A DNA stretch of 64,000 bases from a virus (taxonomy: Duplodnaviria > Caudoviricetes). The translations under genes were made by a program, and so were the position numbers. Below the pieces are notes generated by a model. That model made no database searches and was not told where the DNA came from. It was given only the letters and a program-made list of their open reading frames with translations. Positions 1 through 64,000 of the stretch are shown here, piece after piece. The stretch is taken from positions 1 through 64,000 of the IMG/VR virus record IMGVR_UViG_2608642293_000001, one strand, 5' to 3'. Positions within the stretch are counted from its first letter, which is position 1, and the number at the start of each line of letters is the position of its first letter.

Positions 1-50
1 TCAGCAATTACATCGCCTTTGGCTTGTATATAAGTTGCAGTCCATGGATT
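1..50 (-). pseudogene. cotJC: cotJC 3' fragment (start of it; continues left of window)
   Basis: Minus strand reads NPWTATYIQAKGDVIAD, matching the CotJC segment (B. subtilis-like ...GVPFTASYIQAKGDPIAD...). Confidence 0.9.
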
Positions 51-1671
51 CGCTTGAACTATCTAACTGCATGTTATCCAAGCAAAAAAACTTCACATCA
101 AAAATTTTGTTTGTGAAATCGCATGTTACTTTTTCAATTATATTTCTTAGTAGAGTTCGTTTTATATCTATATCATCAGTAGTATTAAAAGTTTTATTAA
201 AATCTATGAAACTTTGTATTAAATGTTTTATTTCTAAAATAGAATCCTTTAAATGGGCATGAGTTTCTTCGCTACTAGATAAGATTAACTTTAATTTATT
301 AACTTCAGTTGTCATTGCGGCAATTTGGGACCTATATATTTTTTTTACATCTTCCATTTCTGTTTTTGATAATTCATTAACGAGGTTTATAACCTGTTTT
401 TCTTTTTCAATTATTTGTGATTTTAAATTATCAACTATCTGTTTATCAGAATTTTTTAATAAATCATTCAGTTTATCATTATATGTCTTTAATATGATAT
501 TCTTATTATAGGTTTGTATTGTTTCTACTATAATAGGGTCAACAATGTCACATCTCAAGTTAGGAGCTGCACATCTATTAGTTAAATACTGCTTTTCTTT
601 ATTAGAACAAACATAATAAATATAACTCTTACCATCTTTATTTTTAGAATTATATTTTATTACCATATTTGAACCACATTTTCCACACTTTAATAGTCCA
701 GAAAACAAGGCATTATTAGATCCAGTGCCACTTCTATTTGATATTTGTTTTGATTTTTCAGCATTAGAGTCGAGTTTCTTTTGTACTCGAAGCCAATCAA
801 TTGATGGGATAATTCCAGAATGACCTGAGATGGCAACTATTATATTATCTTTATCAGTTTTTTTGTTATAAGTTAAGTATCCATTTCCATTAGCTTTACC
901 GTATACGTTAAAGTTTTTTGATTTTAGGTATTCGTGTGTAGATTCACTCGATTTGACATACAAACTACTTCTTAAAATTCTTTTTACACCAGTCAGTTCA
1001 AAGTTTACTCCAGTTTTGCTTTTATATCCATTATTGTTTAAATCTTTTACAACATTTAGAATTGAGCCTTTAGAAAGATAGTTATTATATATAAACTTTA
1101 TTATTTCTAATTCTTCATCGATAGGAATTAATTTAACAAAAGATTTTTCTTTCATTTCTTCATTCATATAATTAACTTTTTCTGAAGCATATCCAAGAGG
1201 CAGTTGCCCTCCAGACCATTTTCCTAACTTTGCAAGCTGAAGCATGTTATCTTTTACTCGTTCTGCAATTGTTTCACGTTCTAATTGGGCGAATACAGAA
1301 GCTATGTATATCATCGCACGGCCAGTAGGTGTACTGGTATCAAATCTTTCTTTAATGCTTATGAAATCGACACTATATTTTTGCAGTAATTCAAGTATTG
1401 AAGAAAAATCCGCAACATTACGTGAGATTCTATCTAATCTATAACAAATTAATACACTGATTTGATTAGATTTAATATCATTAAGTAATCTTTGGAAATT
1501 AGGTCTATTAACATTTTTACCACTAAAACCTTCATCTTCGTAGATTATGTATTCCAATTCCTCGTTTTTAAAATAAACCTCGCAATGATCTTTACATAAA
1601 TCAATTTGATTCTCAACACTTTCACCTTTGCCAGTAAAGACTGATTTTCTAGAATAGATAGCTATTTTCAT
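1..1671 (-). CDS. Large serine recombinase (integrase 1); last 13 codons are read from host cotJC DNA in another frame
   Basis: IAIYSRKS catalytic Ser motif, YEDEGFSG, YRLDRISR, recombinase domain, Zn ribbon CGKCG...C...C, coiled coil. ATG at 1671 follows a GAAGGTG RBS. Confidence 0.97.
   Translation of the reverse strand: MKIAIYSRKSVFTGKGESVENQIDLCKDHCEVYFKNEELEYIIYEDEGFSGKNVNRPNFQRLLNDIKSNQISVLICYRLDRISRNVADFSSILELLQKYSVDFISIKERFDTSTPTGRAMIYIASVFAQLERETIAERVKDNMLQLAKLGKWSGGQLPLGYASEKVNYMNEEMKEKSFVKLIPIDEELEIIKFIYNNYLSKGSILNVVKDLNNNGYKSKTGVNFELTGVKRILRSSLYVKSSESTHEYLKSKNFNVYGKANGNGYLTYNKKTDKDNIIVAISGHSGIIPSIDWLRVQKKLDSNAEKSKQISNRSGTGSNNALFSGLLKCGKCGSNMVIKYNSKNKDGKSYIYYVCSNKEKQYLTNRCAAPNLRCDIVDPIIVETIQTYNKNIILKTYNDKLNDLLKNSDKQIVDNLKSQIIEKEKQVINLVNELSKTEMEDVKKIYRSQIAAMTTEVNKLKLILSSSEETHAHLKDSILEIKHLIQSFIDFNKTFNTTDDIDIKRTLLRNIIEKVTCDFTNKIFDVKFFCLDNMQLDSSSESMDCNLYTSQRRCNC
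43..72. other. Left att junction of prophage 1 (core CATGGATT, phage arm 55-72)
   Basis: The core is repeated at 59117-59124. Arm 55-72 is a 15/18 inverted match to 59101-59118. Confidence 0.9.
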
Positions 1672-1723
1672 TAACAACACCTTCAATTCTAATTATTATA
1701 GATATGCAATTTAATATGTACTT

Positions 1724-2395
1724 TTAATAAATTTTAATTGCCTGTTTAACCTTACCTACTATTTCAATTTGATCTTTGACTATATCATACATTTGCGGAA
1801 CATATTGAGGGTCAGTGCTCATTGGAATTAGTGTTATCATATTATTATTTTGAATAACTTTTTTTACTGTAGCTTCCATTCCGTCAATCAATACAACTCC
1901 AATTGCTCCGTTTTCAACACATGGGGTTTTCTCAATTAATAATAGTGAACCATCACCGAATTCTTGATTCATACTATCCCCTTGAACACGTAAATAAAAA
2001 TAATCTGTATCTCTATTTAGAAAACTTTTTAATGTAGGCATATAACCATCGATATTATCTACAGCTAAAATAGGTTTTCCAGCTCTTACTGAACCAACTA
2101 TAGGCAAATTAATTATATTTGATTTATCTTCATTAATAGATTCATATACAGCGACTTCCTCTTTTACCCTGTCAGCTATAGTAGCGTCCCACATGTCTAT
2201 ATCATTTTTGAAAAAATCCGAAGTTTCAACGCCTAAAATATCTGCTATTTTATTTAGCTTATCTATAGTAGGGTTTGTAAATTTATTATTTTCAAGATCG
2301 CTTATGTATCCTGCGGAAATGCCACTAACCCTTGCCAAATTATTAAGACTCATTTTCTTATCTTTTCTTATCTTTCTTATATTATCACCTAACAA
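1724..2395 (-). CDS. CI-like repressor (XRE HTH + S24 autopeptidase)
   Basis: N-terminal HTH, VRAG cleavage site, LRVQGDSM catalytic Ser, TVKK Lys. Divergent from a cro-like gene. Confidence 0.95.
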   Translation of the reverse strand: MLGDNIRKIRKDKKMSLNNLARVSGISAGYISDLENNKFTNPTIDKLNKIADILGVETSDFFKNDIDMWDATIADRVKEEVAVYESINEDKSNIINLPIVGSVRAGKPILAVDNIDGYMPTLKSFLNRDTDYFYLRVQGDSMNQEFGDGSLLLIEKTPCVENGAIGVVLIDGMEATVKKVIQNNNMITLIPMSTDPQYVPQMYDIVKDQIEIVGKVKQAIKIY

Positions 2396-2409
2396 TTTAA
2401 ATTCCTCCG

Positions 2410-2580
2410 TTCATTCTGATAGAACAATAATACTACTTTTAACGTTCAATGTCAATGAAAAAAGAAGGAAATAAAAGGAATTCAATGAGATTGAAAGATA
2501 TTTTACAAATTTAGTTCAATATGATAGAATAGAAGAATTGTTCAATAGCATTGAATGTGATATTATTCAATCATACCGAA
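2410..2580. promoter_or_regulatory. Six repressor operator sites TTCAAT-N3-ATTGAA in the cI/cro intergenic region
   Basis: Sites start at 2410, 2445, 2481 (perfect), 2515, 2541 (perfect) and 2566. Confidence 0.85.
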
Positions 2581-2601
2581 CGGTGAAAGGAGGAATCAAA
2601 T

Positions 2602-2793
2602 TTGAACAGGATGAAAATTTTAAGAGAAGAATTAGGCTTGACAGTTAGGGAAGTTGCAGAGAGAGCTAATGTAGCAGTAGGTTATGTGTCAACATTAGAA
2701 AATGATAAAGAGAATAAAACTAATCCATCAAAAGATGTAATGACAAGGATTGCTAAAGCACTTGAAAGTACTGTCACAGAAATATTTTTCTAG
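2602..2793 (+). CDS. Cro-like XRE HTH regulator
   Basis: Single HTH domain, AAAGGAGG RBS, divergent from cI. Confidence 0.9.
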   Translation: MNRMKILREELGLTVREVAERANVAVGYVSTLENDKENKTNPSKDVMTRIAKALESTVTEIFF

Positions 2794-2845
2794 ATTTCAA
2801 TAATTTGTACAAGCATATCAAAGTAATCAAAACTTCAAGGAGGGG

Positions 2846-3055
2846 ATGAATTTGAAAATTAAGCTATTGAGTATTGAAAATATTCCTTACTTAGATGTTA
2901 ATTCTAAAAAAATTAATTTGTCGATTGCAAGCTCAATATATGAAGCACTTGAAGAATTACGTTCATTAAATACTGGACTAGATGTGAAATTTGAAAATTA
3001 CAATCAATTTGCTGGACTTATAAATGAGATTAATAAAATCACACAAAACGATTAA
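2846..3055 (+). CDS. Hypothetical early phage protein
   Basis: ORF with AGGAGG RBS in the early operon. Confidence 0.6.
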   Translation: MNLKIKLLSIENIPYLDVNSKKINLSIASSIYEALEELRSLNTGLDVKFENYNQFAGLINEINKITQND

Positions 3056-3259
3056 ATGCATATTATAGATTATAAAAATTTAAGGAGTAAGATCATGGCA
3101 AAACGAATTAATTACAATGAATTCAAGGTAGTATGCAATGGAGCTCCTTGTGAACAAGCACTAATGAATTATTATAGCACATTAATTGATTTTTTAGTTG
3201 AAAAGTTTGGAAAAGATTCAGTAAGAATTGCATTAGAAGAATTAATCAATGAAGTCTAA
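3056..3259 (+). CDS. Hypothetical early phage protein (start probably at internal MAKRIN)
   Basis: AAGGAG RBS precedes the internal Met. Confidence 0.6.
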   Translation: MHIIDYKNLRSKIMAKRINYNEFKVVCNGAPCEQALMNYYSTLIDFLVEKFGKDSVRIALEELINEV

Positions 3260-3327
3260 AGATGGACAGGCTGAAAAGCCTTACAAAACTGCTTAACATA
3301 ATTTACCAATAGCAAAGGAGGAACTTT

Positions 3328-4062
3328 ATGGACAACTTATTAATCAAATCAGTTGAGTTTTTCGGAGATAGCTTAGTGGCTGTTAAGGATGAATCAACAG
3401 GAAAAATTTTCACAGGAGTCAGCTATATCTGTAATGGGATAGGACTTACAAAAGGTCAAAAAGATAGACAAGTTATAAATATTCAAAGTGATTTAGTTTT
3501 AAACAAGGGGTGCCTCAAATTTGAAGCAGGGGTAATTGACCCAAACAATGAGGTTTTAGGAATAGACTTAGATTTTCTTCCACTATGGTTAGCAAAGATA
3601 TCTATAACACCTAAGATGCAAGAAGAACAACCTGAGGTAGCTGAAAAGTTAATTAACTATCAACTAAGAGCAAAAGATGTACTGGCAAAAGCATTTATCA
3701 AACCAATATCTAAAGAGCTCCAAGCAATTCTAATGATAGATGAAAAAACAGTAGAACTTGATAACAGAATGACAAAAATCGAAAACAACACAACTATAGA
3801 TTATTCACAACAACAAGAATTAAATGATCTGGCAAATAAGAAAGTAGTAGCAATACTAGGTGGAAAAGATACAGCTGCATATAGAGAATTAGCAAAGAAA
3901 GCATTCAGAAGTTTTTGGCATGATTACAAGAATAAATTAAATGTAAATTCTTATAGAAATACTTTAATTAAAGATTTTGAAGCGGCTAAACAAGCAATTA
4001 TTAATTGGAAACCAAACAGAGAGCTAGAGTTAATGATTAAAGGATGTAATAGTCCAAGCTAA
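3328..4062 (+). CDS. Phage antirepressor (P22 Ant N-like + ORF6C-like)
   Basis: VEFFGDSLVAVK...FLPLWLAKISITP N-terminus and ORF6C-type C-terminus (NSYRNT...FE.A...I.NW.P). Confidence 0.85.
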   Translation: MDNLLIKSVEFFGDSLVAVKDESTGKIFTGVSYICNGIGLTKGQKDRQVINIQSDLVLNKGCLKFEAGVIDPNNEVLGIDLDFLPLWLAKISITPKMQEEQPEVAEKLINYQLRAKDVLAKAFIKPISKELQAILMIDEKTVELDNRMTKIENNTTIDYSQQQELNDLANKKVVAILGGKDTAAYRELAKKAFRSFWHDYKNKLNVNSYRNTLIKDFEAAKQAIINWKPNRELELMIKGCNSPS

Positions 4063-4098
4063 TTAACATAATAAAAATATTGTAGGAGGAACACAAAA

Positions 4099-4512
4099 AT
4101 GAGTTATAAAAAAGCATTAGAACAGGTTCTTATAAATCTTAGATGTATAGATATAACTGAAAACGACCAGGTTGAATCATATGTGGATGATAGTATAAGG
4201 ATTATTAAGAAGGTATTGGAATCAACCAGCCCTAAAGACTACGGATTTCAACCTAGTATTTCTAAACGCGAATATGAAATGAGGGTGCTAAAAGAAGCTT
4301 GTGCACCAGTAGCTAATTATCTTAAGAAAAATCATGACCCGCATTGTGCAGTAATTATTACAGATAGTCAAATTAGATTAGTTAGAGATGAAATAGGAAT
4401 TCCAGTAGAAACTGCTCAAGAAGTACCGGTTCAAGAGCAGCAAAATGAGAAAGAAAGAGCTTTAAATTATTTAGCTATTTCTTCTTCGGAATCAGATCAT
4501 AATTTTCAGTGA
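4099..4512 (+). CDS. Hypothetical phage protein
   Basis: RBS AGGAGG; ACAPVANYLKKNHDPHCAVIIT segment. Confidence 0.65.
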   Translation: MSYKKALEQVLINLRCIDITENDQVESYVDDSIRIIKKVLESTSPKDYGFQPSISKREYEMRVLKEACAPVANYLKKNHDPHCAVIITDSQIRLVRDEIGIPVETAQEVPVQEQQNEKERALNYLAISSSESDHNFQ

Positions 4513-4768
4513 GCCAAGAATGATAATTTTCGATTAAATTGACATTAGCCATTAGAGAATTAAATACAGTTGGATTATTTACAAGAGTAATCATATATGC
4601 TTGAAATTCTAAAGCACTTAAGTCTTTAAAATCATCTGGATTAGCATCTTTAATTTTTGATTTAACCTCTTTAGAAATTTGTTCAAGAGTCTCTGGAAGA
4701 AACTTTTTAAAGCATTGCTCTTTGAAATCTAAAAATTTATTATCCATAAATACACCCTCTTTCAACAT
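4475..4768 (-). CDS. Hypothetical counter-oriented moron (likely start MDNKF)
   Basis: Opposite strand to the operon; GAGGGTG RBS before the internal Met. Confidence 0.55.
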   Translation of the reverse strand: MLKEGVFMDNKFLDFKEQCFKKFLPETLEQISKEVKSKIKDANPDDFKDLSALEFQAYMITLVNNPTVFNSLMANVNLIENYHSWLTENYDLIPKKK

Positions 4769-4968
4769 AATTTTACCATATGCTGAAAGAAAAAGTAAAA
4801 GGAGGAATTAAATTTGATTGAATCAGGAACAGTATTCAATCACGAAGGAGAAAATTGGGAAGTTGAAATATACGACCAATATGAGGATAAGTATATTTGC
4901 AAAAATTTAGCTTCACATAATTTTCAAACTGGAAAGTTCAGTGAAGTGGAAATAAGGGAGGATTTAAA

Positions 4969-5175
4969 ATGCAAGGCCAAATGATTATTTTCACTGGAAC
5001 TAAAGAAGAAATATTGGATAAGCTAGATGCAGCTATTGAAGAAGCTAAAGCAGAAATGGAGACAAGCATTGCAAATAACTCAGACAATCTTACTTTTGAT
5101 GAAACAGTTAGGCTAAGTCAAAAACTAGATCCACTAATAGCACATAAGCAGAGGATGATGTTATATGGTTGCTAG
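4969..5175 (+). CDS. Spo0E-like aspartyl-phosphate phosphatase family protein
   Basis: Two-helix size with LTFDETVRLSQKLDPLI, close to the Spo0E SQELD signature; GGGAGG RBS. Confidence 0.7.
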   Translation: MQGQMIIFTGTKEEILDKLDAAIEEAKAEMETSIANNSDNLTFDETVRLSQKLDPLIAHKQRMMLYGC

Positions 5176-5282
5176 GTGTACATGTGGTCCAATATGGAAT
5201 ATTAGTATATATGCCCAGATTCCTACAGATGGCTATAAATGTCCATGGTGTAGAGAAAAGGAAAGAAAGGAAATGATGCAAA

Positions 5283-5528
5283 GTGAAATCAACAGGAATA
5301 GTAAGAGCAGTAGATCCACTAGGAAGAATCGTAATTCCTATGGAACTAAGAAAAACTTTAGGCATAACAGAATTAAGTAGTATGGAAATCTTTACAGATA
5401 ATGAATCTATAATTTTAAGAAAATATAATCCTGGTTGTAGCTGCTGTAAAGAAGCAGGAGTTGAACTAAAGGAAGTTAGTGGAATTAAGCTTTGTGCTAA
5501 ATGTATAGAAAAAATTAAAAAGTTATAA
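5283..5528 (+). CDS. abrB: AbrB-family transition-state regulator
   Basis: MKSTGIVRAVDPLGRIVIPMELRKTLGI...IILRKY with C-terminal CxxC...CxxC. Confidence 0.9.
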   Translation: MKSTGIVRAVDPLGRIVIPMELRKTLGITELSSMEIFTDNESIILRKYNPGCSCCKEAGVELKEVSGIKLCAKCIEKIKKL

Positions 5529-5832
5529 AGGAAAAGTTGGAGTATGAATGTAGAAATAAAAAAAACTACTAAGGACCCGACCAAAGTATCCGAAGTAGCC
5601 ATGCGTAAAAATTCAACTCCATTATACCATATGAGGGGAGAAATGCAAGTTGCTAGTTAAATGTAGTGCAATAACATGTATCCATAATAAAGATGGGATG
5701 TGTAGCTCAGAATCAATAGAAATGATTGATTTTGAGTATTATGAAGACTCTGAAGGTAAGAGAAAAAATTTATCAGAAGATGATATGAAATGTTCGACTT
5801 ACAAAAGTATTTATAGAGATTAGGAGGCAAGT

Positions 5833-6486
5833 ATGGCCGAGAATAAAGAACAACCAAAGTTAAACATACAGAAAAAAATATCTAGGGCAAGAGTGATGCT
5901 TCAAGAAAAAGAATTGAAAAAGACCGGATACAATAAGTACTCCAACTACACTTATTTTGAATTAGGTGATTTTCTACCTCACATTAATAGAATATGTGAT
6001 GAACTTGGGTTATATTGCGAATTCCAATTTGAGGCTAATGAAGCTAAGCTTACTATTACTGATTCAGACAAAATTGAAGATTTTAAAACCTGGTCAACCC
6101 CGGTTGAAATAGCAATTTTAAAAGGATGCAGTGCAATACAGAATATAGGAGGGACCCAAAGTTTTGCAAGAAGATATTTATATATAATGGCATTTGAAAT
6201 AGCCGAATCAGATTCAATAGAAGGTGGAGAAGTAGATCAAGAGGCTGAACAAGGTAAACAAAAAATTAATAAAGCTAGTGTATTTACAATTAAAAGTCTG
6301 TTAGATGAAACTCATTCCAACGAAAAGAAGTTCTTAGAATGGGCAGGAGTATCAAAAATTGAGGATATAACAAATGCTGCCTTGGGGACATGCATAAATA
6401 AATTAAATAGGATAAAAGAAAAGTTAGAGAAAGAAAAAAAAGATACTGAAAAAGAAAATATAATTCCAGAACAAATAGATTTTTAG
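5833..6486 (+). CDS. ERF-family single-strand annealing protein
   Basis: KKTGYNKYSNYTYFELGD and IGGTQSFARRYLY motifs. Confidence 0.85.
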   Translation: MAENKEQPKLNIQKKISRARVMLQEKELKKTGYNKYSNYTYFELGDFLPHINRICDELGLYCEFQFEANEAKLTITDSDKIEDFKTWSTPVEIAILKGCSAIQNIGGTQSFARRYLYIMAFEIAESDSIEGGEVDQEAEQGKQKINKASVFTIKSLLDETHSNEKKFLEWAGVSKIEDITNAALGTCINKLNRIKEKLEKEKKDTEKENIIPEQIDF

Positions 6487-6497
6487 GAGATGGACCA

Positions 6498-7412
6498 ATG
6501 AAAGATTTAGAAGTAATTAAGGAGTTGCCAATAATAAAAACAAACTTTAAAGATGTGAAAGTATCTTTAAAGGAAACAATCGCTAAATATAGAGGGATAG
6601 TAGTAACAGAAGAAGGATTACAGGATTGCAAAGCCACTCAAAAAGAACTTGCAGGACTTAGAAACAAGATTGATGACTTTAGAAAAACAGTTAAGAAAGA
6701 TATGGAAGTTCCTATTAGAGAATTTGAAGGGCAGTGTAAAGAACTTATGGGTTTAATTTCAGATGCAGAGCAGCCAATCAAAGAAGGAATTACTATATTT
6801 GATAATAAACGTAGAGAGGAAAAGAGAAACAAGGCATTAGAACTTATTCAGGAAAGTATACAAGCATATCAGTTAAATGAAAAGTATTCATCTAATTTAA
6901 CTGTATTGGACAAATACTTAAATCTTTCAGCAAGTGCTAAAAGTGTCAAAGAGGATATAGCACAAAGAGCTGCAAGTTTAGCGAAAGAACAGCAAGATGA
7001 ACTAAAATTAAAAGAAATAGAGAAATCTACAATATTAGCAACTATAGAGAGTGCTAATGTAAATATAAAATCAAAGCTAAAATTTGAGGATTTTGATAGA
7101 TATATAAATATGAATTATCCATTAGATAAGATAGTTAAAGAAATTAATATCAGAGCAGAAGCTATAAGTAAAGCAGAGAACCCACCAGAACCTCCTAAGG
7201 AAGAAATAAAGCCTATAGATAAAGTAAATGAACAGAAGGTTATTCATACACATTCTAAACTAGTTCAAAAGCAAGCAAAAGAAATAGAAACATTGTATTT
7301 CTATGAACTTAGAGTAGTTGCTAATGGGGAAAATATGTTGAAATTAAAAGAATTGGTACAAAGTGAAGGATTTAAATATGAAACATTAAATAAAGGTATA
7401 TTCAAAAAATAG
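6498..7412 (+). CDS. DUF1351-like coiled-coil phage protein
   Basis: YRGIVVTEE...KELAGLRNKIDDFRKTVKK pattern; adjacent to ERF. Confidence 0.75.
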   Translation: MKDLEVIKELPIIKTNFKDVKVSLKETIAKYRGIVVTEEGLQDCKATQKELAGLRNKIDDFRKTVKKDMEVPIREFEGQCKELMGLISDAEQPIKEGITIFDNKRREEKRNKALELIQESIQAYQLNEKYSSNLTVLDKYLNLSASAKSVKEDIAQRAASLAKEQQDELKLKEIEKSTILATIESANVNIKSKLKFEDFDRYINMNYPLDKIVKEINIRAEAISKAENPPEPPKEEIKPIDKVNEQKVIHTHSKLVQKQAKEIETLYFYELRVVANGENMLKLKELVQSEGFKYETLNKGIFKK

Positions 7413-7423
7413 GAGCTGATTAA

Positions 7424-8128
7424 ATGAATGAAGGGTGGTTTAAGATTCACAGGTGTCTGTTTAAAAAAGCCATTTGGTTAAATTCAACTCCAGAGCAAAA
7501 AGTTATTCTTATCACCCTTCTAGGAATGGCTAACCATGAAGGAAAAGAACGGGAATGGCAAGGTAAACAATTTAAAGCTAATCCTGGCGAATTTGTAACA
7601 AGTTCTAAGTCGATAATCGAAAAAGCTGGAAAAGGTATATCACGACAAAATGTAAGAACTGCACTCGAAAAATTCAAAAAATACGAATTTTTAACCTACG
7701 AATCAACCAAGACAGGAATGCTTATAAACATAGTAAATTGGGGGGATTACCAAGGTAAAAGTAACGAAGCTAACCAACGCATTAACCAACAGGTAACCAA
7801 CGGGTCACCAACCCCTAACCAACAGGTAACCACTAACAAGAATGATAAGAATATAAAGAATGATAAGAATGAAAAGAAAGAAGAAGAAGCACAACTCCAA
7901 CCCCTTTCCTTTCCGACTCCATTTCATGAGATTATTTTTAATCAATGGCATGAAATATCATATAGGACATGGTTTGAAGGTTGTGAAATTGAAGAGAAAG
8001 AGCATTTAATTATTATTACTGTAAAAGAAGCACTTAAAAAGACTGCTATACAGAACAGTTATGCAGATCCATTAAGAATATTGCTAGGTAAGGATATTAG
8101 TATTAAGTGCATAGAAAGTGAGGAATAG
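7424..8128 (+). CDS. Phage replication initiator
   Basis: GWFKIHR N-terminal wHTH, low-complexity iteron-encoded linker, DnaA-N-like C-terminus (SYRTWFE). Confidence 0.8.
   Translation: MNEGWFKIHRCLFKKAIWLNSTPEQKVILITLLGMANHEGKEREWQGKQFKANPGEFVTSSKSIIEKAGKGISRQNVRTALEKFKKYEFLTYESTKTGMLINIVNWGDYQGKSNEANQRINQQVTNGSPTPNQQVTTNKNDKNIKNDKNEKKEEEAQLQPLSFPTPFHEIIFNQWHEISYRTWFEGCEIEEKEHLIIITVKEALKKTAIQNSYADPLRILLGKDISIKCIESEE
7770..7840. repeat. TAACCAAC-type iterons, probable phage origin
   Basis: About six (T)AACCAAC-like copies followed by A-rich GATAAGAAT repeats inside the initiator gene. Confidence 0.7.
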
Positions 8129-8133
8129 AGAAG

Positions 8134-8319
8134 ATGATAGATATTATAAATTTAATTATATCTATAAAGGCCTCAGATATTTATCTTGATGATATGACTG
8201 GAACATTAACAATAGAAGCTGCAGTAAAAGAAGCTCAAAGGAAAATGCAAAGAAGTCTAAATAAAGTCAAGGGACTTCATGAAATTATAAAGTGTTTGAG
8301 AGGTGAAGATGATGATTAA
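8134..8319 (+). CDS. Hypothetical protein
   Basis: ORF in operon with GAGG RBS. Confidence 0.5.
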   Translation: MIDIINLIISIKASDIYLDDMTGTLTIEAAVKEAQRKMQRSLNKVKGLHEIIKCLRGEDDD

Positions 8320-8617
8320 GTTTATGCAGTTAGGTAAGAACCCTGTAACTGGCGAAGACAATGAAAAGGATACTTGGGAGCTTATAAATAAAGACTTTAA
8401 AGAGGAATCAAATGAGATGCTAGAAGCTATTCAAGAAGGTAAGTTAATTCATATAGCTGAGGAAACCTTTGATGTAATTCAGGTATGCATAAGATCATTA
8501 GTCTTATTAAAGAAAAATGGAATTAATTTAGAGGTTGAAAACAAGCAACATAATAAAAAATTAGTTAAGAGACGTTGGAATTATTTGAGGTTTATCAGAG
8601 TGTTTTGGGATAAGTAG
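8303..8617 (+). CDS. MazG-like NTP pyrophosphohydrolase
   Basis: EESNEMLEA...IAEETFDVIQ acidic helical motif. Confidence 0.6.
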   Translation: MKMMIKFMQLGKNPVTGEDNEKDTWELINKDFKEESNEMLEAIQEGKLIHIAEETFDVIQVCIRSLVLLKKNGINLEVENKQHNKKLVKRRWNYLRFIRVFWDK

Positions 8618-8627
8618 AGGTGGAATA

Positions 8628-9017
8628 ATGGCTAAATACGGAGAATGTGAAGTGTGTAATGTATTTGGAATAATTACAGAGCACCACAGGATAAAACGAA
8701 GTCAGCAGCCTGCATTAATTAAATGCAAAAAGAATATTATAAATCTTTGCAATGAATGTCATTATTCTATACACCATGGTAGAAATGGACATGCATTAGA
8801 TATAGAGCTTCAATGGGGATTTCAAAATTTCTTAGAAGAAAAGTTATTAAAACAATATTTCTCTAGAAAAGAGATTAAGGAGATTTTAGGAATAAGTGAT
8901 AAAGCTACAGATAGACTCTGTAAGACGATAAAACAAGAAAAAGGTATGTTCACTCGTGAAAGCATAATAAGGACGTGTATGGGCGGTAAAATCATAAGCG
9001 AAGAGGATATTTTTTAG
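8628..9017 (+). CDS. HNH-like endonuclease
   Basis: CEVC...EHHR...NLCNECHYSIH. Confidence 0.7.
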   Translation: MAKYGECEVCNVFGIITEHHRIKRSQQPALIKCKKNIINLCNECHYSIHHGRNGHALDIELQWGFQNFLEEKLLKQYFSRKEIKEILGISDKATDRLCKTIKQEKGMFTRESIIRTCMGGKIISEEDIF

Positions 9018-9018
9018 G

Positions 9019-9210
9019 ATGGATACCTCAAGAAAGATTCTAATAAATAAATGTTGCTGCCACTTTTGCATGAACTATCAGCCGCAATATAAAAATAGCA
9101 TTAAATTATGTCGTGGAATATGCAGAGTTACAGGAACTTACAAACAAAGAACGGATAAGTGTAAGAAGTACTTTAAGGAAGGACTACAAATTAGATTATT
9201 GGAGGAATGA
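9019..9210 (+). CDS. Small Cys-rich protein
   Basis: CCCHFC...GIC...C. Confidence 0.5.
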   Translation: MDTSRKILINKCCCHFCMNYQPQYKNSIKLCRGICRVTGTYKQRTDKCKKYFKEGLQIRLLEE

Positions 9211-9213
9211 AAA

Positions 9214-9963
9214 ATGAATTTAGAAGAAAGTATTAAATTAACAGTTGAAAATAAATTAAAGGATGGATCCATAGAAAAAATGGTTTCAGATTACGTTGAA
9301 AAAGGAATTAGTGAATCATTAAAAGAGTTGTTTGGTTGGAGTGGAGATGCAAGAAAAGTAATTGAAGGGCAAATAAAATCAGCCATGGTTCCATACTTAG
9401 AAAACTATGATTATTCCCAATATATTGTCAAGTTGGACAGCGTTTTATCAGATGTATTAAACAAAGTTACTGGCGATAATAGAAAGTTGTTATCTAATTT
9501 TAAAGAATTAATGGCTACAGATGTTGAAATGAGGGAAGTTAAAATTTCAGATGTATTTAAAAAGTGGTGTGAGTATGTAAGCAAAAATGTTGAAACTGAT
9601 GAGTTAGAGGTTACTTATGATGATGGGCCAAGCTATGAATCAGTAGAAGTTTCATATGAATTTGAGGAAACTGAAGAAAGAAGTTGGTTAAAGCAAGAAA
9701 AAGGAAGAATCATTTTTGAATGCGAACATGATGAAAAAATGAACGTTTGTATTGATGTTTATAGATGGGATGATATTCATAAAAAGAATCAATGGAGCTT
9801 TAGTGTTGATGATAATTGCAATTTAAACTCTCTAAGACATATTGATGAATTCAAATTATATCTTATGGCATTAAAGCAAGCCAATGTTTACATTGAAATT
9901 GATAAAACGTATGACAATGAGAATGTATATCCAGAAAAGGAACCCGAAGCATATTATGAATAA
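9214..9963 (+). CDS. Hypothetical phage protein
   Basis: 249-aa ORF with GGAGG RBS. Confidence 0.8.
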   Translation: MNLEESIKLTVENKLKDGSIEKMVSDYVEKGISESLKELFGWSGDARKVIEGQIKSAMVPYLENYDYSQYIVKLDSVLSDVLNKVTGDNRKLLSNFKELMATDVEMREVKISDVFKKWCEYVSKNVETDELEVTYDDGPSYESVEVSYEFEETEERSWLKQEKGRIIFECEHDEKMNVCIDVYRWDDIHKKNQWSFSVDDNCNLNSLRHIDEFKLYLMALKQANVYIEIDKTYDNENVYPEKEPEAYYE

Positions 9964-9983
9964 CGTTAGGAGAGCCAGATGAT

Positions 9984-10097
9984 ATGAATGATGATTTTTT
10001 AAGAGGTATGGGAATAGGAGTTATTATAGGGGGGATTACCGTTTTAATAGCTACACTAAAGGGATTTAAGATAAAATTAAAAGATTTATTTAAATAG
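9984..10097 (+). CDS. 37-aa single-TM peptide (not in ORF track)
   Basis: MNDDFLRGMGIGVIIGGITVLIATLKGFKIKLKDLFK; AGGAG upstream. Confidence 0.45.
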   Translation: MNDDFLRGMGIGVIIGGITVLIATLKGFKIKLKDLFK

Positions 10098-10118
10098 TTA
10101 AATCTTGCAGGACTAGGA

Positions 10119-10607
10119 GTGTTAGCAGCAGGGATTACAATTGCTAATGTTAAGGTTACTGCAAAAAAATGGGGGAGAAATCCCCCACATAATGAAAATG
10201 AGGTGTTGCAGATGGATAGACCAAAAGATTTACCAAATCGTTTAGAATGTGCATATTGCAAGAGAAGCAACAGACATGGTGGCGAGTGCAGAGGCAAGGA
10301 TATAAATAGAAATGAAGCAGGATGTTTATATTTTACTATGGATGAAAAAGGTTGTATAAGAAATTCTGATATAACAATACCTTTTAATTTATTCAGCGAA
10401 ATACCACCTTTAGGGATGTGGGAAACAGATAGATGGACTTTATATGATGTTGACACAGATATAAGAATTAATAAGATATATGGAATGAATTGGAATAAAG
10501 AACGAGGTTTACTGAATGTGAAGTGTAATGCTGATTATTACATTAATGAGTTTAAGAATGAATACAAAAAGGAAGCTAATAAACCAATTCTAAAGGTTAT
10601 TAAATAA
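10119..10607 (+). CDS. Hypothetical Cys-motif protein (true start probably internal)
   Basis: CAYC...C...C; GAGGTG RBS lies near the internal LQMDRP. Confidence 0.65.
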   Translation: MLAAGITIANVKVTAKKWGRNPPHNENEVLQMDRPKDLPNRLECAYCKRSNRHGGECRGKDINRNEAGCLYFTMDEKGCIRNSDITIPFNLFSEIPPLGMWETDRWTLYDVDTDIRINKIYGMNWNKERGLLNVKCNADYYINEFKNEYKKEANKPILKVIK

Positions 10608-10639
10608 TGCGGAAACTGTAAATGGAAAGAAGTGAGAAT

Positions 10640-11464
10640 ATGAAAAAGGTATCTGATTTCAAAAATGAGAGAGAACTTCAGGAAGATCTAGCAAAATATC
10701 TAAGAAGCGCAGGTATGTTAACTTTTACTGAAATTCAAATACCAGGAATGAATGGTTCAAGGGCAGATGTGATCGCAATGACACCGCATAGATATTCAAC
10801 TAAAGATATAAGGCTATATGAAGTTAAATTGACACGTGGTGTATGGTTAGCAGATAAGAAGTTTCAGAAGTATTTAGAATGTTGTAACAGAATGTATATA
10901 GCCTGTCCTAAAGGCTTTATAAAGAAAGATGAAGTGCCTAAAGAAATTGGTTTAATTACTAGAAGTGATAATGGATGGAGAGTAGCAAAATCACCTAGAT
11001 TAAATATAAATCCATCTAAAATGGATATAGATTTCATATTAAGTCTTTTATATCGAGGATATGAAGAAGCTAAAATTCAGAGAGATCTGAGAGATAGAGG
11101 GATTGCCAGTTCAAACTATAAACTTAGGGACGTAGCTTATAAGATAGGTTTTGATATAGGCAGAAGATTAGATAAAACAAAAGATGCGAAGATAGACAAA
11201 TGGTGTGATGAACTATGGGAGGCATTTAAAAAATATGGATTTGAAGTTCCTGAATATGCAGATAAAAGTGATACATTGCCATCTATATGGGAAATAGAGA
11301 ATTTACTTGGTGGAGCTTCAGCATTAATGAAAGATGTTGCTGCTATAAAAGCTATTGGTATTTATTTAGAGAATATTGAACTTCCAGAAGAGCAAGAAGG
11401 GAGATTAGCTTGGAGAAATAGAAAAGATAATAGGGAAAAAGCATTAAAACTTATAGATAGTTAG
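10640..11464 (+). CDS. MmcB-like PD-(D/E)xK nuclease-fold protein
   Basis: E...RADVIA...YEVKLTR...D.KFQKYLECCNRMYIACP. Confidence 0.7.
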   Translation: MKKVSDFKNERELQEDLAKYLRSAGMLTFTEIQIPGMNGSRADVIAMTPHRYSTKDIRLYEVKLTRGVWLADKKFQKYLECCNRMYIACPKGFIKKDEVPKEIGLITRSDNGWRVAKSPRLNINPSKMDIDFILSLLYRGYEEAKIQRDLRDRGIASSNYKLRDVAYKIGFDIGRRLDKTKDAKIDKWCDELWEAFKKYGFEVPEYADKSDTLPSIWEIENLLGGASALMKDVAAIKAIGIYLENIELPEEQEGRLAWRNRKDNREKALKLIDS

Positions 11465-11516
11465 TGCTGAATATGTAGAAAGTGCGAAGAATTAAAATTG
11501 AAAGGAAGATATAAAA

Positions 11517-12194
11517 ATGAGAAAAGAAACTATAACAATTAGCGAAAGAAATTTAATGTTTTGCGTAGGAGGCCAATTATTTAGTCAAGCACCAAACAGG
11601 CAACCTAGAAAAGCTGAAATAATAATGCAAAAGATTAAAGAAAACTTTAGAAAAGAAGCTTACAATGATAACGAATATTACACAATTATGGTAAGCGAAG
11701 AAGATAGAGGGGTATATAAATATATTGATAAGTTACTTAAAAACATACCAGAATTTGTAGAATTAAATTTATCTCAAATTGAGTTTGACAAAAATATATC
11801 AGTAGATGATGAAAATAGACCAAAATTCTCATTTAGCACTAGATATGATAAATATGATGCTGAAAGTTGGAAAAGCGATTTCATTGATTTAGATGCTTTT
11901 ATAGGGAATGTGGTGAGAAATATATATACCATGATAGAGAGTGGCATAGATTGCTTTTGTTGCATACATGGAAATAGCGATAAATGCACCGAGTGTATTG
12001 TAAATCCTAAATACAAAATAAATTATGAATGCGGCAGAGAACCTAAAGGAGAATATACATTTGCTTGTAAATTTGATTGTTATAAACATAGATATATATG
12101 TTGCGAAGAATGTTCAGATAAAAATAGTTGTGTAAAAAAATGTGATTGTAATTCAAAAGAATGTGGACTAGTAATTAATAAAATAACTAAGTAA
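11517..12194 (+). CDS. Hypothetical protein with Cys-rich C-terminus
   Basis: More than 10 Cys in the last 80 aa. Confidence 0.7.
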   Translation: MRKETITISERNLMFCVGGQLFSQAPNRQPRKAEIIMQKIKENFRKEAYNDNEYYTIMVSEEDRGVYKYIDKLLKNIPEFVELNLSQIEFDKNISVDDENRPKFSFSTRYDKYDAESWKSDFIDLDAFIGNVVRNIYTMIESGIDCFCCIHGNSDKCTECIVNPKYKINYECGREPKGEYTFACKFDCYKHRYICCEECSDKNSCVKKCDCNSKECGLVINKITK

Positions 12195-12377
12195 TTCTAC
12201 ACAATACTAAAAAAGGGTGTATTAAATATAGAAATGATAATGGTTATCAATAAGGCTTTTATCTAAATAGGAAAGTGGGTACAGCAGAGTTATTTATATT
12301 TTGTTTTTAACTCTGTGTGTACAGTCATCAAACAATTAGTTTAACGCCGTACGGGACTTTAGATATGAAACAGTTGA

Positions 12378-12464
12378 TTATTGAGCTATAAGAGCGAAAC
12401 TATTTACCAACATAATAACTGATAGTAAAAGTGCTATTAAAGCGATAAGTTGTTTTTGTTTCAT
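12378..12464 (-). CDS. 28-aa hydrophobic peptide, type I toxin-like (not in ORF track)
   Basis: MKQKQLIALIALLLSVIMLVNSFALIAQ; RBS GGAAGGTGG; hairpins downstream. Confidence 0.55.
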   Translation of the reverse strand: MKQKQLIALIALLLSVIMLVNSFALIAQ

Positions 12465-12651
12465 AGGTCCCACCACCTTCCTATGAAATATTCAATTGTC
12501 AAGGTTATTTTTATTATTAACAATAAATAAATCTTTATTCATAAAAAAATATATGGAGTTAATTTAGTAAATAAAAAATAAAATATATGCAATTAAATCG
12601 GAGTAATTCTAGATAAAATGTATGGCCATACCTCCAGACGTGGAGGAAAAA

Positions 12652-14169
12652 ATGAAAGAATTAATAGTTGATAATTTTGCTGGTGGCGGTGGAGCTAGTA
12701 CAGGAATTGAATTAGCAATTGGAAGAAGTGTAGATATAGCGATCAACCATGATCCTGATGCTATATTAATGCATAAGACCAACCATCCAACAACAAAGCA
12801 TTATTGTGAAAATGTCTGGGAAGTAAATCCCAAAGAAGCGACAGAAGGAAAACCTGTAGGACTAGCATGGTTTAGTCCAGATTGTAAGCATTTTAGCAAA
12901 GCTAAAGGCGGAAAACCAGTAGAAAAGAAAATAAGAGGACTAGCGTGGATAGTTCTTAAATGGGCAGGAACAGTAAGACCAAGGGTGATAATTCTTGAAA
13001 ATGTGGAAGAATTTCAAACTTGGGGGCCTTTAAAGAAAGGGAGACCTATAAAGAGTAAAAAAGGTGAAACTTTTACTAAATGGAAAAGTCAATTAGAATC
13101 ATTGGGATATAAGATAGAACATAGAGAATTGAAGGCTTGTGACTATGGAGCTCCAACAAATAGAAAGCGATTTTTCTTGGTTGCTAGATGTGATGGAAAA
13201 CCAATAGTTTGGCCAGAACCTACACATGGTGATCCAAATAGATTAGAAGTTCAATGCGGAATGTTAAAACCATGGAGAACAGCAGCTGAAATAATTGATT
13301 GGGATATACCAGGTAAAAGTATTTTTGAAAGAAGTAAACCACTTGCAGAAAATACACTCAAAAGAATTGCTTTAGGCTTAGAAAAGTTTGTGTTTAATAA
13401 TCCAGAACCTTTCATTGTAAGTATTGGACAAACTGGATTTACAAAAGACAGGTCAAGAAGTATTCACGAACCATTAAACACTATAGTAAGCAAGGCAGAA
13501 GCTTGTTTAATAACACCTACATTAATTCAATATCATACTGAAACATCAAAAAATAGCGTAAGAGGACAGAATATTGATGAACCTATAATGACATTAGATA
13601 GTTCACCTCGATATGGTTTGGTAAGTGCATTCATATCAAAAAGTTATGCTGGTGAAAGTAGATCAGTAGCAAGTGGATTAAATGACAGTTTGCATACAAT
13701 AACAGCTAGAGCATGCCATTCACTTGTTGAAGTTAAATTAGGTGTAGAGCCTAACAATCATTCGAGTGAAGTAAGTCAGTTCTTAAAAAAATATTGTGGT
13801 AAAACATCTTTTGGATATAAGGATACTTCATTTTTGATTAAATACTATGGAAAAGGTGTAGGACAAGATATAAACAAACCTTTAGATACAGTTGTGAGTA
13901 AGGATAGATTTGGATTAGTCACTATTAAAGGCATTGATTATCAAATAATTGATATAACATTAAGAATGCTAGAGCCACATGAGTTATTTGCAGCTCAAGG
14001 ATTCCCATCAAGATATATTATAGACCACGATTATACTGGCAAGACATATCCGAAAACTAAACAAGTTGCTAGGTGTGGGAATGCAGTACCGCCACCATTT
14101 GCGAAAGCATTAGTAGAAGCAAATTTACCAGAACTATGTAAGAAAAATAAATTAAATGAAGTAGGCTAG
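12652..14169 (+). CDS. Orphan C5 cytosine DNA methyltransferase
   Basis: FAGGGG (motif I), SPDC (IV), ENV (VI), RKRFF (VIII), CGNAV (X). Confidence 0.95.
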   Translation: MKELIVDNFAGGGGASTGIELAIGRSVDIAINHDPDAILMHKTNHPTTKHYCENVWEVNPKEATEGKPVGLAWFSPDCKHFSKAKGGKPVEKKIRGLAWIVLKWAGTVRPRVIILENVEEFQTWGPLKKGRPIKSKKGETFTKWKSQLESLGYKIEHRELKACDYGAPTNRKRFFLVARCDGKPIVWPEPTHGDPNRLEVQCGMLKPWRTAAEIIDWDIPGKSIFERSKPLAENTLKRIALGLEKFVFNNPEPFIVSIGQTGFTKDRSRSIHEPLNTIVSKAEACLITPTLIQYHTETSKNSVRGQNIDEPIMTLDSSPRYGLVSAFISKSYAGESRSVASGLNDSLHTITARACHSLVEVKLGVEPNNHSSEVSQFLKKYCGKTSFGYKDTSFLIKYYGKGVGQDINKPLDTVVSKDRFGLVTIKGIDYQIIDITLRMLEPHELFAAQGFPSRYIIDHDYTGKTYPKTKQVARCGNAVPPPFAKALVEANLPELCKKNKLNEVG

Positions 14170-14248
14170 TCCTACGCAATATTAAAATTTGATGAAGAAA
14201 AGAACAGATTTATTTTAAAGACACTAGCATGCTAGGAATCTTTCGCAA

Positions 14249-14383
14249 TTAGAATAGAAGGGATACCAATTTATAAACTACATCTAGCAGTATGAAAATA
14301 TCCAATATATTCAATTTTGTTAGACTTAATCTTATTGAAAGTTTAAATTTGACTTTCATATTAGCGTCATTCTTATTTTTCAC
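14249..14383 (-). CDS. 44-aa peptide with hydrophobic C-terminus (not in ORF track)
   Basis: GTG start after GGGAGGTGA; MKNKNDANMKVKFKLSIRLSLTKLNILDIFILLDVVYKLVSLLF. Confidence 0.5.
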   Translation of the reverse strand: MKNKNDANMKVKFKLSIRLSLTKLNILDIFILLDVVYKLVSLLF

Positions 14384-14600
14384 AAAGATCACCTCCCTTC
14401 TTATTTATATTGGAATTTCCAGAAATATAAATTTAAAGAAGGAAGGCCCTAACACTTGCTTATTATTAGCTGCTAGTGCCATCAATTAATTTATATGTAA
14501 GCTAGAGAAAGAAAATGAATAATAGTAATAGAGAGAAAAAGTCATTATCATAAAATTTTATTATCATATGAAAATCAAGTGAAAAGAAAAGGTGAGGTAA

Positions 14601-15272
14601 TTGAAAAAGTTAAACATTCTAGAAGGTCAAATTGATTTATTCAATATGCCTATTCAAGAACCTATTATCAAGCCTAAAGAAAAAGTTATAGTTGAGAAAC
14701 AAGAGATAAAAGAAGATTACTTCCAGAATATAATAAACCTTTATAAAGAGAGCTGTAATAGAATCATAAAAACTGTTTCTGGAGCATTACTTGTTGAATT
14801 AAAAGATAGGACAAAGTATTTTAATGGACAAGGCGTGCATGAGTTTGACTTAGGTACAGATGTAGGATTAATACCAGCAGACGAAATTCTTATTGTTAAT
14901 CAAGACAAAACACTAAATGAAATGCAGCTTAAAAAATTAGAAGAGATGAATCCAAGTAGATATATAAAGCGTAAAGGTGATGCAAACATAATAATGCCTG
15001 GTGATAGAACTACAGTTATAACACCTCGTGGATGGGTAATAGAGTGGGAGCAAAAACCAGTATATAAAGAGGATGAAGTTATCTCAAGAACAATAGAAAT
15101 AAAGGCTCCGGATCAAAGTTTAAATGCAGGAGATATCGTTGAATTTGAATACGCAAAAGAAACATATAAAGGGAAAATAGTAAGCATTTATAACAATGGC
15201 GAAACTATAAATGTAGTTTGGAATGGAAAACATACAGCCTTTTATTACAAATGTGTAAGAAAGATAGCTTAG
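14601..15272 (+). CDS. Hypothetical phage protein with C-terminal SH3/YopX-like beta domain
   Basis: GQIDLF motif near the N-terminus; GDIVEFEY...GKIVSIY. Confidence 0.7.
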   Translation: MKKLNILEGQIDLFNMPIQEPIIKPKEKVIVEKQEIKEDYFQNIINLYKESCNRIIKTVSGALLVELKDRTKYFNGQGVHEFDLGTDVGLIPADEILIVNQDKTLNEMQLKKLEEMNPSRYIKRKGDANIIMPGDRTTVITPRGWVIEWEQKPVYKEDEVISRTIEIKAPDQSLNAGDIVEFEYAKETYKGKIVSIYNNGETINVVWNGKHTAFYYKCVRKIA

Positions 15273-15284
15273 GAGGGATAAACA

Positions 15285-16322
15285 ATGGAATATGTTAATG
15301 AAATTAATATTAATGAAGCTGTAATTCATGTGCTAGATAGCAATGGAGAGGAAGCAATATTAAATGAATATAGTTTGGAATTAGACGAAGAGACGTATAT
15401 GTTTTTAAACAAGCATATTGAAAAGTGTTTAAAAGATGAAGAGCTTAGATATGCAAAGTTCAATCAAGAAAGAAGTATTGTAAAAGAAGTGGTTCAAGAT
15501 TATCTAAAAGGAATAGATAAAGATTTAATAAATTCATCCAAAGAGTTAGCCAAGCAATTATTCATGATAATGTTAGGCAATGCAAATATTCCAAGCGCTG
15601 ATTTAATAGTTGCATCAATAACTACAGATCAAGGCCCTATGATTGCAATACTTAAATTAGATTATGTTAAAAACTTTACTCATGAAGTCCAATTCATTGA
15701 TAAAAAAGTAGGAGTTGGGATTGTACCACAAGCAGCAGGACTTCCAGGCAGAGGACAAAAAATACAAAAGGCTGCATTCATTAAACCAATTAGGGAAGAT
15801 GGAAGGTACAATTTAATGGTTTTAGATAAGCAAAAAATCAGTAAAGAGGATGAATATGGAGCCAATTACTTTATAAATACCTTTTTAGGTGCAAGCATTG
15901 TCACAAATGAAAGAGATATGACAAAAACTTTTGTAAAGGCAGCTGAGAACTGGACCAGAAAAAATATTACGGATGATGCAGTAAAAGCGGAAGAGATTAG
16001 AAGCACTATAAAAACTAAGTTAAAAGAAGAAGATACAATAAATATAGATGAATTCTCAGAGATATTGTTTGTAGAAGATCCACAAATGCGAGAAGACTTT
16101 ACAAGCTATATAAAACAACAAGGATTAAACGATGAGGTGTTAGTGGACAAGACTTGGGTAGAAAAGAAACTAAAGAGGACAAGACTTAATATAGATAAGC
16201 AGATAGATTTATACATCAATGAAGATACTTATCATGATTCTAGCAAATTTGAAATAGTACCAAATGGTGATGGAACTATAAACATGGTAATTAAGAATGT
16301 TATTAACTATATAGAAAAGTAA
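15285..16322 (+). CDS. Nucleoid-associated protein (NdpA/YejK, 37-kDa family)
   Basis: INEAVIHVLD N-terminus, IAILKLDY, KIQKAAFI, YFINTFLG. Confidence 0.8.
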   Translation: MEYVNEININEAVIHVLDSNGEEAILNEYSLELDEETYMFLNKHIEKCLKDEELRYAKFNQERSIVKEVVQDYLKGIDKDLINSSKELAKQLFMIMLGNANIPSADLIVASITTDQGPMIAILKLDYVKNFTHEVQFIDKKVGVGIVPQAAGLPGRGQKIQKAAFIKPIREDGRYNLMVLDKQKISKEDEYGANYFINTFLGASIVTNERDMTKTFVKAAENWTRKNITDDAVKAEEIRSTIKTKLKEEDTINIDEFSEILFVEDPQMREDFTSYIKQQGLNDEVLVDKTWVEKKLKRTRLNIDKQIDLYINEDTYHDSSKFEIVPNGDGTINMVIKNVINYIEK

Positions 16323-16348
16323 TTAGAGTTTTTAAAGAAGGTAATCTT

Positions 16349-17092
16349 ATGAGATATCTTAAAACTAACAATAGAAACTGGAGAAAGCTCTGCAAGGGTG
16401 AAATACAGGTAGAGCAATTACAGATTGATATTAATAAAGAAGGGGTGAGAGATTTGGAAAAGCCAATTCTATTCAATACAGAAATGGTTAAGTCGATTTT
16501 AGAGGGCAGGAAATGGTGTACAAGAAGAATTGCAAAAACATTAAAAGACGTTACTGAGATAACTCATGGAGATTTTAAGTGGAGCTATAATCAAATCTGG
16601 ATGAATGATGAAACTCTTATGCTACATGCTCCATATGATAAAGGAGATATTCTTTATGTAAGAGAAACTTGGATGATGCAGAGTATGAGCAATTTTGATA
16701 AAAGAGCTAAGTTTTTATTTAAAGCAGAGCCTAATGAAAAATTGAAAGAAGTTGTGTTATCTAGTGATCGGTATGAAGATTTAATTAAATATTCTTATAA
16801 AAAAGGATGGCAACCATCATTATTCATGCCAAAAGAAGCAGCGAGAATATTCCTAAAGGTCACAAATGTAAGAGTTGAAAGACTTAAAAATATGACTACT
16901 AAAGATGTTTTAAAAGAGGGCATATATAGCGAAATATTTGAAAATTATTTTGGAGAATCAAAAAGTAAACTGATGTTTGAAGTTTGGGAAAATCTTTGGA
17001 ATAGCACACTAAAGAAAGACCAGTTAGAGGAATATGGTTGGAATGCTAATCCATGGGTATGGGTAATAGAATTTGAAAGAATAGAAAAATAA
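16349..17092 (+). CDS. ASCH-like phage protein
   Basis: PILFNTEMVKSILEGRK..TRR, WQPSLFMPKEAARIFL, NPWVWVIEF. Confidence 0.8.
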   Translation: MRYLKTNNRNWRKLCKGEIQVEQLQIDINKEGVRDLEKPILFNTEMVKSILEGRKWCTRRIAKTLKDVTEITHGDFKWSYNQIWMNDETLMLHAPYDKGDILYVRETWMMQSMSNFDKRAKFLFKAEPNEKLKEVVLSSDRYEDLIKYSYKKGWQPSLFMPKEAARIFLKVTNVRVERLKNMTTKDVLKEGIYSEIFENYFGESKSKLMFEVWENLWNSTLKKDQLEEYGWNANPWVWVIEFERIEK

Positions 17093-17179
17093 AAAAACTA
17101 AATATGAGGATGTTATCATGTCTCGTTACTAAGATTTCATTCTCATATGACAATCAATTACAAATAAAAGGAGGATAAT

Positions 17180-17677
17180 ATGGTAAAGAAGAATCCTGGT
17201 AAATTATTTGAAGAAGATATTAAAAGATCAGTTCCAGAAGATTGTTTTATATATAGATTTAAAGATGGGACTGCAAATTTTAGTGGATCTAAGAATGAAA
17301 ATGTAAGATTTCAAGCTAAGAATATGTGTGATTTTATGATAATGACTATAGAAAACTTAATATTGCTAGAGTTAAAATCTCATGCAGGTGTACGCATTTC
17401 ATTTGATTGTATAAGAGAAAACCAAATAAAACAAATGTCTGAAATAGATCATCCAAAGATTAAAACATATTTTTTATTTAACTTTAGGGATATGGAAAAG
17501 ACATTTGCTATTGAAGCAAAGAAAATTAAAGAATATATGAAAACATCAGATAGAAAGTCATTTCCTTTTACATGGTGTGAAGAGAATGGAATTGAGGTAT
17601 TAGGAACTAAAAACAGGACTAGGTGGAGATATGATTTAAAAAGATTATTTGAAGAAGTGGAGGGATCTTATGAATGA
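17180..17677 (+). CDS. recU: RecU-family Holliday junction resolvase
   Basis: GKLFEE, CDF, LLELKS, IRENQ. Confidence 0.8.
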   Translation: MVKKNPGKLFEEDIKRSVPEDCFIYRFKDGTANFSGSKNENVRFQAKNMCDFMIMTIENLILLELKSHAGVRISFDCIRENQIKQMSEIDHPKIKTYFLFNFRDMEKTFAIEAKKIKEYMKTSDRKSFPFTWCEENGIEVLGTKNRTRWRYDLKRLFEEVEGSYE

Positions 17678-17984
17678 ATTAAATAGCAAGTTCATAACAA
17701 CTGAGGACCTTAATAATTTCAATAATCTTATGGATGAAATAGATATATTAAAAGACAATGACCATGCAAAAGCTTATACACTTCATAAAAAGGCTCTTAG
17801 ACAATATGACAGATGGAGCACAATTTTATTTGATATAAGAACTGGAGAAAGTAAAGGAATAGCCAAAAATCCAGCATTAAAGGATAGAGTAGCACAAATA
17901 TTAAAAATGATAGATAATTCTTATGTTACAGCTAGAATGGTTTGGGGCAAGGCTAAAGACGATATTACAGGAGGCAAGTATTGA
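17670..17984 (+). CDS. Hypothetical protein
   Basis: GGAGGG RBS; coupled to recU. Confidence 0.6.
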   Translation: MNELNSKFITTEDLNNFNNLMDEIDILKDNDHAKAYTLHKKALRQYDRWSTILFDIRTGESKGIAKNPALKDRVAQILKMIDNSYVTARMVWGKAKDDITGGKY

Positions 17985-17985
17985 T

Positions 17986-18411
17986 ATGTATGAAGATATA
18001 AAACAAAGATTGAGAAACTACAAAAAAATATTAGCGAAGAAGAATGAGTATGAACTTCAAATAAAAGAACTTGAAGAGTGTATAGGAATACCAGAGCAAC
18101 CACAGGGAGAAGCTACAGGGAAGACTTATAAGATAACAAGTGTTGCGGAGAATCAAGCTGTAGAATTAACTGAAAAGAAATCAAAACTAGAGCAATTGGT
18201 TAAGTTTAACAAGAGAGAATGTGAACATATAGAGAATGCTTTAGATGCATTAAAGGAATGGCAAAGACAAGCTATAAAACTAAAGTTTATTGATGGAAGA
18301 AGGATAGAGAGCATTTGTGCTATTATGGATAAATCTCAAAGGACAATAAAAGAATATATTGGTAGAGGATTAAAATTAATGGATGAAATTCTGAAAAATG
18401 ATCTAGAATAG
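17986..18411 (+). CDS. ArpU/RinA-like late transcriptional activator
   Basis: Coiled coil plus sigma-region-4-like HTH (ALDAL...AIKLKFIDG); last gene of the early operon. Confidence 0.8.
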   Translation: MYEDIKQRLRNYKKILAKKNEYELQIKELEECIGIPEQPQGEATGKTYKITSVAENQAVELTEKKSKLEQLVKFNKRECEHIENALDALKEWQRQAIKLKFIDGRRIESICAIMDKSQRTIKEYIGRGLKLMDEILKNDLE

Positions 18412-18520
18412 GATAGGTGAATTCTGAATAATACATCAGAAATTTTAATCATAGTATATAATAATGGAAATTTAGCCTTAATTGTAGTATTATGTAATTA
18501 CAGAGAGATATTGAATTAAG

Positions 18521-19174
18521 GTGGAGAAAAATAATATGAATTATTACGAAATATTAGGGGTAGATAAAAATGCTGATTCAGATCAGATTAAAAAAGCATA
18601 TAGACAGCTTGTTAAAAAGTATCATCCGGATGTAAATAATGCAACTAATGCAAATACATTTTTTAATCTAATCCAAGAGGCATATAGAGTATTAAATGAT
18701 GAAAAACTAAAAATGGATTACGATAATAGAAATAATTATGTACATAAGGAAAGTACAAACAAAACTGATAACTACAATGATAAAAGTAAATATGGGTTTG
18801 GAGAAGAATCATCAGAAGAAGAAGCAATAAGACAACAGGAAGGAAAAAGGAGCATATTTGTTAAAATACTAATAGTATTGCTAAAAATATTATTAGCGTT
18901 ATTTGTACCTATTATTTCTTTCTGTGAATATGTTTCAACTGTTGGAGCAGGAATAGTAGCGCTTATTTCAAAAGTTATAATGTTTGTATTTCTTGCATGT
19001 ACAATAATGGGAATTGTTGAGGTTTACAAAGGTGAGGTAGGTGGATGGCTTACTTTAATTATGTCAATTGTAGTTGCATTTGTAGCTTTTTGCTTTCCAT
19101 ATATAATAATTATGGTACCTGTAGCATTAGGGTTACTGAAAGAAAAAATTAGAAGTTTTGTATTTAATATATAG
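18521..19174 (+). CDS. J-domain (DnaJ-like) membrane protein, moron
   Basis: NYYEILGV...KKYHPDVN...IQEAYRVL plus three hydrophobic segments. Confidence 0.9.
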   Translation: MEKNNMNYYEILGVDKNADSDQIKKAYRQLVKKYHPDVNNATNANTFFNLIQEAYRVLNDEKLKMDYDNRNNYVHKESTNKTDNYNDKSKYGFGEESSEEEAIRQQEGKRSIFVKILIVLLKILLALFVPIISFCEYVSTVGAGIVALISKVIMFVFLACTIMGIVEVYKGEVGGWLTLIMSIVVAFVAFCFPYIIIMVPVALGLLKEKIRSFVFNI

Positions 19175-19188
19175 TAAATATAAGGAAA

Positions 19189-19244
19189 TGCACTAAAATT
19201 GCACTAAATTTGTATATAAAGTTGCACTTTAAATATGAAATAAT
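19189..19244 (+). promoter_or_regulatory. TGCACT direct repeats, candidate activator-dependent late promoter
   Basis: TGCACTAAAAT-TGCACTAAATT-N12-TGCACTTT followed by a -10-like AAATAAT. Confidence 0.55.
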
Positions 19245-19484
19245 GTAAAGTGTAAAGATTCTAAGAAAAACGTATTTAGTATGTTAAGTGGACAAGACTA
19301 TTTACTATATAACCTCTCATAAATTCTCAATCCCACTTTTATACCATAAAAATACCCTGTAAAGATGAAGGCTTAAGTTTATACTTGAGTGGTATGTAGT
19401 CGATATGGGGTATTTTTTATATTAAGTAAAGAGGAAAACACCAAACTTTGTATAATTATCTATATAGAGGAAGGTGAGAGAGTT

Positions 19485-20339
19485 ATGAAAGAAAAAATAC
19501 AAGAAGAATTACCTGAGTATCTATACAAGTACATGACATTTGAAAATTTTATTGACGTAATAGAAAATAAACGGTTATATTTAACCAATATAACTATGTG
19601 GGATGATGTATATGAAGGGAAAGCTATAGATGATTTTTTTAATTATGTAGATAATGATGGAGAAGATGAAGGCTTTATAAGAAATACAATCTATGCAGCC
19701 AAAAGATTTAAGTATGCACAATCTTGGAAATATGATGATGCGGATGAATCAGATGCAATGTGGCGAATATATAGTCCACAAAAAACCGGTGTCAGAATAA
19801 AGGTGAGCGCTAAAAAGGTTTATGATTCAATTATTGAACTTTTGACTGATACTAGCAAAATAATTTATTATTACGGACAAGATGGAACACAATATAGTAA
19901 AGATCTATTTTTATTTAACACACCTAATTATAAGAAAATAGAATATATAAAAAATATAGATTTCAAGAAATATAGAATCAATAAAGATGGAGAGAATATT
20001 GCGAGCAATTATGATTTTTATAGCATACCTTTTGAGTTTTATAAAAGGAAGGCCTTTATACATGAAAAAGAGTATAGATTTTCAATTCAAATAAATCCAG
20101 CAATAACTAGTATTATGCTCAGCAAAGATCAAAGAGACATAGAGGATATACTCAAAGAAAATGAATATCTTAAAGCGGTGTTACATTATGATTTTGAGAA
20201 TATCGACATTAAAGAAATATTGTTAGACCCAAGAACGCCAGAATATTTTATGGAAACATTTGATAAGTATTGCGAACATAGGGGATTAAAAGATAATGGG
20301 ACAGTTTGCAAAAAATCTGGATTATATACAATATATTAA
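19485..20339 (+). CDS. DUF2971-like protein, moron
   Basis: YLYKYM, WDDVYEG, ESDAMWRIYS, KRKAFIHEKEYR. Confidence 0.8.
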   Translation: MKEKIQEELPEYLYKYMTFENFIDVIENKRLYLTNITMWDDVYEGKAIDDFFNYVDNDGEDEGFIRNTIYAAKRFKYAQSWKYDDADESDAMWRIYSPQKTGVRIKVSAKKVYDSIIELLTDTSKIIYYYGQDGTQYSKDLFLFNTPNYKKIEYIKNIDFKKYRINKDGENIASNYDFYSIPFEFYKRKAFIHEKEYRFSIQINPAITSIMLSKDQRDIEDILKENEYLKAVLHYDFENIDIKEILLDPRTPEYFMETFDKYCEHRGLKDNGTVCKKSGLYTIY

Positions 20340-20442
20340 TTAAATGAGGATTCTAGAAATAAGGTTCTTTTGCTTTATTTGTAAGATTCAGAAGGAATTC
20401 ATCTCTTTTTGTATAATTAGTTCTATGGAGGGGTGAGACAAA

Positions 20443-20904
20443 GTGGATAAAATTTATATGTTTTGGAACGATAAAAATATTACTAAGGGAGATGCTATTA
20501 TTGTAGGAATAATATCTGCTATTGTTGCAGGCGTTGTTATTTTAGTTCTTCCTAACATGTATAATAAAGTCAAGAAGAAATTAAAAGAATTAAAAGACAC
20601 CTTAAAAGATAAAGTCAACATTGTGTTTGCAAAGCACAAAGAACGCAAACGATTTAAAAAGTTTGTAAAAGAATATAACAAGACCAATAAAGTACAAGAT
20701 AGTTCTTATTTATGGCTAATGTCTCTAAGTAATCTTACTAAGAAGCAACGGAAGGTAAGAGATCAAATAATGAATGATAATTTCAATGATTTGTATGAGA
20801 GGATTAAGGTTGGGCAAGAAAATATAAAGAAATATACAGCACAATATAAGCAAAATCAATCTAATATTATTGTTAATGACATTTTTAAGGATCCTAGGAA
20901 ATAG
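20443..20904 (+). CDS. Single-TM hypothetical protein, moron
   Basis: TM segment at aa ~18-36; own promoter-like motif and terminator. Confidence 0.7.
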   Translation: MDKIYMFWNDKNITKGDAIIVGIISAIVAGVVILVLPNMYNKVKKKLKELKDTLKDKVNIVFAKHKERKRFKKFVKEYNKTNKVQDSSYLWLMSLSNLTKKQRKVRDQIMNDNFNDLYERIKVGQENIKKYTAQYKQNQSNIIVNDIFKDPRK

Positions 20905-20954
20905 GGTTCTTTTTTATGCAATAAATGGACTAAATTTAGAAAGGAGACTATAAC

Positions 20955-21137
20955 ATGAAAAAGAAACTAATCCTAAATTTAAAATTCAATAACCAAGGAC
21001 AAGTGGAGTGTAGTAAGTCTCCTAGTCTATGCAAAGAGTGTAATATAAAAGGTTGTGAACATATGACCTTATATTATTATCCATATAGTAAGAAAGAGAT
21101 AGAAGAATGTTTTAAAAATAGTGATAGAAGAACATGA
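20955..21137 (+). CDS. Small Cys-containing protein before terminase
   Basis: AAGGAG RBS. Confidence 0.55.
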   Translation: MKKKLILNLKFNNQGQVECSKSPSLCKECNIKGCEHMTLYYYPYSKKEIEECFKNSDRRT

Positions 21138-21158
21138 TGGAGGTGGTGACAATGAGAG

Positions 21159-22055
21159 ATGGCTAGACAAAGAAGTCCAAACAGAGATAAAGCTCTTGAA
21201 ATATATAAGGAACATAAAGGTAATATAACAAATAGAGAGATTGCAAGCATACTGAATGAAGACGAAAAGAAGATTGCAGTATGGAAACAAAGAGATAAAT
21301 GGGATAACGATTCTAATGTTGTACAACAAAAAAATAAATGTTGTACAACAAATAAAAATACCAGTAAAAAAACTAAAAAGAATAGTAATCAAGAGCCTAT
21401 TGCGGATGAAATTAAAGAAGTATTAGAAAATACTAAATTAAATGATAAGCAAAGGCTTTTTTGTGTTATATATGCTAAGAGAATGAATGCAACTAAAGCA
21501 TATCAGCAAGCTTATCATTGTTCATATGAAACAGCTATGGTAAATGGTTGTAACTTGCTAAGAAATCCTAAGATAAAAGAACAGGTAGATAGACTTACAG
21601 CGCTAGAACTTAATAAAGAGTTCTTGAGTAGAGGTGTCATTCAAAAGTATATTGATATTGCATTTGCTGATATTACTGATTATGTGCAGTTTGGACAAGA
21701 TTATTATGTAGTTAAAGATAAAGAGGGCCATCCTATGTTAGATGATGAAGGTAATGTTATTACTAAACCTTATAACTATGTGAGACTTGGAGAAAGTAAT
21801 CAAGTTGATGGCACTTTAATATCAGAAATAAGCGAGGGTAAAGATGGAGTTAAGATTAAACTTGCTGATAAGATGAAAGCTTTAGACTTTCTGACTAAAC
21901 ATTGCAATTTATTATCTGATGAAGAAAGAATTAAACTTGATATTGAAAACAAGAAGCTTCAAAATGCAAAACTGGGAGTTGAAATTGAAAGATTAAAGGG
22001 AAATAAAAATACAAATAAAGATGTTGTTCAGATAGTGGATGATATAGATGATTAA
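21159..22055 (+). CDS. terS: Terminase small subunit
   Basis: MARQRSPNRDKA HTH; KQRLFC...NATKAY; KIKLADKMKAL. Confidence 0.95.
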   Translation: MARQRSPNRDKALEIYKEHKGNITNREIASILNEDEKKIAVWKQRDKWDNDSNVVQQKNKCCTTNKNTSKKTKKNSNQEPIADEIKEVLENTKLNDKQRLFCVIYAKRMNATKAYQQAYHCSYETAMVNGCNLLRNPKIKEQVDRLTALELNKEFLSRGVIQKYIDIAFADITDYVQFGQDYYVVKDKEGHPMLDDEGNVITKPYNYVRLGESNQVDGTLISEISEGKDGVKIKLADKMKALDFLTKHCNLLSDEERIKLDIENKKLQNAKLGVEIERLKGNKNTNKDVVQIVDDIDD

Positions 22056-23331
22056 AGTTAAATTAAGGTCAATAATAGCTCCAAGTTTCTATGATGCACA
22101 TAAAGATATCAAGCAAGGTTTGCATACACATTACTGGTTTAAAGGTGGTAGAGGTTCTACTAAATCATCATTTATTTCCATTGAAATTGTTCTGAATATG
22201 ATGAAAGATGCTCAGGAAGGAATAATGTCTAATGCATTAATTCTAAGGAGAGTAAAGGATACATTATCAGAATCGGTTAGAGATCAAATAAAATGGGCAA
22301 TTGATATTTTAGGCGTTAGTGATGAATGGCATGTACCAGAAAGTAAATTAACTATAATATATAAGCCTACTGGTCAAGTTATTAGATTTAAAGGTGCTGA
22401 TAATCCAAAGAAGGTTAAATCGACTAAGGTACCTAAAGGATATATAAAGTATATCTGGTATGAAGAAGTAGATGAATTTGAAGGATATGATAAGATTAGG
22501 AACATTAATCAATCATTAATGAGAGGTGGTCCTAAATTTTTTGTCTTTTATTCATTTAATCCACCAGAGAGCCAAAGAAACTGGAGCAATATGGAGGTCT
22601 TAGAAGAAAGATCAGATAAGTTTATTCATCACAGTACTTATTTAACTGTTTCTAAGGACTGGCTTGGAGAACAATTTATAATTGAAGCTGAACACCTTAA
22701 AAAAGTCAATTCTACTAAGTATGAACACGATTATTTAGGAGCTGTAACTGGAACAGGTGGAGAAGTATTTAGAAATATTACTGTTAGAGAAATAACTGAT
22801 GAAGAAATAGATATATTTGATAGGTTAAAGAATGGATTAGATTTTGGATATGCAGCTGATCCATTAGCATATGTTTTAATGCATTATGATAAGACTAGAA
22901 AGAAATTATACATTTTTGGTCAAGTCTATAAAATACAGTTAAGTAATAGTAAAGCTGTAGAAGAAATTAAAAAGTTAAATCCGTTAAATAAAAAGATAAC
23001 AGCAGATAGTGCAGAACCAAGAACAATAAATGAATTCAAAAATCTTGGGCTTAATATAATAGGTGCTAAGAAAGGCCCTGATAGTGTAGAACATGGTATT
23101 AAGTTCTTAAGTGAAGAAATAGAAGAAATAATAATAGATCCTATTAAATGTCCTGATGTTAAACGAGAGTTCTTGGGATATGAAATTGAAAAAGATAAAG
23201 ATGGTAATTTCAAAGGAGAATATCCGGATAAAAATAACCATACTATTGATGCTGTTAGATATGGAATGGAAGATGAAATAATCAATAACAAATTAAAAGT
23301 TAAAAACAAATCTAAGTTAGGATTGAGGTGA
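22048..23331 (+). CDS. terL: PBSX-family terminase large subunit
   Basis: KGGRGSTKS Walker A, WYEE Walker B, SFNPP, GLDFG, NHTIDAVRY. Confidence 0.97.
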   Translation: MIKVKLRSIIAPSFYDAHKDIKQGLHTHYWFKGGRGSTKSSFISIEIVLNMMKDAQEGIMSNALILRRVKDTLSESVRDQIKWAIDILGVSDEWHVPESKLTIIYKPTGQVIRFKGADNPKKVKSTKVPKGYIKYIWYEEVDEFEGYDKIRNINQSLMRGGPKFFVFYSFNPPESQRNWSNMEVLEERSDKFIHHSTYLTVSKDWLGEQFIIEAEHLKKVNSTKYEHDYLGAVTGTGGEVFRNITVREITDEEIDIFDRLKNGLDFGYAADPLAYVLMHYDKTRKKLYIFGQVYKIQLSNSKAVEEIKKLNPLNKKITADSAEPRTINEFKNLGLNIIGAKKGPDSVEHGIKFLSEEIEEIIIDPIKCPDVKREFLGYEIEKDKDGNFKGEYPDKNNHTIDAVRYGMEDEIINNKLKVKNKSKLGLR

Positions 23332-23335
23332 TAAT

Positions 23336-24724
23336 GTGGCAATTATAAAAGATAGAGATTTACTTAATGAAGATGGCTCAGTGCCAATAGAATTATTAAC
23401 TAAGTGTATAGAAAATCACTTAGCAATGATAGATAGATTTGATTTGCTTAATAAATATTATGATGGGAAACACAAAATATTAAATAGAACTTTGAGTAAT
23501 GATAAATTACCCAATAATAAAATAGTTGCTAATCATGCTCAATATATTTCAGATATGGCTACAGGATATGTATTCGGAGTTCCAGTTAGTTATACTGGCA
23601 ATGGTGATAAAGAGTTAAATGATTTGTTTACCAATATAGATGAGGATGGACATAATAATGATTTAGCATTAGATATGTCTATATTTGGAGTAGCTTATGA
23701 GCTTATGTATATGAGTGATGAAGAAGTTCCTACACCAGAATTAGCAATAATAAGCCCTAGAAATGCATTCTTAGTTGCTGATAATACAGTTAAGCATAAA
23801 CCTATGTTTGCTGTGACGTATTATGAAAAAAGAGATATTAGTGATACTTTAAAGGGATATAATGTTAATGTCTATACTGATAAAGAGATCTTATATTATT
23901 TCTTTAATGACTTATCCAGTACAGCACCAAAAGAAATAGACTTAGATGAACACTTTTTTGGAGAAGTTCCAATAATAGAATATCAAAATAATAAAAAGTT
24001 AAGAGGAGATTTTGAAGGTGTAATAACTCTTATAGATGCATATAACTTACTACAATCTGATAGAGTAAATGACAAAGAACAGGTTGTTGATGCGTTGCTT
24101 GCTATAATAGGCGCAAGTCTTGGTGATGATGAAGAAGAAATGACTAAAACTGCAAAGTTACTTAAGGAAATGAAGATAATAGAACTTCCGCCTGATGGTG
24201 ATGCTAAATGGCTAGTAAAACAGCTAAATGAGACTGAAATAGAGGTCCTCAAAAAAGCATTGAAAGATGATATTCACGAATTTTCTAAAGTTCCATGTCT
24301 CACAGATGAAAACTTCGTGGGAAATTCCAGCGGTATTGCAATGAAGTACAAGTTATTTGGAATGGAGCAACTAGGAAAAACTAAAGAAAGGTACTTTAAA
24401 AGAGGTCTAAGGCAAAGGCTTAAACTTATAGAGAATGTACAAAAGATTAAAGCCAAAGATTTTAAAGCTAATGATATAGATATTACGATGAAGCGCTCTC
24501 TTCCAGTGGATGATGAATTATTAGCTAAAATAGCTCAGGAAACAGAAGGATTTATTAGTTGGGAAACAAGAGTTAAGAGATATGATCCAGATATTGATGT
24601 TGAGGCAGAAAGAAAGAGGCTTGATGAAGAAAATCAAAAGAACATGGAACAGAAACAAAAGGCTTTTGGTTCATATGATTTTAAGAATGTTGGAAATAAC
24701 AAAGAAGATGACTTAGATGAATAG
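23336..24724 (+). CDS. SPP1 gp6-like portal protein
   Basis: YYDGKH, GYVFGVPV, GDFEGVITLIDAY, SGIAMKYKL. Confidence 0.95.
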   Translation: MAIIKDRDLLNEDGSVPIELLTKCIENHLAMIDRFDLLNKYYDGKHKILNRTLSNDKLPNNKIVANHAQYISDMATGYVFGVPVSYTGNGDKELNDLFTNIDEDGHNNDLALDMSIFGVAYELMYMSDEEVPTPELAIISPRNAFLVADNTVKHKPMFAVTYYEKRDISDTLKGYNVNVYTDKEILYYFFNDLSSTAPKEIDLDEHFFGEVPIIEYQNNKKLRGDFEGVITLIDAYNLLQSDRVNDKEQVVDALLAIIGASLGDDEEEMTKTAKLLKEMKIIELPPDGDAKWLVKQLNETEIEVLKKALKDDIHEFSKVPCLTDENFVGNSSGIAMKYKLFGMEQLGKTKERYFKRGLRQRLKLIENVQKIKAKDFKANDIDITMKRSLPVDDELLAKIAQETEGFISWETRVKRYDPDIDVEAERKRLDEENQKNMEQKQKAFGSYDFKNVGNNKEDDLDE

Positions 24725-26330
24725 GGAAACTAAGTATTGGAGAAAAAGAGCTAATCTTCGAATGGATGAATATCATAAGAATAGCGATACTGCTATTGCA
24801 TTAATTGTAAATGCATATGATAAAGCTATGCAGGATATAAATGATGATATTAAGAAGATATTCTATAGGTTTGCCAAGAATGGCAAGATTACTGAGAGTG
24901 AAGCTAGGGAATTATTGAACTCCAATATATCTCAAAGAGAATTAGAGAGCATTAGAAGCAAGGTTGGTCAAATTCAAGATGAAGATTTAAAAGCATATAT
25001 GTTAGCTCAACTTAACATGAAAGCTTATAAGGCAAGAATAACTAGATTAGAAGCATTAAAAGAAAGCATTTATATTAATTGTAAAATTGCAGCTGATACA
25101 GAGATTAAACAAAGTACATTAAGCTATATAGATAATATGAATAATGCTTATCATAGAAACATATATGATATACAGAAGGGAACTGGATTAGGTTTTTCTT
25201 TTGCAGAAATGCCAACTGATACAATAGAGGAAATCTTAAAGAACAATTGGAGTGGAAAACACTACAGTAAAAGAATATGGCATAATACAGATATTCTAGC
25301 AGATAAATTAGCAGAGACAATTACATCTGGGCTGATGAGTGGCCAAAGCTCCAGGAGAATGGCAAAAGAAATTGAAGATTTGTCTGATGATGGTAAATAT
25401 GCTGCAGAAAGATTAATAAGAACAGAGACTACTTATGTATGTAATATGGCTGAAATAGAAAGTTATAAAGAATGTGATATACAAAAGTATGTGTTTGTTG
25501 CTACTTTAGATTTAAGAACTTCACAAATATGTAGAGAACATGATAAAAAGCTTTATGAAGTTTCTAAAGCAGTACCAGGAGAAAATCTTCCACCACTTCA
25601 TCCTCACTGTAGAAGTACAACTATAGCATACAGAGATGAAGAAACTCTTAATAATTTACAAAGAAGAGCAAGAGATCCTGAAACAGGAAAGTCTTATATA
25701 TTACCGCATAACATGAGCTATAATGAATGGTATAAAAAATATGTGGTTGAAAAACATGGTGCTAAAAAAGCTGAAATATTTGAAAAGATGATTAAGAATA
25801 AATCTTCAGATAGAAAAATGTACAAAGAATATAAAGCAATTATAGGAGAAAATAATATTGAATCCTTTGAAGAATTCAGAAAAACGAAGTATAATAAAAG
25901 TAATGAATGGCAAACTATGAAGGATTATTATAAAGCTAGAACTCAAGGTAATATTTCAGCATTTTCAAGTTATGGAGATTATAAATCAGTTATTAATGAA
26001 CTTAGTAACAAGCTTATTGGAATTAAAACATCTGATGGAATTGAAATAAAAAGTTATTCTAAACATATGATTGATAGAATTTTAGGAACTAGTAATGATC
26101 CTAAAACTGGATTACCTAGAAGTGGTACAACCGTGGAAGGGGTGCTAGATGCTTTAAGGAATCCAATTAAAATAACTGAAACTAAAGCTAGAAAGCTTGA
26201 TAAAATAGCAGAAACAAGTAAAAAATATATAGGCGAAAAATCAACGGTTTCAATTAATCCTAATACGGGAAATCTAATACAAAGCAATCCAACAGATAAA
26301 GATAAAGTAAGGAGGTTAAAAAGTGTATAA
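24717..26330 (+). CDS. MuF / SPP1 gp7-like minor head protein with C-terminal putative nuclease toxin extension
   Basis: RLIRTE, ATLDLRTSQIC and PPLHPHCRST define MuF. The ~190-aa extension ends SKHMIDR...TVSINPNTGNLIQSNP. Confidence 0.85.
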   Translation: MNRETKYWRKRANLRMDEYHKNSDTAIALIVNAYDKAMQDINDDIKKIFYRFAKNGKITESEARELLNSNISQRELESIRSKVGQIQDEDLKAYMLAQLNMKAYKARITRLEALKESIYINCKIAADTEIKQSTLSYIDNMNNAYHRNIYDIQKGTGLGFSFAEMPTDTIEEILKNNWSGKHYSKRIWHNTDILADKLAETITSGLMSGQSSRRMAKEIEDLSDDGKYAAERLIRTETTYVCNMAEIESYKECDIQKYVFVATLDLRTSQICREHDKKLYEVSKAVPGENLPPLHPHCRSTTIAYRDEETLNNLQRRARDPETGKSYILPHNMSYNEWYKKYVVEKHGAKKAEIFEKMIKNKSSDRKMYKEYKAIIGENNIESFEEFRKTKYNKSNEWQTMKDYYKARTQGNISAFSSYGDYKSVINELSNKLIGIKTSDGIEIKSYSKHMIDRILGTSNDPKTGLPRSGTTVEGVLDALRNPIKITETKARKLDKIAETSKKYIGEKSTVSINPNTGNLIQSNPTDKDKVRRLKSV

Positions 26331-26589
26331 CATATTTTTGGATAAAAACTTATTTAGTTATCTAATTGAAAATCTAAATGATGAAGAAATAAAAAAAGCG
26401 ATAAGTAAAAACAATGAAGAGAACGACAATGTGCATTTTGAAATAGATGTAGATACTAAAATTGACTTGTTAGATTATATTGAGGATTTACAATTAGAAA
26501 TTGGTTTTGATAATGAAGATTATTTAAATGAAGATGGTAAAAAAATTCAAGAAATATATGATCAGGTTTATAAGCAAACCAATAAATAG
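26323..26589 (+). CDS. Small acidic protein, candidate immunity for the MuF toxin
   Basis: Overlaps the MuF stop; strongly acidic; terminator follows. Confidence 0.6.
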   Translation: MYNIFLDKNLFSYLIENLNDEEIKKAISKNNEENDNVHFEIDVDTKIDLLDYIEDLQLEIGFDNEDYLNEDGKKIQEIYDQVYKQTNK

Positions 26590-26620
26590 CACTTACTTAA
26601 TAAATAGGTAGGTGCTTTTA
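26588..26620 (+). terminator. Intrinsic terminator
   Basis: AGCACTTACTT/AGGTAGGTGCT hairpin plus T tract. Confidence 0.75.
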
Positions 26621-26912
26621 TTATTTCTAAAATTAAGGTTGTGATGTTGTGGAACTATTAAAAGAATATTTTTCTGCTTTAAACCAACTTCCTAAAGTAA
26701 TTAAAAGTTGGTTTGGCTTTTAGTATGTTCGGAATCAAAATGAATAATATGCAGAAATGTTAAGCATAAAAATACAATAAACAATGCATAAATGAATAAA
26801 AGTGCCTAAAATTACGATAAAATACTTGAAAAATTAATAAAATATACAGATTTATTTCGCTAAATAGTATTTTTACGAAATTATAAAGCAAAGAAAGGGA
26901 TGATATTATAGT

Positions 26913-27299
26913 ATGAAATTTACATTGAAATCAAAAGATTATACGCACCAACAAATATTACTTGATGATAAAGATATATCTGATAGAGTTGTAGGCGCTG
27001 AAATAAATATAAGTGCTGGATGTGTTCCGACTGTAGCTCTTGAACTTAGACCAGATAATATTGAAGTTGATGGAGATTTTGACATATTTAAAGATGTGCC
27101 TAAACTTTGTTGTGTCGGTGATTATGGAAATACAGAAATGGTTCAATCAGCAAATAATACAGATTGGATTTTAAATTTATCAAAAAAGATTGCACAAGAA
27201 TGCTATAAAAATATTGATACGAACAATAATGTTGTAGTCCACATTGATGAAGAAACCATTAGTAAAGCCATAATAAATAACTTTAAAAGGAAAGTTTAA
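26913..27299 (+). CDS. Hypothetical protein
   Basis: ORF with AAAGGGA RBS. Confidence 0.65.
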   Translation: MKFTLKSKDYTHQQILLDDKDISDRVVGAEINISAGCVPTVALELRPDNIEVDGDFDIFKDVPKLCCVGDYGNTEMVQSANNTDWILNLSKKIAQECYKNIDTNNNVVVHIDEETISKAIINNFKRKV

Positions 27300-27430
27300 A
27301 GAGGTGATCTAATTATCTCGCAAAGCCAGCGTTAAGGCTTTTTTCTTTTGTCCGAAATGACGTGAAACTATTGAAACTATAAATAATGAACGATATGGGG
27401 CAATAGCAATGTATCGGGCGAGGAGGATAT

Positions 27431-28132
27431 ATGTTTATACAAAATGCAAATCTAAGGAAAAGATTAGGATTGGGAAGATTACTTGAAGCAGATGGAGGTG
27501 CTGGAGGAACTGGAGCAGGTGGAGATAATTCAACTGGTACAGGAGAAGGCGCAGAAGGTAATGATTCAGGTGCAGGAGATAATTCTGAAGGAGAACTAGG
27601 CTCAGAGGGAGATAAAACTTTTGATGATATATTGAAAGATAAAAAGTACCAAAGTGAGTTTGATAAAAGAATTGCTAAAGCTCTTGAAACAGCTAAAAGT
27701 AAATGGGAAGTAGATTATAATCAAAAATTAGAAGATGCCAAAACAGAAGCTGAAAAGCTTGCAGCGATGACAGCTAATGAAAAAGCTAAGTATGAAGCTC
27801 AAAAAGCAAAAGAAGCTGAAGAAAAAAGAGTAGCTGAATTAAATGATGATTTGGCAAAGAGAGAAAGAGAAATAACTATTAGAGAATTAAAAGCACAGGC
27901 TTATGAAACTCTAGCTGAAAAAGGAATACCTAAAGAGTTGGTTGACATTCTTAATTATGAAAGTGCTGATACTTGCAATAAAAGTATTGAATCAGTACAA
28001 AAAGCATTTCAAACAGCAGTAGAAAAAGCTGTAAATGAAAGATTAAGAGGAAATGGAGCTCCAAAAGGTGGTCAAGGTAAAGAAAATACATTAGAAGCTC
28101 AAATAGCAAAAGCTGTAAGAGGTCAAATATAA
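27431..28132 (+). CDS. Capsid scaffolding protein (DUF4355-like)
   Basis: Gly-rich N-terminus, YQSEFDKRIAKAL, AVNERLRG; precedes the capsid gene. Confidence 0.9.
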   Translation: MFIQNANLRKRLGLGRLLEADGGAGGTGAGGDNSTGTGEGAEGNDSGAGDNSEGELGSEGDKTFDDILKDKKYQSEFDKRIAKALETAKSKWEVDYNQKLEDAKTEAEKLAAMTANEKAKYEAQKAKEAEEKRVAELNDDLAKREREITIRELKAQAYETLAEKGIPKELVDILNYESADTCNKSIESVQKAFQTAVEKAVNERLRGNGAPKGGQGKENTLEAQIAKAVRGQI

Positions 28133-28155
28133 TTAATGAAAAGAGGATGATATAA

Positions 28156-29073
28156 ATGGCAGTAAATACTATTGAATATTCAACTATAATGCAAAATCAA
28201 TTAGATTTGGCAGCTATTCAAGAATCTTGTACAGGCTGGATGGATGCTAACGCAGGACAAGTAAAATATAGTGGTGGTGATGAAGTTAAAATACCTACAC
28301 TAGCAATGGAAGGATTAGCGGACTATCAGAGAGCAGGCAATAAGGGATTTGTAGATGGAGCATTGGAATATAAATATAATACTTATAAGATGACTCAAGA
28401 TAGAGGTAGATCATTTGGAATTGATAAGAATGATGTTGATGAATCTGGATTCGTTTTAACAGCTTCAACTATAATGGGAGAGTTCCAAAGAGAACATGTT
28501 ATACCTGAAATAGATGCATATAGAATCTCTAAGTTAGCAGCTACAGCAATATCAGCAACTACTATGGTCGAAGATGCATATACTCCTGAATCAGACACAA
28601 TAATTAAAAAAATGAAATTAGGGGTTAAAGAAATAAGAAAGCAAGGTTTTAACGGAGCCTTAGTAATAATGCTTTCTTATGATGCACAAATGGAATATGA
28701 GTTAGCAATGGCTAATAAGATATCTGCTCAAAGTTTTACAGCAGGTGGATTCAACACTCAATGTCCTTTTATGGATGGTATTCCACTATTAGCAGTACCA
28801 GACAATAGAATGTATACAACTATTCAACTCTATGATGGTGTAACAGATGGACAAACAGCAGGTGGATATATAAAAGGAACTGATTCTAAAGATATCAATT
28901 TTATTATATGCCCTAAATCAACTCCGATTGCAGTATCAAAGCAAGATGATCTAAGAATATTTGATCCAACTGTAAACCAAAAATTCAGTGGTTGGTCTAT
29001 GGATTACAGAAGATATCATGAATTATGGGTTAAGAAGAATCAAGAAAAATCAATTTATCTTAATACTAAGTAA
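28156..29073 (+). CDS. Major capsid protein
   Basis: GGDEVKIP...GLADY, TQDRGRSF.ID, VIPEIDAYR, YRRYHELWV. Confidence 0.92.
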   Translation: MAVNTIEYSTIMQNQLDLAAIQESCTGWMDANAGQVKYSGGDEVKIPTLAMEGLADYQRAGNKGFVDGALEYKYNTYKMTQDRGRSFGIDKNDVDESGFVLTASTIMGEFQREHVIPEIDAYRISKLAATAISATTMVEDAYTPESDTIIKKMKLGVKEIRKQGFNGALVIMLSYDAQMEYELAMANKISAQSFTAGGFNTQCPFMDGIPLLAVPDNRMYTTIQLYDGVTDGQTAGGYIKGTDSKDINFIICPKSTPIAVSKQDDLRIFDPTVNQKFSGWSMDYRRYHELWVKKNQEKSIYLNTK

Positions 29074-29087
29074 GGAGAGAATTTGTT

Positions 29088-29324
29088 ATGGGATTTAGGC
29101 TAAAAAGAGATAATGTAGAACGTGTTGTTGAGAAAGAATTTGAAAGAGAGTCCTTACTTAATGATGGCTATAAATTGTTAGAAGAGAAGCAAGATCAGTC
29201 TACAACTGATTTCAATCAATTAACTGTGGACCAATTAAAAGAGTTAGCTAAAGAAAAGAACATAGAAGGCATTTCTAATATGAAAAAAGAGGATTTAATT
29301 AAGGCTTTAGAAGGTGGAAAATAA
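29088..29324 (+). CDS. Rho-N/HeH domain head-associated protein
   Basis: LTVDQLKELAKEKNIEGISNMKKEDLIKAL. Confidence 0.8.
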   Translation: MGFRLKRDNVERVVEKEFERESLLNDGYKLLEEKQDQSTTDFNQLTVDQLKELAKEKNIEGISNMKKEDLIKALEGGK

Positions 29325-29339
29325 TCCATCTTCTTTTAT

Positions 29340-29684
29340 TTGGAGGTGGATTATTTGACACAGTTAGAAAAATTTAAGATAAGATTAGGCATAGACATTA
29401 CAGATATATCTAAAGATGATCTACTAAACACTATTTTAGATGATGCTGCTAATGAAATATTAGATTATTGTAATAGAGATGTTATTTTACCACGTATGGA
29501 AGGATTGCAGAAGGAGCTTGCTATAATTTATTACAATAGACAAGAACATGAAGGAGAAGTGTCTAGAAGTGAAGGCGGTGTATCTGTTTCATATTTTGCC
29601 GAAATTCCTGAAAATATTAAATCTAGACTAACAAGTTATAGAAGGCTAAAGGCGGTGAGAATGGCAAATGCGAATAACCAATAA
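29340..29684 (+). CDS. Head-tail connector (gp6/gp15-like)
   Basis: ILDYCNR...YYNRQEHEGEVSRSEGGVSVSY. Confidence 0.9.
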   Translation: MEVDYLTQLEKFKIRLGIDITDISKDDLLNTILDDAANEILDYCNRDVILPRMEGLQKELAIIYYNRQEHEGEVSRSEGGVSVSYFAEIPENIKSRLTSYRRLKAVRMANANNQ

Positions 29685-29988
29685 GAAGCCATATTACCTT
29701 AAAAGAAAAAAGAAAGTTGAAGATGATGAAGGAGGTAAATATGATAGTTATTCTGATGAGCCTATAGACATTAAAGCTAGAATATGGCCAGCAAGTGGTA
29801 AAATACAAGCTGAAATCTATGGAGAAAGATTAAAATATATAAACAATATGCTTTATGATGGCGATATAGAGCTAGTTGAGGGTGATGGAATTTGTGTTTA
29901 TGTCTCTAAAGAAAATAAACCTGACTATAGGATTATCTCTATTAAGCCTTTCTCTCATTTAACAATCGAATTGGAGAAAATAACATGA
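29668..29988 (+). CDS. Head closure protein
   Basis: Synteny; IWPASGKIQAEIYGERL. Confidence 0.75.
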   Translation: MRITNKKPYYLKRKKKVEDDEGGKYDSYSDEPIDIKARIWPASGKIQAEIYGERLKYINNMLYDGDIELVEGDGICVYVSKENKPDYRIISIKPFSHLTIELEKIT

Positions 29989-30521
29989 TAGATGGATTAA
30001 ATAGCTTATTTAGTAAATTAGATAAACTTAATGTTAATGCTAAAGAGACTCTTGAAAAATCGGTAAAAAGGAATATGAAGGAGACAGTCCAAGCAGAAGC
30101 AAAGCTATTATGCCCCGATGATATTGGAGATTTGCGTGATAGCATAAAAGTAAAGGCAGAGGTAAGAGATAGACAAATAACTGGTATAGTTTATACTAAT
30201 TCGGATCATGCAGCTTATGTTGAATTCGGAACAGGGCCTAATGGAGAAGCGCATCATGATGGAATAAGTCCTGATGTTAATATTTCTTATAAACAAGAAG
30301 GATGGATAATACCAGCAGATGCTATGTCTAAAGAAAAAGCAGAAGAATATGGTTTTAAGATTATAAAGGATAGAGGAGGGAATGTTATTGGCTATGGAAC
30401 AAAAGGTCAATACGCACAACCATTTCTATATCCTGCATTAAAAAATAATAAGGATAAAGTAATTAATGGTATTAAAGAAGATATTAATTCCACTATAAAG
30501 AAGGTGGCTAAAGGTGATTAA
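29985..30521 (+). CDS. HK97 gp10-like tail completion protein
   Basis: GDLRDSI, AAYVEFGTG, AQPFLYPAL. Confidence 0.9.
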   Translation: MIDGLNSLFSKLDKLNVNAKETLEKSVKRNMKETVQAEAKLLCPDDIGDLRDSIKVKAEVRDRQITGIVYTNSDHAAYVEFGTGPNGEAHHDGISPDVNISYKQEGWIIPADAMSKEKAEEYGFKIIKDRGGNVIGYGTKGQYAQPFLYPALKNNKDKVINGIKEDINSTIKKVAKGD

Positions 30522-30870
30522 TATAAAACCAATAATCTATAATTCTATTAAGCCTTTAAGTAGCAATGTTAATGACACATATCCAAGTGATTGGACAACT
30601 TTTCCTGTTATACAGTATATTGAGGAAGAAAATAAAACACATACTAAAACAGATGATAAAGAGCAATTGGCTTATATAAGATACAAAATAGATATATGGA
30701 ATGATAGAAGTACTTCGGATATTGCAGTAGCAGTTGATGAAGTACTTTCTAGTTTGGGGTTGAATAGGACTCAATCGCTAGATGTACCAGATACAAACAA
30801 ACTTAAACATAAAGTTATGAGATTTGAAGGGATTATAGATATAAATAATATGAGGGTTTATAACCCTTAA
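30514..30870 (+). CDS. Tail terminator protein
   Basis: FPVIQYIEE, YKIDIW, HKVMRF; synteny. Confidence 0.8.
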   Translation: MINIKPIIYNSIKPLSSNVNDTYPSDWTTFPVIQYIEEENKTHTKTDDKEQLAYIRYKIDIWNDRSTSDIAVAVDEVLSSLGLNRTQSLDVPDTNKLKHKVMRFEGIIDINNMRVYNP

Positions 30871-30887
30871 GAGAAAGGAAGATGTAA

Positions 30888-31301
30888 ATGTTAGCTAATG
30901 GAGCAAAATTAAGCTATAAAACAAATGATCAAGCTACTGAGTATACAGACCTAGAAGGATTAAAAACTATACCTGATATGGGAAATGAACCTGAAAAAGT
31001 AGAAAATACTTGCTTAACAGATACTACAAAACAATATGAATTTGGTATTGGCGATTATGGAGACTTAGAATTTTCTTTTAAGTATGAAAACAAGTCTACA
31101 ACAAGTTCATACAGGATATTAAGAAATTTTGCCGATAATAAAACAGTTGTTCCGTTTAAGCTTATTTATCCAGATGGAACAGCATTCACCTTTAAAGCAC
31201 AATGTAGTGTAAAACTTGGTGGTGGTAAAGTTAATGAAGTAATAGAATTCACCTCAAAATTAGCACTTCAAAGCAACATTGAAGTTGCAGATCCAGAGTA
31301 A
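30888..31301 (+). CDS. Major tail tube protein
   Basis: IPDMGNEPEKVENTCL, YPDGTAFTF. Confidence 0.88.
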   Translation: MLANGAKLSYKTNDQATEYTDLEGLKTIPDMGNEPEKVENTCLTDTTKQYEFGIGDYGDLEFSFKYENKSTTSSYRILRNFADNKTVVPFKLIYPDGTAFTFKAQCSVKLGGGKVNEVIEFTSKLALQSNIEVADPE

Positions 31302-31303
31302 TT

Positions 31304-31328
31304 AAGAGAGTCTTAAAGGCTCTCTTTT
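31304..31328 (+). terminator. Intrinsic terminator after the tail tube gene
   Basis: AAGAGAGTC/GGCTCTCTT hairpin plus T tract. Confidence 0.7.
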
Positions 31329-31358
31329 AAATTTTAAATAAGTTGGAGGAATTGAAAG

Positions 31359-31733
31359 ATGGGATTATACAAAACATTAAAAGTTAAGGATAAAGAATTG
31401 AAATTAAAGTTAAGAGCAAAAGATTGTGTTGATTTAGAAAACAAATTAGGAAGAAGTCCACTTGATGTGTTAATGGAATCAAATGAAGGAAGATTACCAA
31501 AAGTAGGCTTTGTTATTCTAGTTCTACAATGCAGCTTACAAGCTTACGAACATGGTTATTCGTTAGATAAAGTATATGAATTATATGATGAAATTGTAGA
31601 AGATGGTAAAGATTTAATAGATATGCTAGACATTATAACAGACATTTTTCAGGTAAGTGGTTTTTTCAACAAGGAAAAGAAGAGAGAGGAGGAGAAACAA
31701 GAGGAGGAACAGACAGTAGAACCAGCAATCTAA
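31359..31733 (+). CDS. Tail assembly chaperone (G-like)
   Basis: Lies between tail tube and tape measure; slippery site at the SGFF codons. Confidence 0.85.
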   Translation: MGLYKTLKVKDKELKLKLRAKDCVDLENKLGRSPLDVLMESNEGRLPKVGFVILVLQCSLQAYEHGYSLDKVYELYDEIVEDGKDLIDMLDIITDIFQVSGFFNKEKKREEEKQEEEQTVEPAI

Positions 31734-32104
31734 GCCTAATAAAATATTTTGAAGAATTAAAATTGATGGCACTTGAATGTGAGATATCAATTTTTTCTTT
31801 TTGGGAAATGACTTTAGAAGAAATAGTGCAATCCATTGAAGCCTATGGTAACAGAAGAAAAAATATTTTAAGAGAAAGAGCTTTAATGGATTATAAACTG
31901 GCTCTAGGCATAGGTCTTAATGTAGCTAATCTTTTTGATGATGAGAATAAGGTTCCTGAATTTGTTGAGTTTTATGCTGAACTATTTGAAGAAAAAAATA
32001 AAAAGATTCAAGAGCAAAAAAGGCTTAATGAGTTAGAGATAAATAAACAAAGGATGAAAGAATTCGCAAACTTTCATAATAAAAGATTCAGAAGGGAGGG
32101 ATAA
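31661..32104 (+). CDS. Tail assembly chaperone frameshift extension (GT-like)
   Basis: T TTT TTC at 31661-31667; the -1 frame is open from there into ORF 31763-32104. Confidence 0.8.
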   Translation, partial: FFQQGKEERGGETRGGTDSRTSNLSLIKYFEELKLMALECEISIFSFWEMTLEEIVQSIEAYGNRRKNILRERALMDYKLALGIGLNVANLFDDENKVPEFVEFYAELFEEKNKKIQEQKRLNELEINKQRMKEFANFHNKRFRREG

Positions 32105-32107
32105 TGT

Positions 32108-35100
32108 TTGGATATAGAAGAATTAAGAGTAAAGCTTGTTGCTTCAGCAGAAGGCTTTGAAACGGTTATTTCTAAAATTAAGCAACAGTTAACAGGATTA
32201 AATAAGGAAGTAGATAGAATTAATGAAAAGATTGCAGGAAAAAGAAGTAACAATAAAGATAATAATATCACACCTAAAATTGATTCAAATGATCTAGAAA
32301 AACAGTTGGATAATTTAACTAGTAAAGTTAGTTCTAAAACTGATGAAATGGTTAGAAAAATAGAAAGTAAAACACAAGGATTAATGGGAAAATTGGCAGC
32401 ACAGGCTGATAAGTTAGCAGATGCTATAGGTAGAGGTGTAGGGAGCATAAGAATTCCAGTAACACGATCTAGTGGAGAAGCTGCACCTAAAACATCTGAT
32501 GCAAGAAGAACATCATCACCAAGAGCACCGCCTAAAACAGCAACTATAAATACAGAAGAATTAAAAGCCAATATATCTAATGTTGAAGTTACTCTTGACA
32601 ATGTAAATGCGAGAATAGAATTACAGAAAGCTAAGCTTGCAGAACTAAGAGAAGCTTACAGCATGGCCTTTAATCCAAATACTAAGAATAAAATCCAAGA
32701 CCAAATGCTAAAGACGGAAGCACTTATAAACAATTTAATAAGTAGATCCAATAAGCTAGGTTTTACACTTGCTGATTTAGATGTAAAACTTGCATCTGTA
32801 GGAGGAGGCACTTCAGAAACTGCAAGTAAAATAAACAATTCTTCAAACGCAACAAGTAGATTAGAGAGTGTATCAAAGAAACTTAAAAGTGTATTTGATT
32901 CTATTAATAATTCTACTGCAAAGCTTAGTGGAAAATTAAATACTTTTTCTGGTGTTGCAAAAAAAGTTGGAAGTAATATTTCTAATGTGGCTAGTAAAAC
33001 GAAAGGATTATTCAGTGGTTTAAAAAATCTCGGATCAAGTGCTGAAAATTGTAATAAGAAATTTGAGAATATGAATCATGGTTTAAATAATGTTATGAGG
33101 CAGTTCTTTACATGGATGGTTATACTACCAATGCTAATGAAAGGGCTCAGTGAAATGGCATCCTTTTTAGGAAGTGCTCTTATGACTAATAATCAGTTTA
33201 CAACCAGTCTTAACCAAATTAAGAGTAATTTATATGCAGCATTTATGCCAATATATAACGCAATTTTGCCTGCATTAAACTCTCTTATGAGTGCTTTAGG
33301 AACAGCAACAGCATATATAGCAAGTTTCTTTAGTCAATTAGCTGGCACTACCTATGATGCAAGCTTTAAAGCTGCACAGAATCTTCAATCATCTATAGGT
33401 GCATATAACCAACAAGAAAAAGCTGCTAAAAAAGCTGCTAATGCACTAGGTACAGCAGGTAATGCAGCTAAAAAAGCTGGAAGTATGGCTAAGAATGGAT
33501 TGGCAAGCTTTGATGAAATAAATAAGTTAAGTGAAAAGACTCCTACATCCGCCGGAAGTGGAGTTGTTACACCAATAACACCAATGGCCAATATGGCACC
33601 TATTGAGGCTGTAACCGCTGAATGGGTTAAAAAGTTTAAAGACATAATGTCTAAAATATTTGATCCTATGAAAGAAGCTTGGGCCAATGAAGGTAAAGCA
33701 ACTATGGATGCACTCAAATACGCTTTGGGTAGTATTTGGGACTTAGCAAAGGATATAGGAAAGACTTTTTTAGACATTTGGGGCAACGGAACAGGTGTTA
33801 AAGTATGTACTGATATCTTAAAGCTCTTACAGACTATATTTAATATTATTGGAGATATAGCAAAAGCATTTAAAACAGCTTGGGATAACGGAGATTTAGG
33901 AAAGCAAGTCATACAAGCTTTATTTGATGCATTTGATAGTATATTAAGACTTTTAACTACTATAGGTCAAGTATTTAGGGATGTTTGGAACAGCGGTATA
34001 GGTGTAGAAATATGTACTAATATATTAAAAATCTTAAAAAATATCTTCACTATAATAGGTCAAGTTGCAGATTCATTCAATAAAGCGTTCCAATCAGATG
34101 TAGGTAAGAAGTTAGTTGAAGATATACTAGATCTGTTAAATGGCTGCTTAAGATCTATAAAAGATATAACAGAAAGTTTTTCGAAAGCTTGGGAAAGCAA
34201 TGGAGATACTATTTGTAGTGCAATTTTACTAATACTTGATAACATAGTTGGAATTATTTCTGATATAGCTAATAAGTGGGCGAATGCCTGGGAAAGTAAC
34301 GATGCAGGAAATACACTAATGGATAGCTTACTTAGTACTCTCGGAAAGATACTAACCACTATAGGTGATATAGGGCAAGGAATACGAGAAAGTTTAGGTA
34401 AAGTATCAGATGAAATTTTTCCAACAGTAATACAATTCGCTACTGATGTTTCTAATGGATTAGGCAATTTAGCTGATGGGTTTAAATTTATCTGGGATAA
34501 TGGTGGAAAACATTTATTTGATGGAATCTCACAATTAATTGCTAAAGTTGCTGAATTGATCTTAAAGATTAGTGGAAATGCTTTTTCTGACTTTAGCAAT
34601 ATATTTAAGGATCTAGCACCGATAATAGGTAAGGTTGCAGATGTTTTAGGATATCTATTAGATGGACTAGGATATTTAATTGATAAGGTTAGCCAAAACA
34701 AAGCATTGGTTGAAGGTTTAGCAATAGCTTTTGGAGCATGGGTAACTGTAATGACAGGAATGAAACTTAGTAGCCTTATAACAGATAGTGTTACGGCATT
34801 AAACACAAAGTTAGGAAATTTAAAAGATAAATTTTTTAGTTTTGGTAAATCTGAAAAAGACGCCGCTAAATCTGGACAATCAGCTATGGATAAAAATACA
34901 AAGGCGGTTAAAGAAAAAGGAACAGCATTAGAAAAAGCGGCTGCAAAAATTAAAGCATTTGATGCCGAAGCTGCAACAATGGAGAGAGGGGCATTAGCAA
35001 CCGAAAAGAATACTAAATCAGTATTACAGAAAGGGCTTGCGTTAGAAAAATCAGCAGCCAAAATTAAAGGGTTTGAAACTGAAGCTTTAACAATGGAAAA

Positions 35101-36601
35101 GGGTGCACTTGCAACTGAAAAAAGTACAAAGTCAATATTAGAAAAAGGAATGGTATTAGAAGGAACAACAACAAAAGTAACTACCTTAGGAGAAAAAATA
35201 AAATCATTAGGAGAAAAAATAAAATCATTCCCTAATATATTTAAAAACTTTGCGTCAAAAATAGCAAGCTTGCCTATAATTTCAACTATCGCTGAAACAG
35301 CAATGAGCGCATTTGGTATAGCGCTAGGAGCACTAACAAGTCCAGTAGGAATTGCTGTGATTGCAATCGGCGGATTAATAGCAGCGGGAGTAGCATTATA
35401 TGAGAATTGGGATACTGTAAAAGAATATTTAACACCAATTTGGAAGGGGATATGTGATACCGCTAAGGATGCGTGGAATGGACTTGAAAATTTCTTTTCA
35501 CAATGGGGACTAGATGTATTGGCACTTTTTACAGCTGGGCCGCTTGGAGTTATGGCTGTTGAAATTGCAAAACATTGGGATGAAATATACGCCAAAACGA
35601 CTGAAACATGGAATAGAGTTAGTGCATGGCTAGGAATCAATTGGGGAGAAATTAGTCAAAGCGCATCAACTAAATTTGGAGAAGTAAAGACTTATATAGG
35701 CCAAAAGTGGGATGAAGCTAAAACTGATGCAGAGACTAAGTGGGAAAATATTAAAACTACTCTATCAAGCAAGTGGCAATTGATTACAACTGCATCAAAT
35801 AAAACTTGGGATGATATTAAAGACTATGTATCTAAAAAATGGGATGCAGTTAACAAAGATGCGTCTGATGATTGGGAAAGCATTAAGACAACTCTTTCTA
35901 AAAAGTGGGACACCATAACAAAAACATCAAGTGATACATGGGATAATATAAAAAAATATATAAATGACAAATGGACCGAAATAAATACTGATGCACCTGG
36001 ATTATGGGATCAAATCAAAACTACGTTAGCTGGAAAGTGGAATGAAATAGCTACAACGTCTCAAGGAGTTTGGAACGGTATAGTTACTTTCTTAAATACA
36101 ACATTTTCAGGGAGTTGGAGAGATGCATGGAATGGATTGAAAGACATTGTAGGTGAAGCATTTAGTGGCTTAGAAGGTATGGTTAAAAAGCCAATTAATG
36201 CAATAATAGGTTTTGTAAACAAACTAATAGATGCTTTAAATTCAATAAAAATTGATATTCCAGATTGGATGCCAGGTAAGTATGCAGGGAAAAGTTTTAG
36301 CATGGGACTTCAACATGTACCAGCACTTGCAACTGGGGGTATAATAGATAGTCCAACTTTAGCAATGGTAGGTGAAGCAGGTAAAGAAGCTGTAATGCCA
36401 TTAGAGCGAAACACAGGTTGGATTGATGATTTAGCAGGAAAGATTGCAGGTAAAATAGGTGGAAATAATTCTTCAGGGTCAACTCAAAACAGTAGTGGAG
36501 ATGTAATCTTTATGTTGGACAGTGATGTTATTGGAAAGATCGCAATAGATCAGTTAAGGAAAGCACAAAGACAAGGTAAGATTACAGTAATACCAATTTA
36601 A
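32108..36601 (+). CDS. Tape measure protein
   Basis: 1497 aa, helical, 11-residue Trp periodicity, C-terminal LATGGIID...VGEAGKEAVMPL. Confidence 0.95.
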   Translation: MDIEELRVKLVASAEGFETVISKIKQQLTGLNKEVDRINEKIAGKRSNNKDNNITPKIDSNDLEKQLDNLTSKVSSKTDEMVRKIESKTQGLMGKLAAQADKLADAIGRGVGSIRIPVTRSSGEAAPKTSDARRTSSPRAPPKTATINTEELKANISNVEVTLDNVNARIELQKAKLAELREAYSMAFNPNTKNKIQDQMLKTEALINNLISRSNKLGFTLADLDVKLASVGGGTSETASKINNSSNATSRLESVSKKLKSVFDSINNSTAKLSGKLNTFSGVAKKVGSNISNVASKTKGLFSGLKNLGSSAENCNKKFENMNHGLNNVMRQFFTWMVILPMLMKGLSEMASFLGSALMTNNQFTTSLNQIKSNLYAAFMPIYNAILPALNSLMSALGTATAYIASFFSQLAGTTYDASFKAAQNLQSSIGAYNQQEKAAKKAANALGTAGNAAKKAGSMAKNGLASFDEINKLSEKTPTSAGSGVVTPITPMANMAPIEAVTAEWVKKFKDIMSKIFDPMKEAWANEGKATMDALKYALGSIWDLAKDIGKTFLDIWGNGTGVKVCTDILKLLQTIFNIIGDIAKAFKTAWDNGDLGKQVIQALFDAFDSILRLLTTIGQVFRDVWNSGIGVEICTNILKILKNIFTIIGQVADSFNKAFQSDVGKKLVEDILDLLNGCLRSIKDITESFSKAWESNGDTICSAILLILDNIVGIISDIANKWANAWESNDAGNTLMDSLLSTLGKILTTIGDIGQGIRESLGKVSDEIFPTVIQFATDVSNGLGNLADGFKFIWDNGGKHLFDGISQLIAKVAELILKISGNAFSDFSNIFKDLAPIIGKVADVLGYLLDGLGYLIDKVSQNKALVEGLAIAFGAWVTVMTGMKLSSLITDSVTALNTKLGNLKDKFFSFGKSEKDAAKSGQSAMDKNTKAVKEKGTALEKAAAKIKAFDAEAATMERGALATEKNTKSVLQKGLALEKSAAKIKGFETEALTMEKGALATEKSTKSILEKGMVLEGTTTKVTTLGEKIKSLGEKIKSFPNIFKNFASKIASLPIISTIAETAMSAFGIALGALTSPVGIAVIAIGGLIAAGVALYENWDTVKEYLTPIWKGICDTAKDAWNGLENFFSQWGLDVLALFTAGPLGVMAVEIAKHWDEIYAKTTETWNRVSAWLGINWGEISQSASTKFGEVKTYIGQKWDEAKTDAETKWENIKTTLSSKWQLITTASNKTWDDIKDYVSKKWDAVNKDASDDWESIKTTLSKKWDTITKTSSDTWDNIKKYINDKWTEINTDAPGLWDQIKTTLAGKWNEIATTSQGVWNGIVTFLNTTFSGSWRDAWNGLKDIVGEAFSGLEGMVKKPINAIIGFVNKLIDALNSIKIDIPDWMPGKYAGKSFSMGLQHVPALATGGIIDSPTLAMVGEAGKEAVMPLERNTGWIDDLAGKIAGKIGGNNSSGSTQNSSGDVIFMLDSDVIGKIAIDQLRKAQRQGKITVIPI

Positions 36602-36615
36602 AGGAGTGGTAATTA

Positions 36616-36966
36616 ATGCTTAAAGTTAATGGAGTAGAGATTACTGCTCCTAAGAGTTATCAGCCATCTTTAAATGATATTGATGGTGAAACAAATAGAA
36701 ATGCAAATGGAGAACTAATAAGAGATAGAATCGCAACTAAAAGGAAGTTAGAGATGGAATGGGGGCCATTAAGTCAAGATGAAACATCAACGTTATTAAA
36801 TGCTGTAGATGCTGAATTTTTTGAATGCACATTTCCAGACCCTAAAGATGGTATTATAACAAAAACTATGTATGTAGGAGATAGAACAGCACCTGCATAT
36901 TTATTTGATGAAGACAGCCAAGAAATGAGATGGAAAGGTCTTAAAATGAATTTTATAGAGAAATAG
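36616..36966 (+). CDS. Distal tail protein-like
   Basis: RNANGELIRDRIATKRKL, MYVGDR; follows the tape measure gene. Confidence 0.8.
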   Translation: MLKVNGVEITAPKSYQPSLNDIDGETNRNANGELIRDRIATKRKLEMEWGPLSQDETSTLLNAVDAEFFECTFPDPKDGIITKTMYVGDRTAPAYLFDEDSQEMRWKGLKMNFIEK

Positions 36967-36979
36967 GAGTGATTAATTT

Positions 36980-37234
36980 ATGCTAAAAACAAATAAGAAT
37001 ATAACAATTACAGGAACATCAATGGTGGGAGAGACACAAGCCTTGTTTATGAGTGCAAGTATTTCTACGGATGGAAGTAATACAGGAAATATTTCTACCT
37101 CAATTACTAATTCTAGCGTTTATACAGCTAATAAAACAGAATGCAGAAAAGATATATCTGATTTTCAAACTATGGTTTATGCGGCACAGGATGAATTAAC
37201 AGCAACTACCGCAGATAATGCAGCAACAGCTTAG
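36980..37234 (+). CDS. Small tail-region protein
   Basis: RBS AGGAGTG; terminator follows. Confidence 0.7.
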   Translation: MLKTNKNITITGTSMVGETQALFMSASISTDGSNTGNISTSITNSSVYTANKTECRKDISDFQTMVYAAQDELTATTADNAATA

Positions 37235-37293
37235 TTTATAGCACTCTTTAAAGGGTGCTTTTCTTATATTAAGATTTGGAAGGATTGATATAA

Positions 37294-37677
37294 ATGAAAA
37301 TTACAAATAGAGAATTACAAAGTAAAGTACAAGTATTAGGTATGTTATCTAATAAACAGCTACCAGTCAAAGTGAGCTACGCTATAGCTAAGAACATTAA
37401 TTCTATTAATAAGGAACTTAAGATCTTTGAAACTGAAAAAATGAAAATTATAAAAGAATATGCTATAAAGGATGAACATGGAGAACCAAAGATTAAGGAT
37501 AACAAATTTGTATTCATAGAGGGGAAGGAAGAAGAATGCGATAAAAAATATAATGAATTGCTTGATATAGAAGTAGATCTTGATGTGAGAGGAATTAATA
37601 TAGACGAATTACTTAATTCTAATGTAAATTTCACACCAGGAGAGCTAATGGAATTAGATTTTATGATATTAGAATAG
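37294..37677 (+). CDS. Tail-region hypothetical protein
   Basis: LPVKVSYAIAKNI segment, resembling small tail-region proteins of Firmicutes phages. Confidence 0.7.
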   Translation: MKITNRELQSKVQVLGMLSNKQLPVKVSYAIAKNINSINKELKIFETEKMKIIKEYAIKDEHGEPKIKDNKFVFIEGKEEECDKKYNELLDIEVDLDVRGINIDELLNSNVNFTPGELMELDFMILE

Positions 37678-37711
37678 CATGAATTAAATCTTAGGGGAAA
37701 GGAGGTTTAAT

Positions 37712-40700
37712 GTGTATAACGTATCTGATAGTTATAAAACGTTTATTAAAAAACCTTCGAGAAGTTTTGAATGTAGAATAACATTAGGAAATAGAGTATT
37801 TAATAATAGCGATATTATACAAATAGTGCCTACAGTTGTACAGGCTAGTGATCGCTTTTCTATAGGGAATACAGTTTCTCAAAGCATTGATATAACATTA
37901 AAAAATGATGGTGCAGCCTACGCAAGTGTAGGTGAAATAAAAGTTGAAATTGGACTTAAGATAAATAATTCTATAGAGTATATTCCATTTGGTACCTTTA
38001 ATATTGATGATGTTAGTAAAACAGATTATACAGTAAAACTTACTTGCTATGATAATATGGTTAAATTTGAAACTGGTTATTTCAGCAAATTAGGGAACAA
38101 TCCAACGCTACAGGAAGTTGTAAATGAATTAGCAACTATTACAGGAGTAGAATTCACTGGAACAGTACAAAACTATACAGTAACTAAATTAGAAGGTTAT
38201 ACATGCAGAGAGGTTTTAGCTTATGTAGCAAGTGTGTGTGGTGGTAATGCATATATAACAAGAGATAATAAATTTACAATAATATATCCACATGAAGTTG
38301 ATTGCACTATTACAGCAGATAATTATTTTTCTACTGGTTATAAGTTAGAAGACCAGGCTTATAAAATTGGAATGATTACATGTCAAAACAAAAGCAATAG
38401 TAATAGCGATAGTTCTGAAAGTGATGATTATGATAGTGTAAATGATAAAAATACAATATCAGTTGGTGCTTTATCTAGTGATACTATGGAACTTACGTTT
38501 GAGAATCCATGGGTAACAGAATCTATTCTTAATGATATCTACAACAAGTTAAAGAACTTTAGCTATCTTGGCTACACTTTAAAGTGGCAAGGGGATTTGT
38601 CTTTAGATGCCTTGGATATTATTACATTAGTAGATAAAAATAATGTAACAAGGAAAGCTCTTGTATTTGCTAATAAGTTAACTTATAATGGTGGACTTAG
38701 TGCAGAAACAAGTGCAAAAGGAGAAACTAAAAATTCAAATTCCTTTAGTGCTAGTGGTTCTACTAATAAGAATATAGAAAGATTATCTGTTAAGCTTTTA
38801 ATAGCAGAAAAGGCAATTATAAATAAAGCTAGTATAGCTGATTTACAAGCTAATTCGGCTAGGATAGATAAACTAGATACCAATGTAGCAACAATAAATA
38901 CAGCTCTTGTTGATTATGCTAATATTTCTAATGCAACAATAGCTGACTTGGTTGCAACTAAGGCAACAGTGTCGGACTTGACTGCGAGCGTAGCAAATAT
39001 AGATAGCGCATTAATAAATAAAGCTAATATTGCAGATTTAACTGCAGCTAATGCAACAATATCAAATTTAAGTGCGGATTTAGCAAACGTTAAGACATTA
39101 ATTAACGGAAATCTTACAAGTGCTAATATTCAATCCCTCGTGTTAACATCTAGTAAAGTGACTGTTGATAATGGATTTATTAAGAATGCCATGATAGAGA
39201 GCTTGGATGCTACTAAAATAAACACTGGTAGTTTAAACACTAGCAAAATAAGTGTAACAAGTTCTGATGGCAGTTTACTTATTGCAGGAGCTACACAACA
39301 GTTTAAAGATAAAAAAGGTAAAGTTAGAATTCAAATGGGGCAGGATGCACAGGGAAATTTTAATTTTATTCTGGTTGCAGGTGATGGAACTACAACTCTT
39401 ATAGATGGAACTGGTGTAAAAGCAAATGCTATAGCAGATAAGCTTATTAAGACTAATATGGTTGCAGATAGTGCTATAGGTGAACAGCAAATAAATTATA
39501 GTAGTTTTGTAACTGGATTTAATAAAACTACAAATACAAGCTATATAAATGCAAGTAAGGTAGCAATTAATCTTACAGGACAGACTTTAGATGTTGCATT
39601 TAATAATATTAATACTAAAGTAGATGGAGTAAAAACAACAACAGATACAAATACAACTTCCATAACAGCCATACAAGGACAGATAAGCACTTTAATATCT
39701 AATACTACAATTACAGCAACAGATGGAACTACAACACAGTTAAAAGATGCTTATAATGGAACAGTTAATACTATAAATTCTATGAAAACAAGTATTGGAG
39801 AACTTACAACAGATATTGATGCTAATACCAAAGATATTACGTCAGTAACTTCAAGAACATCAACACTTGAAACAAATTTAAGTTCTATAAGTGCTACTTT
39901 GAGCAGTACAAAATCTACAGTAGATACTCATACGACTCAAATTTCAACCGCTAATACCAATATTACTACAGCATTAAATAATGCAAGTAGTGCGGTAAGC
40001 ACCGCTAATACTGCAAACACAACAGCTAACAGTGCTAAGACTACAGCAACAACAGCAAGTACAAACGCTAGTAATGCTGTAACAACTGCAAATACAGCCA
40101 GTACTAATGCAAGCAATGCAGTAAGTACAGCCAATAAGGCAAGTACAGATGTTGCAACTTTAACTACTACAGTTACTAATACAGTAAGTAGAGTTTCTAG
40201 TTTGGAATTAACTGCTAGTGGATTAACTACTAGGGTAGGAAATACAGAGACAGCAATATCGACTATGCAAATTGGTGGAAGGAATTTATGGTTAAGAACT
40301 AAAGAATATGATGTAGTGAATGATACTAGATGGGTAGATAATAATGGCGGTTCGAGAATTAGTAGTTATACAGTATCTACATCAATAAATGGTTTTGGAG
40401 TTATTAGAATTGCTACTTGGTGGACAGATTTAAGCCAAAGAGTTACTTTAGAAGCGAATACAAATTATGTGTTGTCAGCATGGATAAAATCAGAATCAGA
40501 TACAGCATTGGCTAGCATTAACGCTTACGTAAATAGTGGTTCAACTGTTATATCGCAGAACTTCACACAAAATCAAGCAATTTCTACAACATGGACTAGA
40601 TATTGTTTTGTATTTAATTCAGGGACCTTAACAACATCAACTTGCAGATTCGAAAGCAGTAATAACAATGCATATTTAATTTATGGACTAAAATTAGAAA

Positions 40701-42856
40701 AAGGTAATAAACCTACCGATTGGACTCCAGCGCCGGAAGATGTGGACAACTCTATTGCATCAGTAAAAGATTATGCAACTCAAACTATTAATAGTAATGT
40801 ATCTACTATTAATCAAACAACAGATTCTATTAAGGCAAGTGTTCAAAGTTTGCAGAGTAGTGTAAGTACAATTAATACTACGCTAGGTAATAAGGCAGAT
40901 AGCAGCACAGTTACAAGCGTTACTAATAGAGTTTCTACGTTAGAAACAGGCGTAAATGGAATTAATGCAAGTATAACAACTTTAAATAGCAATGTATCTA
41001 GTGTTACTACAACGGCTAATGCAGCTAAGAGTGCTATAGATAATTTAAGTATAGGTGGTAGAAATTTAATAAGAAATTCTATAGTTGATACAGATACGTC
41101 CTATTGGTCTATGAGTTTTGGTGTCAGAGATACAAACATTAAATTCAACAATCATAATTCTGTTAAAATAAGGACAACAGGAAGTGGATATGACGGTATA
41201 AAAAGCAATGGGTACACAATACCGTTCAAAGCAAATACAACATATACATTTACTATTTGGGCATATAGAGACAGTAGTTCAAGTGATGGGAATCTAACTA
41301 AAATTCTGAGAGTATATATGCCTGAGTACAAAAGTAGTACTTTAGTAGATTATAGAAATTATATAAATATTACATCTAGTAATTTACCAGATAAGACTTG
41401 GACCAAGTTCACTGGATCATTTACCACTAAAAATGATAGTACCAGTTTTAGTGCACTGCAGATAGATTATAATAACGTTGCTGGTACTTCATGTGTTTGG
41501 ATAAGCGATATTAAGGTAGAAGAAGGAACGGAATCAACTTCATGGACGCCTGCTCCAGAAGATATAGACAGTCAAATTACAACTGTAAATAGTTCTGTTA
41601 GTAGCTTACAAAGTTCTGTTTCTGTACTACAAAATCAAATAGCTTTAAAGGTAGAGCAAAGTAATATAGATAGTGCAGTAAGTACGCTTAATGGTAAAAT
41701 AACAGCACAAAATACTACTATAAGTAGTTTGCAGTCGCAGATTAATGTACAAGCAGGGCAGATAAGTTCTAAAGTAAGTCAAACTGATATTAGTAATGCA
41801 AATTTGTGCGTTAAATCGCAATTCAATACAACATTTTTGAATACCAATATGACTAACGGAGTATCAGGTTATGGATTTAAATTTCCATCAGGAACTAACA
41901 TACCAACAGGATGGATATACAACTTAAATTTAAAACTAAATACAAATTATACAATTTCGTTTGTTGGCTGGTGCACAAGCGGAACAGTAACAATTTATAA
42001 TGATTTATGGCCGGATTCTTTGCCAGAAAAAGGATTTAATTTAACAACAACACCTACAAAATTTACATGGACATTAAATAGCTCCGACTCAAATATGAAA
42101 GCATGTTCAATGAGATTTTTTTATTACAGTTATTCTGGCGGAAATCAAAATATAAGTACAGATGCATATATTACAGATATAAAACTTGAAGAGGGTTCTA
42201 TTTCAACGTCTTGGAATAATTCTATAGGCACAATAATAACCCAATCAACTACAGAAGTTATGACAGCATTTAATAATATATCAAGTTATTTTAAGGTTAA
42301 TAAAGATGGAGCTACTTTTGGAGATACAAGCACAGGGGATTATACTGTATTAGGCGCAAACGGAATGAAACATCATGTAGGAGGTACGGATTATGATTAT
42401 ATGTATATTACTTATGTAATGGATGCTACTATAAACATTATTGAAGAAACTTATACATTTAGTGGACAATATGCCACAAAATATGATAATAGCGACGCCC
42501 ACAAGCACGATTATTTTATCCCGTACGATTCCACTCTTAAAACATTGCTCAATGGCAGAACACCTAAACTAATTATGACAATAAGTTCTAAATCACTAAG
42601 TGATCCAACAAGACCATCTGGTTGGACTGGTACTGGCATAAGTTACACATACGGTTCATTATTTTCTTTTGATACGACATTTAGTTTTGGAACAGATACT
42701 AAACAAATTTGTGATGCCAACGGGATAACAATGAGAGGGATAAATGGAATATATCAAGAAATAGATACTTACGATGCTTACGATTTTATTAAGAATAAAA
42801 CATTTAATATAAAAACTGGAGGAACAGTGGGGGTAAGATTTTTAATATTCGCTTAA
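37712..42856 (+). CDS. Tail spike/fibre (baseplate hub, coiled coil, repeated carbohydrate-binding-like modules)
   Basis: 1714 aa; A/T/S/N heptad repeats; two clear GGRNL...WTPAPED modules plus a third degenerate one. Confidence 0.9.
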   Translation: MYNVSDSYKTFIKKPSRSFECRITLGNRVFNNSDIIQIVPTVVQASDRFSIGNTVSQSIDITLKNDGAAYASVGEIKVEIGLKINNSIEYIPFGTFNIDDVSKTDYTVKLTCYDNMVKFETGYFSKLGNNPTLQEVVNELATITGVEFTGTVQNYTVTKLEGYTCREVLAYVASVCGGNAYITRDNKFTIIYPHEVDCTITADNYFSTGYKLEDQAYKIGMITCQNKSNSNSDSSESDDYDSVNDKNTISVGALSSDTMELTFENPWVTESILNDIYNKLKNFSYLGYTLKWQGDLSLDALDIITLVDKNNVTRKALVFANKLTYNGGLSAETSAKGETKNSNSFSASGSTNKNIERLSVKLLIAEKAIINKASIADLQANSARIDKLDTNVATINTALVDYANISNATIADLVATKATVSDLTASVANIDSALINKANIADLTAANATISNLSADLANVKTLINGNLTSANIQSLVLTSSKVTVDNGFIKNAMIESLDATKINTGSLNTSKISVTSSDGSLLIAGATQQFKDKKGKVRIQMGQDAQGNFNFILVAGDGTTTLIDGTGVKANAIADKLIKTNMVADSAIGEQQINYSSFVTGFNKTTNTSYINASKVAINLTGQTLDVAFNNINTKVDGVKTTTDTNTTSITAIQGQISTLISNTTITATDGTTTQLKDAYNGTVNTINSMKTSIGELTTDIDANTKDITSVTSRTSTLETNLSSISATLSSTKSTVDTHTTQISTANTNITTALNNASSAVSTANTANTTANSAKTTATTASTNASNAVTTANTASTNASNAVSTANKASTDVATLTTTVTNTVSRVSSLELTASGLTTRVGNTETAISTMQIGGRNLWLRTKEYDVVNDTRWVDNNGGSRISSYTVSTSINGFGVIRIATWWTDLSQRVTLEANTNYVLSAWIKSESDTALASINAYVNSGSTVISQNFTQNQAISTTWTRYCFVFNSGTLTTSTCRFESSNNNAYLIYGLKLEKGNKPTDWTPAPEDVDNSIASVKDYATQTINSNVSTINQTTDSIKASVQSLQSSVSTINTTLGNKADSSTVTSVTNRVSTLETGVNGINASITTLNSNVSSVTTTANAAKSAIDNLSIGGRNLIRNSIVDTDTSYWSMSFGVRDTNIKFNNHNSVKIRTTGSGYDGIKSNGYTIPFKANTTYTFTIWAYRDSSSSDGNLTKILRVYMPEYKSSTLVDYRNYINITSSNLPDKTWTKFTGSFTTKNDSTSFSALQIDYNNVAGTSCVWISDIKVEEGTESTSWTPAPEDIDSQITTVNSSVSSLQSSVSVLQNQIALKVEQSNIDSAVSTLNGKITAQNTTISSLQSQINVQAGQISSKVSQTDISNANLCVKSQFNTTFLNTNMTNGVSGYGFKFPSGTNIPTGWIYNLNLKLNTNYTISFVGWCTSGTVTIYNDLWPDSLPEKGFNLTTTPTKFTWTLNSSDSNMKACSMRFFYYSYSGGNQNISTDAYITDIKLEEGSISTSWNNSIGTIITQSTTEVMTAFNNISSYFKVNKDGATFGDTSTGDYTVLGANGMKHHVGGTDYDYMYITYVMDATINIIEETYTFSGQYATKYDNSDAHKHDYFIPYDSTLKTLLNGRTPKLIMTISSKSLSDPTRPSGWTGTGISYTYGSLFSFDTTFSFGTDTKQICDANGITMRGINGIYQEIDTYDAYDFIKNKTFNIKTGGTVGVRFLIFA

Positions 42857-43041
42857 ATAAAATATATGTGATTAAGAACTTTCATGGAGTTCTTTTTATT
42901 TTGTAACTTGAAAAGGTTATTTTTAGAAGTACTATATTTATATTTGTAAAAAATTACTTGATTTTGAATATATAAAAGAATTTGTATCACGATTTTCCTT
43001 GGATTAAATTGGTATAGAAGTTACTATAAATATAGAGAAAA

Positions 43042-43053
43042 GAACGCGCGTTC
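43042..43053. promoter_or_regulatory. LexA (Cheo)-type SOS box GAACGCGCGTTC
   Basis: Perfect GAAC-N4-GTTC, 40 bp upstream of the 43093 start. Confidence 0.65.
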
Positions 43054-43092
43054 ATTTATTGTTCAAATTATTTAATAAGGGAGAAATGATAA

Positions 43093-44565
43093 ATGAAAAA
43101 TTACTTTAAAAGATATTTGTGTTTATTAATATTTAGTATAAGTCTGATTATCGGGATTTTAGGAAGCAACAGTGCTAAAGCGGAAGATATCTCAAATAAA
43201 TATATTAATGCAGTACCTGTAATGACAAGTAATACAAGCCCATCAGGAGTAGCAAGTGGTGATAATTATTATAATGCAACGGCACCATACAAAGCTTTTG
43301 ATGGAGTGGTTCGTTATGGTTCACCTGGAGATTATCATGCTTGGGGAACAAACAATACTACAGGCAAATTGTGTTATGAATTTCCGCAAAAAAAAGTTAT
43401 ATCTGCATATGCTTTAGATTATAATACAAATAGTTTAACTGAAAGAGCCAAACAATGGACATTTGAAGGATGGGATGGAGCTAAGTGGATTGTTTTAGAT
43501 AGTAGAACAGTAACAGATTGGAAGACCACTGATAGAAGGATTTTCGAGATAAATAATAATATACCGTATATTAAATATCAACTAAACATTACTAGTAACA
43601 ATGGGTGTGTATCAGGCACAGTTAATTTATCTGTTGATGAACTAGAATTATTGGAAAAATTGAATAATTCAAGTATCTCATTAAATGTGTCATCAATGAA
43701 TTTGGCAATAGGACAATCACAACAATTGACAGCAATAACAGATCCAAATGGTATAGGAGTAGCGTGGACGTCATCAGATGAAAGTATTGCGAAATATGAT
43801 ATAGTAACTGGGAAAGTTATAGCAGTAGGCGAAGGTGTTTGCACAATAACAGCGACTACTACTGATGGAAGTAATTTAAGTGCATCATGTACAGTTAATG
43901 TTACAAATCCAATAGTGCCAACGATAACTTTAAATAAAACATCTGACTCTTTAGTTATAGAACAAACAGATAATTTAGTTGCTACAACGACTCCAGCAGG
44001 AGTTCAAGTTACATGGAAATCAAGTGATGAATCAGTAGCCACAGTAGATTCAACAGGGAAAGTTACAGCTCTAAAAGAAGGGCAAGCAGTAATAACAGCT
44101 ACAACAGCTGATGGTTTAACTGCAACATGTGCTGTAACTGTAACTCCAAAAACTGCTGAACCAACAAATCCGGATCCAGATCCAACAGATTCAGAGGATA
44201 TAGTGAATATTGCTCATGCAAAAGGTGATAACACTAATAATGCTGGCGGAGATGTTACAATTATATTTCATGGAGCAGCTGATACTACATTGAGTGTAGT
44301 AAAAACAGCAGATGTAAAGGAAGTATGGGTAGGAGATAATTTTACATATACTATAGTAGTAACTAATACTGGTACAAAGACAGCTAAAGCAGTAATAGTA
44401 AATGATCCGGCTCCTACTCATATTGATTTTGTAGTAAATGGAATAACAACAACTCAAGGAAAGATTGATCCAAGTTCAACATCTAAAAATATTATAGTTA
44501 ATGTTGGGGATATTGCTCCAGGTGCAACAGTTACAATTAAAGTACCAGCAACTGTAATTCTTTAA
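43093..44565 (+). CDS. Secreted protein: discoidin/F5-8-like + 2x Big_2 Ig-like + DUF11-like
   Basis: Signal peptide (AKA), YKAFDG...WTFEG, two WxSSDESxA repeats, VGDNFTYTIVVTNTG. Confidence 0.85.
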   Translation: MKNYFKRYLCLLIFSISLIIGILGSNSAKAEDISNKYINAVPVMTSNTSPSGVASGDNYYNATAPYKAFDGVVRYGSPGDYHAWGTNNTTGKLCYEFPQKKVISAYALDYNTNSLTERAKQWTFEGWDGAKWIVLDSRTVTDWKTTDRRIFEINNNIPYIKYQLNITSNNGCVSGTVNLSVDELELLEKLNNSSISLNVSSMNLAIGQSQQLTAITDPNGIGVAWTSSDESIAKYDIVTGKVIAVGEGVCTITATTTDGSNLSASCTVNVTNPIVPTITLNKTSDSLVIEQTDNLVATTTPAGVQVTWKSSDESVATVDSTGKVTALKEGQAVITATTADGLTATCAVTVTPKTAEPTNPDPDPTDSEDIVNIAHAKGDNTNNAGGDVTIIFHGAADTTLSVVKTADVKEVWVGDNFTYTIVVTNTGTKTAKAVIVNDPAPTHIDFVVNGITTTQGKIDPSSTSKNIIVNVGDIAPGATVTIKVPATVIL

Positions 44566-44611
44566 ATATATGATTGACTTGAAGCAAGATAAAATGAGGG
44601 AGAAATGATAA

Positions 44612-45601
44612 ATGAAAAATTATTTTAAGAAATTTGGTATCATGTTTGTAATGTTATTAGCTATTATAGGCGTTGGAACGATTCAAAATGGAAATATAGC
44701 TAATGCAGCTACTGTTGGACAGCAACTATCATCCCCTGAGAGCGGGTGGAGAAGATTTACATACCAATCTCCAGAAATTAATTACATCGGAAGCGGATGG
44801 ACAGATTCTAATAATAAAGGGTATCAAATTTATACTCAAAATGCAGGTGATAAAATAGAAATATTCTTCTATGGAACTAAGTTTAGATATATTGGTACTT
44901 ATCACAATTCACATAATACAGACGTTAGAGTGAGCATTGATAATCAAGAATCATCGATAAATCAATATATAAATAGTTCAACAGGAACAACATATGTGTT
45001 GCAGTTAGAAAAATTAAATTTAGAAAAAAAAGTACATAAAGTTGATATCTATACCAATACTTCACCTGGTCCAAGATTTGTAGGAATAGATATAGACTCA
45101 GATGGCGAACTATTACCATGTAATGAATCAATCTCATTAGATCAATCATCAATGGATTTAAAAGTAGATGATTCACAGTCATTAAAAGCAACAACAACTC
45201 CAGCAGCAGTAGGAGTTGTATGGAAATCTTCAGATGAATCTGTTGCAAAGTACGATAAATCTACAGGGAAAGTAATAGCAACAGGAGAAGGAAAGTGTAC
45301 TATTACTGCGACTATAGACGATGGATATAACGTAAGTGCATCATGTACAGTAAATGTAATTCCAAAAACTAATGAACCAACTGAACCTCAAGATCCTGTA
45401 GGAGATGGAACTTTATTTATAGAATTAGTAGATGGAAATATAAAGAGCTATGATGTTTCAAGTCAAGAAATAACTAATTTTATAAATTGGTATAAAAACA
45501 GAGATTTAGATGATTCACAATCACCAGTATATAAATTTAAAAAGGGTGATTATACAGACTATGTAGTACATGATAAAATAGATTGGTTTGAAGTAAGATA
45601 A
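44612..45601 (+). CDS. Secreted Big_2 Ig-like domain protein
   Basis: Signal peptide (ANA), GQQLSSPESGWRR, one WKSSDESVA repeat. Confidence 0.85.
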   Translation: MKNYFKKFGIMFVMLLAIIGVGTIQNGNIANAATVGQQLSSPESGWRRFTYQSPEINYIGSGWTDSNNKGYQIYTQNAGDKIEIFFYGTKFRYIGTYHNSHNTDVRVSIDNQESSINQYINSSTGTTYVLQLEKLNLEKKVHKVDIYTNTSPGPRFVGIDIDSDGELLPCNESISLDQSSMDLKVDDSQSLKATTTPAAVGVVWKSSDESVAKYDKSTGKVIATGEGKCTITATIDDGYNVSASCTVNVIPKTNEPTEPQDPVGDGTLFIELVDGNIKSYDVSSQEITNFINWYKNRDLDDSQSPVYKFKKGDYTDYVVHDKIDWFEVR

Positions 45602-45742
45602 AATTAAAAATTTTAGAAATCCTAAATAATAACTATAAAAAATTAATACTAGAATCATTTATAATAGTAAGTGAACTAAGGACATCTACCAAGTGTAGGT
45701 GTCTTTTGCTATATGAAAATAACTAGTAGAAAGAGGTGTAAT

Positions 45743-45979
45743 ATGAATGAAGAATTAGTAAAAGACAAAATTGAAACTCACGAAAGAAGGCTTAATAATC
45801 ATGGAGATAGACTAGATAAGCTTGAGCAGGATGGAAGAGAGTTAAAAACAGAACTTAAGAACCTATGTGAAAATCTTAAAAACTTAACAAGTATGATGAA
45901 GTGGTTTATAACTGCAATTGGAGGAGCTTTAATAAGCTTCTTTTTTTATGCAGTTCAGACAGGAATATTTAATAAATAA
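45743..45979 (+). CDS. XhlA-like holin
   Basis: Coiled coil plus C-terminal TM; upstream of the endolysin. Confidence 0.85.
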   Translation: MNEELVKDKIETHERRLNNHGDRLDKLEQDGRELKTELKNLCENLKNLTSMMKWFITAIGGALISFFFYAVQTGIFNK

Positions 45980-45994
45980 TTGGAGGTATGTAAA

Positions 45995-46435
45995 ATGATA
46001 AGAACAGCATTAAAGTTGATAATTAAGGTATTAGAAAGTAAGTTAATTAAAAGTGGACTAGAGGAAACTATACTAAAGAATAAAAATTATATTACTGTAG
46101 GTAAAGCTATTTGGAACATAGTAGACGAGAATTTTAGAATAAGCAAAACTGTAGAGGAAAAGGTATTATCTAAAGCAGATCAGTTTGATAAATTGCTATT
46201 AGCTAAGTTTCCAGAACTAAGCCAAGATGATGTGGCAGAAATAAGGCAAGCAATAGCAGGAGAAATAAATCAAGGGAAAGCAGCAGTAGTAGATAATTCT
46301 ACTTTACTTAAAGAGCTACAAAATGATAATGATAATTTAAAAGCTGAATTGGCAGCATTAACAGAACAATTTAATAAAGTCCAAGCATTAATGGTAAAGC
46401 CCGCTGATGCAAACATACAACAAGTTACAGCATAG
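45995..46435 (+). CDS. Lysis-module protein (holin-associated)
   Basis: Position between holin and endolysin. Confidence 0.65.
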   Translation: MIRTALKLIIKVLESKLIKSGLEETILKNKNYITVGKAIWNIVDENFRISKTVEEKVLSKADQFDKLLLAKFPELSQDDVAEIRQAIAGEINQGKAAVVDNSTLLKELQNDNDNLKAELAALTEQFNKVQALMVKPADANIQQVTA

Positions 46436-46494
46436 TTTTTAGAGTGACCTTTATAGGTTGCTCTTATTTTTTTATTATAGAAAGGATGACATAA

Positions 46495-47280
46495 ATGAAA
46501 GGTATAGATGTAAGTAATCATAATGGGAATATAAATTTTGTACAGGTGAAAGATTCAGGAATAGAAGCTGTTTACATTAAAGCTACAGAAGGGACAACTT
46601 TTAAAGATAGTTATCTAGATACTAATTATTCAAATGCACATTATGTAGGATTGAAGACAGGATTCTATCATTTTCTAGTTGGGACTAGTGCTCCGGAAAC
46701 TCAGGCCAATAGTTTTTATAATGCTATAAAGGATAAAGCAAATGATCTAATTCCAATGTTAGATGTAGAAAGTAATTTTGATGGACTAATGGATTATATT
46801 TTAAGATTCATTGCTAAATTTAAAGAGCTATCTAATATGCAAATTGGTATTTATACTTACACTAGCTTTATGGATAACTTAGATGACAGAATTGCAGATT
46901 ATCCATTATGGGAAGCAAATTATAACAATACTCCATGGAAATTAAATTCTAATTTCTTTACTAATAGAGTGGGGCATCAATATAGTGAAACAGGAACAGT
47001 AAGTGGAATAAATACTGATTGCGATATGAATGAGTTTAATGATGGAATATTAAATAAAACTACTGGATATGTAAGAACTACTTATCTTCCAAACGGGTAT
47101 AGAGGTGATGGTAGTTTTGTAGGAGTGGACATGGAATATGTACAGGAATATTTTAAGGATATTCGTATTTATGCAAATTCAAATGATAAAGGAATTTGGG
47201 TTGAAACTCAGAACTTACCTATGAGCAAATGCTTAGAATTAAAAGATATATTAGGAAGTTGGTTTTATGACATAAAGTAA
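46495..47280 (+). CDS. GH25 muramidase endolysin
   Basis: GIDVSNHNG, IKATEG, GFYHF, LDVE, HQYSETG. Confidence 0.95.
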   Translation: MKGIDVSNHNGNINFVQVKDSGIEAVYIKATEGTTFKDSYLDTNYSNAHYVGLKTGFYHFLVGTSAPETQANSFYNAIKDKANDLIPMLDVESNFDGLMDYILRFIAKFKELSNMQIGIYTYTSFMDNLDDRIADYPLWEANYNNTPWKLNSNFFTNRVGHQYSETGTVSGINTDCDMNEFNDGILNKTTGYVRTTYLPNGYRGDGSFVGVDMEYVQEYFKDIRIYANSNDKGIWVETQNLPMSKCLELKDILGSWFYDIK

Positions 47281-47321
47281 TATGATATAATATCTATTGC
47301 TAAATTGCATATACTCTGTTG

Positions 47322-47367
47322 TAAAGGTAGATTAGGTAGAAATACTTAGTCTACCTTTTATTTTTTT
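47322..47367 (+). terminator. Intrinsic terminator after the endolysin
   Basis: AAAGGTAGATTAGGTA/TACTTAGTCTACCTTT hairpin plus T tract. Confidence 0.75.
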
Positions 47368-47511
47368 GAATGAAAATACTACAAAATATATGAATTGTTT
47401 ACATAATATGTTGACTTCCGCTTTATGAAATTATATACTTTTTTGGTAAAATAATAATGTTTGTCTATAAAACATAGAGCTATTTTATAATAATTTTATC
47501 AAGGGGGATTT

Positions 47512-49047
47512 ATGAATAATTATTTTAAGAAGATTATTTTATTTTTCTGTATTTTTTGTGCTTTTGTTATGCCTTTGCGATCTAACATTGCTAAGGCTAA
47601 TCCTATTGCCATAGGAGCTGTGGAGTTTGCGGAGGGGTCTTTAGGTGGTGTCGTTACTGGTGGAGCGGGTTATGCCGGATATGATATTATTGATCGTTAT
47701 AAAAAAGAAGCTTCGGATTTTATTATTAAAAAGTCTCTTTCAACTCTCACTAATACTTTTTTAAAATTTTATTCAGATAGTAGTGGTCAAAAGTATGTAG
47801 GTATTGATGGTACTGGATTAGATGAATTGCAATCTATGTTGAATGATTTTAGGCATTCTAGTATTCCAGTTTCTACTAATTATACTACTTCTAATACGTC
47901 TAGTGGTGCTGTTAATGGTGTTTCTGAGCCTTATATGCTTAATGGTTTTTATATGGTTCCTTTTTATATTCAATCTACTAAAATTGCTTTTCCTTCTTTT
48001 AAAGTTCAAGCATATGATACTGTTAATATTCAAGTTCAGAATTATCAATCTAGTGTTTATACTTGTACTATTACTCCTGCAGTTGATACTTACTATCGTT
48101 TAAATATGTATAATGCTCCTTATGCTAATATTCAATTTAGTAAAGATGATGGATTAACTTGGTCTGATTATTTGTATCATTTTGCCGCTGGTAATGCTGC
48201 TGGTCGATATATTGGTATAGGTTACACTACTACTTCTAATACTGTTTATGTTCCAGCAACTGATGTAATCACTGGTACTGGCATTGACGGAAAGGCTAGT
48301 GATTCAGTTGGTGATGGTGTTGTTGCAGTTCCTATAAGTTGTCAATATCAAGATGATGGTACAGTTGTTTATACTCCAATTGAAGGTGCGAGTGTTGGAG
48401 TTGTTAGCGGATTAACTAAAGATACTAGCAATTCAACGGATATTGATGATAACTATGAAATAAAAATAAATAGAGATAGCATAGATAGAATATTTAATAG
48501 CAAGCAAGGTCATTTAACCAGTAATACAGCAGAAAATAGAAAGATATTAGAGCTTATTGCTAATAACGCACATAACTATATTGGTATGGACGACTATGAG
48601 AATGAGTGGTATACTAGCATTAATTCGGATGGAACACAAACGTGGGTAGAAGTTACTAATAATGAGATAGTAAACGGTGGAATCAACGAAATTCCTATAA
48701 AATTTGAATTAACTAATTCAGCAGATGATGTTACTCAACCAAATACTACTACAGGAGCGGCTATTACAATAAGTGAAAAGAATAAAGACCATATTTTTCG
48801 AGAAGCATCAGGACATCTAACAGAAGATACACCAGAAAATAGAAAAATTTTAGAGGATGTAGCAAATAACGAAGAGAATTATTTAGGAAGCGATAAATAT
48901 GGTAATGAGTGGTATGCCAAAGTTAACGAGGATGGAACTCAAACTTGGGTGCAAGTACGAGGTACTGAAATTAGAAATGGAGGAGTTAATGAATTACCTA
49001 TAGGCTTTGATATTAATACAGGGTTATCTAGTCCTGTAAAGCCGTAA
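47512..49047 (+). CDS. Secreted chimeric protein with a duplicated C-terminal polymorphic-toxin-like domain
   Basis: Signal peptide; two ~72-aa copies of (H/R)IF....GHL..(D/N)T.ENRKILE...NEWY....DGTQTWV.V....I.NGG.N. Confidence 0.75.
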   Translation: MNNYFKKIILFFCIFCAFVMPLRSNIAKANPIAIGAVEFAEGSLGGVVTGGAGYAGYDIIDRYKKEASDFIIKKSLSTLTNTFLKFYSDSSGQKYVGIDGTGLDELQSMLNDFRHSSIPVSTNYTTSNTSSGAVNGVSEPYMLNGFYMVPFYIQSTKIAFPSFKVQAYDTVNIQVQNYQSSVYTCTITPAVDTYYRLNMYNAPYANIQFSKDDGLTWSDYLYHFAAGNAAGRYIGIGYTTTSNTVYVPATDVITGTGIDGKASDSVGDGVVAVPISCQYQDDGTVVYTPIEGASVGVVSGLTKDTSNSTDIDDNYEIKINRDSIDRIFNSKQGHLTSNTAENRKILELIANNAHNYIGMDDYENEWYTSINSDGTQTWVEVTNNEIVNGGINEIPIKFELTNSADDVTQPNTTTGAAITISEKNKDHIFREASGHLTEDTPENRKILEDVANNEENYLGSDKYGNEWYAKVNEDGTQTWVQVRGTEIRNGGVNELPIGFDINTGLSSPVKP

Positions 49048-49071
49048 TAAAACAATAGGAAGGTTGATAAT

Positions 49072-49263
49072 ATGAACTTAACAATTGAAGAATCGTATAA
49101 AGCAATGATACATTTTTTAGAGAAATATTATGAAAGAACAAAGTCTGATGATGTAGGTGGATTGCTAGGTGATATGATACTTTTAGGAAATGGTATGACT
49201 GCAGATCCAGCTTCATGGAATGATTGGTTAGAATCAGTTGAAGAAATAAAGAATGAAAAATAG
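49072..49263 (+). CDS. Candidate immunity protein
   Basis: Small and acidic (AM..FLEKYYERTKSDDVGGLLG...ADPASWNDW); directly follows the toxin-like gene. Confidence 0.7.
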   Translation: MNLTIEESYKAMIHFLEKYYERTKSDDVGGLLGDMILLGNGMTADPASWNDWLESVEEIKNEK

Positions 49264-49841
49264 TTTCAGTAAAAATTTAAACTAATGAAATAACTATAAA
49301 AGAACTTAGTAAAAGTGTACAAGCTTTGCTGGGTTCTTTTTTAATATAACAAATATGATAATTCCTATAAAGCTAACAGCGATAATAGATAGCGTTAGAC
49401 TGCCAAGATACAAGATAATTACAAGATTCTTTTATGCATTAAGTCTTATAGGGTAGTAAAGAGAAATCTTTATTACCCTTATTTTTTTGCATAAAAACAG
49501 AGATAGCGAAAGAATCAGGTGAATGACAGTAAAGCTATCTCTGTTGGATTAATGTAACATTATATTTTAATTATTAATACTATTTGAATAAATTGTACGT
49601 AAGACTATAATAAAAAGGCAGTAGCCTAAGCTACCACCAGTCCATTTTGCATAATTAGTATAACTTAAATTGATTATCCAGGTCAAGAAATATAAGGAAT
49701 AAGTAAATGAGGTATACTATCTTTGTTAACCTTCATAAAATTCCATAATTTATTGGATACTATTAACATGCATTTTAAAGGAATTAAGTAGAAAATGTAG
49801 AAATTAAAGTATGGAAAGATGAAATTTAAGGGGGATAAATA

Positions 49842-50672
49842 ATGACAATTTTACTATTTATGGTCTGCTTAGTTTGTCTTATAGCAGGACTTATTAAGCC
49901 AAGTAAATTAATTTTTTGGAAGGAACAAGAGCAGAGAACTAGAAAAAATGTACTAAAATATTTTGGATTAGCAACAATTATATCATTTGCTTTAGTGGGA
50001 ATATTTAATCCCAGTAACCATAGCAATACTAATGTTGCAAGTGCTAAAAAGGAAACAATAAAAAATACTGAGACACAAGAAAAACAAGAGACTAAAGAAG
50101 TCAAAGAAACGAAAAAGTCTGGATGGATACAGGAAAATGGAAGCTGGTATTTATATGGTGATGATGGAAGTCCAAAGACAGGATGGATTAAAGATAATAA
50201 TAAGTCGTATTATTTTAACTCAGCAGGAGTTTTACAAACTGGTTGGATAAAAGATCATGGTAAGGATTATTATCTAGATAAATCTGGAGTTATGCAGACC
50301 GGATGGAAAGAAAGTGATGGTAAATGGTATTACTTAAATTCTGATGGTTCAATGGCATCAAATGCAACTGTTGATGGATACTATTTATCTTCGAGTGGAG
50401 CAATGGAAGATAAGAGCTCAAGTATTTCAGATGGAAATAGTAGCTCAGTTTCAGCTAATAACTCAAATTCAAATAGTAGTACAGTTAAAAGTAGTAGTTC
50501 AGGTGGAAATCAATATGTAGATGCAAATGGGAATGGACTTATAAAGGGAAGTAAGAATCATATATATCATGTGCCTGGTAGTACATATTATAGCAGGACT
50601 AAGAATGTTGAACAATGGTTTAAGACAGTAGAAGAAGCAGAAGCTGCTGGTTACAGAGCTCCTGAAAAGTAG
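49842..50672 (+). CDS. Membrane-anchored protein with choline-binding-type repeats and C-terminal Ada-metal-binding-like domain
   Basis: Two TMs, TGW...YYL...G.M repeats, IKG...IYHVPG...[12 protein letters not shown]. Confidence 0.85.
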
Positions 50673-50827
50673 AGTAATAATAAGAGAAAATAGCAACCAA
50701 TATAGAGATAGCAGGGAGAATGGGGATGTGCTATCTCTATTTTTGTGCATTAAATATTTTATATTTGACAAAGATACCAAATAATATACAATTATGGTAT
50801 AAAGATGTATGAGAGGGGATTTTAATA

Positions 50828-51481
50828 ATGAAGAAGAGACTTTTAGCTAGTTTACTAACAGGATTATTAATTGTAGGAGTTTTACCAGTAGGTGCAAGTG
50901 CAGAATGGAAACGTGATAATACTGGATGGTGGTATTCTGATTGGGATTCATGGTACATAGGTTGGAAAGAAATAGACGGAAAATGGTATTATTTTGATTA
51001 TAATGGATACATGGCACATGATACAACAATAGACGGATATCAACTAGGATCAGATGGTGCAAGAATAGAAAGGATATATCAAGCAGGAGAGAAATGGATA
51101 GTTGATGGTCAATGGGAATTCACTATTAATTCAGTTGAATCTACAAAATACAGAAATGAATTTTGGGATAAAAACCCTGAACAAGTTGTAATTATTAATT
51201 ACTCTTACAAAAATTTAGGATACTCTAACAGTTATATGGATTTATATTTTAGTAGCTTTACTGTTATGGATGAAAAGGGAGTTGTTGCAGAGCTTTATCC
51301 AGCAAATACTAAATATTCTCCAAAAGAAACTCCTATTGGAGCAACATGTGACAAGGCACAAGCTGGATATGGATTATCTAATAAGAGTTCCTCAATAACA
51401 ATACAAGTGGAAGAATACTCTCATGACTCAAGCGGTAATAGTCAAAAACAAAAGGCAACATTTAAAGTACCAGTAAAATAA
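50828..51481 (+). CDS. Secreted cell-wall-binding repeat protein with DUF4352-like domain
   Basis: Signal peptide (ASA/EWK), GWKEIDGKWYYF repeat, Ig-like C-terminus. Confidence 0.8.
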   Translation: MKKRLLASLLTGLLIVGVLPVGASAEWKRDNTGWWYSDWDSWYIGWKEIDGKWYYFDYNGYMAHDTTIDGYQLGSDGARIERIYQAGEKWIVDGQWEFTINSVESTKYRNEFWDKNPEQVVIINYSYKNLGYSNSYMDLYFSSFTVMDEKGVVAELYPANTKYSPKETPIGATCDKAQAGYGLSNKSSSITIQVEEYSHDSSGNSQKQKATFKVPVK

Positions 51482-51500
51482 ATTATGTAAGGGGGATTTA

Positions 51501-52136
51501 ATGATGAAGAAAAAACTTATAGCTAGTGTATTAGCGTTGTTTACAATAATTAGTTTAGTTGGGTGTGGCAGTACTCAAACGACTGCGAGTGCAGATACAA
51601 AAGAAACTGTTAAGCAAGAAGATACTAACCCAAATGAGAAGACAGTAGATGGCATTAAATTTACATTAGAAGGTGTAACTAGAGAACCTGTAAAAGGGGA
51701 TAGAACAAAAGATGATTTTGCACAAAATAATGGAGAGTATTTTGCTATTGGACCTAAAGTTGTAAAAGCATCAGATTATGAAAATATAGTTATCAACCTA
51801 AAAATTGAAAATACTACAGATAAAGCAATTGAAATTTCAGAATATGGTTGGACCGCAAAGATGAAAGATGGATATAAATTAAATGATAGTTTAAACGATA
51901 AAGATATTGATAAACAAATAGCTTCGCATAATGATATTGAGGGAGCAATTAAAATATTAGTAGAAAAAAAATTAGACGTAAAAGAATTTAACTTAAATTA
52001 TAATTTAATTGACTACACTAATTTTGATAAAATGTTAGGTGAGGCTGTTTCTGGGAAAAGTGAAGCTGAATGTAAAGCTAAATACCCAGAACTTTTCAAA
52101 GAAAATTATGTTACATTTAATATTCAGGTTAACTGA
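51501..52136 (+). CDS. Lipoprotein, DUF4352-like
   Basis: Lipobox LVGC; INLKIENTTDK. Confidence 0.8.
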   Translation: MMKKKLIASVLALFTIISLVGCGSTQTTASADTKETVKQEDTNPNEKTVDGIKFTLEGVTREPVKGDRTKDDFAQNNGEYFAIGPKVVKASDYENIVINLKIENTTDKAIEISEYGWTAKMKDGYKLNDSLNDKDIDKQIASHNDIEGAIKILVEKKLDVKEFNLNYNLIDYTNFDKMLGEAVSGKSEAECKAKYPELFKENYVTFNIQVN

Positions 52137-52152
52137 TAGATTAAAGCTAGAA

Positions 52153-52305
52153 TTAAATTTCTAGCTTTTTTGTTGAGTAAATTATTATTCTATCTATCAA
52201 TATACCATATAAAACCAAAGGATCTACATGTCCAGTAAAAGTTAAAATTGCAACTACAATAATTAGCGTTATATAGAAATGAGATTTGCTTGAAATAAAG
52301 TCCAT
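52153..52305 (-). CDS. 50-aa two-helix membrane peptide (not in ORF track)
   Basis: MDFISSKSHFYITLIIVVAILTFTGHVDPLVLYGILIDRIIIYSTKKLEI; GAGGTG RBS. Confidence 0.55.
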   Translation of the reverse strand: MDFISSKSHFYITLIIVVAILTFTGHVDPLVLYGILIDRIIIYSTKKLEI

Positions 52306-52375
52306 AATACACCTCACAATATAATAATATTTTAATTATTTCCAATACATGGTAAAATATACGTGAGGTGATTTT

Positions 52376-52549
52376 GTGACTAAAAAAGTAGGCAAGTATG
52401 AGTATGAAAAAGCAGAAACAACATTTAACATTAACGATGAACTTGATATGGAAATATATAAATTTTTGCTAGAGAATAGTAAAGTTATAGGTAAAAGCAA
52501 TTATATAAAACAACTTTTGTATGAAAAAATGCTTAAGAGTAAGGAATAA
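52376..52549 (+). CDS. 57-aa ribbon-helix-helix-like protein (not in ORF track)
   Basis: GTG start after GAGGTG; ...TTFNINDELDMEIYKFL...GKSNYIKQLLYEKM; hairpin terminator 52535-52570. Confidence 0.6.
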   Translation: MTKKVGKYEYEKAETTFNINDELDMEIYKFLLENSKVIGKSNYIKQLLYEKMLKSKE

Positions 52550-52664
52550 ACCTTACTCTTATTTTTTTTTATAATTTTTTAATAAATTTCAGAAACTTTA
52601 GGAAACTTTATTAAATTTATTGCATAGAATAAACCATAAGATAAATGAAAAGGAGCTAGAATTT

Positions 52665-53555
52665 ATGAAAGATTATGAAATTTTAGGTATAGACATAGGA
52701 AATTGCACAACTAAGACTAGCACTGGAATAATATTCGATTCTAAAATTACAGATATTGAACCACTCGGAAAATCAGACATGCTATTCATGGATAAAAAAA
52801 CTTACTGGTTAGGAGAGGGCAATTATGATACCACCTATAAGAAAGTGGATAAACAGAGTTATTTAAAATTACTTTATGGAGCAATAGGGTTGAGCGAACA
52901 ATCTAGTAATAAAATCATCAACAATTGTATAGTTTTGGGACTGCCTTTAAGCCAGTTTAAGGAAGATAAAATGTCTTTAGTTAATATGGTTTTAGCTAAT
53001 AGAGAAAAAATTATAAGAATTAACAATACAGAAAAACAAATCATTATACAGGATGTTGAAGTGTTTCCAGAAGGCGTTGTAACGCTGCCAGATGATTATG
53101 AGGGAATAGTAATAGATATAGGCGGTAGGACAACAGATTGTGCTTTAGTGGTTAACGAGAGAGGTAGAAGAAGGGTTTTAAATCCTATAAGTCTGCCTAC
53201 CGGAACTATAAACTTATACAAAGATTTCATTAATAAGGTCAACAATAAATTTAGTTTAGATTTAGGGATGAATGATGCTGAACGGTTAATGTTGAATGGT
53301 TTATATTTGGATGGAAAGAGGACAAATATTAATTTTGCGGTTGAAGTTTATAAACAGTTTGTAGATAGTCTAATAAGCCGCTTACAGGTTGAGTATTCTT
53401 TGAGAACTAATCGCATTAGTCTTACAGGTGGGGGAGCATTATTGGTTTACGAGCAAATTAGAGATAGATTGGGTGATGGAGTAACCCTTCAGGATAGACC
53501 TACACTAGCAAATGCGAGGGCATATTATGAATTGGGGTGCAGCATATGGCAATAG
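52665..53555 (+). CDS. parM: ParM/StbA-family actin-like ATPase
   Basis: GIDIGNCTTK (phosphate 1), VFPEG, VIDIGGRTTD (phosphate 2), LTGGGA, ANARAY. Confidence 0.9.
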   Translation: MKDYEILGIDIGNCTTKTSTGIIFDSKITDIEPLGKSDMLFMDKKTYWLGEGNYDTTYKKVDKQSYLKLLYGAIGLSEQSSNKIINNCIVLGLPLSQFKEDKMSLVNMVLANREKIIRINNTEKQIIIQDVEVFPEGVVTLPDDYEGIVIDIGGRTTDCALVVNERGRRRVLNPISLPTGTINLYKDFINKVNNKFSLDLGMNDAERLMLNGLYLDGKRTNINFAVEVYKQFVDSLISRLQVEYSLRTNRISLTGGGALLVYEQIRDRLGDGVTLQDRPTLANARAYYELGCSIWQ

Positions 53556-53737
53556 TAAAAGCAGTCAGCTTTAAGAATAAAGAGCAGGATTTATTGGATC
53601 ATGTAGGAAAAAGAGATTTCAGTTACTATGTTAAAGATCTTATAAGAAAAGATATGAACGAAAAACTATCAAGCAAGGTACCTGGCAGAAACGAAAATAT
53701 TACAATTAAAAAAAGAAATATTAATTTTGAATTTTAG
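53546..53737 (+). CDS. ParR-like ribbon-helix-helix adaptor
   Basis: Overlaps the parM stop; VKAVSFK...FSYYVKDLIRKDM. Confidence 0.7.
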   Translation: MAIVKAVSFKNKEQDLLDHVGKRDFSYYVKDLIRKDMNEKLSSKVPGRNENITIKKRNINFEF

Positions 53738-53918
53738 GAGGTTTATTATGAAAAAATCAAATAAAAAAGAATCAAGTGAAAAGCCTGAAGTAAATATAAC
53801 TGATATTATAAAAGATTGGACTCAGAACTCTGAAATATTTAAGACTATGGTACCTAATATGAGTTTTAATGATTTGTTATTGTACTGCATAGAAAAGTTC
53901 ACCATTTTACCTAAATAA
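53727..53918 (+). CDS. Hypothetical protein (likely start MKKSNK)
   Basis: AGGAGG RBS; terminator 53930-53959. Confidence 0.6.
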   Translation: MNFRRFIMKKSNKKESSEKPEVNITDIIKDWTQNSEIFKTMVPNMSFNDLLLYCIEKFTILPK

Positions 53919-54085
53919 GCCACTTAAAAAGCCTAAATCTAAAATGATAGACTTAGGCTAAGGAGCTATCAGCTCTGCTTGCTGCGCTTCGCTTACGCTA
54001 ATAGCATATGCTACAAGTTTAAAAAAGTTTCCTGTTTATATATATCGGAGATCAATTTTAAGAATAAATTAAGATTTAGTTTAGT

Positions 54086-54154
54086 TTACAGAAAAGTTAT
54101 AACACCTACTGCAACAGTGTAAAATGCAATTGCTCCTAAAGTAAATGTGAACAT
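54086..54154 (-). CDS. 22-aa hydrophobic peptide (not in ORF track)
   Basis: MFTFTLGAIAFYTVAVGVITFL; GAGGTGAG RBS. Confidence 0.45.
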   Translation of the reverse strand: MFTFTLGAIAFYTVAVGVITFL

Positions 54155-54213
54155 TTTCTCACCTCACTTTTTATTAATATCTTTATTATTTACAATACTC
54201 AAATAATTATTCA

Positions 54214-54651
54214 ATGGAGGTTTATGAAATGAAAGAAATTACTATGAGTATTCATGATTTCATGGAAATTCAGAGAGGAAACCTTACATTAGAGGAATTA
54301 GAATTAGATTTAGATACTTTAGACAAAATAGCAGGAGAAATTCTCCAGAATCCTGAACTAAAAACGGCAGTTATTACATCAATAGCCTATATGAATATGC
54401 ATATGCGTGTTTATGCTGATGAAATGGACCAATTAAGAAGTGCTAAAGGTGAAATTGTAATAGTATTGCAAGTATGCATTGTTATTATATGTATTGTCAT
54501 GTGCTTGTTAGAAATCGCAAAATCCTTGATTGGAAATAGAAGTTCAGATGTAGGAAGTATTGTGATGAAATATCTTGCTGCTACAGTTGGAACTTGTTTA
54601 GTACCGAGAGTATTTACATGGATAGCACATTTATGCGGAATTAATGTATAA
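54214..54651 (+). CDS. Membrane protein with VirB2/TrbC pilin-like C-terminal half
   Basis: Internal VYA/D processing-like motif followed by two hydrophobic helices joined by a short loop. Confidence 0.6.
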   Translation: MEVYEMKEITMSIHDFMEIQRGNLTLEELELDLDTLDKIAGEILQNPELKTAVITSIAYMNMHMRVYADEMDQLRSAKGEIVIVLQVCIVIICIVMCLLEIAKSLIGNRSSDVGSIVMKYLAATVGTCLVPRVFTWIAHLCGINV

Positions 54652-54662
54652 GGAGTTTAATT

Positions 54663-54929
54663 ATGAATGAAAGTATATCTAATGCAATTCAAAACGGATT
54701 TGATAAAGTTTCTGATAGTATAAAGGATAAAATTTCTGGCTTTATGATCTATATTTTAAAATCTATAGGAAATTTTGCTTTAGAGAGTTCGGATATAGTT
54801 TGTCCGATAATTTGTTTAATAGCATTAGCTTTTTATATAGGCGGTAATAGAAAGGCTGGTAAATATGTTTCAGGATCATTTGTATTATATTTTATACTTC
54901 AAGCACTTAGAGGTTTTATAAAAGCATGA
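54663..54929 (+). CDS. Small two-TM membrane protein
   Basis: Hydrophobic hairpin; stop overlaps the ATPase start (ATGA). Confidence 0.7.
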   Translation: MNESISNAIQNGFDKVSDSIKDKISGFMIYILKSIGNFALESSDIVCPIICLIALAFYIGGNRKAGKYVSGSFVLYFILQALRGFIKA

Positions 54930-57271
54930 AAAGCCTAAAATTATCTAACTATTTTGAATTAGTGAAACCAACCTACCGTTATATTAAAATTACAAGCCAT
55001 AAATCGATTCGCAATTACAATTCTGATAACTTAAGCAAATTTATTGCCCTTACCTACAAAAGCCTTGACAGAAGAATAAGAAAAGAACAAAAGAAGATAT
55101 TCTTCGAAACAACCTTTAAAATTTCCTACATTATAGATATTCAAAATAATGATTGTAGTTTTTATTTCTTGGTTCCTGAAGTGTATTTAAATATGTTATT
55201 TGAGAAAATAACAGAGATATGGAATAAAGCTACTGTTGAAGTTCTAGAGGATCCAATTAAACCTATCTCGGACAATGCTGAAATGTACCAATTATCATAC
55301 AAAAAAGAAGACGCTCTAAGTTTAAAGGTAGATAAAAAATCAAACGAACCTTTAAATTCTATTTTATCAGTTATGGATATTTTAAAGGATGATGATAGAG
55401 TAACAATAATTTATAATTTCTTACCTATAAGCCAGTTTTCATGGTTAGAAAGATATTTAGGGACTATAGAAAAATTAAAAGAAAATAAAATGGTTGATAA
55501 AAAGCAGACATCAATAGAATATTTGATTAAAACTACTGTACTATTTGTTTCAAAAATGATAACAGATTTTCTAAATGTTGTTGATGATTTCACAGGAGGA
55601 AACCCAGAACAGGAGAAAAAAAGCCTTTATGATGTTGTTATAGGGTATATGCAGAACAGAAAAGAATTGTCTCCAGCTACTAAGAAAAAGAAGGAAAGTA
55701 CTGTCCTAGATACTCAAATTGTTGTATTTTCAGAAAGCAAAGATAATATACGAAAAACTAATAATGCTTTGAGTACATGCCAAGCCTATAGGGTTTTGGA
55801 TGAAGACAACGAACTTATGTATAAAAAAGTAAAAAAGAAGATAAGAAAAAAATTCAAGGATATAGAACAAACAGATTATAGAGTAGATTACAATACTATG
55901 AGTGTAGAAGAAGTAGGGAGCACTTGTTTACAAATTCCAGCAAGAAGCCTTTTATATCAATTTAAATTGAAATTTGTTAATGTAGAAGAAGTTCAAATAC
56001 CCGAGAAACTAAGGCAAGGTTACATTACATTAGGAACCAATAAATTCAAAGGGAAAACCTACGAAACTTACTTTGAAGATCATAAAGATATAGGTTCATT
56101 AGGTTTAGTGTTGTTGGCAAGGCAAGGCGGCGGGAAAACAACTTACTTATGCCATTATTCTAAAGATTGCTTATCTAGAAAAGAAAGTATAGTACACATA
56201 GATTTTATTAGAAACAACGAAGCTAGTAAAACAATTGAAAAAGTAGTGCCTAAAGAAGATCTAATAATATTAGATTTAAGCACAGAGGAAGGATTACAAG
56301 CTCTAGCATATAATGAGATTGAATTTACAGAAAATATATCTTTATTTGAAAGGCAGGCTCTAGCTAATAAAAAGGCTGAAATGACAATACAATTAGTAGA
56401 TAGCATAAATGATAATGGAGAACCTTTAAGCCCTAAAATGAGTCGTTATTTAAGTGCTGCAGCTAATGTTATATATATTAAGGAAAATACTACCTTGAAA
56501 GATGTTATAAGATGCCTACAGGATTATAAGTTTAGAGAAGAATCAATTAATACTTGTATTCCAGATGTATTAAAAGAGGAATTTGAAGAAGAAATACAAG
56601 CTTTAGAGGAATTAGATGAATACACAAAAGCTACAAAAGATAACCCAAGCCAAAAATGTGGAACTAAGGATAGTAAAATAGAAGGGATTTTGGACCGTAT
56701 AAGTTTACTAATGAGAGATTTTTATTTAAAGAAGATGTTTAAGAAGAATCCGAAGAATAATATAAATTTCGCTAAAGCCACAGAAGAAGGGAAAGTTATA
56801 TTAATTCGTATGCAACAAAGTAAGTTTAAGGACTATGCAAAGAATGTTATTACTACTTTCTTCATTACTAAAACATGGCTGGCATGTGAGCTTAGAGGGG
56901 ACTTATCCGAGACACAACGAAGAACTCATATAATTATAGATGAAATAAGTCAAACTAAAACAGCGGAAAGATTTTTAGAAAGTAAATTAACTCAAGGTAG
57001 AAAGTTTGGATTTAAACCAGTTCTAGCGCTCCAATATTTAGATCAGCTAGATAAGAAGACAATATATTCACTTAAAGGTGCTGGATGCAGTTTTATGCTG
57101 CTTAAAGGTGCTATAAAAGAAGACTTTGAGTATTTTAAAGATGAAATAGATAACTTTGAATATGAAGATTTAAAGGAAATGAGCAAGACATATAAATATC
57201 CATCGTTTAATATTATCCAGTATTCAGATGGAGTTACAAGTTTTATAACAGAATTGCCTAAACCAGTTTAA
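54926..57271 (+). CDS. VirB4/HerA-FtsK superfamily P-loop ATPase
   Basis: Walker A ARQGGGKT, Walker B HIIIDE, QGRKFG arginine finger, ALQYLDQL. Confidence 0.85.
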   Translation: MKSLKLSNYFELVKPTYRYIKITSHKSIRNYNSDNLSKFIALTYKSLDRRIRKEQKKIFFETTFKISYIIDIQNNDCSFYFLVPEVYLNMLFEKITEIWNKATVEVLEDPIKPISDNAEMYQLSYKKEDALSLKVDKKSNEPLNSILSVMDILKDDDRVTIIYNFLPISQFSWLERYLGTIEKLKENKMVDKKQTSIEYLIKTTVLFVSKMITDFLNVVDDFTGGNPEQEKKSLYDVVIGYMQNRKELSPATKKKKESTVLDTQIVVFSESKDNIRKTNNALSTCQAYRVLDEDNELMYKKVKKKIRKKFKDIEQTDYRVDYNTMSVEEVGSTCLQIPARSLLYQFKLKFVNVEEVQIPEKLRQGYITLGTNKFKGKTYETYFEDHKDIGSLGLVLLARQGGGKTTYLCHYSKDCLSRKESIVHIDFIRNNEASKTIEKVVPKEDLIILDLSTEEGLQALAYNEIEFTENISLFERQALANKKAEMTIQLVDSINDNGEPLSPKMSRYLSAAANVIYIKENTTLKDVIRCLQDYKFREESINTCIPDVLKEEFEEEIQALEELDEYTKATKDNPSQKCGTKDSKIEGILDRISLLMRDFYLKKMFKKNPKNNINFAKATEEGKVILIRMQQSKFKDYAKNVITTFFITKTWLACELRGDLSETQRRTHIIIDEISQTKTAERFLESKLTQGRKFGFKPVLALQYLDQLDKKTIYSLKGAGCSFMLLKGAIKEDFEYFKDEIDNFEYEDLKEMSKTYKYPSFNIIQYSDGVTSFITELPKPV

Positions 57272-57283
57272 AGACCAAGATAT

Positions 57284-57523
57284 TTAATTATCCTGGTCTT
57301 CCTCATTATCGAAATTATAATGTTGTTTGAAGTAGTGTAGGATTCTGTAAGAGCTTATTCCAAGTTCTTTAGATAACCTGAAAATCACGTTTACAGTTGG
57401 GTTACAAGCGCTAGGGTGCTTTTCCATTTTAGATAGATAAGATTTACTAACCCCAATTTTAAGAGCCAATTCAGTTAAAGAAAGTTCTTTTTCAGTTCGC
57501 TTTTCCTCGAGCAGGCAAACCAC
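57284..57523 (-). CDS. XRE HTH regulator
   Basis: LSLTELALKIGVSKSYLSKMEK. Confidence 0.85.
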   Translation of the reverse strand: MVCLLEEKRTEKELSLTELALKIGVSKSYLSKMEKHPSACNPTVNVIFRLSKELGISSYRILHYFKQHYNFDNEEDQDN

Positions 57524-57565
57524 CTCGGCTAAACAGATTTTTCATTTGTAATTGTAGTATATTTA

Positions 57566-57594
57566 TTATTCTACAATTATTATAATATTCCTCT
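57566..57594 (-). promoter_or_regulatory. Sigma-H-type promoter AGAGGAATA-N11-GTAGAATAA
   Basis: Matches RNAGGAWWW-N11/12-RNNGAATWW; upstream of the 57523 HTH gene. Confidence 0.65.
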
Positions 57595-58018
57595 ATTTTC
57601 TACAAAATTTTCAATAATTATTTTAAATATATTAGTTAGGTTTAAAATTATTGTAAATTTAAGACAAAAATAATCAATTATAATTATTGCTTTAAATACA
57701 TTTAAATTCGGACTATGTATTTTAAATGTATATCACAATAAAATGTAAAATATTTACATATTAGACCTAATATTCCATAAAAAATCAAGAAAATGCAATA
57801 TTGAAAGAAGGGACAAAACTCGAATTGAGTCTAACGGTTACTGTCAGTGAACGATTTTAGTTGTATAATTAGATTATAGGAATTGATCAATGTCTTATAG
57901 AAAAAAAGAGAGGGGTTATGAGAAAAAGTTAAAAAATTAACGAATAAAATTAATTGGATAGAAAAGCTTTGAATTGTAATTTTGGAAAACACTTAATATA
58001 TATGTATATCAGAAAAGC

Positions 58019-58246
58019 TTATTTAGGGTAAGGTTTTCTGATGCTAGTCCTACCAAGCAGAAAATCTGTACTAACTTCATAAAAATCAGCAAATAATTCA
58101 ATCATTTGAATAGATGGCTCATATGTACCATTTTCATAATGAGCGTATGCTGATCTAGATATATTAAGTTTTTTAGAGAGCTCGACCTGAGTGAGTTCGG
58201 CTTCGTTTCTAAGATATGTTAATCTTTTAGATAGCAATTTTATCAC
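58019..58246 (-). CDS. XRE HTH regulator
   Basis: LTQVELSKKLNISRSAYAHYENG...VSTDFLLG. Confidence 0.9.
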   Translation of the reverse strand: MIKLLSKRLTYLRNEAELTQVELSKKLNISRSAYAHYENGTYEPSIQMIELFADFYEVSTDFLLGRTSIRKPYPK

Positions 58247-58332
58247 CTCAACATAATTTTAGCAACAGGACTAGTAAATTGTGCCAAAATGTTAGCAAAA
58301 CGAACAAAATTACAGAAAAAGTAAAGAAGCAA

Positions 58333-58372
58333 GCAAACGTGTGTTTGCATATATCGGTATTTATGATATAAT
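58333..58372 (+). promoter_or_regulatory. Sigma-A promoter (TTGCAT-N16-TATAAT, extended TG) overlapped by SOS-box-like palindrome GCAAACGTGTGTTTGC
   Basis: Read directly from the sequence. Confidence 0.6.
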
Positions 58373-58428
58373 AAATTTAATGATTGAAATACAAAAAGCT
58401 ATAATATTAGAGACAGGAGTGTTATGTT

Positions 58429-58635
58429 ATGGAAAGAAAAACTTATGAAAATGATGAAGATTATATTTTGGAAGTTCTAGAAGAAGAGGAAGACAACTTA
58501 ACAGAGTTTATGAGGAATAATCTTCCGGATAATTTGAAATTTCAGTTTTCTAAATTTATAGCAGTACGTAATGCGATAGAAAAAATTAAAGAAAAAAACA
58601 TATTTAATAAAGAACTGTACAATAAAACTGTTTGA
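58429..58635 (+). CDS. Small hypothetical protein near the right att
   Basis: AGGAG RBS, own promoter, bidirectional terminator 58658-58694. Confidence 0.7.
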   Translation: MERKTYENDEDYILEVLEEEEDNLTEFMRNNLPDNLKFQFSKFIAVRNAIEKIKEKNIFNKELYNKTV

Positions 58636-58693
58636 TTTTTGCTAGTATAGTGATAATAAATAAAGGGCCAACTTGAGTAGTTGACCCTTTATT

Positions 58694-59119
58694 TCATAGA
58701 ATATTATATTCTTTTAATAACTTATATTTATCTCTGCTTACATTATTAGAACCATTTTCCCAACTGCACCAAGCTGTAATGCTTATATTAGTGAGATTAC
58801 ATACTTCCTTTATAGATAAGTTATTTTGTTTTCGATAGTTTAATAACTTTTCACTAGAGTTATTTGTTTCCTCCAAATATGTATCGTAAAAATATTTCGT
58901 ATCAAGATTGAAGTGAAGAGCTAATTTTTGTGAGATTTCTCGTCCAGGTAATTTTCTACCTAATTCAATATCTTTTATACATGATCCTTTACTAAAACCA
59001 ACTATTTCAGCCAATTTATCTTGAGTTAGGTCATTTTTTAATCGATGAAATTTTAACTTATCACCTATAGTTTTGCCAAAATCAAACATATTAATTTTAT
59101 ATGTAGTTAGAATGTTCAT
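58694..59119 (-). CDS. Twin XRE-HTH protein whose ATG lies in the att core; in frame with integrase 1 after excision
   Basis: Two HTHs (LTQDKLAEIVG...IELG; LSIKEVCNLTNIS...WENG); ATG is the CAT at 59117-59119. Confidence 0.88.
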   Translation of the reverse strand: MNILTTYKINMFDFGKTIGDKLKFHRLKNDLTQDKLAEIVGFSKGSCIKDIELGRKLPGREISQKLALHFNLDTKYFYDTYLEETNNSSEKLLNYRKQNNLSIKEVCNLTNISITAWCSWENGSNNVSRDKYKLLKEYNIL

Positions 59120-59124
59120 GGATT
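59101..59124. other. Right att junction of prophage 1
   Basis: Core CATGGATT at 59117-59124 and phage arm 59101-59118. Confidence 0.9.
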
Positions 59125-59274
59125 TCCTGTTGCATCTGTATAAAATACTGCTTTTCTATGATCAGCATAATGCCCAGCAAGTCCTGCTTTTTTTATCTCT
59201 TCTATAGTTGCATTTTCCATAAGTTGATATACCATTGTAGCAATTATTTCTACATGGGCCATTTCTTCTGTTCC
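59119..59274 (-). pseudogene. cotJC: cotJC internal fragment (52 codons) between the two prophages
   Basis: GTEEMAHVEIIATMVYQLMENATIEEIKKAGLAGHYADHRKAVFYTDATGNP, containing the EExxH Mn-catalase motif; joins in frame to WTATYIQAKGD at the left edge. Confidence 0.95.
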
Positions 59275-60929
59275 GTTGACTTAAATGCAGAATTTCCGAA
59301 ATCTTTTCTTTCAAGACTAGAACCGATTGGGACTACTGTTAAAGAATTATTATCACTATCCCAAACTACGAATTTAACAACACTAGATATAAGTCTTTTT
59401 TTATCTTCAAAAGTTTGGGTGAAATCATAGAATTTTTTAAAATTATCATATATATCAAGTATTTCAGAAATATCTTTCTTTATATCAAGGATAGTATCAT
59501 TTTCTGTTTTTAATTTAATAATATTATCTTCCAATTCTTTGTTTTCTTTACGCAGTTGTCTTATTTCATTCTCATAAGTATCAATCATTTCTTCTTCGTT
59601 CGATTTGGCGACCCGCCTTGATAAATTACTAATCATTTCTTTATTTTCAGATATTTTTTTAGTTAACTTAATTATTAAATCATTGTTATTAGTTTTTACA
59701 GCAGCTCTTTGCTTAAAATCTAGATAGGTGTTCATAATCTCGTCTTCAGTCATACTCTTAATTCTATTAACAACATAATCTTCAGCATCATATGCATTTA
59801 GTGAAGTGTTATCACATCTATTTCCGGCTTTATTCTTCAAATTGCAGGTGTAGTACCTGTATATACTTTCAGTACCATTAATAAGTTTATTAAATTGCTT
59901 TCTAGGAGCCATACTAGAACCACAATGCCCACAAATGACCAATCCACTTAAAAGTGCATTTATACTAGTATATTGCCTATTAGATGCTTTTAATTTAATT
60001 TCTTCACAAATATCTTGACATTTAATCCAATCCTGGCTGCATATTATTCCAGGATGGTCACCTATAGATATTAACCAATCTTCTGTAGGCGCAAAGCTGC
60101 CATTTTCTTTTCTTCGATTATAGGGCATTATGCCATTGACACCATTGGCATATTCTCTTCTATAAATTTCACAACCTTCATCTTTAAAGAAATCAAGAAT
60201 TAAATTATCAGCTATAACATAAACTGGATTATTTATCATTTGCTTAACGAGCTCTCTTGAAAAAACGCGTCCTTTACGGCTGTAAATACCTTGATTTTCT
60301 AATGTCAAACTAACTTTTTGAAAACTTTTATATTTTTTAAATAACTCAAATACTAATTTCACAGTTTTAATGTCGTTTTCTTCAATTTGGAGTATATGCT
60401 TTTTTCTACTTTTTCCTCTTAAATCATTATTTTCAACTTGAATAGATATATAGCCTAAAGGAGCAGGTCCACCTAGCCATCTACCAGTTTTACTTAATTC
60501 TCTAAGATTGTCTTGTATACGTTCCGCTATGGTTTCTCTTTCAAGTTGTGCAAAGGTAGCAGATATATTCATCATAGCTCTTCCCATTGCAGTAGAAGTA
60601 TCAAATTGCTCTTTAATACTTACGAAGGAGACATCAAATTTATCTAAAACATTAAGAGTATTAGTGAAGTCTGCAACATTTCTGGAAATTCTATCAAGTC
60701 GATAACAGATAAGATGGGTAAAATATTTATTTTTAATATCTCTCATAAGTTTTTGAAATTGAGGCCTGTTTGTATTGCCTCCAGAAAAGCCTTCATCCTC
60801 ATATACTTCATATTCTGCGATATTTAGAACATTTTGGGCATATTTAATACACATATTAATCTGATTTTCTATAGATTCTCCCTCTTCTGTAAATTTACTT
60901 TTACGAGAATAAATTGCAATTTTAGACAT
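59250..60929 (-). CDS. Large serine recombinase (integrase 2); last codons read from cotJC DNA
   Basis: IAIYSRKS, YEDEGFSG, YRLDRISR, CGHCG Zn ribbon; ends TEQKKWPM* inside the cotJC fragment. Confidence 0.97.
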   Translation of the reverse strand: MSKIAIYSRKSKFTEEGESIENQINMCIKYAQNVLNIAEYEVYEDEGFSGGNTNRPQFQKLMRDIKNKYFTHLICYRLDRISRNVADFTNTLNVLDKFDVSFVSIKEQFDTSTAMGRAMMNISATFAQLERETIAERIQDNLRELSKTGRWLGGPAPLGYISIQVENNDLRGKSRKKHILQIEENDIKTVKLVFELFKKYKSFQKVSLTLENQGIYSRKGRVFSRELVKQMINNPVYVIADNLILDFFKDEGCEIYRREYANGVNGIMPYNRRKENGSFAPTEDWLISIGDHPGIICSQDWIKCQDICEEIKLKASNRQYTSINALLSGLVICGHCGSSMAPRKQFNKLINGTESIYRYYTCNLKNKAGNRCDNTSLNAYDAEDYVVNRIKSMTEDEIMNTYLDFKQRAAVKTNNNDLIIKLTKKISENKEMISNLSRRVAKSNEEEMIDTYENEIRQLRKENKELEDNIIKLKTENDTILDIKKDISEILDIYDNFKKFYDFTQTFEDKKRLISSVVKFVVWDSDNNSLTVVPIGSSLERKDFGNSAFKSTEQKKWPM

Positions 60930-60957
60930 CTAATCAACTCCTATTTCAAAAAAAGAA

Positions 60958-61422
60958 TTAAAATATATCATTTCTTAAAACTCCAAATCCTGGTTCAAAA
61001 TAAAGAATTATATTTTCACACTCTTTATACATACCATGTTTGCGTCTATGATACTCAATAGCTTCATCAAAAAACTTATCCGTTAATGTTAAATATTCAG
61101 CAACCTCATATCTGTCATTAGCACCATTTTTAATAGCTCTTACTATTTGTTTTAGACTGCAAACTCTTTCAATACTTTCAGCTCTTGCTGCATTTTCTAA
61201 TTTCTTATTTATTATACTATCTAGGTTTAATATATTTCCTGATGTGGTTTTAAAATGTCCTATTTCCTCTGACAATATCCAGTATTTTTGCTTTTCGCAT
61301 AAATTCTTATTTATAAATAATACTTCATTAAGACAATAACCTGACTCACCCTCTAAATCCATTTCAACTACAACAGCGCCAATATTTTCAGCTTCAACAA
61401 TAAGCTTTTCATATGCAGTCAT
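60958..61422 (-). CDS. ImmA/IrrE-family metallopeptidase (anti-repressor)
   Basis: ILSEEIGHF...E..A motif; between repressor and integrase. Confidence 0.85.
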   Translation of the reverse strand: MTAYEKLIVEAENIGAVVVEMDLEGESGYCLNEVLFINKNLCEKQKYWILSEEIGHFKTTSGNILNLDSIINKKLENAARAESIERVCSLKQIVRAIKNGANDRYEVAEYLTLTDKFFDEAIEYHRRKHGMYKECENIILYFEPGFGVLRNDIF

Positions 61423-61448
61423 TAATCCCCCCACCTATCTATTTAAAG

Positions 61449-61991
61449 CTATTTATTATGCATTTCTTTATATTTTGCTTTAATTTTTTCTATATTTCTA
61501 GCATTTGCATCATCACGGATATTATCATTATGGGCAGCTAAGATTTCTATTTCAGGTTCTCTATTATTTTTATAAGATTTTCTGCATTTACTTGTTATTT
61601 CCGATATTTTAAATTTTATAAATGAATCGGCACTTTTTTGTAAATCAATTATGTCATTCTCAGATATTTCATATTCAGCATCTGTTGTATTTAGAATCAA
61701 ATAACCTTCAGGATCATATATGATTTCATAACCTAGATTTTGCAGGTATTGTTCTATGAAATAGTTTCTTTTTGTTTCAATTTTAATATCACTTTTATTT
61801 TCATCAACAAGTTGAGATAAAGTTAAGCCTAATCCTTTTGAAAGATTAGAAAGAGTTTCAACACTAGGATTGTATCTATTCCTTTCAATATCGGCTAGAT
61901 AAGATCGTGATATTGAAGCTTTTTTTGCTAAGTCAACTTGAGTCAATTTTTGCATCTTTCTTAGTTCTTTTATTTTGGTTCCTACATCCAT
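61449..61991 (-). CDS. XRE repressor of element 2 (no S24 domain)
   Basis: N-terminal HTH; C-terminal ILAAH motif typical of ImmA-paired repressors. Confidence 0.88.
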   Translation of the reverse strand: MDVGTKIKELRKMQKLTQVDLAKKASISRSYLADIERNRYNPSVETLSNLSKGLGLTLSQLVDENKSDIKIETKRNYFIEQYLQNLGYEIIYDPEGYLILNTTDAEYEISENDIIDLQKSADSFIKFKISEITSKCRKSYKNNREPEIEILAAHNDNIRDDANARNIEKIKAKYKEMHNK

Positions 61992-62006
61992 TTCAAATAC
62001 CTCCAT

Positions 62007-62452
62007 GTCGTAATTTCCGACTATTAATATTTACAGTATATAACAATGGTGACGTAAAGGCAATACTAATAAAGTCGTAAATACAAGTAAAAAGGAGCGA
62101 TATTTAGCAAATGAGAGAAAAAACATGTATTTTACTCCATAAAGGTCGTAAATACTGTTATTTAATTCTTTACTTATTGTCGTTAATACAATACAATAAG
62201 GACATGGTAAATAGAGAGGAGGAATTAATGATGAATGAGAGTTCTAAAAAAAAGATAGGCAATATAATAAAAGAAGCTCGGATCAATAAAAATAAAACAC
62301 AACAGAATTTGGCTGATGAATGCTATTTGTCTAGAACTTATATTTCTGACATAGAAAGTGGGAGATATTCTCCGAGTGTAGGAACTTTGATTAATATTTT
62401 TAACAAATTAAATATCAATTTTAATTTAATTAAAAATGTCGTAAATACAGAC
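62007..62452. promoter_or_regulatory. Operator repeats GTCGTAAATAC-like of element 2
   Basis: Copies at 62007 (GTCGTAATTTCCGAC), 62074, 62145, 62179 and 62438. Confidence 0.75.
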
Positions 62453-62467
62453 ATAAATAATGAATGA
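62228..62467 (+). CDS. Cro-like XRE regulator
   Basis: HTH; GAGGAGG RBS. Confidence 0.85.
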   Translation: MMNESSKKKIGNIIKEARINKNKTQQNLADECYLSRTYISDIESGRYSPSVGTLINIFNKLNINFNLIKNVVNTDINNE

Positions 62468-62715
62468 GTTCATTAGCAAAATTTAGAGCTATTGAATATT
62501 ATGAATTGTATAATTTCATAAAAGGTGAAGCTATGAATAAAAGAATTGGTAAGAGGAATAAAGAACCCATTAATGTAATCATGTGCCCAATAGAAGATAG
62601 AGAGGCCTATATTAAAAGCCTAGGAGCGGTAATGCTGGATATATCTGAAAAACAATTAGGAGAAGATGGATTAGCATTAGTCATGGAAGAATTAAAAATA
62701 AAATTAGGTAAATAA
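62464..62715 (+). CDS. Hypothetical protein (likely start MNKRIG)
   Basis: AAGGTG RBS before the internal Met. Confidence 0.55.
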   Translation: MSSLAKFRAIEYYELYNFIKGEAMNKRIGKRNKEPINVIMCPIEDREAYIKSLGAVMLDISEKQLGEDGLALVMEELKIKLGK

Positions 62716-63014
62716 CAAATGAATAGTAGGCTAGATAGCCTTATGTAATATGTCATTACATAAATATTTAATAGTTGAGTCTTAACAAACCACACTAGTT
62801 AAAGGCTAATGGTGAGGGATTGGAACAGAAAAATAAATTTAAGGAGGTTTAAATATGGATAATTATACAGTATACCTATTAGATCAAATTCAATTGTATA
62901 GAAGTGATACAGAAGCAAATCCAGAGGAAAAAGACATTAATGAAGCTGTAGCAGCTGAATTAATGAGAGCTTTGGTACAATATCAAAATCATGTATTAGT
63001 TGGAGGTAAAAAAT

Positions 63015-63800
63015 GTGAATAAATTAATGCCATTAGAATTTGAAAATCAAAGGATTATTATGACTAAGATTTTGGCTGAAGAATTTGGAACCGAAGATAA
63101 AATAATCAGCAACAACTTCAATAGAAATATAGACAGATTTATTGAGGGAAAACATTATTACAAGCTAGAGGGTGCAGTGCTAAAGGATTTTAAAACGAAT
63201 CATCTTAATGATGAACCGTCAATGTTAAGAATAAATTGCCTATATCTTTGGACAGATAGAGGGGCAGCAAGACATGCAAAAATTCTTGACACAGATGAAG
63301 CGTGGGAAGTTTATGAAGCTTTAGAAGAAAATTATTTTAATCCTAAACAGACGTTAAATACTTCCGAATTATCACCAGAACTTCAAATGTTTAATAAAAT
63401 GTTTCAAGCATTAGCCAATAGTGAGTTAGAACAAAAGAAAATGAAAGAAGATATTGAAGAAACAAAGGAAAAGTTAAAAGGAATTAAAGAAGTAGTGGCT
63501 CTTAATTCTACAGATTGGAAAAATGACTCTAAAAACTTAATAGTGAAAATAGCACATAGACTTGGTGGTAATCAATTTATACAGGATGTTTACAAGGAGA
63601 TTTACACTAACTTAGAAAGAAGAGCCGGTTGCCAATTAGAAATAAGACTCACTAACAAGCGTAGAAGAATGGCAGAGGAAGGTATTTGTAAATCAAAGAG
63701 AGACAAGCTAAATAAGTTAGATATTATAGGCGAAGAGAAAAAGATTTTAGAATGTTTCTTGGCTATAGTAAAAGAACTTGCAATTAAATACGGAGTGTAG
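63015..63800 (+). CDS. ORF6N-domain antirepressor-like protein
   Basis: NFNRNIDRFIEGKHYYKL, LYLWTDRGAARHAKILDTDEAW. Confidence 0.88.
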   Translation: MNKLMPLEFENQRIIMTKILAEEFGTEDKIISNNFNRNIDRFIEGKHYYKLEGAVLKDFKTNHLNDEPSMLRINCLYLWTDRGAARHAKILDTDEAWEVYEALEENYFNPKQTLNTSELSPELQMFNKMFQALANSELEQKKMKEDIEETKEKLKGIKEVVALNSTDWKNDSKNLIVKIAHRLGGNQFIQDVYKEIYTNLERRAGCQLEIRLTNKRRRMAEEGICKSKRDKLNKLDIIGEEKKILECFLAIVKELAIKYGV

Positions 63801-63812
63801 GAGGACTAAGCT

Positions 63813-64000
63813 ATGGTTTATAAATTTTTAAAATGGCTTAAAGAAAATGTTACAGAAGAACAGTTCGAGGATATATTAGCAGCAACAGATCAAGATATTA
63901 AATTCAATAGAATTGGATTTGGTAAGACTACAGGACCTAAGAAATTCATTGAGATATGTACAAGCTGTGCAAACCTAATTTTAAAAATAGACAAAGAAAA
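63813..64000 (+). CDS. Hypothetical protein, truncated by the window end
   Basis: AGGAGG RBS; open to the end. Confidence 0.6.
   Translation, partial: MVYKFLKWLKENVTEEQFEDILAATDQDIKFNRIGFGKTTGPKKFIEICTSCANLILKIDKE

Follow-up and report, generated by a model that had tools for sequence, protein, structure and literature searches.

How a spore-coat gene comes to lie in pieces between two prophages, and what it would take to put it together again, are the questions raised by the locus examined here, a window of 64,000 nt from an IMG/VR provirus record of 108,873 nt that was apparently cut at gene edges. The cut at base 1 falls inside the 3' piece of the gene, cotJC. The host is a Clostridium close to genomes G013 and G029 of a census that covered 130 species genomes of this genus, and the DNA at the locus has a G+C content of 30%, at which hits to motifs such as those of sporulation promoters or directionality factors would largely be fortuitous. 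As reference for the join at the first of the two insertion sites we used L074, a near-identical host in which site 1 is empty.

The 156 bp between the two elements (59119-59274, minus strand) had been predicted to encode 52 residues of CotJC, and they do: translation of 59110-59280 on the minus strand yields VNGTEEMAH...TGNP followed by a stop, and the 52-aa piece matches Pfam Mn_catalase (PF05067; E 1e-8, profile positions 63-97), carries within EEMAH the E-x-x-H metal motif of the Mn-catalase fold and corresponds to residues 62-113. The first 50 bp of the window carry on the same protein, as also predicted: positions 1-50 (minus strand) are host DNA that reads NPWTATYIQAKGDVIA, the beginning of the 3' piece (residues ~112-128), and are identical at 50/50 nt to the uninterrupted cotJC of L074. 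An 8-nt core, CATGGATT, occurs twice, flanking element 1 (43-50 on the integrase side and 59117-59124). Removing 51-59124 in silico through this core, the excision originally proposed, gives a join of 209 nt, of which 206 match cotJC of the empty-site strain L074, with none of the three differences at the joint; the joined sequence and L074 cotJC translate into the same residues, and the reading frame is intact. For site 2, restoration of the frame was seen in relatives only (G052, G045 and G029). In the chromosome as sequenced, cotJC is untranslatable as one protein; when its pieces are called exons below, and the elements between them introns, the words are used as an analogy only.

On the other side of the middle piece, CotJC similarity ends at 59274, as had been noted, and the ORF of integrase 2 (59250-60929, minus strand) spans the junction, its last five codons and stop being host cotJC DNA. 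Both integrases contain Resolvase, Recombinase and Zn_ribbon_recom Pfam domains and match the phrog_95 integrase; with only 38% identity to each other, and with one belonging to a siphovirus-type and the other to a myovirus-type element, they bear out the prediction of two different serine-integrase prophages at separate sites of one cotJC. The G-N-P codons (about residue 112) hold site 1, and the T-E-E codons (about residue 63) hold site 2; both sets of codons are very conserved, being near-invariant across 29 intact loci, which would be why many phages of the genus can use them. At site 1, the crossover would fall on the TT at 49-50 and 59123-59124 (AA in the sense strand of the gene), on which the symmetry of the rebuilt attP is centred (16/24 positions, a raw score with no shuffled baseline); the natural attP of the free-phage contig L172 has the same centre and an equal score (16/24, likewise raw and with no shuffled baseline). 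Crossover at CC was rejected, as the symmetry analysis of attP pointed to AA. At site 2, comparison of the junctions in G052, G045 and G029, together with the symmetry of a rebuilt Int2-type attP (14-15/22 positions, again a raw score with no shuffled baseline), suggests that crossover takes place at GA (59267-59268) of the first GAA codon in ..GTEEMAH. The true host DNA between the two putative crossovers would be about 59123-59268 (146 bp).

Element 1 (51-59116, plus strand) is a complete siphovirus-type prophage of ~59 kb, in which a PHROGs scan of 80 ORFs recognised a LexA/CI-like repressor (1727-2395, minus strand), a Cro-like gene, an anti-repressor, Erf, a DnaD-like gene and a methyltransferase, as well as terminase (21159-23328), portal (23336-24721), major head protein (28156-29070), tape measure (32108-36598), lysis genes (45713-47277), and cargo and regulators (47512-58632). 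Integrase 1, a large serine recombinase by ORF, Pfam and PHROGs (1-1686, minus strand), is present in a prophage-truncated form of 561 aa, against a predicted 688 aa in the free phage, and its final ~13-16 codons are host cotJC DNA in a different frame. The severed C-terminal tandem-HTH domain (141 aa, P0003) is found at 58694-59119 (minus strand), where its ATG, located within the att core, shares bases with the TGA closing the truncated cotJC. In this family of elements attP lies within the integrase ORF, and integration severs the 141-aa domain: L172, in the attP form, has an uncut integrase ORF of 684 aa and matches both ends of the G111 prophage with 99.5-99.9% identity. Searches with P0003 for an uncut integrase-HTH protein, among longer proteins and as a single sequence against viral contigs, were null and were superseded by an alignment-based scan. 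Phage HM T was rejected as support for a fused integrase, the HTH-like stretch after its integrase being out of frame and broken. In the integration-dependent immunity of mycobacteriophages, attP lies inside the repressor gene, and integration alters the C-terminus of the protein. Here, similarly, a phage gene is severed at attP upon integration and its protein acquires a different C-terminus, but it is the gene of the serine integrase that is cut, with loss of an entire tandem-HTH domain; a limited search of open-access papers found no description of a serine integrase gene that contains attP.

Element 2, of myovirus type according to PHROGs and ORFs, begins at about 59269 (plus strand; 59269-64000 in the window) and runs beyond the end of the record, to at least 108,873, for a length of at least 49.6 kb. 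Next to integrase 2 (a large serine recombinase by ORF, Pfam and PHROGs) are an ImmA-like protease (60958-61434, minus strand), an XRE repressor (61449-62006, minus strand), a Cro-like gene (62111-62467) and an anti-repressor (63000-63800), and beyond the window follow DNA polymerase, primase-helicase, terminase, portal, head, tail sheath, baseplate, lysis and cargo genes. The two prophages have in common a 1.55-kb direct repeat with 87% identity.

The original prediction had cotJC cut into three pieces, with the 5' part and the far att of element 2 to be found rightward. Two of the pieces stand, and neither the 5' part nor the far att was found up to the record end at 108,873: Pfam gave only one Mn_catalase match in the whole record. 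Because the 5' piece is absent from the record and was not found in the likely source run, the three-piece structure is two-thirds shown. The far arm of element 2 would be expected to mirror ..GCATTTAAGTCAAC; a far-arm motif modelled on G029 had a lone chance match in the record, with five mismatches and inside element 1. There was likewise no cotJC 5' piece at the other ends of five related provirus records, no exon 1 in viral contigs scanned with an exon-1 alignment, and no close relative of the record's last ORF in a metagenome scan (best match 36% identical or short). The G001 record was cut earlier than ours, its far end aligning with the tail-fibre region of element 2. The sequencing runs examined were contigs of DNA libraries. 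Six contigs of X1, the likely source run, when aligned to a relative's intact cotJABC locus cover exons 2 and 3 and leave exon 1, cotJB, cotJA and the upstream gene uncovered. Matches of X1 records 5 and 6 (21-56 nt, about 80% identity) were dismissed as likely chance, four loose-end strings of X1 contigs had no match among the loci compared, and runs X22 (raw reads) and X4 gave no or almost no alignments to the locus.

These blanks are what would be seen if cotJA, cotJB and the 5' part of cotJC were missing or rearranged and the remaining pieces were relics of a gene that can never be rebuilt, and the repeat shared by the two prophages could drive such deletions. We regard this as quite improbable. 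A coverage hole is no proof of absence, and X1 contigs reach a depth of just ~9; comparison of relatives gives 73-75% for the 5' region against 83-85% for the 3' part, and with its faster divergence the former may fall below the 80% likeness limit used for the X1 contigs. Exon 2, moreover, has an open frame and shares 98% identity with intact genes, and in G052 and G045, in which both ends were read, the far end of the site-2 element adjoins exon 1, a type of junction also present in run X3. A misassembly that wrongly linked the two prophages to the 156-bp piece is scarcely credible. One assembly supplied the record, as a single contig, and nothing was found to support an error; X1 record 4 (43,789 nt), a contig assembled independently although from reads that the source shares, covers exon 2 and has loose ends corresponding to the right end of element 1 and to the integrase-2 end, and both junctions have the anatomy of single-insertion relatives. 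The depth of this contig (12.7 vs ~9 in the flanks) was rejected as an induction signal because it is too weak.

Both sites are used recurrently in the host genus. Site 1 is broken in 10/130 and site 2 in 11/130 species genomes, with integrase adjacency verified for site 1 in G111, G070 and G015 and for site 2 in G052, G045, G029, G084 and G057; both are broken in 0/130, where independence predicts about one double. Among IMG/VR loci, all seven with an integrase at least 60% identical to Int2 adjoin cotJC from residue ~61-64, the other 26 of the 33 Int2-relative loci (identity at most 53%) do not adjoin it, and both of the two Int1-relative loci adjoin it from residue 111. In L074, too, site 2 is occupied by a prophage, whose integrase is an Int2 relative with 77% identity. 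Because in other genomes each of the two sites goes with an integrase family of its own, rebuilding cotJC here would need two independent excisions, in support of what had been predicted.

With modest confidence, we favor the explanation that the strain is doubly lysogenic at a gene that acts as a hot spot, that ordinary prophage induction would be the usual trigger of excision, and that no dedicated two-step sporulation program is needed. Two unrelated temperate phages would have integrated, via their own large serine integrases, at two short att sites inside cotJC, and each integrase, with a putative directionality factor (proteins that, according to the part of PMC11795197 accessible to us, have no family common to all), would excise its own element precisely. 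The gene would be restored only after loss of both elements, and until then the lysogen would simply be without this CotJC. Induction would act in the ordinary way, both integrases presumably lying behind same-strand repressor genes. That relatives are capable of excision is suggested by the attP form of L172 and by the assembly of G029, in which an exon 1-to-exon 2 junction and an integrase-to-exon 2 junction are both present.

Two observations speak against ordinary induction. The site-2 element of G052 measures only 7 kb, with an intact 554-aa integrase, both cotJC pieces open and no phage structural genes recognised on reading its ORF list; it looks like a domesticated, skin-like element retained for excision. 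Split copies of cotJC are, in addition, as conserved as intact copies, exon-2 identity to the window being 86-98% in seven split genomes of ~6 Mb (G029, G084, G052, G045, G057, G043 and G055) and 85-98% in six intact ones (G126, G013, G014, G094, G077 and G028). The prior for a developmental trigger is also not low, since the serine-recombinase elements of sporulation genes that have been tested (skin, SPbeta and gin) are all excised in sporulation, as far as the accessible parts of PMC5595907 and PMC10747680 report. A sporulation-linked trigger of excision is possible, if doubtful.

The fuller proposal, that orthogonal integrases excise both prophages in the mother cell and so form a two-input AND gate on cotJC, strikes us as rather unlikely. 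The interrupted gene presumably belongs to a cotJABC operon, as in relatives (in G013, CotJA (PF11007), CotJB (PF12652), then Mn_catalase, an order shared by C. cibarium and G052); insertion into its coding sequence is observed here, and mother-cell expression is known from the cotJ operon of B. subtilis. The precise site-1 join, the G052 remnant with its intact integrase, the undecayed split copies in seven related genomes and the precedent for regulated excision of such elements, as far as the sources available to us go, all fit this proposal, as does the orphan HTH ORF of element 1: since it begins at the stop codon of truncated cotJC, the cotJ promoter could read into it. Against this stand the failure to find the 5' piece, the absence of any genome with both insertions among the 130, which implies that double occupancy is no conserved design, and the position of element 2 in the double lysogen, between the cotJ promoter and exon 2. 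Many genomes have 2-5 cotJC-like matches, an observation that also favors the ordinary-lysogeny reading, and because paralogues are so frequent in the genus, the "AND gate on gene function" of the original prediction is a reading rather than a result. A sequential version, in which the mother cell rebuilds cotJC by two orthogonal excisions in fixed order and the split integrase serves as a sequential AND gate, is very improbable: after element 2 leaves, the sporulation-specific cotJ promoter would read into the HTH ORF, whose product could set off or permit the excision of element 1.

Elements of this kind are known from other sporulation genes, including skin in sigK (SpoIVCA; B. subtilis and C. 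difficile) and SPbeta in spsM (SprA/SprB), according to partially accessible sources. As in these, a prophage or remnant with a large serine recombinase lies inside the coding sequence of a sporulation gene, and precise excision restores the frame, as it would at site 1 here; unlike in these, the gene hit is cotJC, a single gene holds two elements whose integrases are orthogonal, and excision, known there to occur at sporulation time, would here be a prediction from sequence. Further examples, gin in gerE (B. cereus) and yin in yabG (C. botulinum), are described in the accessible parts of PMC5595907 and PMC10747680 as one element in one gene each, gin not being a prophage. Interruption of cotJC is itself already in print, as an insertion target (Abe et al. 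2013, as cited in bioRxiv 10.1101/2021.11.22.469490) and as a skin-like element in Laceyella sacchari (Galperin et al. 2022 preprint); these reports resemble ours in that a phage or skin-like element interrupts the gene, and their accessible portions make no mention of a two-site map, a Clostridium census or double occupancy. A limited search of open-access papers found no report of two elements in one sporulation gene of a spore former. A precedent exists in the nif and hup genes of heterocysts, where several excisable elements per developmental gene are all removed in a terminally differentiated cell (PMC4874684, PMC11249958); from what these sources make available, those elements belong to another phylum and cell type, are mostly not complete phages, and have had their excision shown experimentally, unlike those described here.

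In the family of serine integrases with attP in their own gene, integration could be a built-in switch of the integrase between its free and integrated states. The locus also provides two natural orthogonal integrase/att pairs, with attB sites 146 bp apart. Even if excision is unregulated, cotJC is a two-site prophage hot spot, broken in 21/130 species genomes of a single Clostridium genus. Were both elements to excise on cue, the pair would constitute a logic gate of natural origin, run by two recombinases and acting on a developmental gene, and cotJC would be the first sporulation gene with multiple interruptions that our limited literature search found described.

On the minus strand, window 59110-59280 translates to VNGTEEMAHVEIIATMVYQLMENATIEEIKKAGLAGHYADHRKAVFYTDATGNP, then a stop, and bases 1-50 to NPWTATYIQAKGDVIA; as the original prediction held, both belong to CotJC, the middle piece by this translation and its match to Pfam Mn_catalase (E 1e-8, profile positions 63-97), and the first 50 bp by translation and comparison with the IMG/VR locus L074. 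Searched against species genomes, the 52-aa middle piece found 72 loci, the best in Clostridium, with C. cibarium at 90%; there the cotJC ORF is 192 aa long and follows ORFs resembling cotJA and cotJB, and in the Clostridium genome G013 three ORFs of the locus match Pfam CotJA, CotJB and Mn_catalase. The middle piece corresponds to residues 62-113 of the C. cibarium protein and bases 1-50 begin at about residue 112, and the part of CotJC absent from the record is residues 1-61 (...GLLTDI). By analogy, we call the 5', middle and 3' pieces exons 1, 2 and 3. Over exon 2 plus 10 nt, L074 and the window are identical at 163 of 166 nt, and over exon 3 at 50 of 50, and by this measure the host of L074 is near-identical to that of the window. 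The site-1 core CATGGATT is present twice, at 43-50 and 59117-59124, and joining the pieces through it in silico yields 209 nt, 3 of which differ from the uninterrupted cotJC of L074, all away from the joint and with identical translation; such removal of element 1 thus restores the frame, as had been proposed, with no mismatch at the joint. CotJC similarity ends at 59274, and the integrase 2 ORF (59250-60929, minus) crosses that junction, in agreement with the proposal that a second element occupies its own site. In L074, site 1 is empty and a prophage whose integrase is 77% identical occupies site 2, which shows that each insertion was a separate event. The double insertion in cotJC is real.

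The window is the first 64,000 bases of one IMG/VR 'provirus' entry of 108,873 nt, whose two ends fall on stop codons, that of integrase 1 at the start and that of the last ORF at the finish; we read these boundaries as trimming at gene edges, and host flanks are therefore missing. A PHROGs scan of 80 ORFs assigned to element 1 (51-59116) a serine integrase with LexA/CI-like repressor, Cro-like and anti-repressor genes, Erf, a DnaD-like loader and a methyltransferase, terminase and portal, the scaffold and major head proteins with adaptors, the tape measure and major tail protein, and a lysis region beyond which lie 12 kb of cargo and regulators. Element 2 starts at ~59269 with a second serine integrase, an ImmA-like protease and an XRE repressor, and continues past the window (52 ORFs scanned) with exonuclease, DNA polymerase, primase-helicase, terminase, portal, head, tail sheath, baseplate and lysis genes. 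These are different phages, each apparently complete, and their integrases share 38% identity. Common to both is a 1.55-kb lysis cassette (45735-47281 and record positions 101618-103164; 87% identity, direct orientation), and homologous recombination between its copies would delete ~56 kb and with it the middle cotJC piece. A cargo gene of element 1 (54926-57268; 781 aa, phrog_5156, function unknown) has a relative, by tblastx, at the far end of the site-2 phage of genome G029.

Each of the two att sites is a true hot spot, used repeatedly and paired with an integrase family of its own. Among the 33 IMG/VR loci with relatives of integrase 2, all seven at an identity of at least 60% adjoin cotJC from residue ~61-64, and the other 26, all at 53% or less and some with <100 nt of flank, do not; both loci with relatives of integrase 1 (68% and 62%) adjoin cotJC from residue 111. 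Of the 72 genome loci, two have a cotJC break at either position, L003 (site 1) and L057 (site 2); in each (L003:5880-6169 and L057:7184-10025, from genomes outside our census) an element end was seen beside cotJC without an integrase. The census covered the 130 species genomes of the genus to which C. cibarium belongs; of these genomes, 117 have matches to an intact CotJC query and 113 have the 132 matches, all listed, to the 52-aa query. With break sites called from where match and open frame end, and with the irregular G046, G051 and G117 excluded from these counts, site 1 is broken in 10 of the 130 genomes (G056, G061, G022, G007, G075, G015, G116, G111, G017, G070) and site 2 in 11 (G029, G084, G052, G045, G057, G043, G055, G066, G039, G026, G080); no genome has breaks at the two together, and none of the 132 matches has an open frame <90 aa. 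A related integrase adjoining cotJC was checked in five of the site-2 genomes (G052, G045, G029, G084, G057) and three of the site-1 genomes (G111, G070, G015); the serine recombinase of G026 is distant, and the integrase of G061 does not adjoin the junction. Insert sizes range from 7 kb (G052) to 107 kb (G015), and several genomes, such as G056 and G061, have a second, intact cotJC-like gene. In G015, the 107 kb lie between cotJC pieces at site 1 (G015:C1:3223490-3330993), and the match to a 48%-identical integrase at the 3' junction contains three stop codons.

Uninterrupted site 2 reads ..ACAGATATAGGAACAGAAGAAATGG.. in G013, and identity with G013 begins at GGAACAGAAG in the window and at GAACAGAAG in G029. 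CAGAAG is common to the two site-2 junctions of G052, the rebuilt attP of G052 and G045 have their symmetry centre at the GA of CAG|AAG (14-15 of 22 arm positions, raw count), and the G045 junctions vary on both sides of that GA; from this centre and this variation we infer that the site-2 crossover is the GA at window 59267-59268. At site 1, both the attP rebuilt from window sequence and its natural counterpart in the free-phage contig L172 are centred on the AA just before TCC (16/24 each, raw count), and the crossover is probably the TT at 49-50 and 59123-59124. True host DNA between the crossovers would amount to ~146 bp; the CotJC reading spans 156 bp because phage arms mimic the host beside each crossover. 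Both sites lie within codons that are near-invariant in 29 intact Clostridium loci (D-I-G-T-E-E-M-A-H and D-A-T-G-N-P-W-T-A-T-Y-I-Q).

The integrase 1 ORF (1-1686) and a 141-aa orphan tandem-HTH ORF of element 1, P0003 (58694-59119), share one frame through the core, and in attP form integrase 1 of the window would be a 688-aa ORF. This continuity is likewise kept in G111, whose HTH ORF is without a start codon or any Met, and in G070, and in L172 (869-2923) the ORF is uncut, 684 aa long, and carries Resolvase, Recombinase, Zn_ribbon_recom and HTH_3. Among the best 150 matches in 1.84 billion representative proteins, six are 668-718 aa long and align end to end, all six with the same four domains, and one is 49% identical to P0003 over the C-terminus. 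Judged from these sequences, attP in this family is located within the integrase ORF, with a C-terminal tandem XRE HTH in the 684-688-aa free form, and integration severs the last 141 aa of the integrase (the HTH) and substitutes ~13-16 host-coded residues. At window 59117-59120 (ATGA), the TGA of truncated cotJC overlaps the core ATG of the orphan HTH ORF, such that transcripts from the cotJ promoter could run into it. The integrase 2 family also has attP at the ORF end, with only ~5-11 codons changed. We found no relevant account of a serine integrase gene containing attP when searching the open-access literature.

Of the three pieces originally predicted, the middle and 3' ones are in hand, and the third, 5' piece we infer; neither it nor the far att of element 2, both expected to the right, was found in the record, related records, metagenomes, viral contigs or sequencing run X1. 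Pfam Mn_catalase has one match only across the whole 108,873-nt record, a search of the record for a far-arm-like site found none, five related provirus records also lack the 5' piece, the source contig was not recovered from metagenomes with the record's last ORF as query, and scanning viral contigs with an alignment of exon 1 gave no match. Among sequencing runs, X1/X2 were marked as the possible source (contigs, depth ~9), and we compared X1, X3, X4 and X22 with the intact G013 cotJABC locus at 80% likeness. One X1 contig of 43,789 nt holds exon 2 only, its loose ends matching the window flanks on both sides, and a second holds exon 3 and downstream genes; exon 1, cotJB, cotJA and the upstream gene are covered by none of the six X1 records aligned. 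That exon 1, cotJB and cotJA appear in neither the record nor these six favours a dead remnant, in which cotJC is never rebuilt and its 5' part is missing or rearranged, an outcome we consider quite improbable. The X1 gap counts weakly against the three-piece reading, since an uncovered stretch in such a comparison is not proof of absence and the 5' region, which among relatives is 73-75% identical versus 83-85% for the 3' part, may have fallen below the 80% threshold. Both ends were read in G052 and G045, and there the far end of the site-2 element adjoins exon 1; in the dairy-metagenome run X3, a G052-like element is present with its two junctions, and site 1 is intact. The 43,789-nt X1 contig, which consists mainly of element 2, shows a mean word depth of 12.7 versus ~9 for host flanks, possibly from spontaneous replication, an excess too weak to interpret.

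Relatives also carry probable traces of excision. The 54,415-nt metagenome viral contig L172 is 99.5-99.9% identical to both G111 prophage ends and joins these two ends through the 10-nt core, the attP form. In the G029 assembly, exon1-exon2 and integrase-exon2 junctions are both present (C79, C37, C47; L147, L153, L170, L148): C79 runs from exon 1 directly into exon 2 and ends 77 nt on; C37 (60,304 nt) has the core at start and end and terminates in a 77%-identical integrase; and C47, whose start overlaps the final 77 nt of C37, extends from the end of the integrase through exon 2 to exon 3. This pattern suggests a k=77 assembly graph built from reads in which rejoined and integrated forms are both present, a mixed-population picture that is incomplete, as no exon1-to-phage contig was found in this assembly. 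The 7-kb site-2 element of G052 (L138; G052:C1:3519500-3530000) has an intact 554-aa integrase and, by reading of the ORF list, other ORFs that are not phage-like, one a transporter-like membrane protein; with cotJA, cotJB and both cotJC pieces open, it looks like a skin-like remnant. These observations say nothing on the timing of excision or a link to sporulation, and a developmental rebuild of cotJC in two steps seems to us rather unlikely.

A preprint (bioRxiv 10.1101/2021.11.22.469490) names cotJC as a target of phages or transposons, crediting Abe et al. 2013, and the preprint of Galperin et al. (2022) places a skin-like element in Laceyella sacchari cotJC. Papers on C. difficile and C. 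perfringens describe cotJC-like genes beside prophages, not inside. Heterocyst nif genes carrying several elements are well described (PMC4874684, PMC11249958), and in the open-access literature we found no report of two elements in one sporulation gene. The arrangement would most likely represent ordinary double lysogeny in which cotJC is a dispensable hot-spot gene, a reading that we regard as somewhat probable.

Follow-up and report, generated by a model that had tools for sequence, protein, structure and literature searches.

The three tightly linked genes at positions 54214-57271 of the analyzed window (64,000 nucleotides, positions 1 to 64,000 of the IMG/VR virus record IMGVR_UViG_2608642293_000001) are genuine, show no disruption and evolve under strong purifying selection, and they very probably represent the clostridial form of an accessory module conserved among phages, which comprises gp31-gp32 in phage SPP1 and is larger in phages 0305phi8-36 and SPO1. 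The module encodes two small membrane proteins and a soluble 781-aa ATPase with a predicted two-domain VirB4 fold. In the phage collection it is confined to phages of spore-forming hosts, with the exception of one Microcystis record. As an overall explanation, we lean slightly toward a membrane-recruited VirB4-type motor that would move phage DNA or a DNA-protein complex.

Gene organization and prophage context

All three ORFs are on the + strand, in agreement with their initial annotation as a compact gene set: orfA (54214-54651, 145 aa), orfB (54663-54929, 88 aa), and the ATPase gene (54926-57271, 781 aa). The stop codon of orfB overlaps the ATPase start in an ATGA, and an AAGGAG motif is located 11 nt 5' of orfB. 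The start of orfA had to be revised, since GGAGG is present at 54216-54220 and most homologues begin with MKEITMS; the gene thus probably starts at the ATG at 54229 rather than at 54214, and its product has 140 aa (54229-54651). The dN/dS values against two close relatives are in the range of 0.03-0.12 over all three genes (0.06-0.12 for orfA and 0.03-0.08 for orfB). As initially noted, the genes are too few for conjugation but intact, and they are under selection.

The module is preceded on the same strand by a gene for a ParM/actin-like partition ATPase (52620-53555; Pfam ALP_N, E 2.4e-13; phrog_691 'partition protein', E 2.2e-42), and by an overlapping gene for a 66-aa protein (53537-53737) that was initially annotated as ParR and is, by PHROG matches, the counterpart of SPP1 gp31. 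Between this small protein and the module there is a 63-aa ORF of unknown function (53727-53918, + strand), which has no match in Pfam, PHROG, NCBIfam or PADLOC and is kept in a 98%-identical relative (L005). Downstream, the ATPase gene is convergent with an HTH_3 regulator gene (57284-57523, - strand; Pfam HTH_3, E 3.5e-10), the nearest of three HTH genes that precede the end of the prophage, and a 91%-identical HTH_3 gene is also found 3' of the module in locus L027. A hairpin between the convergent genes (57271-57300; RNAfold -12.6 kcal/mol) is a possible two-way terminator; having no T run, it was missed by the terminator scan.

A cotJC fragment (59117-59275, - strand; Pfam Mn_catalase) separates the right end of prophage A from the left end of prophage B. 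RNA reads from a prophage-free strain that carries the same species label are restricted to 59117-59275, with loose ends on either side, and therefore the right prophage junction is at 59117, 1.85 kb beyond the ATPase stop, consistent with the earlier placement of the module within about 2 kb of the right att. The window also encodes an ordinary phage endolysin (46495-47280) and, upstream, secreted cargo proteins with their own hydrophobic N-termini. As stated before for the relaxase and the VirB6-like channel, neither of these nor VirD4 was found among the scanned prophage ORFs (54 by PHROGs; 12 + 21 by Pfam), and there is no nickase in the window.

The ATPase and its predicted VirB4 fold

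The ATPase is a member of PHROG 5156, a large family found in phages and phage-plasmids (ATPases of this type form 798 clusters at 50% identity), and matches its profile over the full length (E 5e-102; residues 5-763 aligned with positions 16-754 of the 824 in the profile). The catalytic residues G403 and K404 in the P-loop GGGKT, as well as D672 and E673 in the Walker B motif HIIIDE (668-673), are invariant in 52 of 52 aligned relatives. The earlier description of Walker A and B as intact is thus correct, whereas the arginine finger reported alongside them is assignable to neither of two likewise invariant residues, R537 and R591, without a hexamer. The ATPase has no membrane segment.

In the AlphaFold2 model (pLDDT 89.5), the protein is divided into an N domain (residues 1-356) and an ATPase domain (357-781), both of which have VirB4 as their best match. 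The C domain aligns with VirB4 chain 4ag5_A at Z 27.9 (rmsd 3.6, 338 aligned), and the N domain alone aligns with TrwK/VirB4 chain 7o42_A at Z 15.6 (rmsd 3.3, 239 aligned), the runner-up among the 48,161 chains compared reaching only 9.0. The best 11 Foldseek matches of the N domain are all TrwK. As modeled, the ATPase has a two-domain VirB4 fold, which extends the initial VirB4-like label to both domains; the VirB4 fold of the N domain is new, and it would complete the VirB4 architecture beyond a TrwB/FtsK-like C-terminus. The C domain also resembles DndH-C (Z 26.7), HerA (Z 24.4) and the FtsK motor (Z 15.8-16.2).

The only Pfam families matched by the window ATPase are AAA_14 and TrwB_AAD_bind, the latter marginally (23.8 bits with a cut-off of 20.5; residues 622-719); the curated VirB4 families CagE_TrbE_VirB and AAA_10 are not matched. 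TrwB_AAD_bind is matched by 19 of 52 family members, and among 25 listed of the 26 Pfam families matched by these relatives there is no VirB4-specific one. We also considered the ATPase as a coupling protein (VirD4/TrwB/TraG) and rejected this identity, since it has no N-terminal membrane anchor and its N domain is VirB4-like, not all-alpha.

The small membrane proteins

The orfA product has a charged N-terminal part and a weakly hydrophobic stretch ending in V/A-Y/F-A, followed by two hydrophobic helices. A pattern of a long leader with a putative small-x-small cleavage motif (V/A-Y/F-A) and two hydrophobic helices connected by a short polar loop is visible and conserved in an alignment of 24 sequences. 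The protein has no Pfam match of its own at E <= 0.1, including TrbC (PF04956) and T4SS_pilin (PF18895), and no PHROG match at E <= 0.01. Its weak leads in the atlas are Maff2 and a TrbC-bearing cluster (0.88 each), and in hhalign it aligns weakly with a TrbC-like pair (P 0.035 over 92 columns) and with the gp31.1 trio of phrog_5422 (P 0.021 over 21 columns only). Relatives in the same position gave clearer results, as Pfam TrbC is matched by the pCLK protein (28.5 bits, cut-off 27.9) and by TP-84 gp47 (23.7 bits); in addition, T4SS_pilin is matched by ORF204 of 0305phi8-36 (19.6 bits). SPP1 gp31.1, PBC1_037, TP-84 gp47 and the pCLK protein have phrog_5422 in common. That the family of the small upstream protein has members matching TrbC/VirB2 is a new observation. 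The orfA and gp31.1 families agree in position and topology. The initial reading of orfA as VirB2-like is thus plausible from its relatives, although its own signals are weak, and we describe it as a plausibly pilin-like protein of the VirB2/TrbC type.

The orfB product consists of two hydrophobic helices around a conserved NRKAGKY loop, in accordance with its annotation as a two-TM protein. In an alignment of 20 relatives, G61 and K67 are invariant within the conserved loop GNRKAGKYVS. It has no family match in Pfam, PHROG or NCBIfam, a PADLOC match at chance level only (E 0.028), and no similarity to SPP1 gp31.2 by hhalign (probability 0.2%). Judged from its position only, orfB is possibly a VirB3-like anchor.

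Distribution in phages and plasmids

Searches by tblastn with three queries retrieved 94, 109 and 146 phage records carrying the ATPase, and all of their hosts are endospore formers except for the Microcystis record. The terminase of the same phage, used as a control, retrieved 495 records from phages of Staphylococcus, Enterococcus, Listeria and Lactobacillus. Restriction to phages of spore formers, raised as a possibility in the initial annotation, is thus what the phage collection shows. The same searches tie the window ATPase to SPO1 gp27.4, to ORF201 of 0305phi8-36, and to 268TH003, whose ATPase is 95.6% identical to the product of SPP1 gene 32. The family spans lytic and temperate phages (SPP1, SPO1, G, Tsamsa, TP-84) and phage-like plasmids, and is not made up of remnants of conjugative elements.

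The order of the small upstream protein, the small membrane proteins and the overlapping ATPase start is common to seven named relatives (phiCp-D, TPDSL_ph2, TP-84, PBC1, 268TH003, SPP1 and p2CbBKT12695). No conjugation genes were detected in the flanks of any inspected locus, and a Replic_Relax protein was present only in SPO1 and 0305phi8-36. In temperate relatives, the module is located between lysis or cargo genes and immunity or integrase genes. The pair in pCLK adjoins an AAA_21 and HNH pair, and in SPP1 and 268TH003 the ATPase gene is followed by a tailspike-like early gene. An att site in a sporulation gene is not a general feature, as in two genomic relatives the adjoining genes are not sporulation genes.

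The 66-aa upstream protein matches phrog_14312 (E 5.5e-9), phrog_8400, phrog_4223 and phrog_17574, while SPP1 gp31, PBC1_036 and TP-84 gp45, each of which precedes the module, match 14312, 4223 or 17574. A small protein of the PHROG-4223/14312/17574 type is thus conserved upstream of the module, which had not been noted before; by inspection only, the window copy looks like a ribbon-helix-helix protein. ParM or another actin-like protein was found within the fetched flanks of 17 out of 26 distinct clostridial-type loci, consistent with the suggested co-occurrence with parM, and in 12 of the 17 positive loci the actin-like gene lies on the same strand, 1.06-1.47 kb upstream. In SPO1 and 0305phi8-36, an actin-like protein is encoded on the 5' side and the Replic_Relax protein on the 3' side. 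The ParM-bearing records other than phiCp-D, which is the only Clostridium phage among the ATPase-matching phage records, are absent from the latter; they include four Clostridium phages and the Clostridioides phage pCD5401_3.

Functional interpretation and alternative explanations

In the mechanism that we propose, the two small membrane proteins, one pilin-like (VirB2/TrbC type) and the other a two-helix protein in the VirB3 position, would recruit the soluble VirB4-type ATPase to the cytoplasmic membrane. The ATPase would form a hexamer and, by hydrolyzing ATP, move a macromolecule at or across the membrane. The substrate would most likely be phage DNA or a DNA-protein complex, for its positioning, inheritance or transfer. 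A DNA-type substrate is suggested by the conserved small upstream protein, the frequent ParM or actin-like neighbor, and the nickase in SPO1 and 0305phi8-36. We hold a role in DNA handling only tentatively and give it somewhat less than an even chance. Against it, the small upstream protein could merely regulate the operon, and the ParM neighborhood could reflect a shared placement of accessory genes, the ParM-bearing records being absent from the ATPase matches apart from phiCp-D. Moreover, VirB4 proteins are known as motors of assembly and pilin extraction, not as pumps of DNA, and therefore the fold favors action on the pilin-like protein as much as on DNA.

With low probability, the module may be a phage-owned delivery device, in which the VirB4 motor and its membrane partners would act together with a ParM filament and the small DNA-binding-like upstream protein at the sporulation septum or the cell membrane. 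Equally speculative is its cargo, which could be non-integrated genomes (of lytic phages and phage-plasmids) delivered into the forespore, a daughter cell or a neighboring cell. If true, this would explain the hosts being endospore formers only, the dispensability of the module in rich culture, and the 'virospores' of SPO1. The initial annotation had suggested translocation from mother cell to forespore; an integrated prophage needs no device for forespore entry.

Superinfection exclusion or defense, where an early membrane-bound ATPase complex blocks or expels competing phage or plasmid DNA, seems to us rather unlikely, although it would fit the membrane location, the non-essential status and the early position in SPP1, as well as the placement between lysis or cargo and immunity or integrase genes in temperate relatives, which is the usual site of conversion genes. 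Exclusion genes are normally small and lineage-specific, and a single large ATPase family kept in such diverse phages, both lytic and temperate, would be unusual among them. The likeness of the C domain to HerA and DndH of defense systems and the AAA_21 and HNH neighbors in pCLK speak for the defense role named in the initial annotation. However, the N domain has the predicted VirB4 fold, not the HerA barrel; the neighbors are membrane proteins and HTH regulators, with no nuclease, NADase or other effector partner; and PADLOC at E <= 0.1 gave no match for the ATPase and orfA and only the chance-level one for orfB. The SPP1 authors name superinfection exclusion among the likely roles of early accessory genes (PMC6316719).

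Quite unlikely in our view is pilin or protein export, by which the ATPase would pull the VirB2-like protein from the membrane for a short surface fiber or export a phage protein, possibly for cell contact or the release of envelope-active enzymes. Such export would agree with the two-domain VirB4 fold, the TrbC and T4SS_pilin matches of the partner in relatives, the tailspike-like early gene of SPP1 and 268TH003, and pilin dislocation as a known activity of the VirB4 class. On the other hand, the module lacks a VirB6-like platform, a VirB8-like protein and a wall hydrolase, the secreted cargo proteins in the window carry their own hydrophobic N-termini, and we know of no Gram-positive type IV system that builds VirB2 pili. 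That the prophage merely carries a functionless, decaying remnant of a conjugative element is extremely improbable and already contradicted: only three parts are T4SS-like and MOB-suite typed 42 of 50 ATPase-matching plasmids as non-mobilizable, but the dN/dS values are low for all three genes, the catalytic residues are invariant, the flanks of the inspected loci contain no conjugation genes, and the same compact arrangement is present in the strictly lytic SPP1, SPO1 and PBC1.

The module forms a large and strongly conserved family, and two of its carriers, SPP1 and SPO1, are among the best-studied phages of Bacillus. The predicted full VirB4 architecture, the TrbC/VirB2-like partner family and the endospore-former-only host range narrow the question of its function. 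The entry of lytic phage genomes into spores is an old open question, and this gene set is a concrete candidate for it. Should the role be exclusion or export, it would still be the first function for a phage-encoded VirB4-type motor, as far as literature searches show.

Comparison with known systems

HerA- and DndH-type defense ATPases have a similar ATPase-domain fold, but their N domain differs, no effector partner accompanies the window module, and the window ATPase has no PADLOC match. SpoIIIE/FtsK, the source of the idea of DNA movement at the septum, belong to the same ATPase superfamily; however, the FtsK motor is a much weaker structural match than VirB4, and the window ATPase has neither a Pfam FtsK_SpoIIIE match nor an N-terminal membrane domain. 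In type IV secretion systems, such as that of R388 with TrwK, TrwM and TrwL as VirB4, VirB3 and VirB2, virB3 is directly upstream of virB4 and a pilin-like gene precedes virB3. The window module has a comparable order, with a small membrane-protein gene directly before the ATPase and a pilin-like gene before that, and VirB4 (R388 TrwK and Thermoanaerobacter VirB4) is the best match for both ATPase domains. In contrast to these systems, it has no VirB6, VirB8, VirD4, relaxase or hydrolase and no VirB4-specific Pfam match among those listed, and ATPases of this type are encoded by phages, including strictly lytic ones.

The initial annotation considered the system undescribed; related phage gene sets were described in 2012 and 2018. 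The 'DNA translocation operon' of 0305phi8-36 and SPO1 was reported to contain an actin-like protein, a coupling ATPase and a nickase, and deletion of orf200-207 in 0305phi8-36 caused no growth defect (Pathria et al. 2012, Bacteriophage 2:25, PMC3357382). These operons (orf200-207 and gp27.3-27.9), also non-essential in the laboratory, have an ALP_N protein, small proteins and an ATPase of the same family in the same order as the window. They differ in the Replic_Relax nickase directly after the ATPase and, in 0305phi8-36, in a 286-aa protein that is VirB6-like according to its authors and has no Pfam match here; the window has neither. The ATPase was regarded by these authors as a coupling protein (TraG/VirD4-like), whereas the folds predicted here are VirB4-like.

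In SPP1, gp31.1, gp31.2 and gp32 were proposed as a trans-membrane 'putative translocon', and gp32 is non-essential, its gene being part of the early unit PE5 (Godinho et al. 2018, Viruses 10:705, PMC6316719). The combination of early expression and non-essential status is SPP1's and is known only there. SPP1 is strictly lytic and lacks ParM, whereas the window copy is in an integrated prophage beside parM. The sequences of orfA and gp31.1, and of orfB and gp31.2, are not significantly similar (hhalign 2% and 0.2%), and their putative equivalence is based on position and topology. The ATPases belong to the same phrog_5156 (full-length tblastn match, 22% identity) and lack a membrane segment, gp31 matches PHROGs of the 66-aa window protein, and in both loci a small upstream protein is followed by a pair of small membrane proteins and then by an ATPase whose start overlaps the preceding stop.

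Prophage setting and gene structure

We conclude with high confidence that the three-gene set at positions 54214-57271 of the window belongs to the kind of phage module represented by gp31-gp32 of SPP1 and by the operon of phage 0305phi8-36, and that it is not left over from conjugation and is not a known defence system. The source is a 108,873-base provirus record, the first 64 kb of which form the window. The PHROG and Pfam scans delineate a complete siphovirus-type prophage (prophage A) that opens with a serine integrase (1-1686, minus strand), followed by an S24-type repressor, replication genes, and then terminase, portal, capsid and tail genes. After the tail genes come the endolysin (46495-47280), secreted proteins bearing wall-binding repeats, ParM (52620-53555), a small protein overlapping ParM (53537-53737), the module, and three minus-strand HTH genes. 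A cotJC fragment encoding 48 aa of an Mn-catalase (59116-59262) separates it from prophage B, whose serine integrase was located by the same scans at 59250-60929 (minus strand); the two prophages lie in tandem in cotJC, some 158 bp apart, and each encodes a large serine integrase. In three RNA runs with the same species label, mapped reads are confined to 59117-59275, and beyond both ends they continue into unlike sequence. The strain behind these runs lacks both prophages, and the read ends mark both junctions. With the junction at 59117, prophage A stops 1.85 kb beyond the ATPase, within the roughly 2 kb proposed in the initial annotation. The scans likewise bore out its remark that prophage A contains no recognizable relaxase, VirD4-like or VirB6-like protein.

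Elsewhere in prophage A, a 225-aa protein (11517-12194) matches the Pfam family Tad5, a type I Thoeris inhibitor (E 5.9e-45), and is a candidate anti-defence gene, and a 345-aa protein (15285-16322; phrog_1974) matches the nucleoid-associated protein NA37 (E 4.4e-76). A 'nucleoid-associated protein' is also found a few kb upstream of the module on the plasmid p2CbBKT12695. A DnaJ-domain protein (18521-19174) has about four hydrophobic segments, and its neighbour is a sigma-factor-like regulator (17923-18411; phrog_36, and phrog_1740 at E 7.8e-7).

The module consists of three plus-strand ORFs, orfA (54214-54651), orfB (54663-54929) and the ATPase gene (54926-57271). The true start of orfA is probably the ATG at 54229, as suggested by a GGAGG just ahead of it (54216-54220) and by the N-terminus MKEITMS in most of 20 homologues. 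An AAGGAG lies 11 nt before orfB, and the stop of orfB overlaps the ATPase start in ATGA. Two hydrophobic helices each are present in orfA and orfB, and the ATPase contains no hydrophobic segment. The dN/dS values against the close relatives L027 and L005 were 0.06 and 0.12 for orfA, 0.03 and 0.08 for orfB, and 0.05 and 0.04 for the ATPase; against a third relative, L028, dS was saturated. All three genes are real, intact and under selection. A promoter scan was uninformative, with 38 sites and no excess over the 42.7 expected, and a terminator scan 3' of the ATPase gave no clear candidate with a T run.

Family and predicted fold of the ATPase

The 781-aa ATPase matches phrog_5156, a PHROG of unannotated function, over its full length (E 5e-102). 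TrwB_AAD_bind was the sole Pfam family highlighted for it, and only marginally (23.8 bits against a cut-off of 20.5). NCBIfam and PADLOC gave no match for it, and a direct PDB sequence search returned nothing useful. In an alignment of 52 relatives (24-83% identity), G403 and K404 of the P-loop GGGKT, D672 and E673 of HIIIDE, and K255, E329, R537 and R591 are invariant. Pfam matches among these relatives include TrwB_AAD_bind (19), AAA_14 (25) and DUF87 (3), and no VirB4-specific family occurs among the 25 listed of the 26 families matched. By sequence, the protein stands apart from the curated VirB4 families.

An AlphaFold2 model of the whole ATPase built from the 52-sequence alignment (pLDDT 89.5) was compared with known structures. 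Foldseek ranked the full-length R388 TrwK/VirB4 first (E 4.5e-13, 893 columns). For the C domain (357-781), the best VIA-align match was the Thermoanaerobacter VirB4 4ag5 (Z 27.9, rmsd 3.6, 338 aligned), followed by DndH-C (Z 26.7), TrwB (25.8) and HerA (24.4), with FtsK at about 16. Because the C domain dominates the whole-protein lists, the N domain (1-356) was folded separately (pLDDT 92.2) and searched against 48,161 chains without Foldseek pre-selection. TrwK/VirB4 again came first (Z 15.6, rmsd 3.3, 239 aligned), with residues 12-347 aligned on 34-423 of TrwK/VirB4; the second chain scored Z 9.0 and all others 6.9 or less. The top 11 Foldseek matches of the N domain were all TrwK. By the structure matches of both domains, the ATPase has the two-domain VirB4 architecture.

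The small partner proteins

The initial annotation called the product of the first gene VirB2-like, which is well founded for the family position and no more than suggestive for orfA itself. The family phrog_5422 is common to SPP1 gp31.1, PBC1_037, TP-84 gp47 and the protein that precedes the ATPase homologue on the Clostridium plasmid pCLK. The pCLK protein exceeds the Pfam TrbC/VirB2 cut-off (28.5 against 27.9 bits) and is so named in its record; TP-84 gp47 scores 23.7 bits with the same family, and ORF204 of 0305phi8-36 reaches 19.6 bits with T4SS_pilin, under the cut-off. No family match was obtained for orfA. In its alignment, a long charged leader and a conserved V/A-Y/F-A motif precede two hydrophobic helices with a short polar loop between them. 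Comparison of orfA with the TrbC-like pair by hhalign gave P 0.035 over 92 columns, and a protein atlas offered a Maff2 cluster and a cluster with TrbC in 14%, both at 0.88, below the trusted 0.9. For orfB, the atlas gave no lead to a named family, hhalign gave 0.5% with the TrbC-like pair, and no relative was detectable outside clostridial modules; by gene position, it may be considered a candidate VirB3 analogue. Sequence comparison gave no link to the SPP1 small proteins, with hhalign probabilities of 2.2% for orfA with gp31.1 and 0.2% for orfB with gp31.2.

The 66-aa protein encoded after ParM shares phrog_14312, phrog_4223 and phrog_17574 with SPP1 gp31, PBC1_036 and TP-84 gp45, each of which directly precedes the module in its own phage. 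Immediately before parM there is another small ORF of the phrog_4223 type (52376-52549), which places gp31-like proteins on both sides of parM. No convincing iteron array emerged when the surroundings of parM and the stretch ahead of orfA were searched for repeats; the search detected only a doubled GAAACTTTA upstream of parM, at about 52590-52612.

Relatives and published counterparts

By tblastn, the window ATPase matched 94 phage records (Bacillus 83, Geobacillus 5, deep-sea thermophilic phage 2, Lysinibacillus 2, and one each from Clostridium and Terrisporobacter) and 50 plasmid records (Clostridium 32, Bacillus 16, Alicyclobacillus 1, Methylomagnum 1). Of the plasmid records, 42 were typed as non-mobilizable; among 40-60 kb Clostridium records, the annotation of one, p2CbBKT12695, was inspected and includes phage structural genes. 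Of the candidates scored from the protein collections, 604 were relatives, and 798 clusters were counted at 50% identity. With the ATPase of 268TH003 as query, to which SPP1 gene 32 is 95.6% identical, 109 records were found, including SPO1 gp27.4, SP8, CP-51, PBC1, phage G and ORF201 of 0305phi8-36. The order of small membrane proteins followed by an overlapping ATPase start recurs in phiCp-D, TPDSL_ph2, TP-84, PBC1, 268TH003, SPP1 and the C. botulinum C/D plasmid p2. For locus scans, a profile of the 52 diverse ATPases had no sufficiently conserved stretch; the single protein retrieved three genome loci and three viral loci, and a closer alignment retrieved 21 viral loci.

The system had been thought undescribed, but the gene set is already present in Godinho et al. 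2018 and Pathria et al. 2012. According to Godinho et al. (PMC6316719), SPP1 gp32 is a non-essential protein of 836 aa without a membrane segment, is transcribed from the early PE5 promoter, and resembles TrwB, VirB4 and FtsK in its C-terminus by HHpred; an inversion that disrupts ORF 31.2 leaves gene 32 without a promoter. A trans-membrane translocon of gp32 with gp31.1 (three predicted segments) and/or gp31.2 (two) was proposed there. Pathria et al. (PMC3357382) describe the 'DNA translocation operon' of 0305phi8-36, with a relaxase-like orf200, a coupling ATPase orf201, orf203 called VirB6-like and an MreB/actin-like orf207, and name gp27.3, gp27.4 and gp27.9 as the SPO1 counterparts. Deletion of orf200-207 caused no growth defect, and cell-to-cell DNA translocation in biofilms was the suggested role. 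Among main texts of the literature searched, we found no experimental function for any family member; a 2026 SPP1 cell-biology paper (PMC13212656) mentions none of gp32, gp31, gene 32, VirB4, translocon or ATPase.

Linkage to ParM and genomic position

Altogether, 26 distinct clostridial-type loci were compared, the window included, after merging duplicates (L004 and L010 into L005 or the window, L009 into L006, L008 and L029 into L007, and L043 into L042). ParM or another actin-like protein occurs in the fetched flanks of 17 loci, in 12 of which it is encoded on the strand of the ATPase and 1.06-1.47 kb upstream; the nine remaining loci include some with short flanks. In SPO1 and 0305phi8-36, an ALP_N protein is encoded upstream and a Replic_Relax protein downstream of the ATPase. 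No ParM was present in the inspected stretches of SPP1, PBC1 and TP-84. The ParM-bearing records (four Clostridium phages, Clostridioides phage pCD5401_3 among them) were not ATPase matches except for phiCp-D, the sole Clostridium phage among these matches. The association with parM is frequent in the clostridial loci without being obligatory.

In temperate relatives, the module is found at the end of the late or cargo arm, beside immunity or integrase genes or host DNA. Of the 21 loci from the viral collection, 11 have a record end less than 2 kb after the ATPase, and some of these may be contig ends. Locus L006 has radical-SAM and V-ATPase genes after it, and L007 a GIDA-family gene and others. 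Since attachment sites differ, a sporulation-gene site, as at cotJC, is not a feature of the module, contrary to the earlier suggestion.

Several loci have distinctive neighbours. In L035 (7775-11938), genes for a small resolvase, a RepA_N plasmid initiator and ParM come after the module, and this relative is therefore probably a phage-plasmid. On the viral contig L041 (7514-10738), a 1074-aa protein encoded about 3 kb past the module has a Pfam RdRP match (E 3.8e-17); polymerases of this type are unusual in phages. On pCLK, a large Clostridium plasmid (8576-15103 of locus L025), the TrbC-like protein and ATPase form a pair alone, with no conjugation genes within 9 kb, and adjoin an AAA_21 ATPase and an HNH protein with the look of a defence pair.

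Host range

Three distant members (the window ATPase, the SPP1-type ATPase and SPO1 gp27.4) matched 94, 109 and 146 phage records, counts in which related phages are non-independent samples. Their hosts were Bacillus, Geobacillus (deep-sea phage D6E included), Lysinibacillus, Alicyclobacillus, Brevibacillus, Clostridium and Terrisporobacter, genera that form endospores, plus one Microcystis record. Outside spore-forming Firmicutes, only this phage record and the Methylomagnum plasmid record match the ATPase family. As a control, the SPO1 large terminase under the same settings matched 958 records, from Staphylococcus (345), Bacillus (277), Enterococcus (69), Listeria (55), Lactobacillus (26) and other hosts, and the window endolysin also reaches phages of Enterococcus, Lactobacillus and Lactococcus. 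SPO1 gp27.1 was discarded as a control query in favour of the terminase, being itself Bacillus-limited. That the ATPase is missing from phages of non-sporulating Firmicutes therefore does not stem from gaps in the collection or from low sensitivity, and in these phage records the restriction to spore-former phages, raised earlier as a question, is supported apart from the Microcystis record. The trait common to these hosts need not be sporulation. Among 401 genomes, phrog_5156 occurred in 11 at E <= 1e-20 (5 spanning more than 700 of 824 profile positions) and SpoIVA in 323, including all 11 positives; chance gives this about 1 time in 10, so the cross-tabulation has no power. According to a 2026 study (PMC12991052), virospores are formed by SPO1, whose ParM gene 27.9 is suggested there to help possibly in entrapment; this is context rather than evidence on the module.

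Possible function and comparison with known systems

Our tentative reading, somewhat short of probable, is a DNA role, in which a VirB4-type hexameric motor would be tethered to the membrane by the two membrane proteins and would act on phage DNA or a DNA-protein complex, working together with the small upstream protein and, where present, a ParM filament. Delivery into the forespore, the bolder sub-case of this putative role, is unlikely.

Among the alternatives, superinfection exclusion or defence is also unlikely; DndH-C and HerA, close behind VirB4 in the C domain comparison, speak for it, and the lack of a PADLOC match for the ATPase speaks against it. Pilin assembly or protein export, for which the TrbC/VirB2 link of the partner family speaks, is distinctly unlikely. 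Decay from a conjugative element is highly improbable.

The putative DNA role, like any other function of the module, can be tested in tractable model phages. The module of the window is another instance of the published kind known from SPP1 and 0305phi8-36, to which our analysis adds the VirB4 fold recognised in the N domain of the ATPase, the tie between the partner family and TrbC/VirB2, the conservation of the small upstream protein, the frequency with which ParM adjoins the module in clostridial elements, a controlled host-range contrast and estimates of selection.

Follow-up and report, generated by a model that had tools for sequence, protein, structure and literature searches.

Does an ATGA in which the stop codon of a split host gene overlaps the start codon of a prophage gene couple the expression of the two, or is it left behind by the way in which the prophage entered the gene? 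The locus that raises this question lies in the window, by which we mean the whole 64,000-nucleotide stretch analysed here, comprising the initial 64 kb of a record of 108,873 bp that is classified as provirus. In it, a fragment of the host gene cotJC adjoins an open reading frame (ORF) for a 141-aa protein with two helix-turn-helix (HTH) domains, which we refer to as the twin-HTH ORF. The cotJ operon is under mother-cell (sigma-E) control in B. subtilis, and a first-pass annotation of the window had proposed that the overlap allows the prophage to sense cotJC transcription and to respond to it with excision.

On the minus strand the junction reads ...ACAGGAAATCCATGAACATT..., and its anatomy is as the first-pass annotation had described it. 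The cotJC frame ends in GGA AAT CCA TGA, with the TGA (59118-59116) sharing bases with the ATG (59119-59117) that opens the twin-HTH ORF; the resulting ATGA occupies 59116..59119 (minus strand), and an AGGA at 59125..59128 (minus strand), contained in the Thr-Gly codons of cotJC, is separated from the ATG by the 5-nt spacer AATCC. The frame closed by the TGA is a true piece of cotJC, since it matches positions 53-95 of the Pfam family Mn_catalase, and the stop/start overlap typical of coupled gene pairs is thus present in this junction. The 48-codon cotJC frame before the TGA, however, opens at an internal ATG without a clear ribosome-binding site, and the start-bearing 5' part of cotJC is absent from the 108,873-bp record. 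It lies past the second prophage (element 2), more than 49 kb off, which upholds the earlier statement that element 2 sits between the twin-HTH ORF and the cotJ promoter. As the 48-codon frame is severed from its 5' part, there is no obviously translated upstream ORF for coupling in this genome, whereas a single lysogen would have one. The stop codon of the element 2 integrase (int2) lies 131 nt from the junction ATG, and no terminator-like site was found between the two.

The host gene in its unoccupied state could be followed in RNA-seq reads (runs X21 and X23) of another strain with the same species label that carries neither prophage. These reads match the window over 59110-59279 only and follow intact cotJC beyond this stretch at either side, with breaks at 59117 (22 and 144 reads in X21 and X23, respectively) and at 59275 (23 and 96 reads). 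Because the prophage-free reads continue into intact cotJC, they fix both insertion points and identify the AGGA, together with the DNA to its left on the minus strand, as host DNA, as had been claimed for this motif. The middle fragment of cotJC, recognised by its Mn_catalase match and by the same reads, therefore spans 59125..59275 (minus strand) between the two prophages, and another piece of the gene is found at window positions 1-42. At the junction, read identity to intact cotJC breaks after 59117, a position of the attL core of element 1 (AATCCATG, 59117..59124, minus strand), and the same 8 bases form the attR core at 43..50 (minus strand), inside the ORF of the element 1 integrase (int1). 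The junction ATG is part of this 8-bp core common to attL and attR. A model of attP is most symmetric around the core AA, with 16/22 matching arm positions (shuffles gave a mean of 6.7, sd 2.1, and a maximum of 14), and attB is most symmetric around CC (12/22). Element 1 thus has two features of a prophage that splits a sporulation gene, namely a large serine recombinase at its end and an insertion within the cotJC ORF whose flanks rejoin to an intact gene. A single lysogen of the element 2 type (G006) is identical in cotJC over the middle fragment and leaves site 1 unoccupied, and metagenome contigs from runs X3 and X4 contain cotJC with the int2 junction while lacking element 1. At 59270 and 59285 the sequence of these contigs departs from that of the window and becomes unrelated to it, suggesting that other strains have further elements or variants near site 2 of cotJC. 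In the relative G003 (L009 227-260), the stop codon of the integrase is enclosed by a 7-bp inverted repeat, GGCGTTA...TAACGCC, directly ahead of the att core AAATGC.

Two prophages with serine integrases are inserted about 150 bp apart within cotJC. Read along the minus strand, the element 2 repressor, an ImmA-like peptidase and int2 come first, followed by the roughly 150 bp of cotJC and the twin-HTH ORF; about 57 kb of phage genes, most of them on the opposite (plus) strand, then lead to a LexA/CI-like repressor and int1. The tandem double lysogeny put forward in the first-pass annotation was confirmed by int2 (59250..60929, minus strand), a 559-aa large serine recombinase with the Pfam domains Resolvase, Recombinase and Zn_ribbon_recom that ends within the cotJC fragment. 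Its last ~8 codons are host cotJC DNA, and the same tail is found in G006. The ImmA-like peptidase and XRE repressor (60958..62006, minus strand; Pfam) precede int2 and share its strand. Element 2 extends past base 108,873, so that its distal end is outside the record, and the record of its closest relative, G006, ends inside tail genes; a search for a twin-HTH partner at the record ends of int2-type elements gave no convincing match in 5 records. At the other end of the window, int1 (1..1686, minus strand), with the same three Pfam domains, encodes a large serine recombinase of 561 aa in its prophage form and is 38% identical to int2. The LexA/CI-like repressor (HTH and peptidase S24 domains by Pfam; 1724..2395, minus strand) lies directly upstream of int1 on the same strand.

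The relationship between int1 and the twin-HTH ORF (58694..59119, minus strand) becomes apparent when the two ends of prophage 1 are compared. Integrase 1 reads the att core as ...Ser-Glu-Ser-Met, and the twin-HTH ORF opens at the same ATG in the same phase. The last ~16 codons of int1 are cotJC 3' DNA read in another frame, the cotJC-frame reading of this DNA being NPWTATYIQAKGDVIA. Joining the two ends in silico at the core produces one open frame of 688 codons. The 561-aa prophage form keeps all canonical domains of a large serine recombinase, and there are 541-aa relatives that have no HTH module altogether.

When 1.84 billion representative proteins were scanned by HMMER for the twin-HTH sequence, 478 matched at E <= 0.001, and Pfam was run on 9 among the 150 matches listed. 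One of the nine, P0019 (676 aa), has two HTH domains C-terminal to its Resolvase, Recombinase and Zn_ribbon_recom domains, with the match to the twin-HTH ORF covering residues 541-670 (E 1.5e-31, 45% identity). Five are recombinase-free proteins with many HTH repeats, and the remaining three are free twin-HTH proteins. In P0019 the junction reads ...Arg-Glu-Ser-Met-Cys-Tyr-Gln..., at the site predicted from the window, and the joined 688-aa frame aligns with this protein end to end (56.4% over 663 positions). A second fused cluster, P0173 (681 aa), emerged from a region-restricted search (2 matches among 297 candidates), and here the end-to-end alignment of the joined frame reaches 59.9% over 684 positions with 3 gaps. 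The fused forms are known here as protein sequences and came only from the HMMER scan and this one follow-up search. The 90% cluster of P0019 has 8 members from separate assemblies, of which seven are fused (676-682 aa) and one is truncated (544 aa); the truncated member ends in ...ESLDCYLHPK, resembling the cotJC-derived tails of the window (...ESMDCNLY...) and of L010 (...ESMDCHIY...). Public data thus hold one integrase in both of its states, fused and truncated.

The shared in-phase ATG, the 688-codon join and the natural fused homologues together identify the twin-HTH "gene" as the 3' third of an integrase ORF. As judged by these comparisons, the twin-HTH ORF is the severed 3' part of the prophage 1 integrase ORF, inside which attP lies; integration splits this ORF at the att core into a truncated integrase with all its canonical domains and a promoter-less HTH remnant. 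What had been annotated as a twin-HTH gene does exist as a 141-aa ORF opening at the overlapping ATG, but not as a free-standing gene.

Within the 141-aa ORF, Pfam HTH_19 matches two stretches (E 3e-16), indicating two XRE-type HTH domains, and sequence searches of the PDB and PHROGs retrieved generic XRE regulators only. Other searches with this sequence reached less far than the HMMER scan: a single-protein scan matched one of 68 stretches of genome contigs (L002, from a MAG, 40% identity) and none of 18 stretches of viral contigs, and a word-based search for longer relatives gave no match among 339 candidates, though fused forms exist that this method missed. Four of the HMMER matches, P0018, P0021, P0100 and P0052, are proteins of 534-1002 aa that consist of 6 to 11 tandem XRE HTH domains and nothing else. 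Small XRE HTH genes are also found just inside the twin-HTH remnant of the window, one at 57284-57523 and another at 58019-58246; both are on the same (minus) strand as the remnant and would share any read-through from the junction.

To what extent is the ATGA a property of the family? One comparison comes from L051, a metagenome contig representing a related single lysogen, in which cotJB (PF12652) and an uninterrupted cotJC 5' part are followed by an HTH sequence of the element 1 type that is 61% identical. At the place of the Met codon L051 has ACG, with neither ATGA nor AGGA there; its HTH frame runs for 33 codons without an in-frame ATG, GTG or TTG, and the cotJC frame reaches a stop three codons later. 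In P0173 the Met is replaced at the junction, and in P0002, P0017 and P0019 the second residue is Asp or Cys, which excludes ATGA. The overlap is accordingly not conserved among related junctions. Furthermore, given an ATG in the att core, an ATGA requires only that the next base be A, so its occurrence in the window represents no excess over chance. The ATGA overlap therefore looks like a by-product of the insertion site in this sequence comparison, rather than a conserved coupling device.

The orientation of the host gene points in the same direction. Outside the cotJC group, the HTH end of G003, L065, L061 and L063 borders on long open frames of the opposite strand, while in L004 the HTH is co-oriented with a small Cys-rich host ORF. 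Since the host gene is mostly on the opposite strand outside the cotJC-targeting group, the family as such is not characterised by the capture of a host promoter. In L004 (positions 1-560) a 159-aa twin-HTH ORF opens ~20 codons into the host ORF with a strong ribosome-binding site (MEYEIKDCIDAGSEYCPSC...), and an Rfam search upstream of the HTH in this contig gave no match.

These observations bear on the sensing model of the first-pass annotation, in which mother-cell translation of cotJA-B-C would allow reinitiation at the ATGA with the help of the host AGGA, and the free twin-HTH protein, as a directionality factor or an activator, would then trigger excision, so that cotJC is rebuilt during sporulation; in the double lysogen, element 2 would leave first, or read-through from int2 would substitute for the cotJ promoter. 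The overlap and the AGGA are real, and the twin-HTH ORF is co-oriented with cotJC in both the window and L051, such that in a single lysogen the cotJ promoter would read into the remnant, but L051, itself a single lysogen of the same type, lacks both the start codon and the overlap, and in the double lysogen of the window more than 49 kb separate the junction from the 5' part of cotJC. The model could also draw on SPbeta, whose directionality factor is encoded by sprB, the gene that directly follows the 5' half of the split gene (PMC4191935, PMC6957869), and on the natural fusion with the integrase, which argues that the two parts work together. The infecting genome, however, encodes only the fused form, and as lysogens exist, this form must presumably be competent for integration, which argues against the attached module being a classical integration-blocking directionality factor in cis. 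In addition, with only host DNA upstream, vegetative SOS induction could not express the HTH module, and lytic excision would need another factor. Together with the junctions that cannot read ATGA and the opposite orientation of the host gene in most relatives outside cotJC, this makes sensing of cotJC an unlikely explanation for the locus as a whole. The comparison weakens this excision model in general, while for the cotJC-targeting subfamily it is possible; were it true there, it would constitute the simplest known tie between prophage excision and a host developmental promoter.

Alternatively, the arrangement might be neutral, with integrase ORFs running past attP and being by chance in frame with a regulator gene, in which case the HTH would add nothing and the remnant would be inert. 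Integrase ORFs that cross their own att site are indeed common in this clade: int2 does so, the ORFs of L014, L015, L016 and L021 run ~40 codons into cotJC, and in L018 and L019, where the integrase lies mid-record, the protein is 576 aa long compared to 542-563 aa in integrated relatives. The prior chance of being in frame is, moreover, one in three. Such an accident would nevertheless have to account for a fusion that is kept in two clusters, P0019 and P0173, whose HTH parts are only 57% identical, and that recurs in the window element with an HTH part 45% identical to that of P0019. It would also have to account for the order of integrase followed by HTH being kept down to 37-40% identity, which argues for selection on the partnership and renders neutral read-through improbable. 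As to the tails themselves, some of the ORFs of the int2 relatives enter cotJC in a third frame. The L018/L019 ORF is ~30 residues longer than in integrated relatives, and the tail lost in the latter has a YYQNTNIN-like peptide that resembles the peptide encoded by the P' arm of element 1.

The conserved order was observed in unfused relatives on the same strand, in unintegrated or mid-contig forms, with the twin-HTH following the integrase at L033, L036, L040 and L043 (four of the seven loci with more than 2 kb downstream) and at L055, L057 and L060 (3/16 metagenome loci). In the phages HM T and TPELB_ph1 an unfused HTH ORF likewise follows the integrase gene, the HM T copy appearing truncated, and in an integrated form, G003, the integrase and the twin-HTH are at opposite ends. 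In the window and in G003 the HTH thus occupies the position of a recombination directionality factor (RDF), across attP from the integrase and at the attL end, a position that by itself does not define an RDF. Along with the fusion, the persistence of this pairing down to 37-40% identity speaks for a module that functions in partnership with the integrase. That the twin-HTH ORF is instead an ordinary prophage regulator gene whose frame match with int1 is coincidental would fit its generic XRE and PHROG 'transcriptional regulator' matches and its annotation in several Clostridium genomes as a separate protein of 141 aa, a "helix-turn-helix transcriptional regulator", but is very improbable in view of natural fused proteins that are colinear over the junction and of the paired truncated form.

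In order to rationalise the locus as a whole, we favour an explanation that we regard as probable, in which a group of Clostridium phages carries attP in the integrase ORF, integration splits this ORF, the HTH module is active mainly in the unintegrated genome, and the ATGA and AGGA are by-products. The attP core in the prophage 1 group would lie inside the 3' part of the integrase ORF, and the excised or infecting genome would hold one ORF (688 codons here) encoding the large serine integrase, a short linker and the C-terminal twin-HTH module. Recombination with the cotJC site GGA AAT CCA TGG would cut this ORF at the Glu-Ser-Met codons. The resulting prophage integrase would keep its recombinase, zinc-ribbon and coiled-coil parts and end in ~16 host-coded residues, and the other prophage end would be left with a promoter-less HTH remnant opening at the core ATG. 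ATGA and AGGA would arise as the phage P' arm, with A as its first base, comes to follow the host Gly-Asn-Pro codons. We infer that the HTH module and the integrase act together mainly in the unintegrated genome, with the module probably produced from the repressor-integrase operon, whether fused to the integrase or encoded by the gene that follows it. The module would then be switched off by integration itself, such that the two DNA states would encode two forms of the integrase. In the double lysogen, any expression of the remnant would be expected from read-through of the element 2 repressor-ImmA-int2 transcript and not from cotJ. The module could serve as an integration aid, in the regulation of the repressor-int operon or in something else. 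Several observations count against this explanation: the ATG is kept at the junction in 6/8 lineages (the window, P0002, P0004, P0006/P0012, P0017 and P0019, but not L051 and P0173), the remnant HTH ORFs are unbroken in every lysogen seen, the elements that target cotJC are co-oriented with it, and SPbeta has sprB at the equivalent position.

A more speculative extension, which we consider doubtful, would turn the split into a switch set by the state of the DNA. The excised Int-HTH fusion would integrate; once integrated, the element would produce the short integrase and hold the detached module under the mother-cell cotJ promoter, from which the module would act in trans like an RDF, leading to excision, to the rebuilding of cotJC and to re-fusion of the integrase gene. 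Such a cycle would reset itself and would require no separate RDF gene.

Self-splitting integrase genes have been described in archaea. In SSV1-type 'suicidal' integrases of archaeal viruses and plasmids the att site lies in the integrase ORF, which integration splits and excision rebuilds (PMC8371274, PMC7253208), and a 2021 review treats self-splitting integrases as exclusively archaeal (PMC8371274). Element 1 resembles them in having its att site within the integrase ORF, with intact and split forms of an ORF that contains the attP core. It does not belong to the SSV family of tyrosine recombinases, as its enzyme is a large serine recombinase of a bacterial phage. In the SSV type the split separates essential parts, whereas the cut in element 1 removes only the C-terminal twin-HTH and leaves all canonical domains in the prophage form. 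In the literature searched we found no bacterial serine integrase split by its own attP, the 'suicidal integrase' papers being archaeal, nor, with subscription journals excluded, a description of a natural serine integrase that gains or loses a C-terminal DNA-binding module with its integration state. The self-split serine integrase of element 1 thus appears undescribed.

Other known systems share individual features with element 1. Circular forms of Tn4451 (TnpX), Tn916 and ICEclc make an expression unit that is missing when these elements are integrated, their joints creating promoters or transcripts; element 1 likewise has a product specific to the circular form, but its joint makes a longer protein. 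Prophages that split mother-cell sporulation genes, such as SPbeta (SprA/SprB) and skin (SpoIVCA/Skr), are well known. Element 1 shares with them a large serine integrase at one end, an insertion in a sporulation gene that is exactly rebuilt and, at the other end, a small partner gene that directly follows the 5' half of the host gene. The SPbeta unit is written attL-sprB-sprA-attR (PMC4191935, PMC6957869). SprB has 58 aa and its own stress and sigma-E/K promoters and is never in the integrase ORF, whereas the element 1 partner has 141 aa and a double XRE HTH and shares the integrase frame when the element is excised. As regards the target, cotJC is already listed as a frequent prophage target (bioRxiv 10.1101/2021.11.22.469490, in a passage citing Abe 2013). 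In mycobacteriophages with integration-dependent immunity (BPs, Brujita and cluster P), attP lies in a regulatory ORF, according to the descriptions in PMC4557955 and PMC3694055. As in these phages, the viral and prophage states of element 1 encode different C-termini, but there a repressor is split and the integrase is a tyrosine recombinase, whereas element 1 splits the serine integrase itself. Engineered integrase-RDF fusions have been made with phiC31 (Int-gp3) and SPbeta (Int-RDF), as presented in PMC5737554 and PMC11722253. They too extend a large serine integrase at its C-terminus by a partner protein, but these laboratory constructs favour excision, while the natural fusion would have to be competent for integration.

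With element 1, the self-splitting of integrase genes would no longer be confined to tyrosine enzymes of archaea but would include serine enzymes of bacteria. The direction of large serine integrases, which are widely used for genome engineering, is normally set by a separate partner that is hard to find; here, integration would strip a DNA-binding module from the integrase and excision would restore it, yielding a natural pair of full-length and truncated isoforms. There are also consequences for annotation: the 141-aa HTH regulators and the integrases with odd C-terminal tails are two halves of one gene, and prophage boundaries set at gene ends cut through the att sites.

Further inside prophage 1, a 781-aa TrwB-like ATPase (54926..57271, plus strand; Pfam TrwB_AAD_bind, phrog_5156) is encoded, and homologues of this protein with 794 and 801 aa adjoin the HTH in the distant relatives L003 and L004, in convergent orientation. 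Prophage 1 also encodes an actin-like ParM/ALP segregation protein at 52620-53555.
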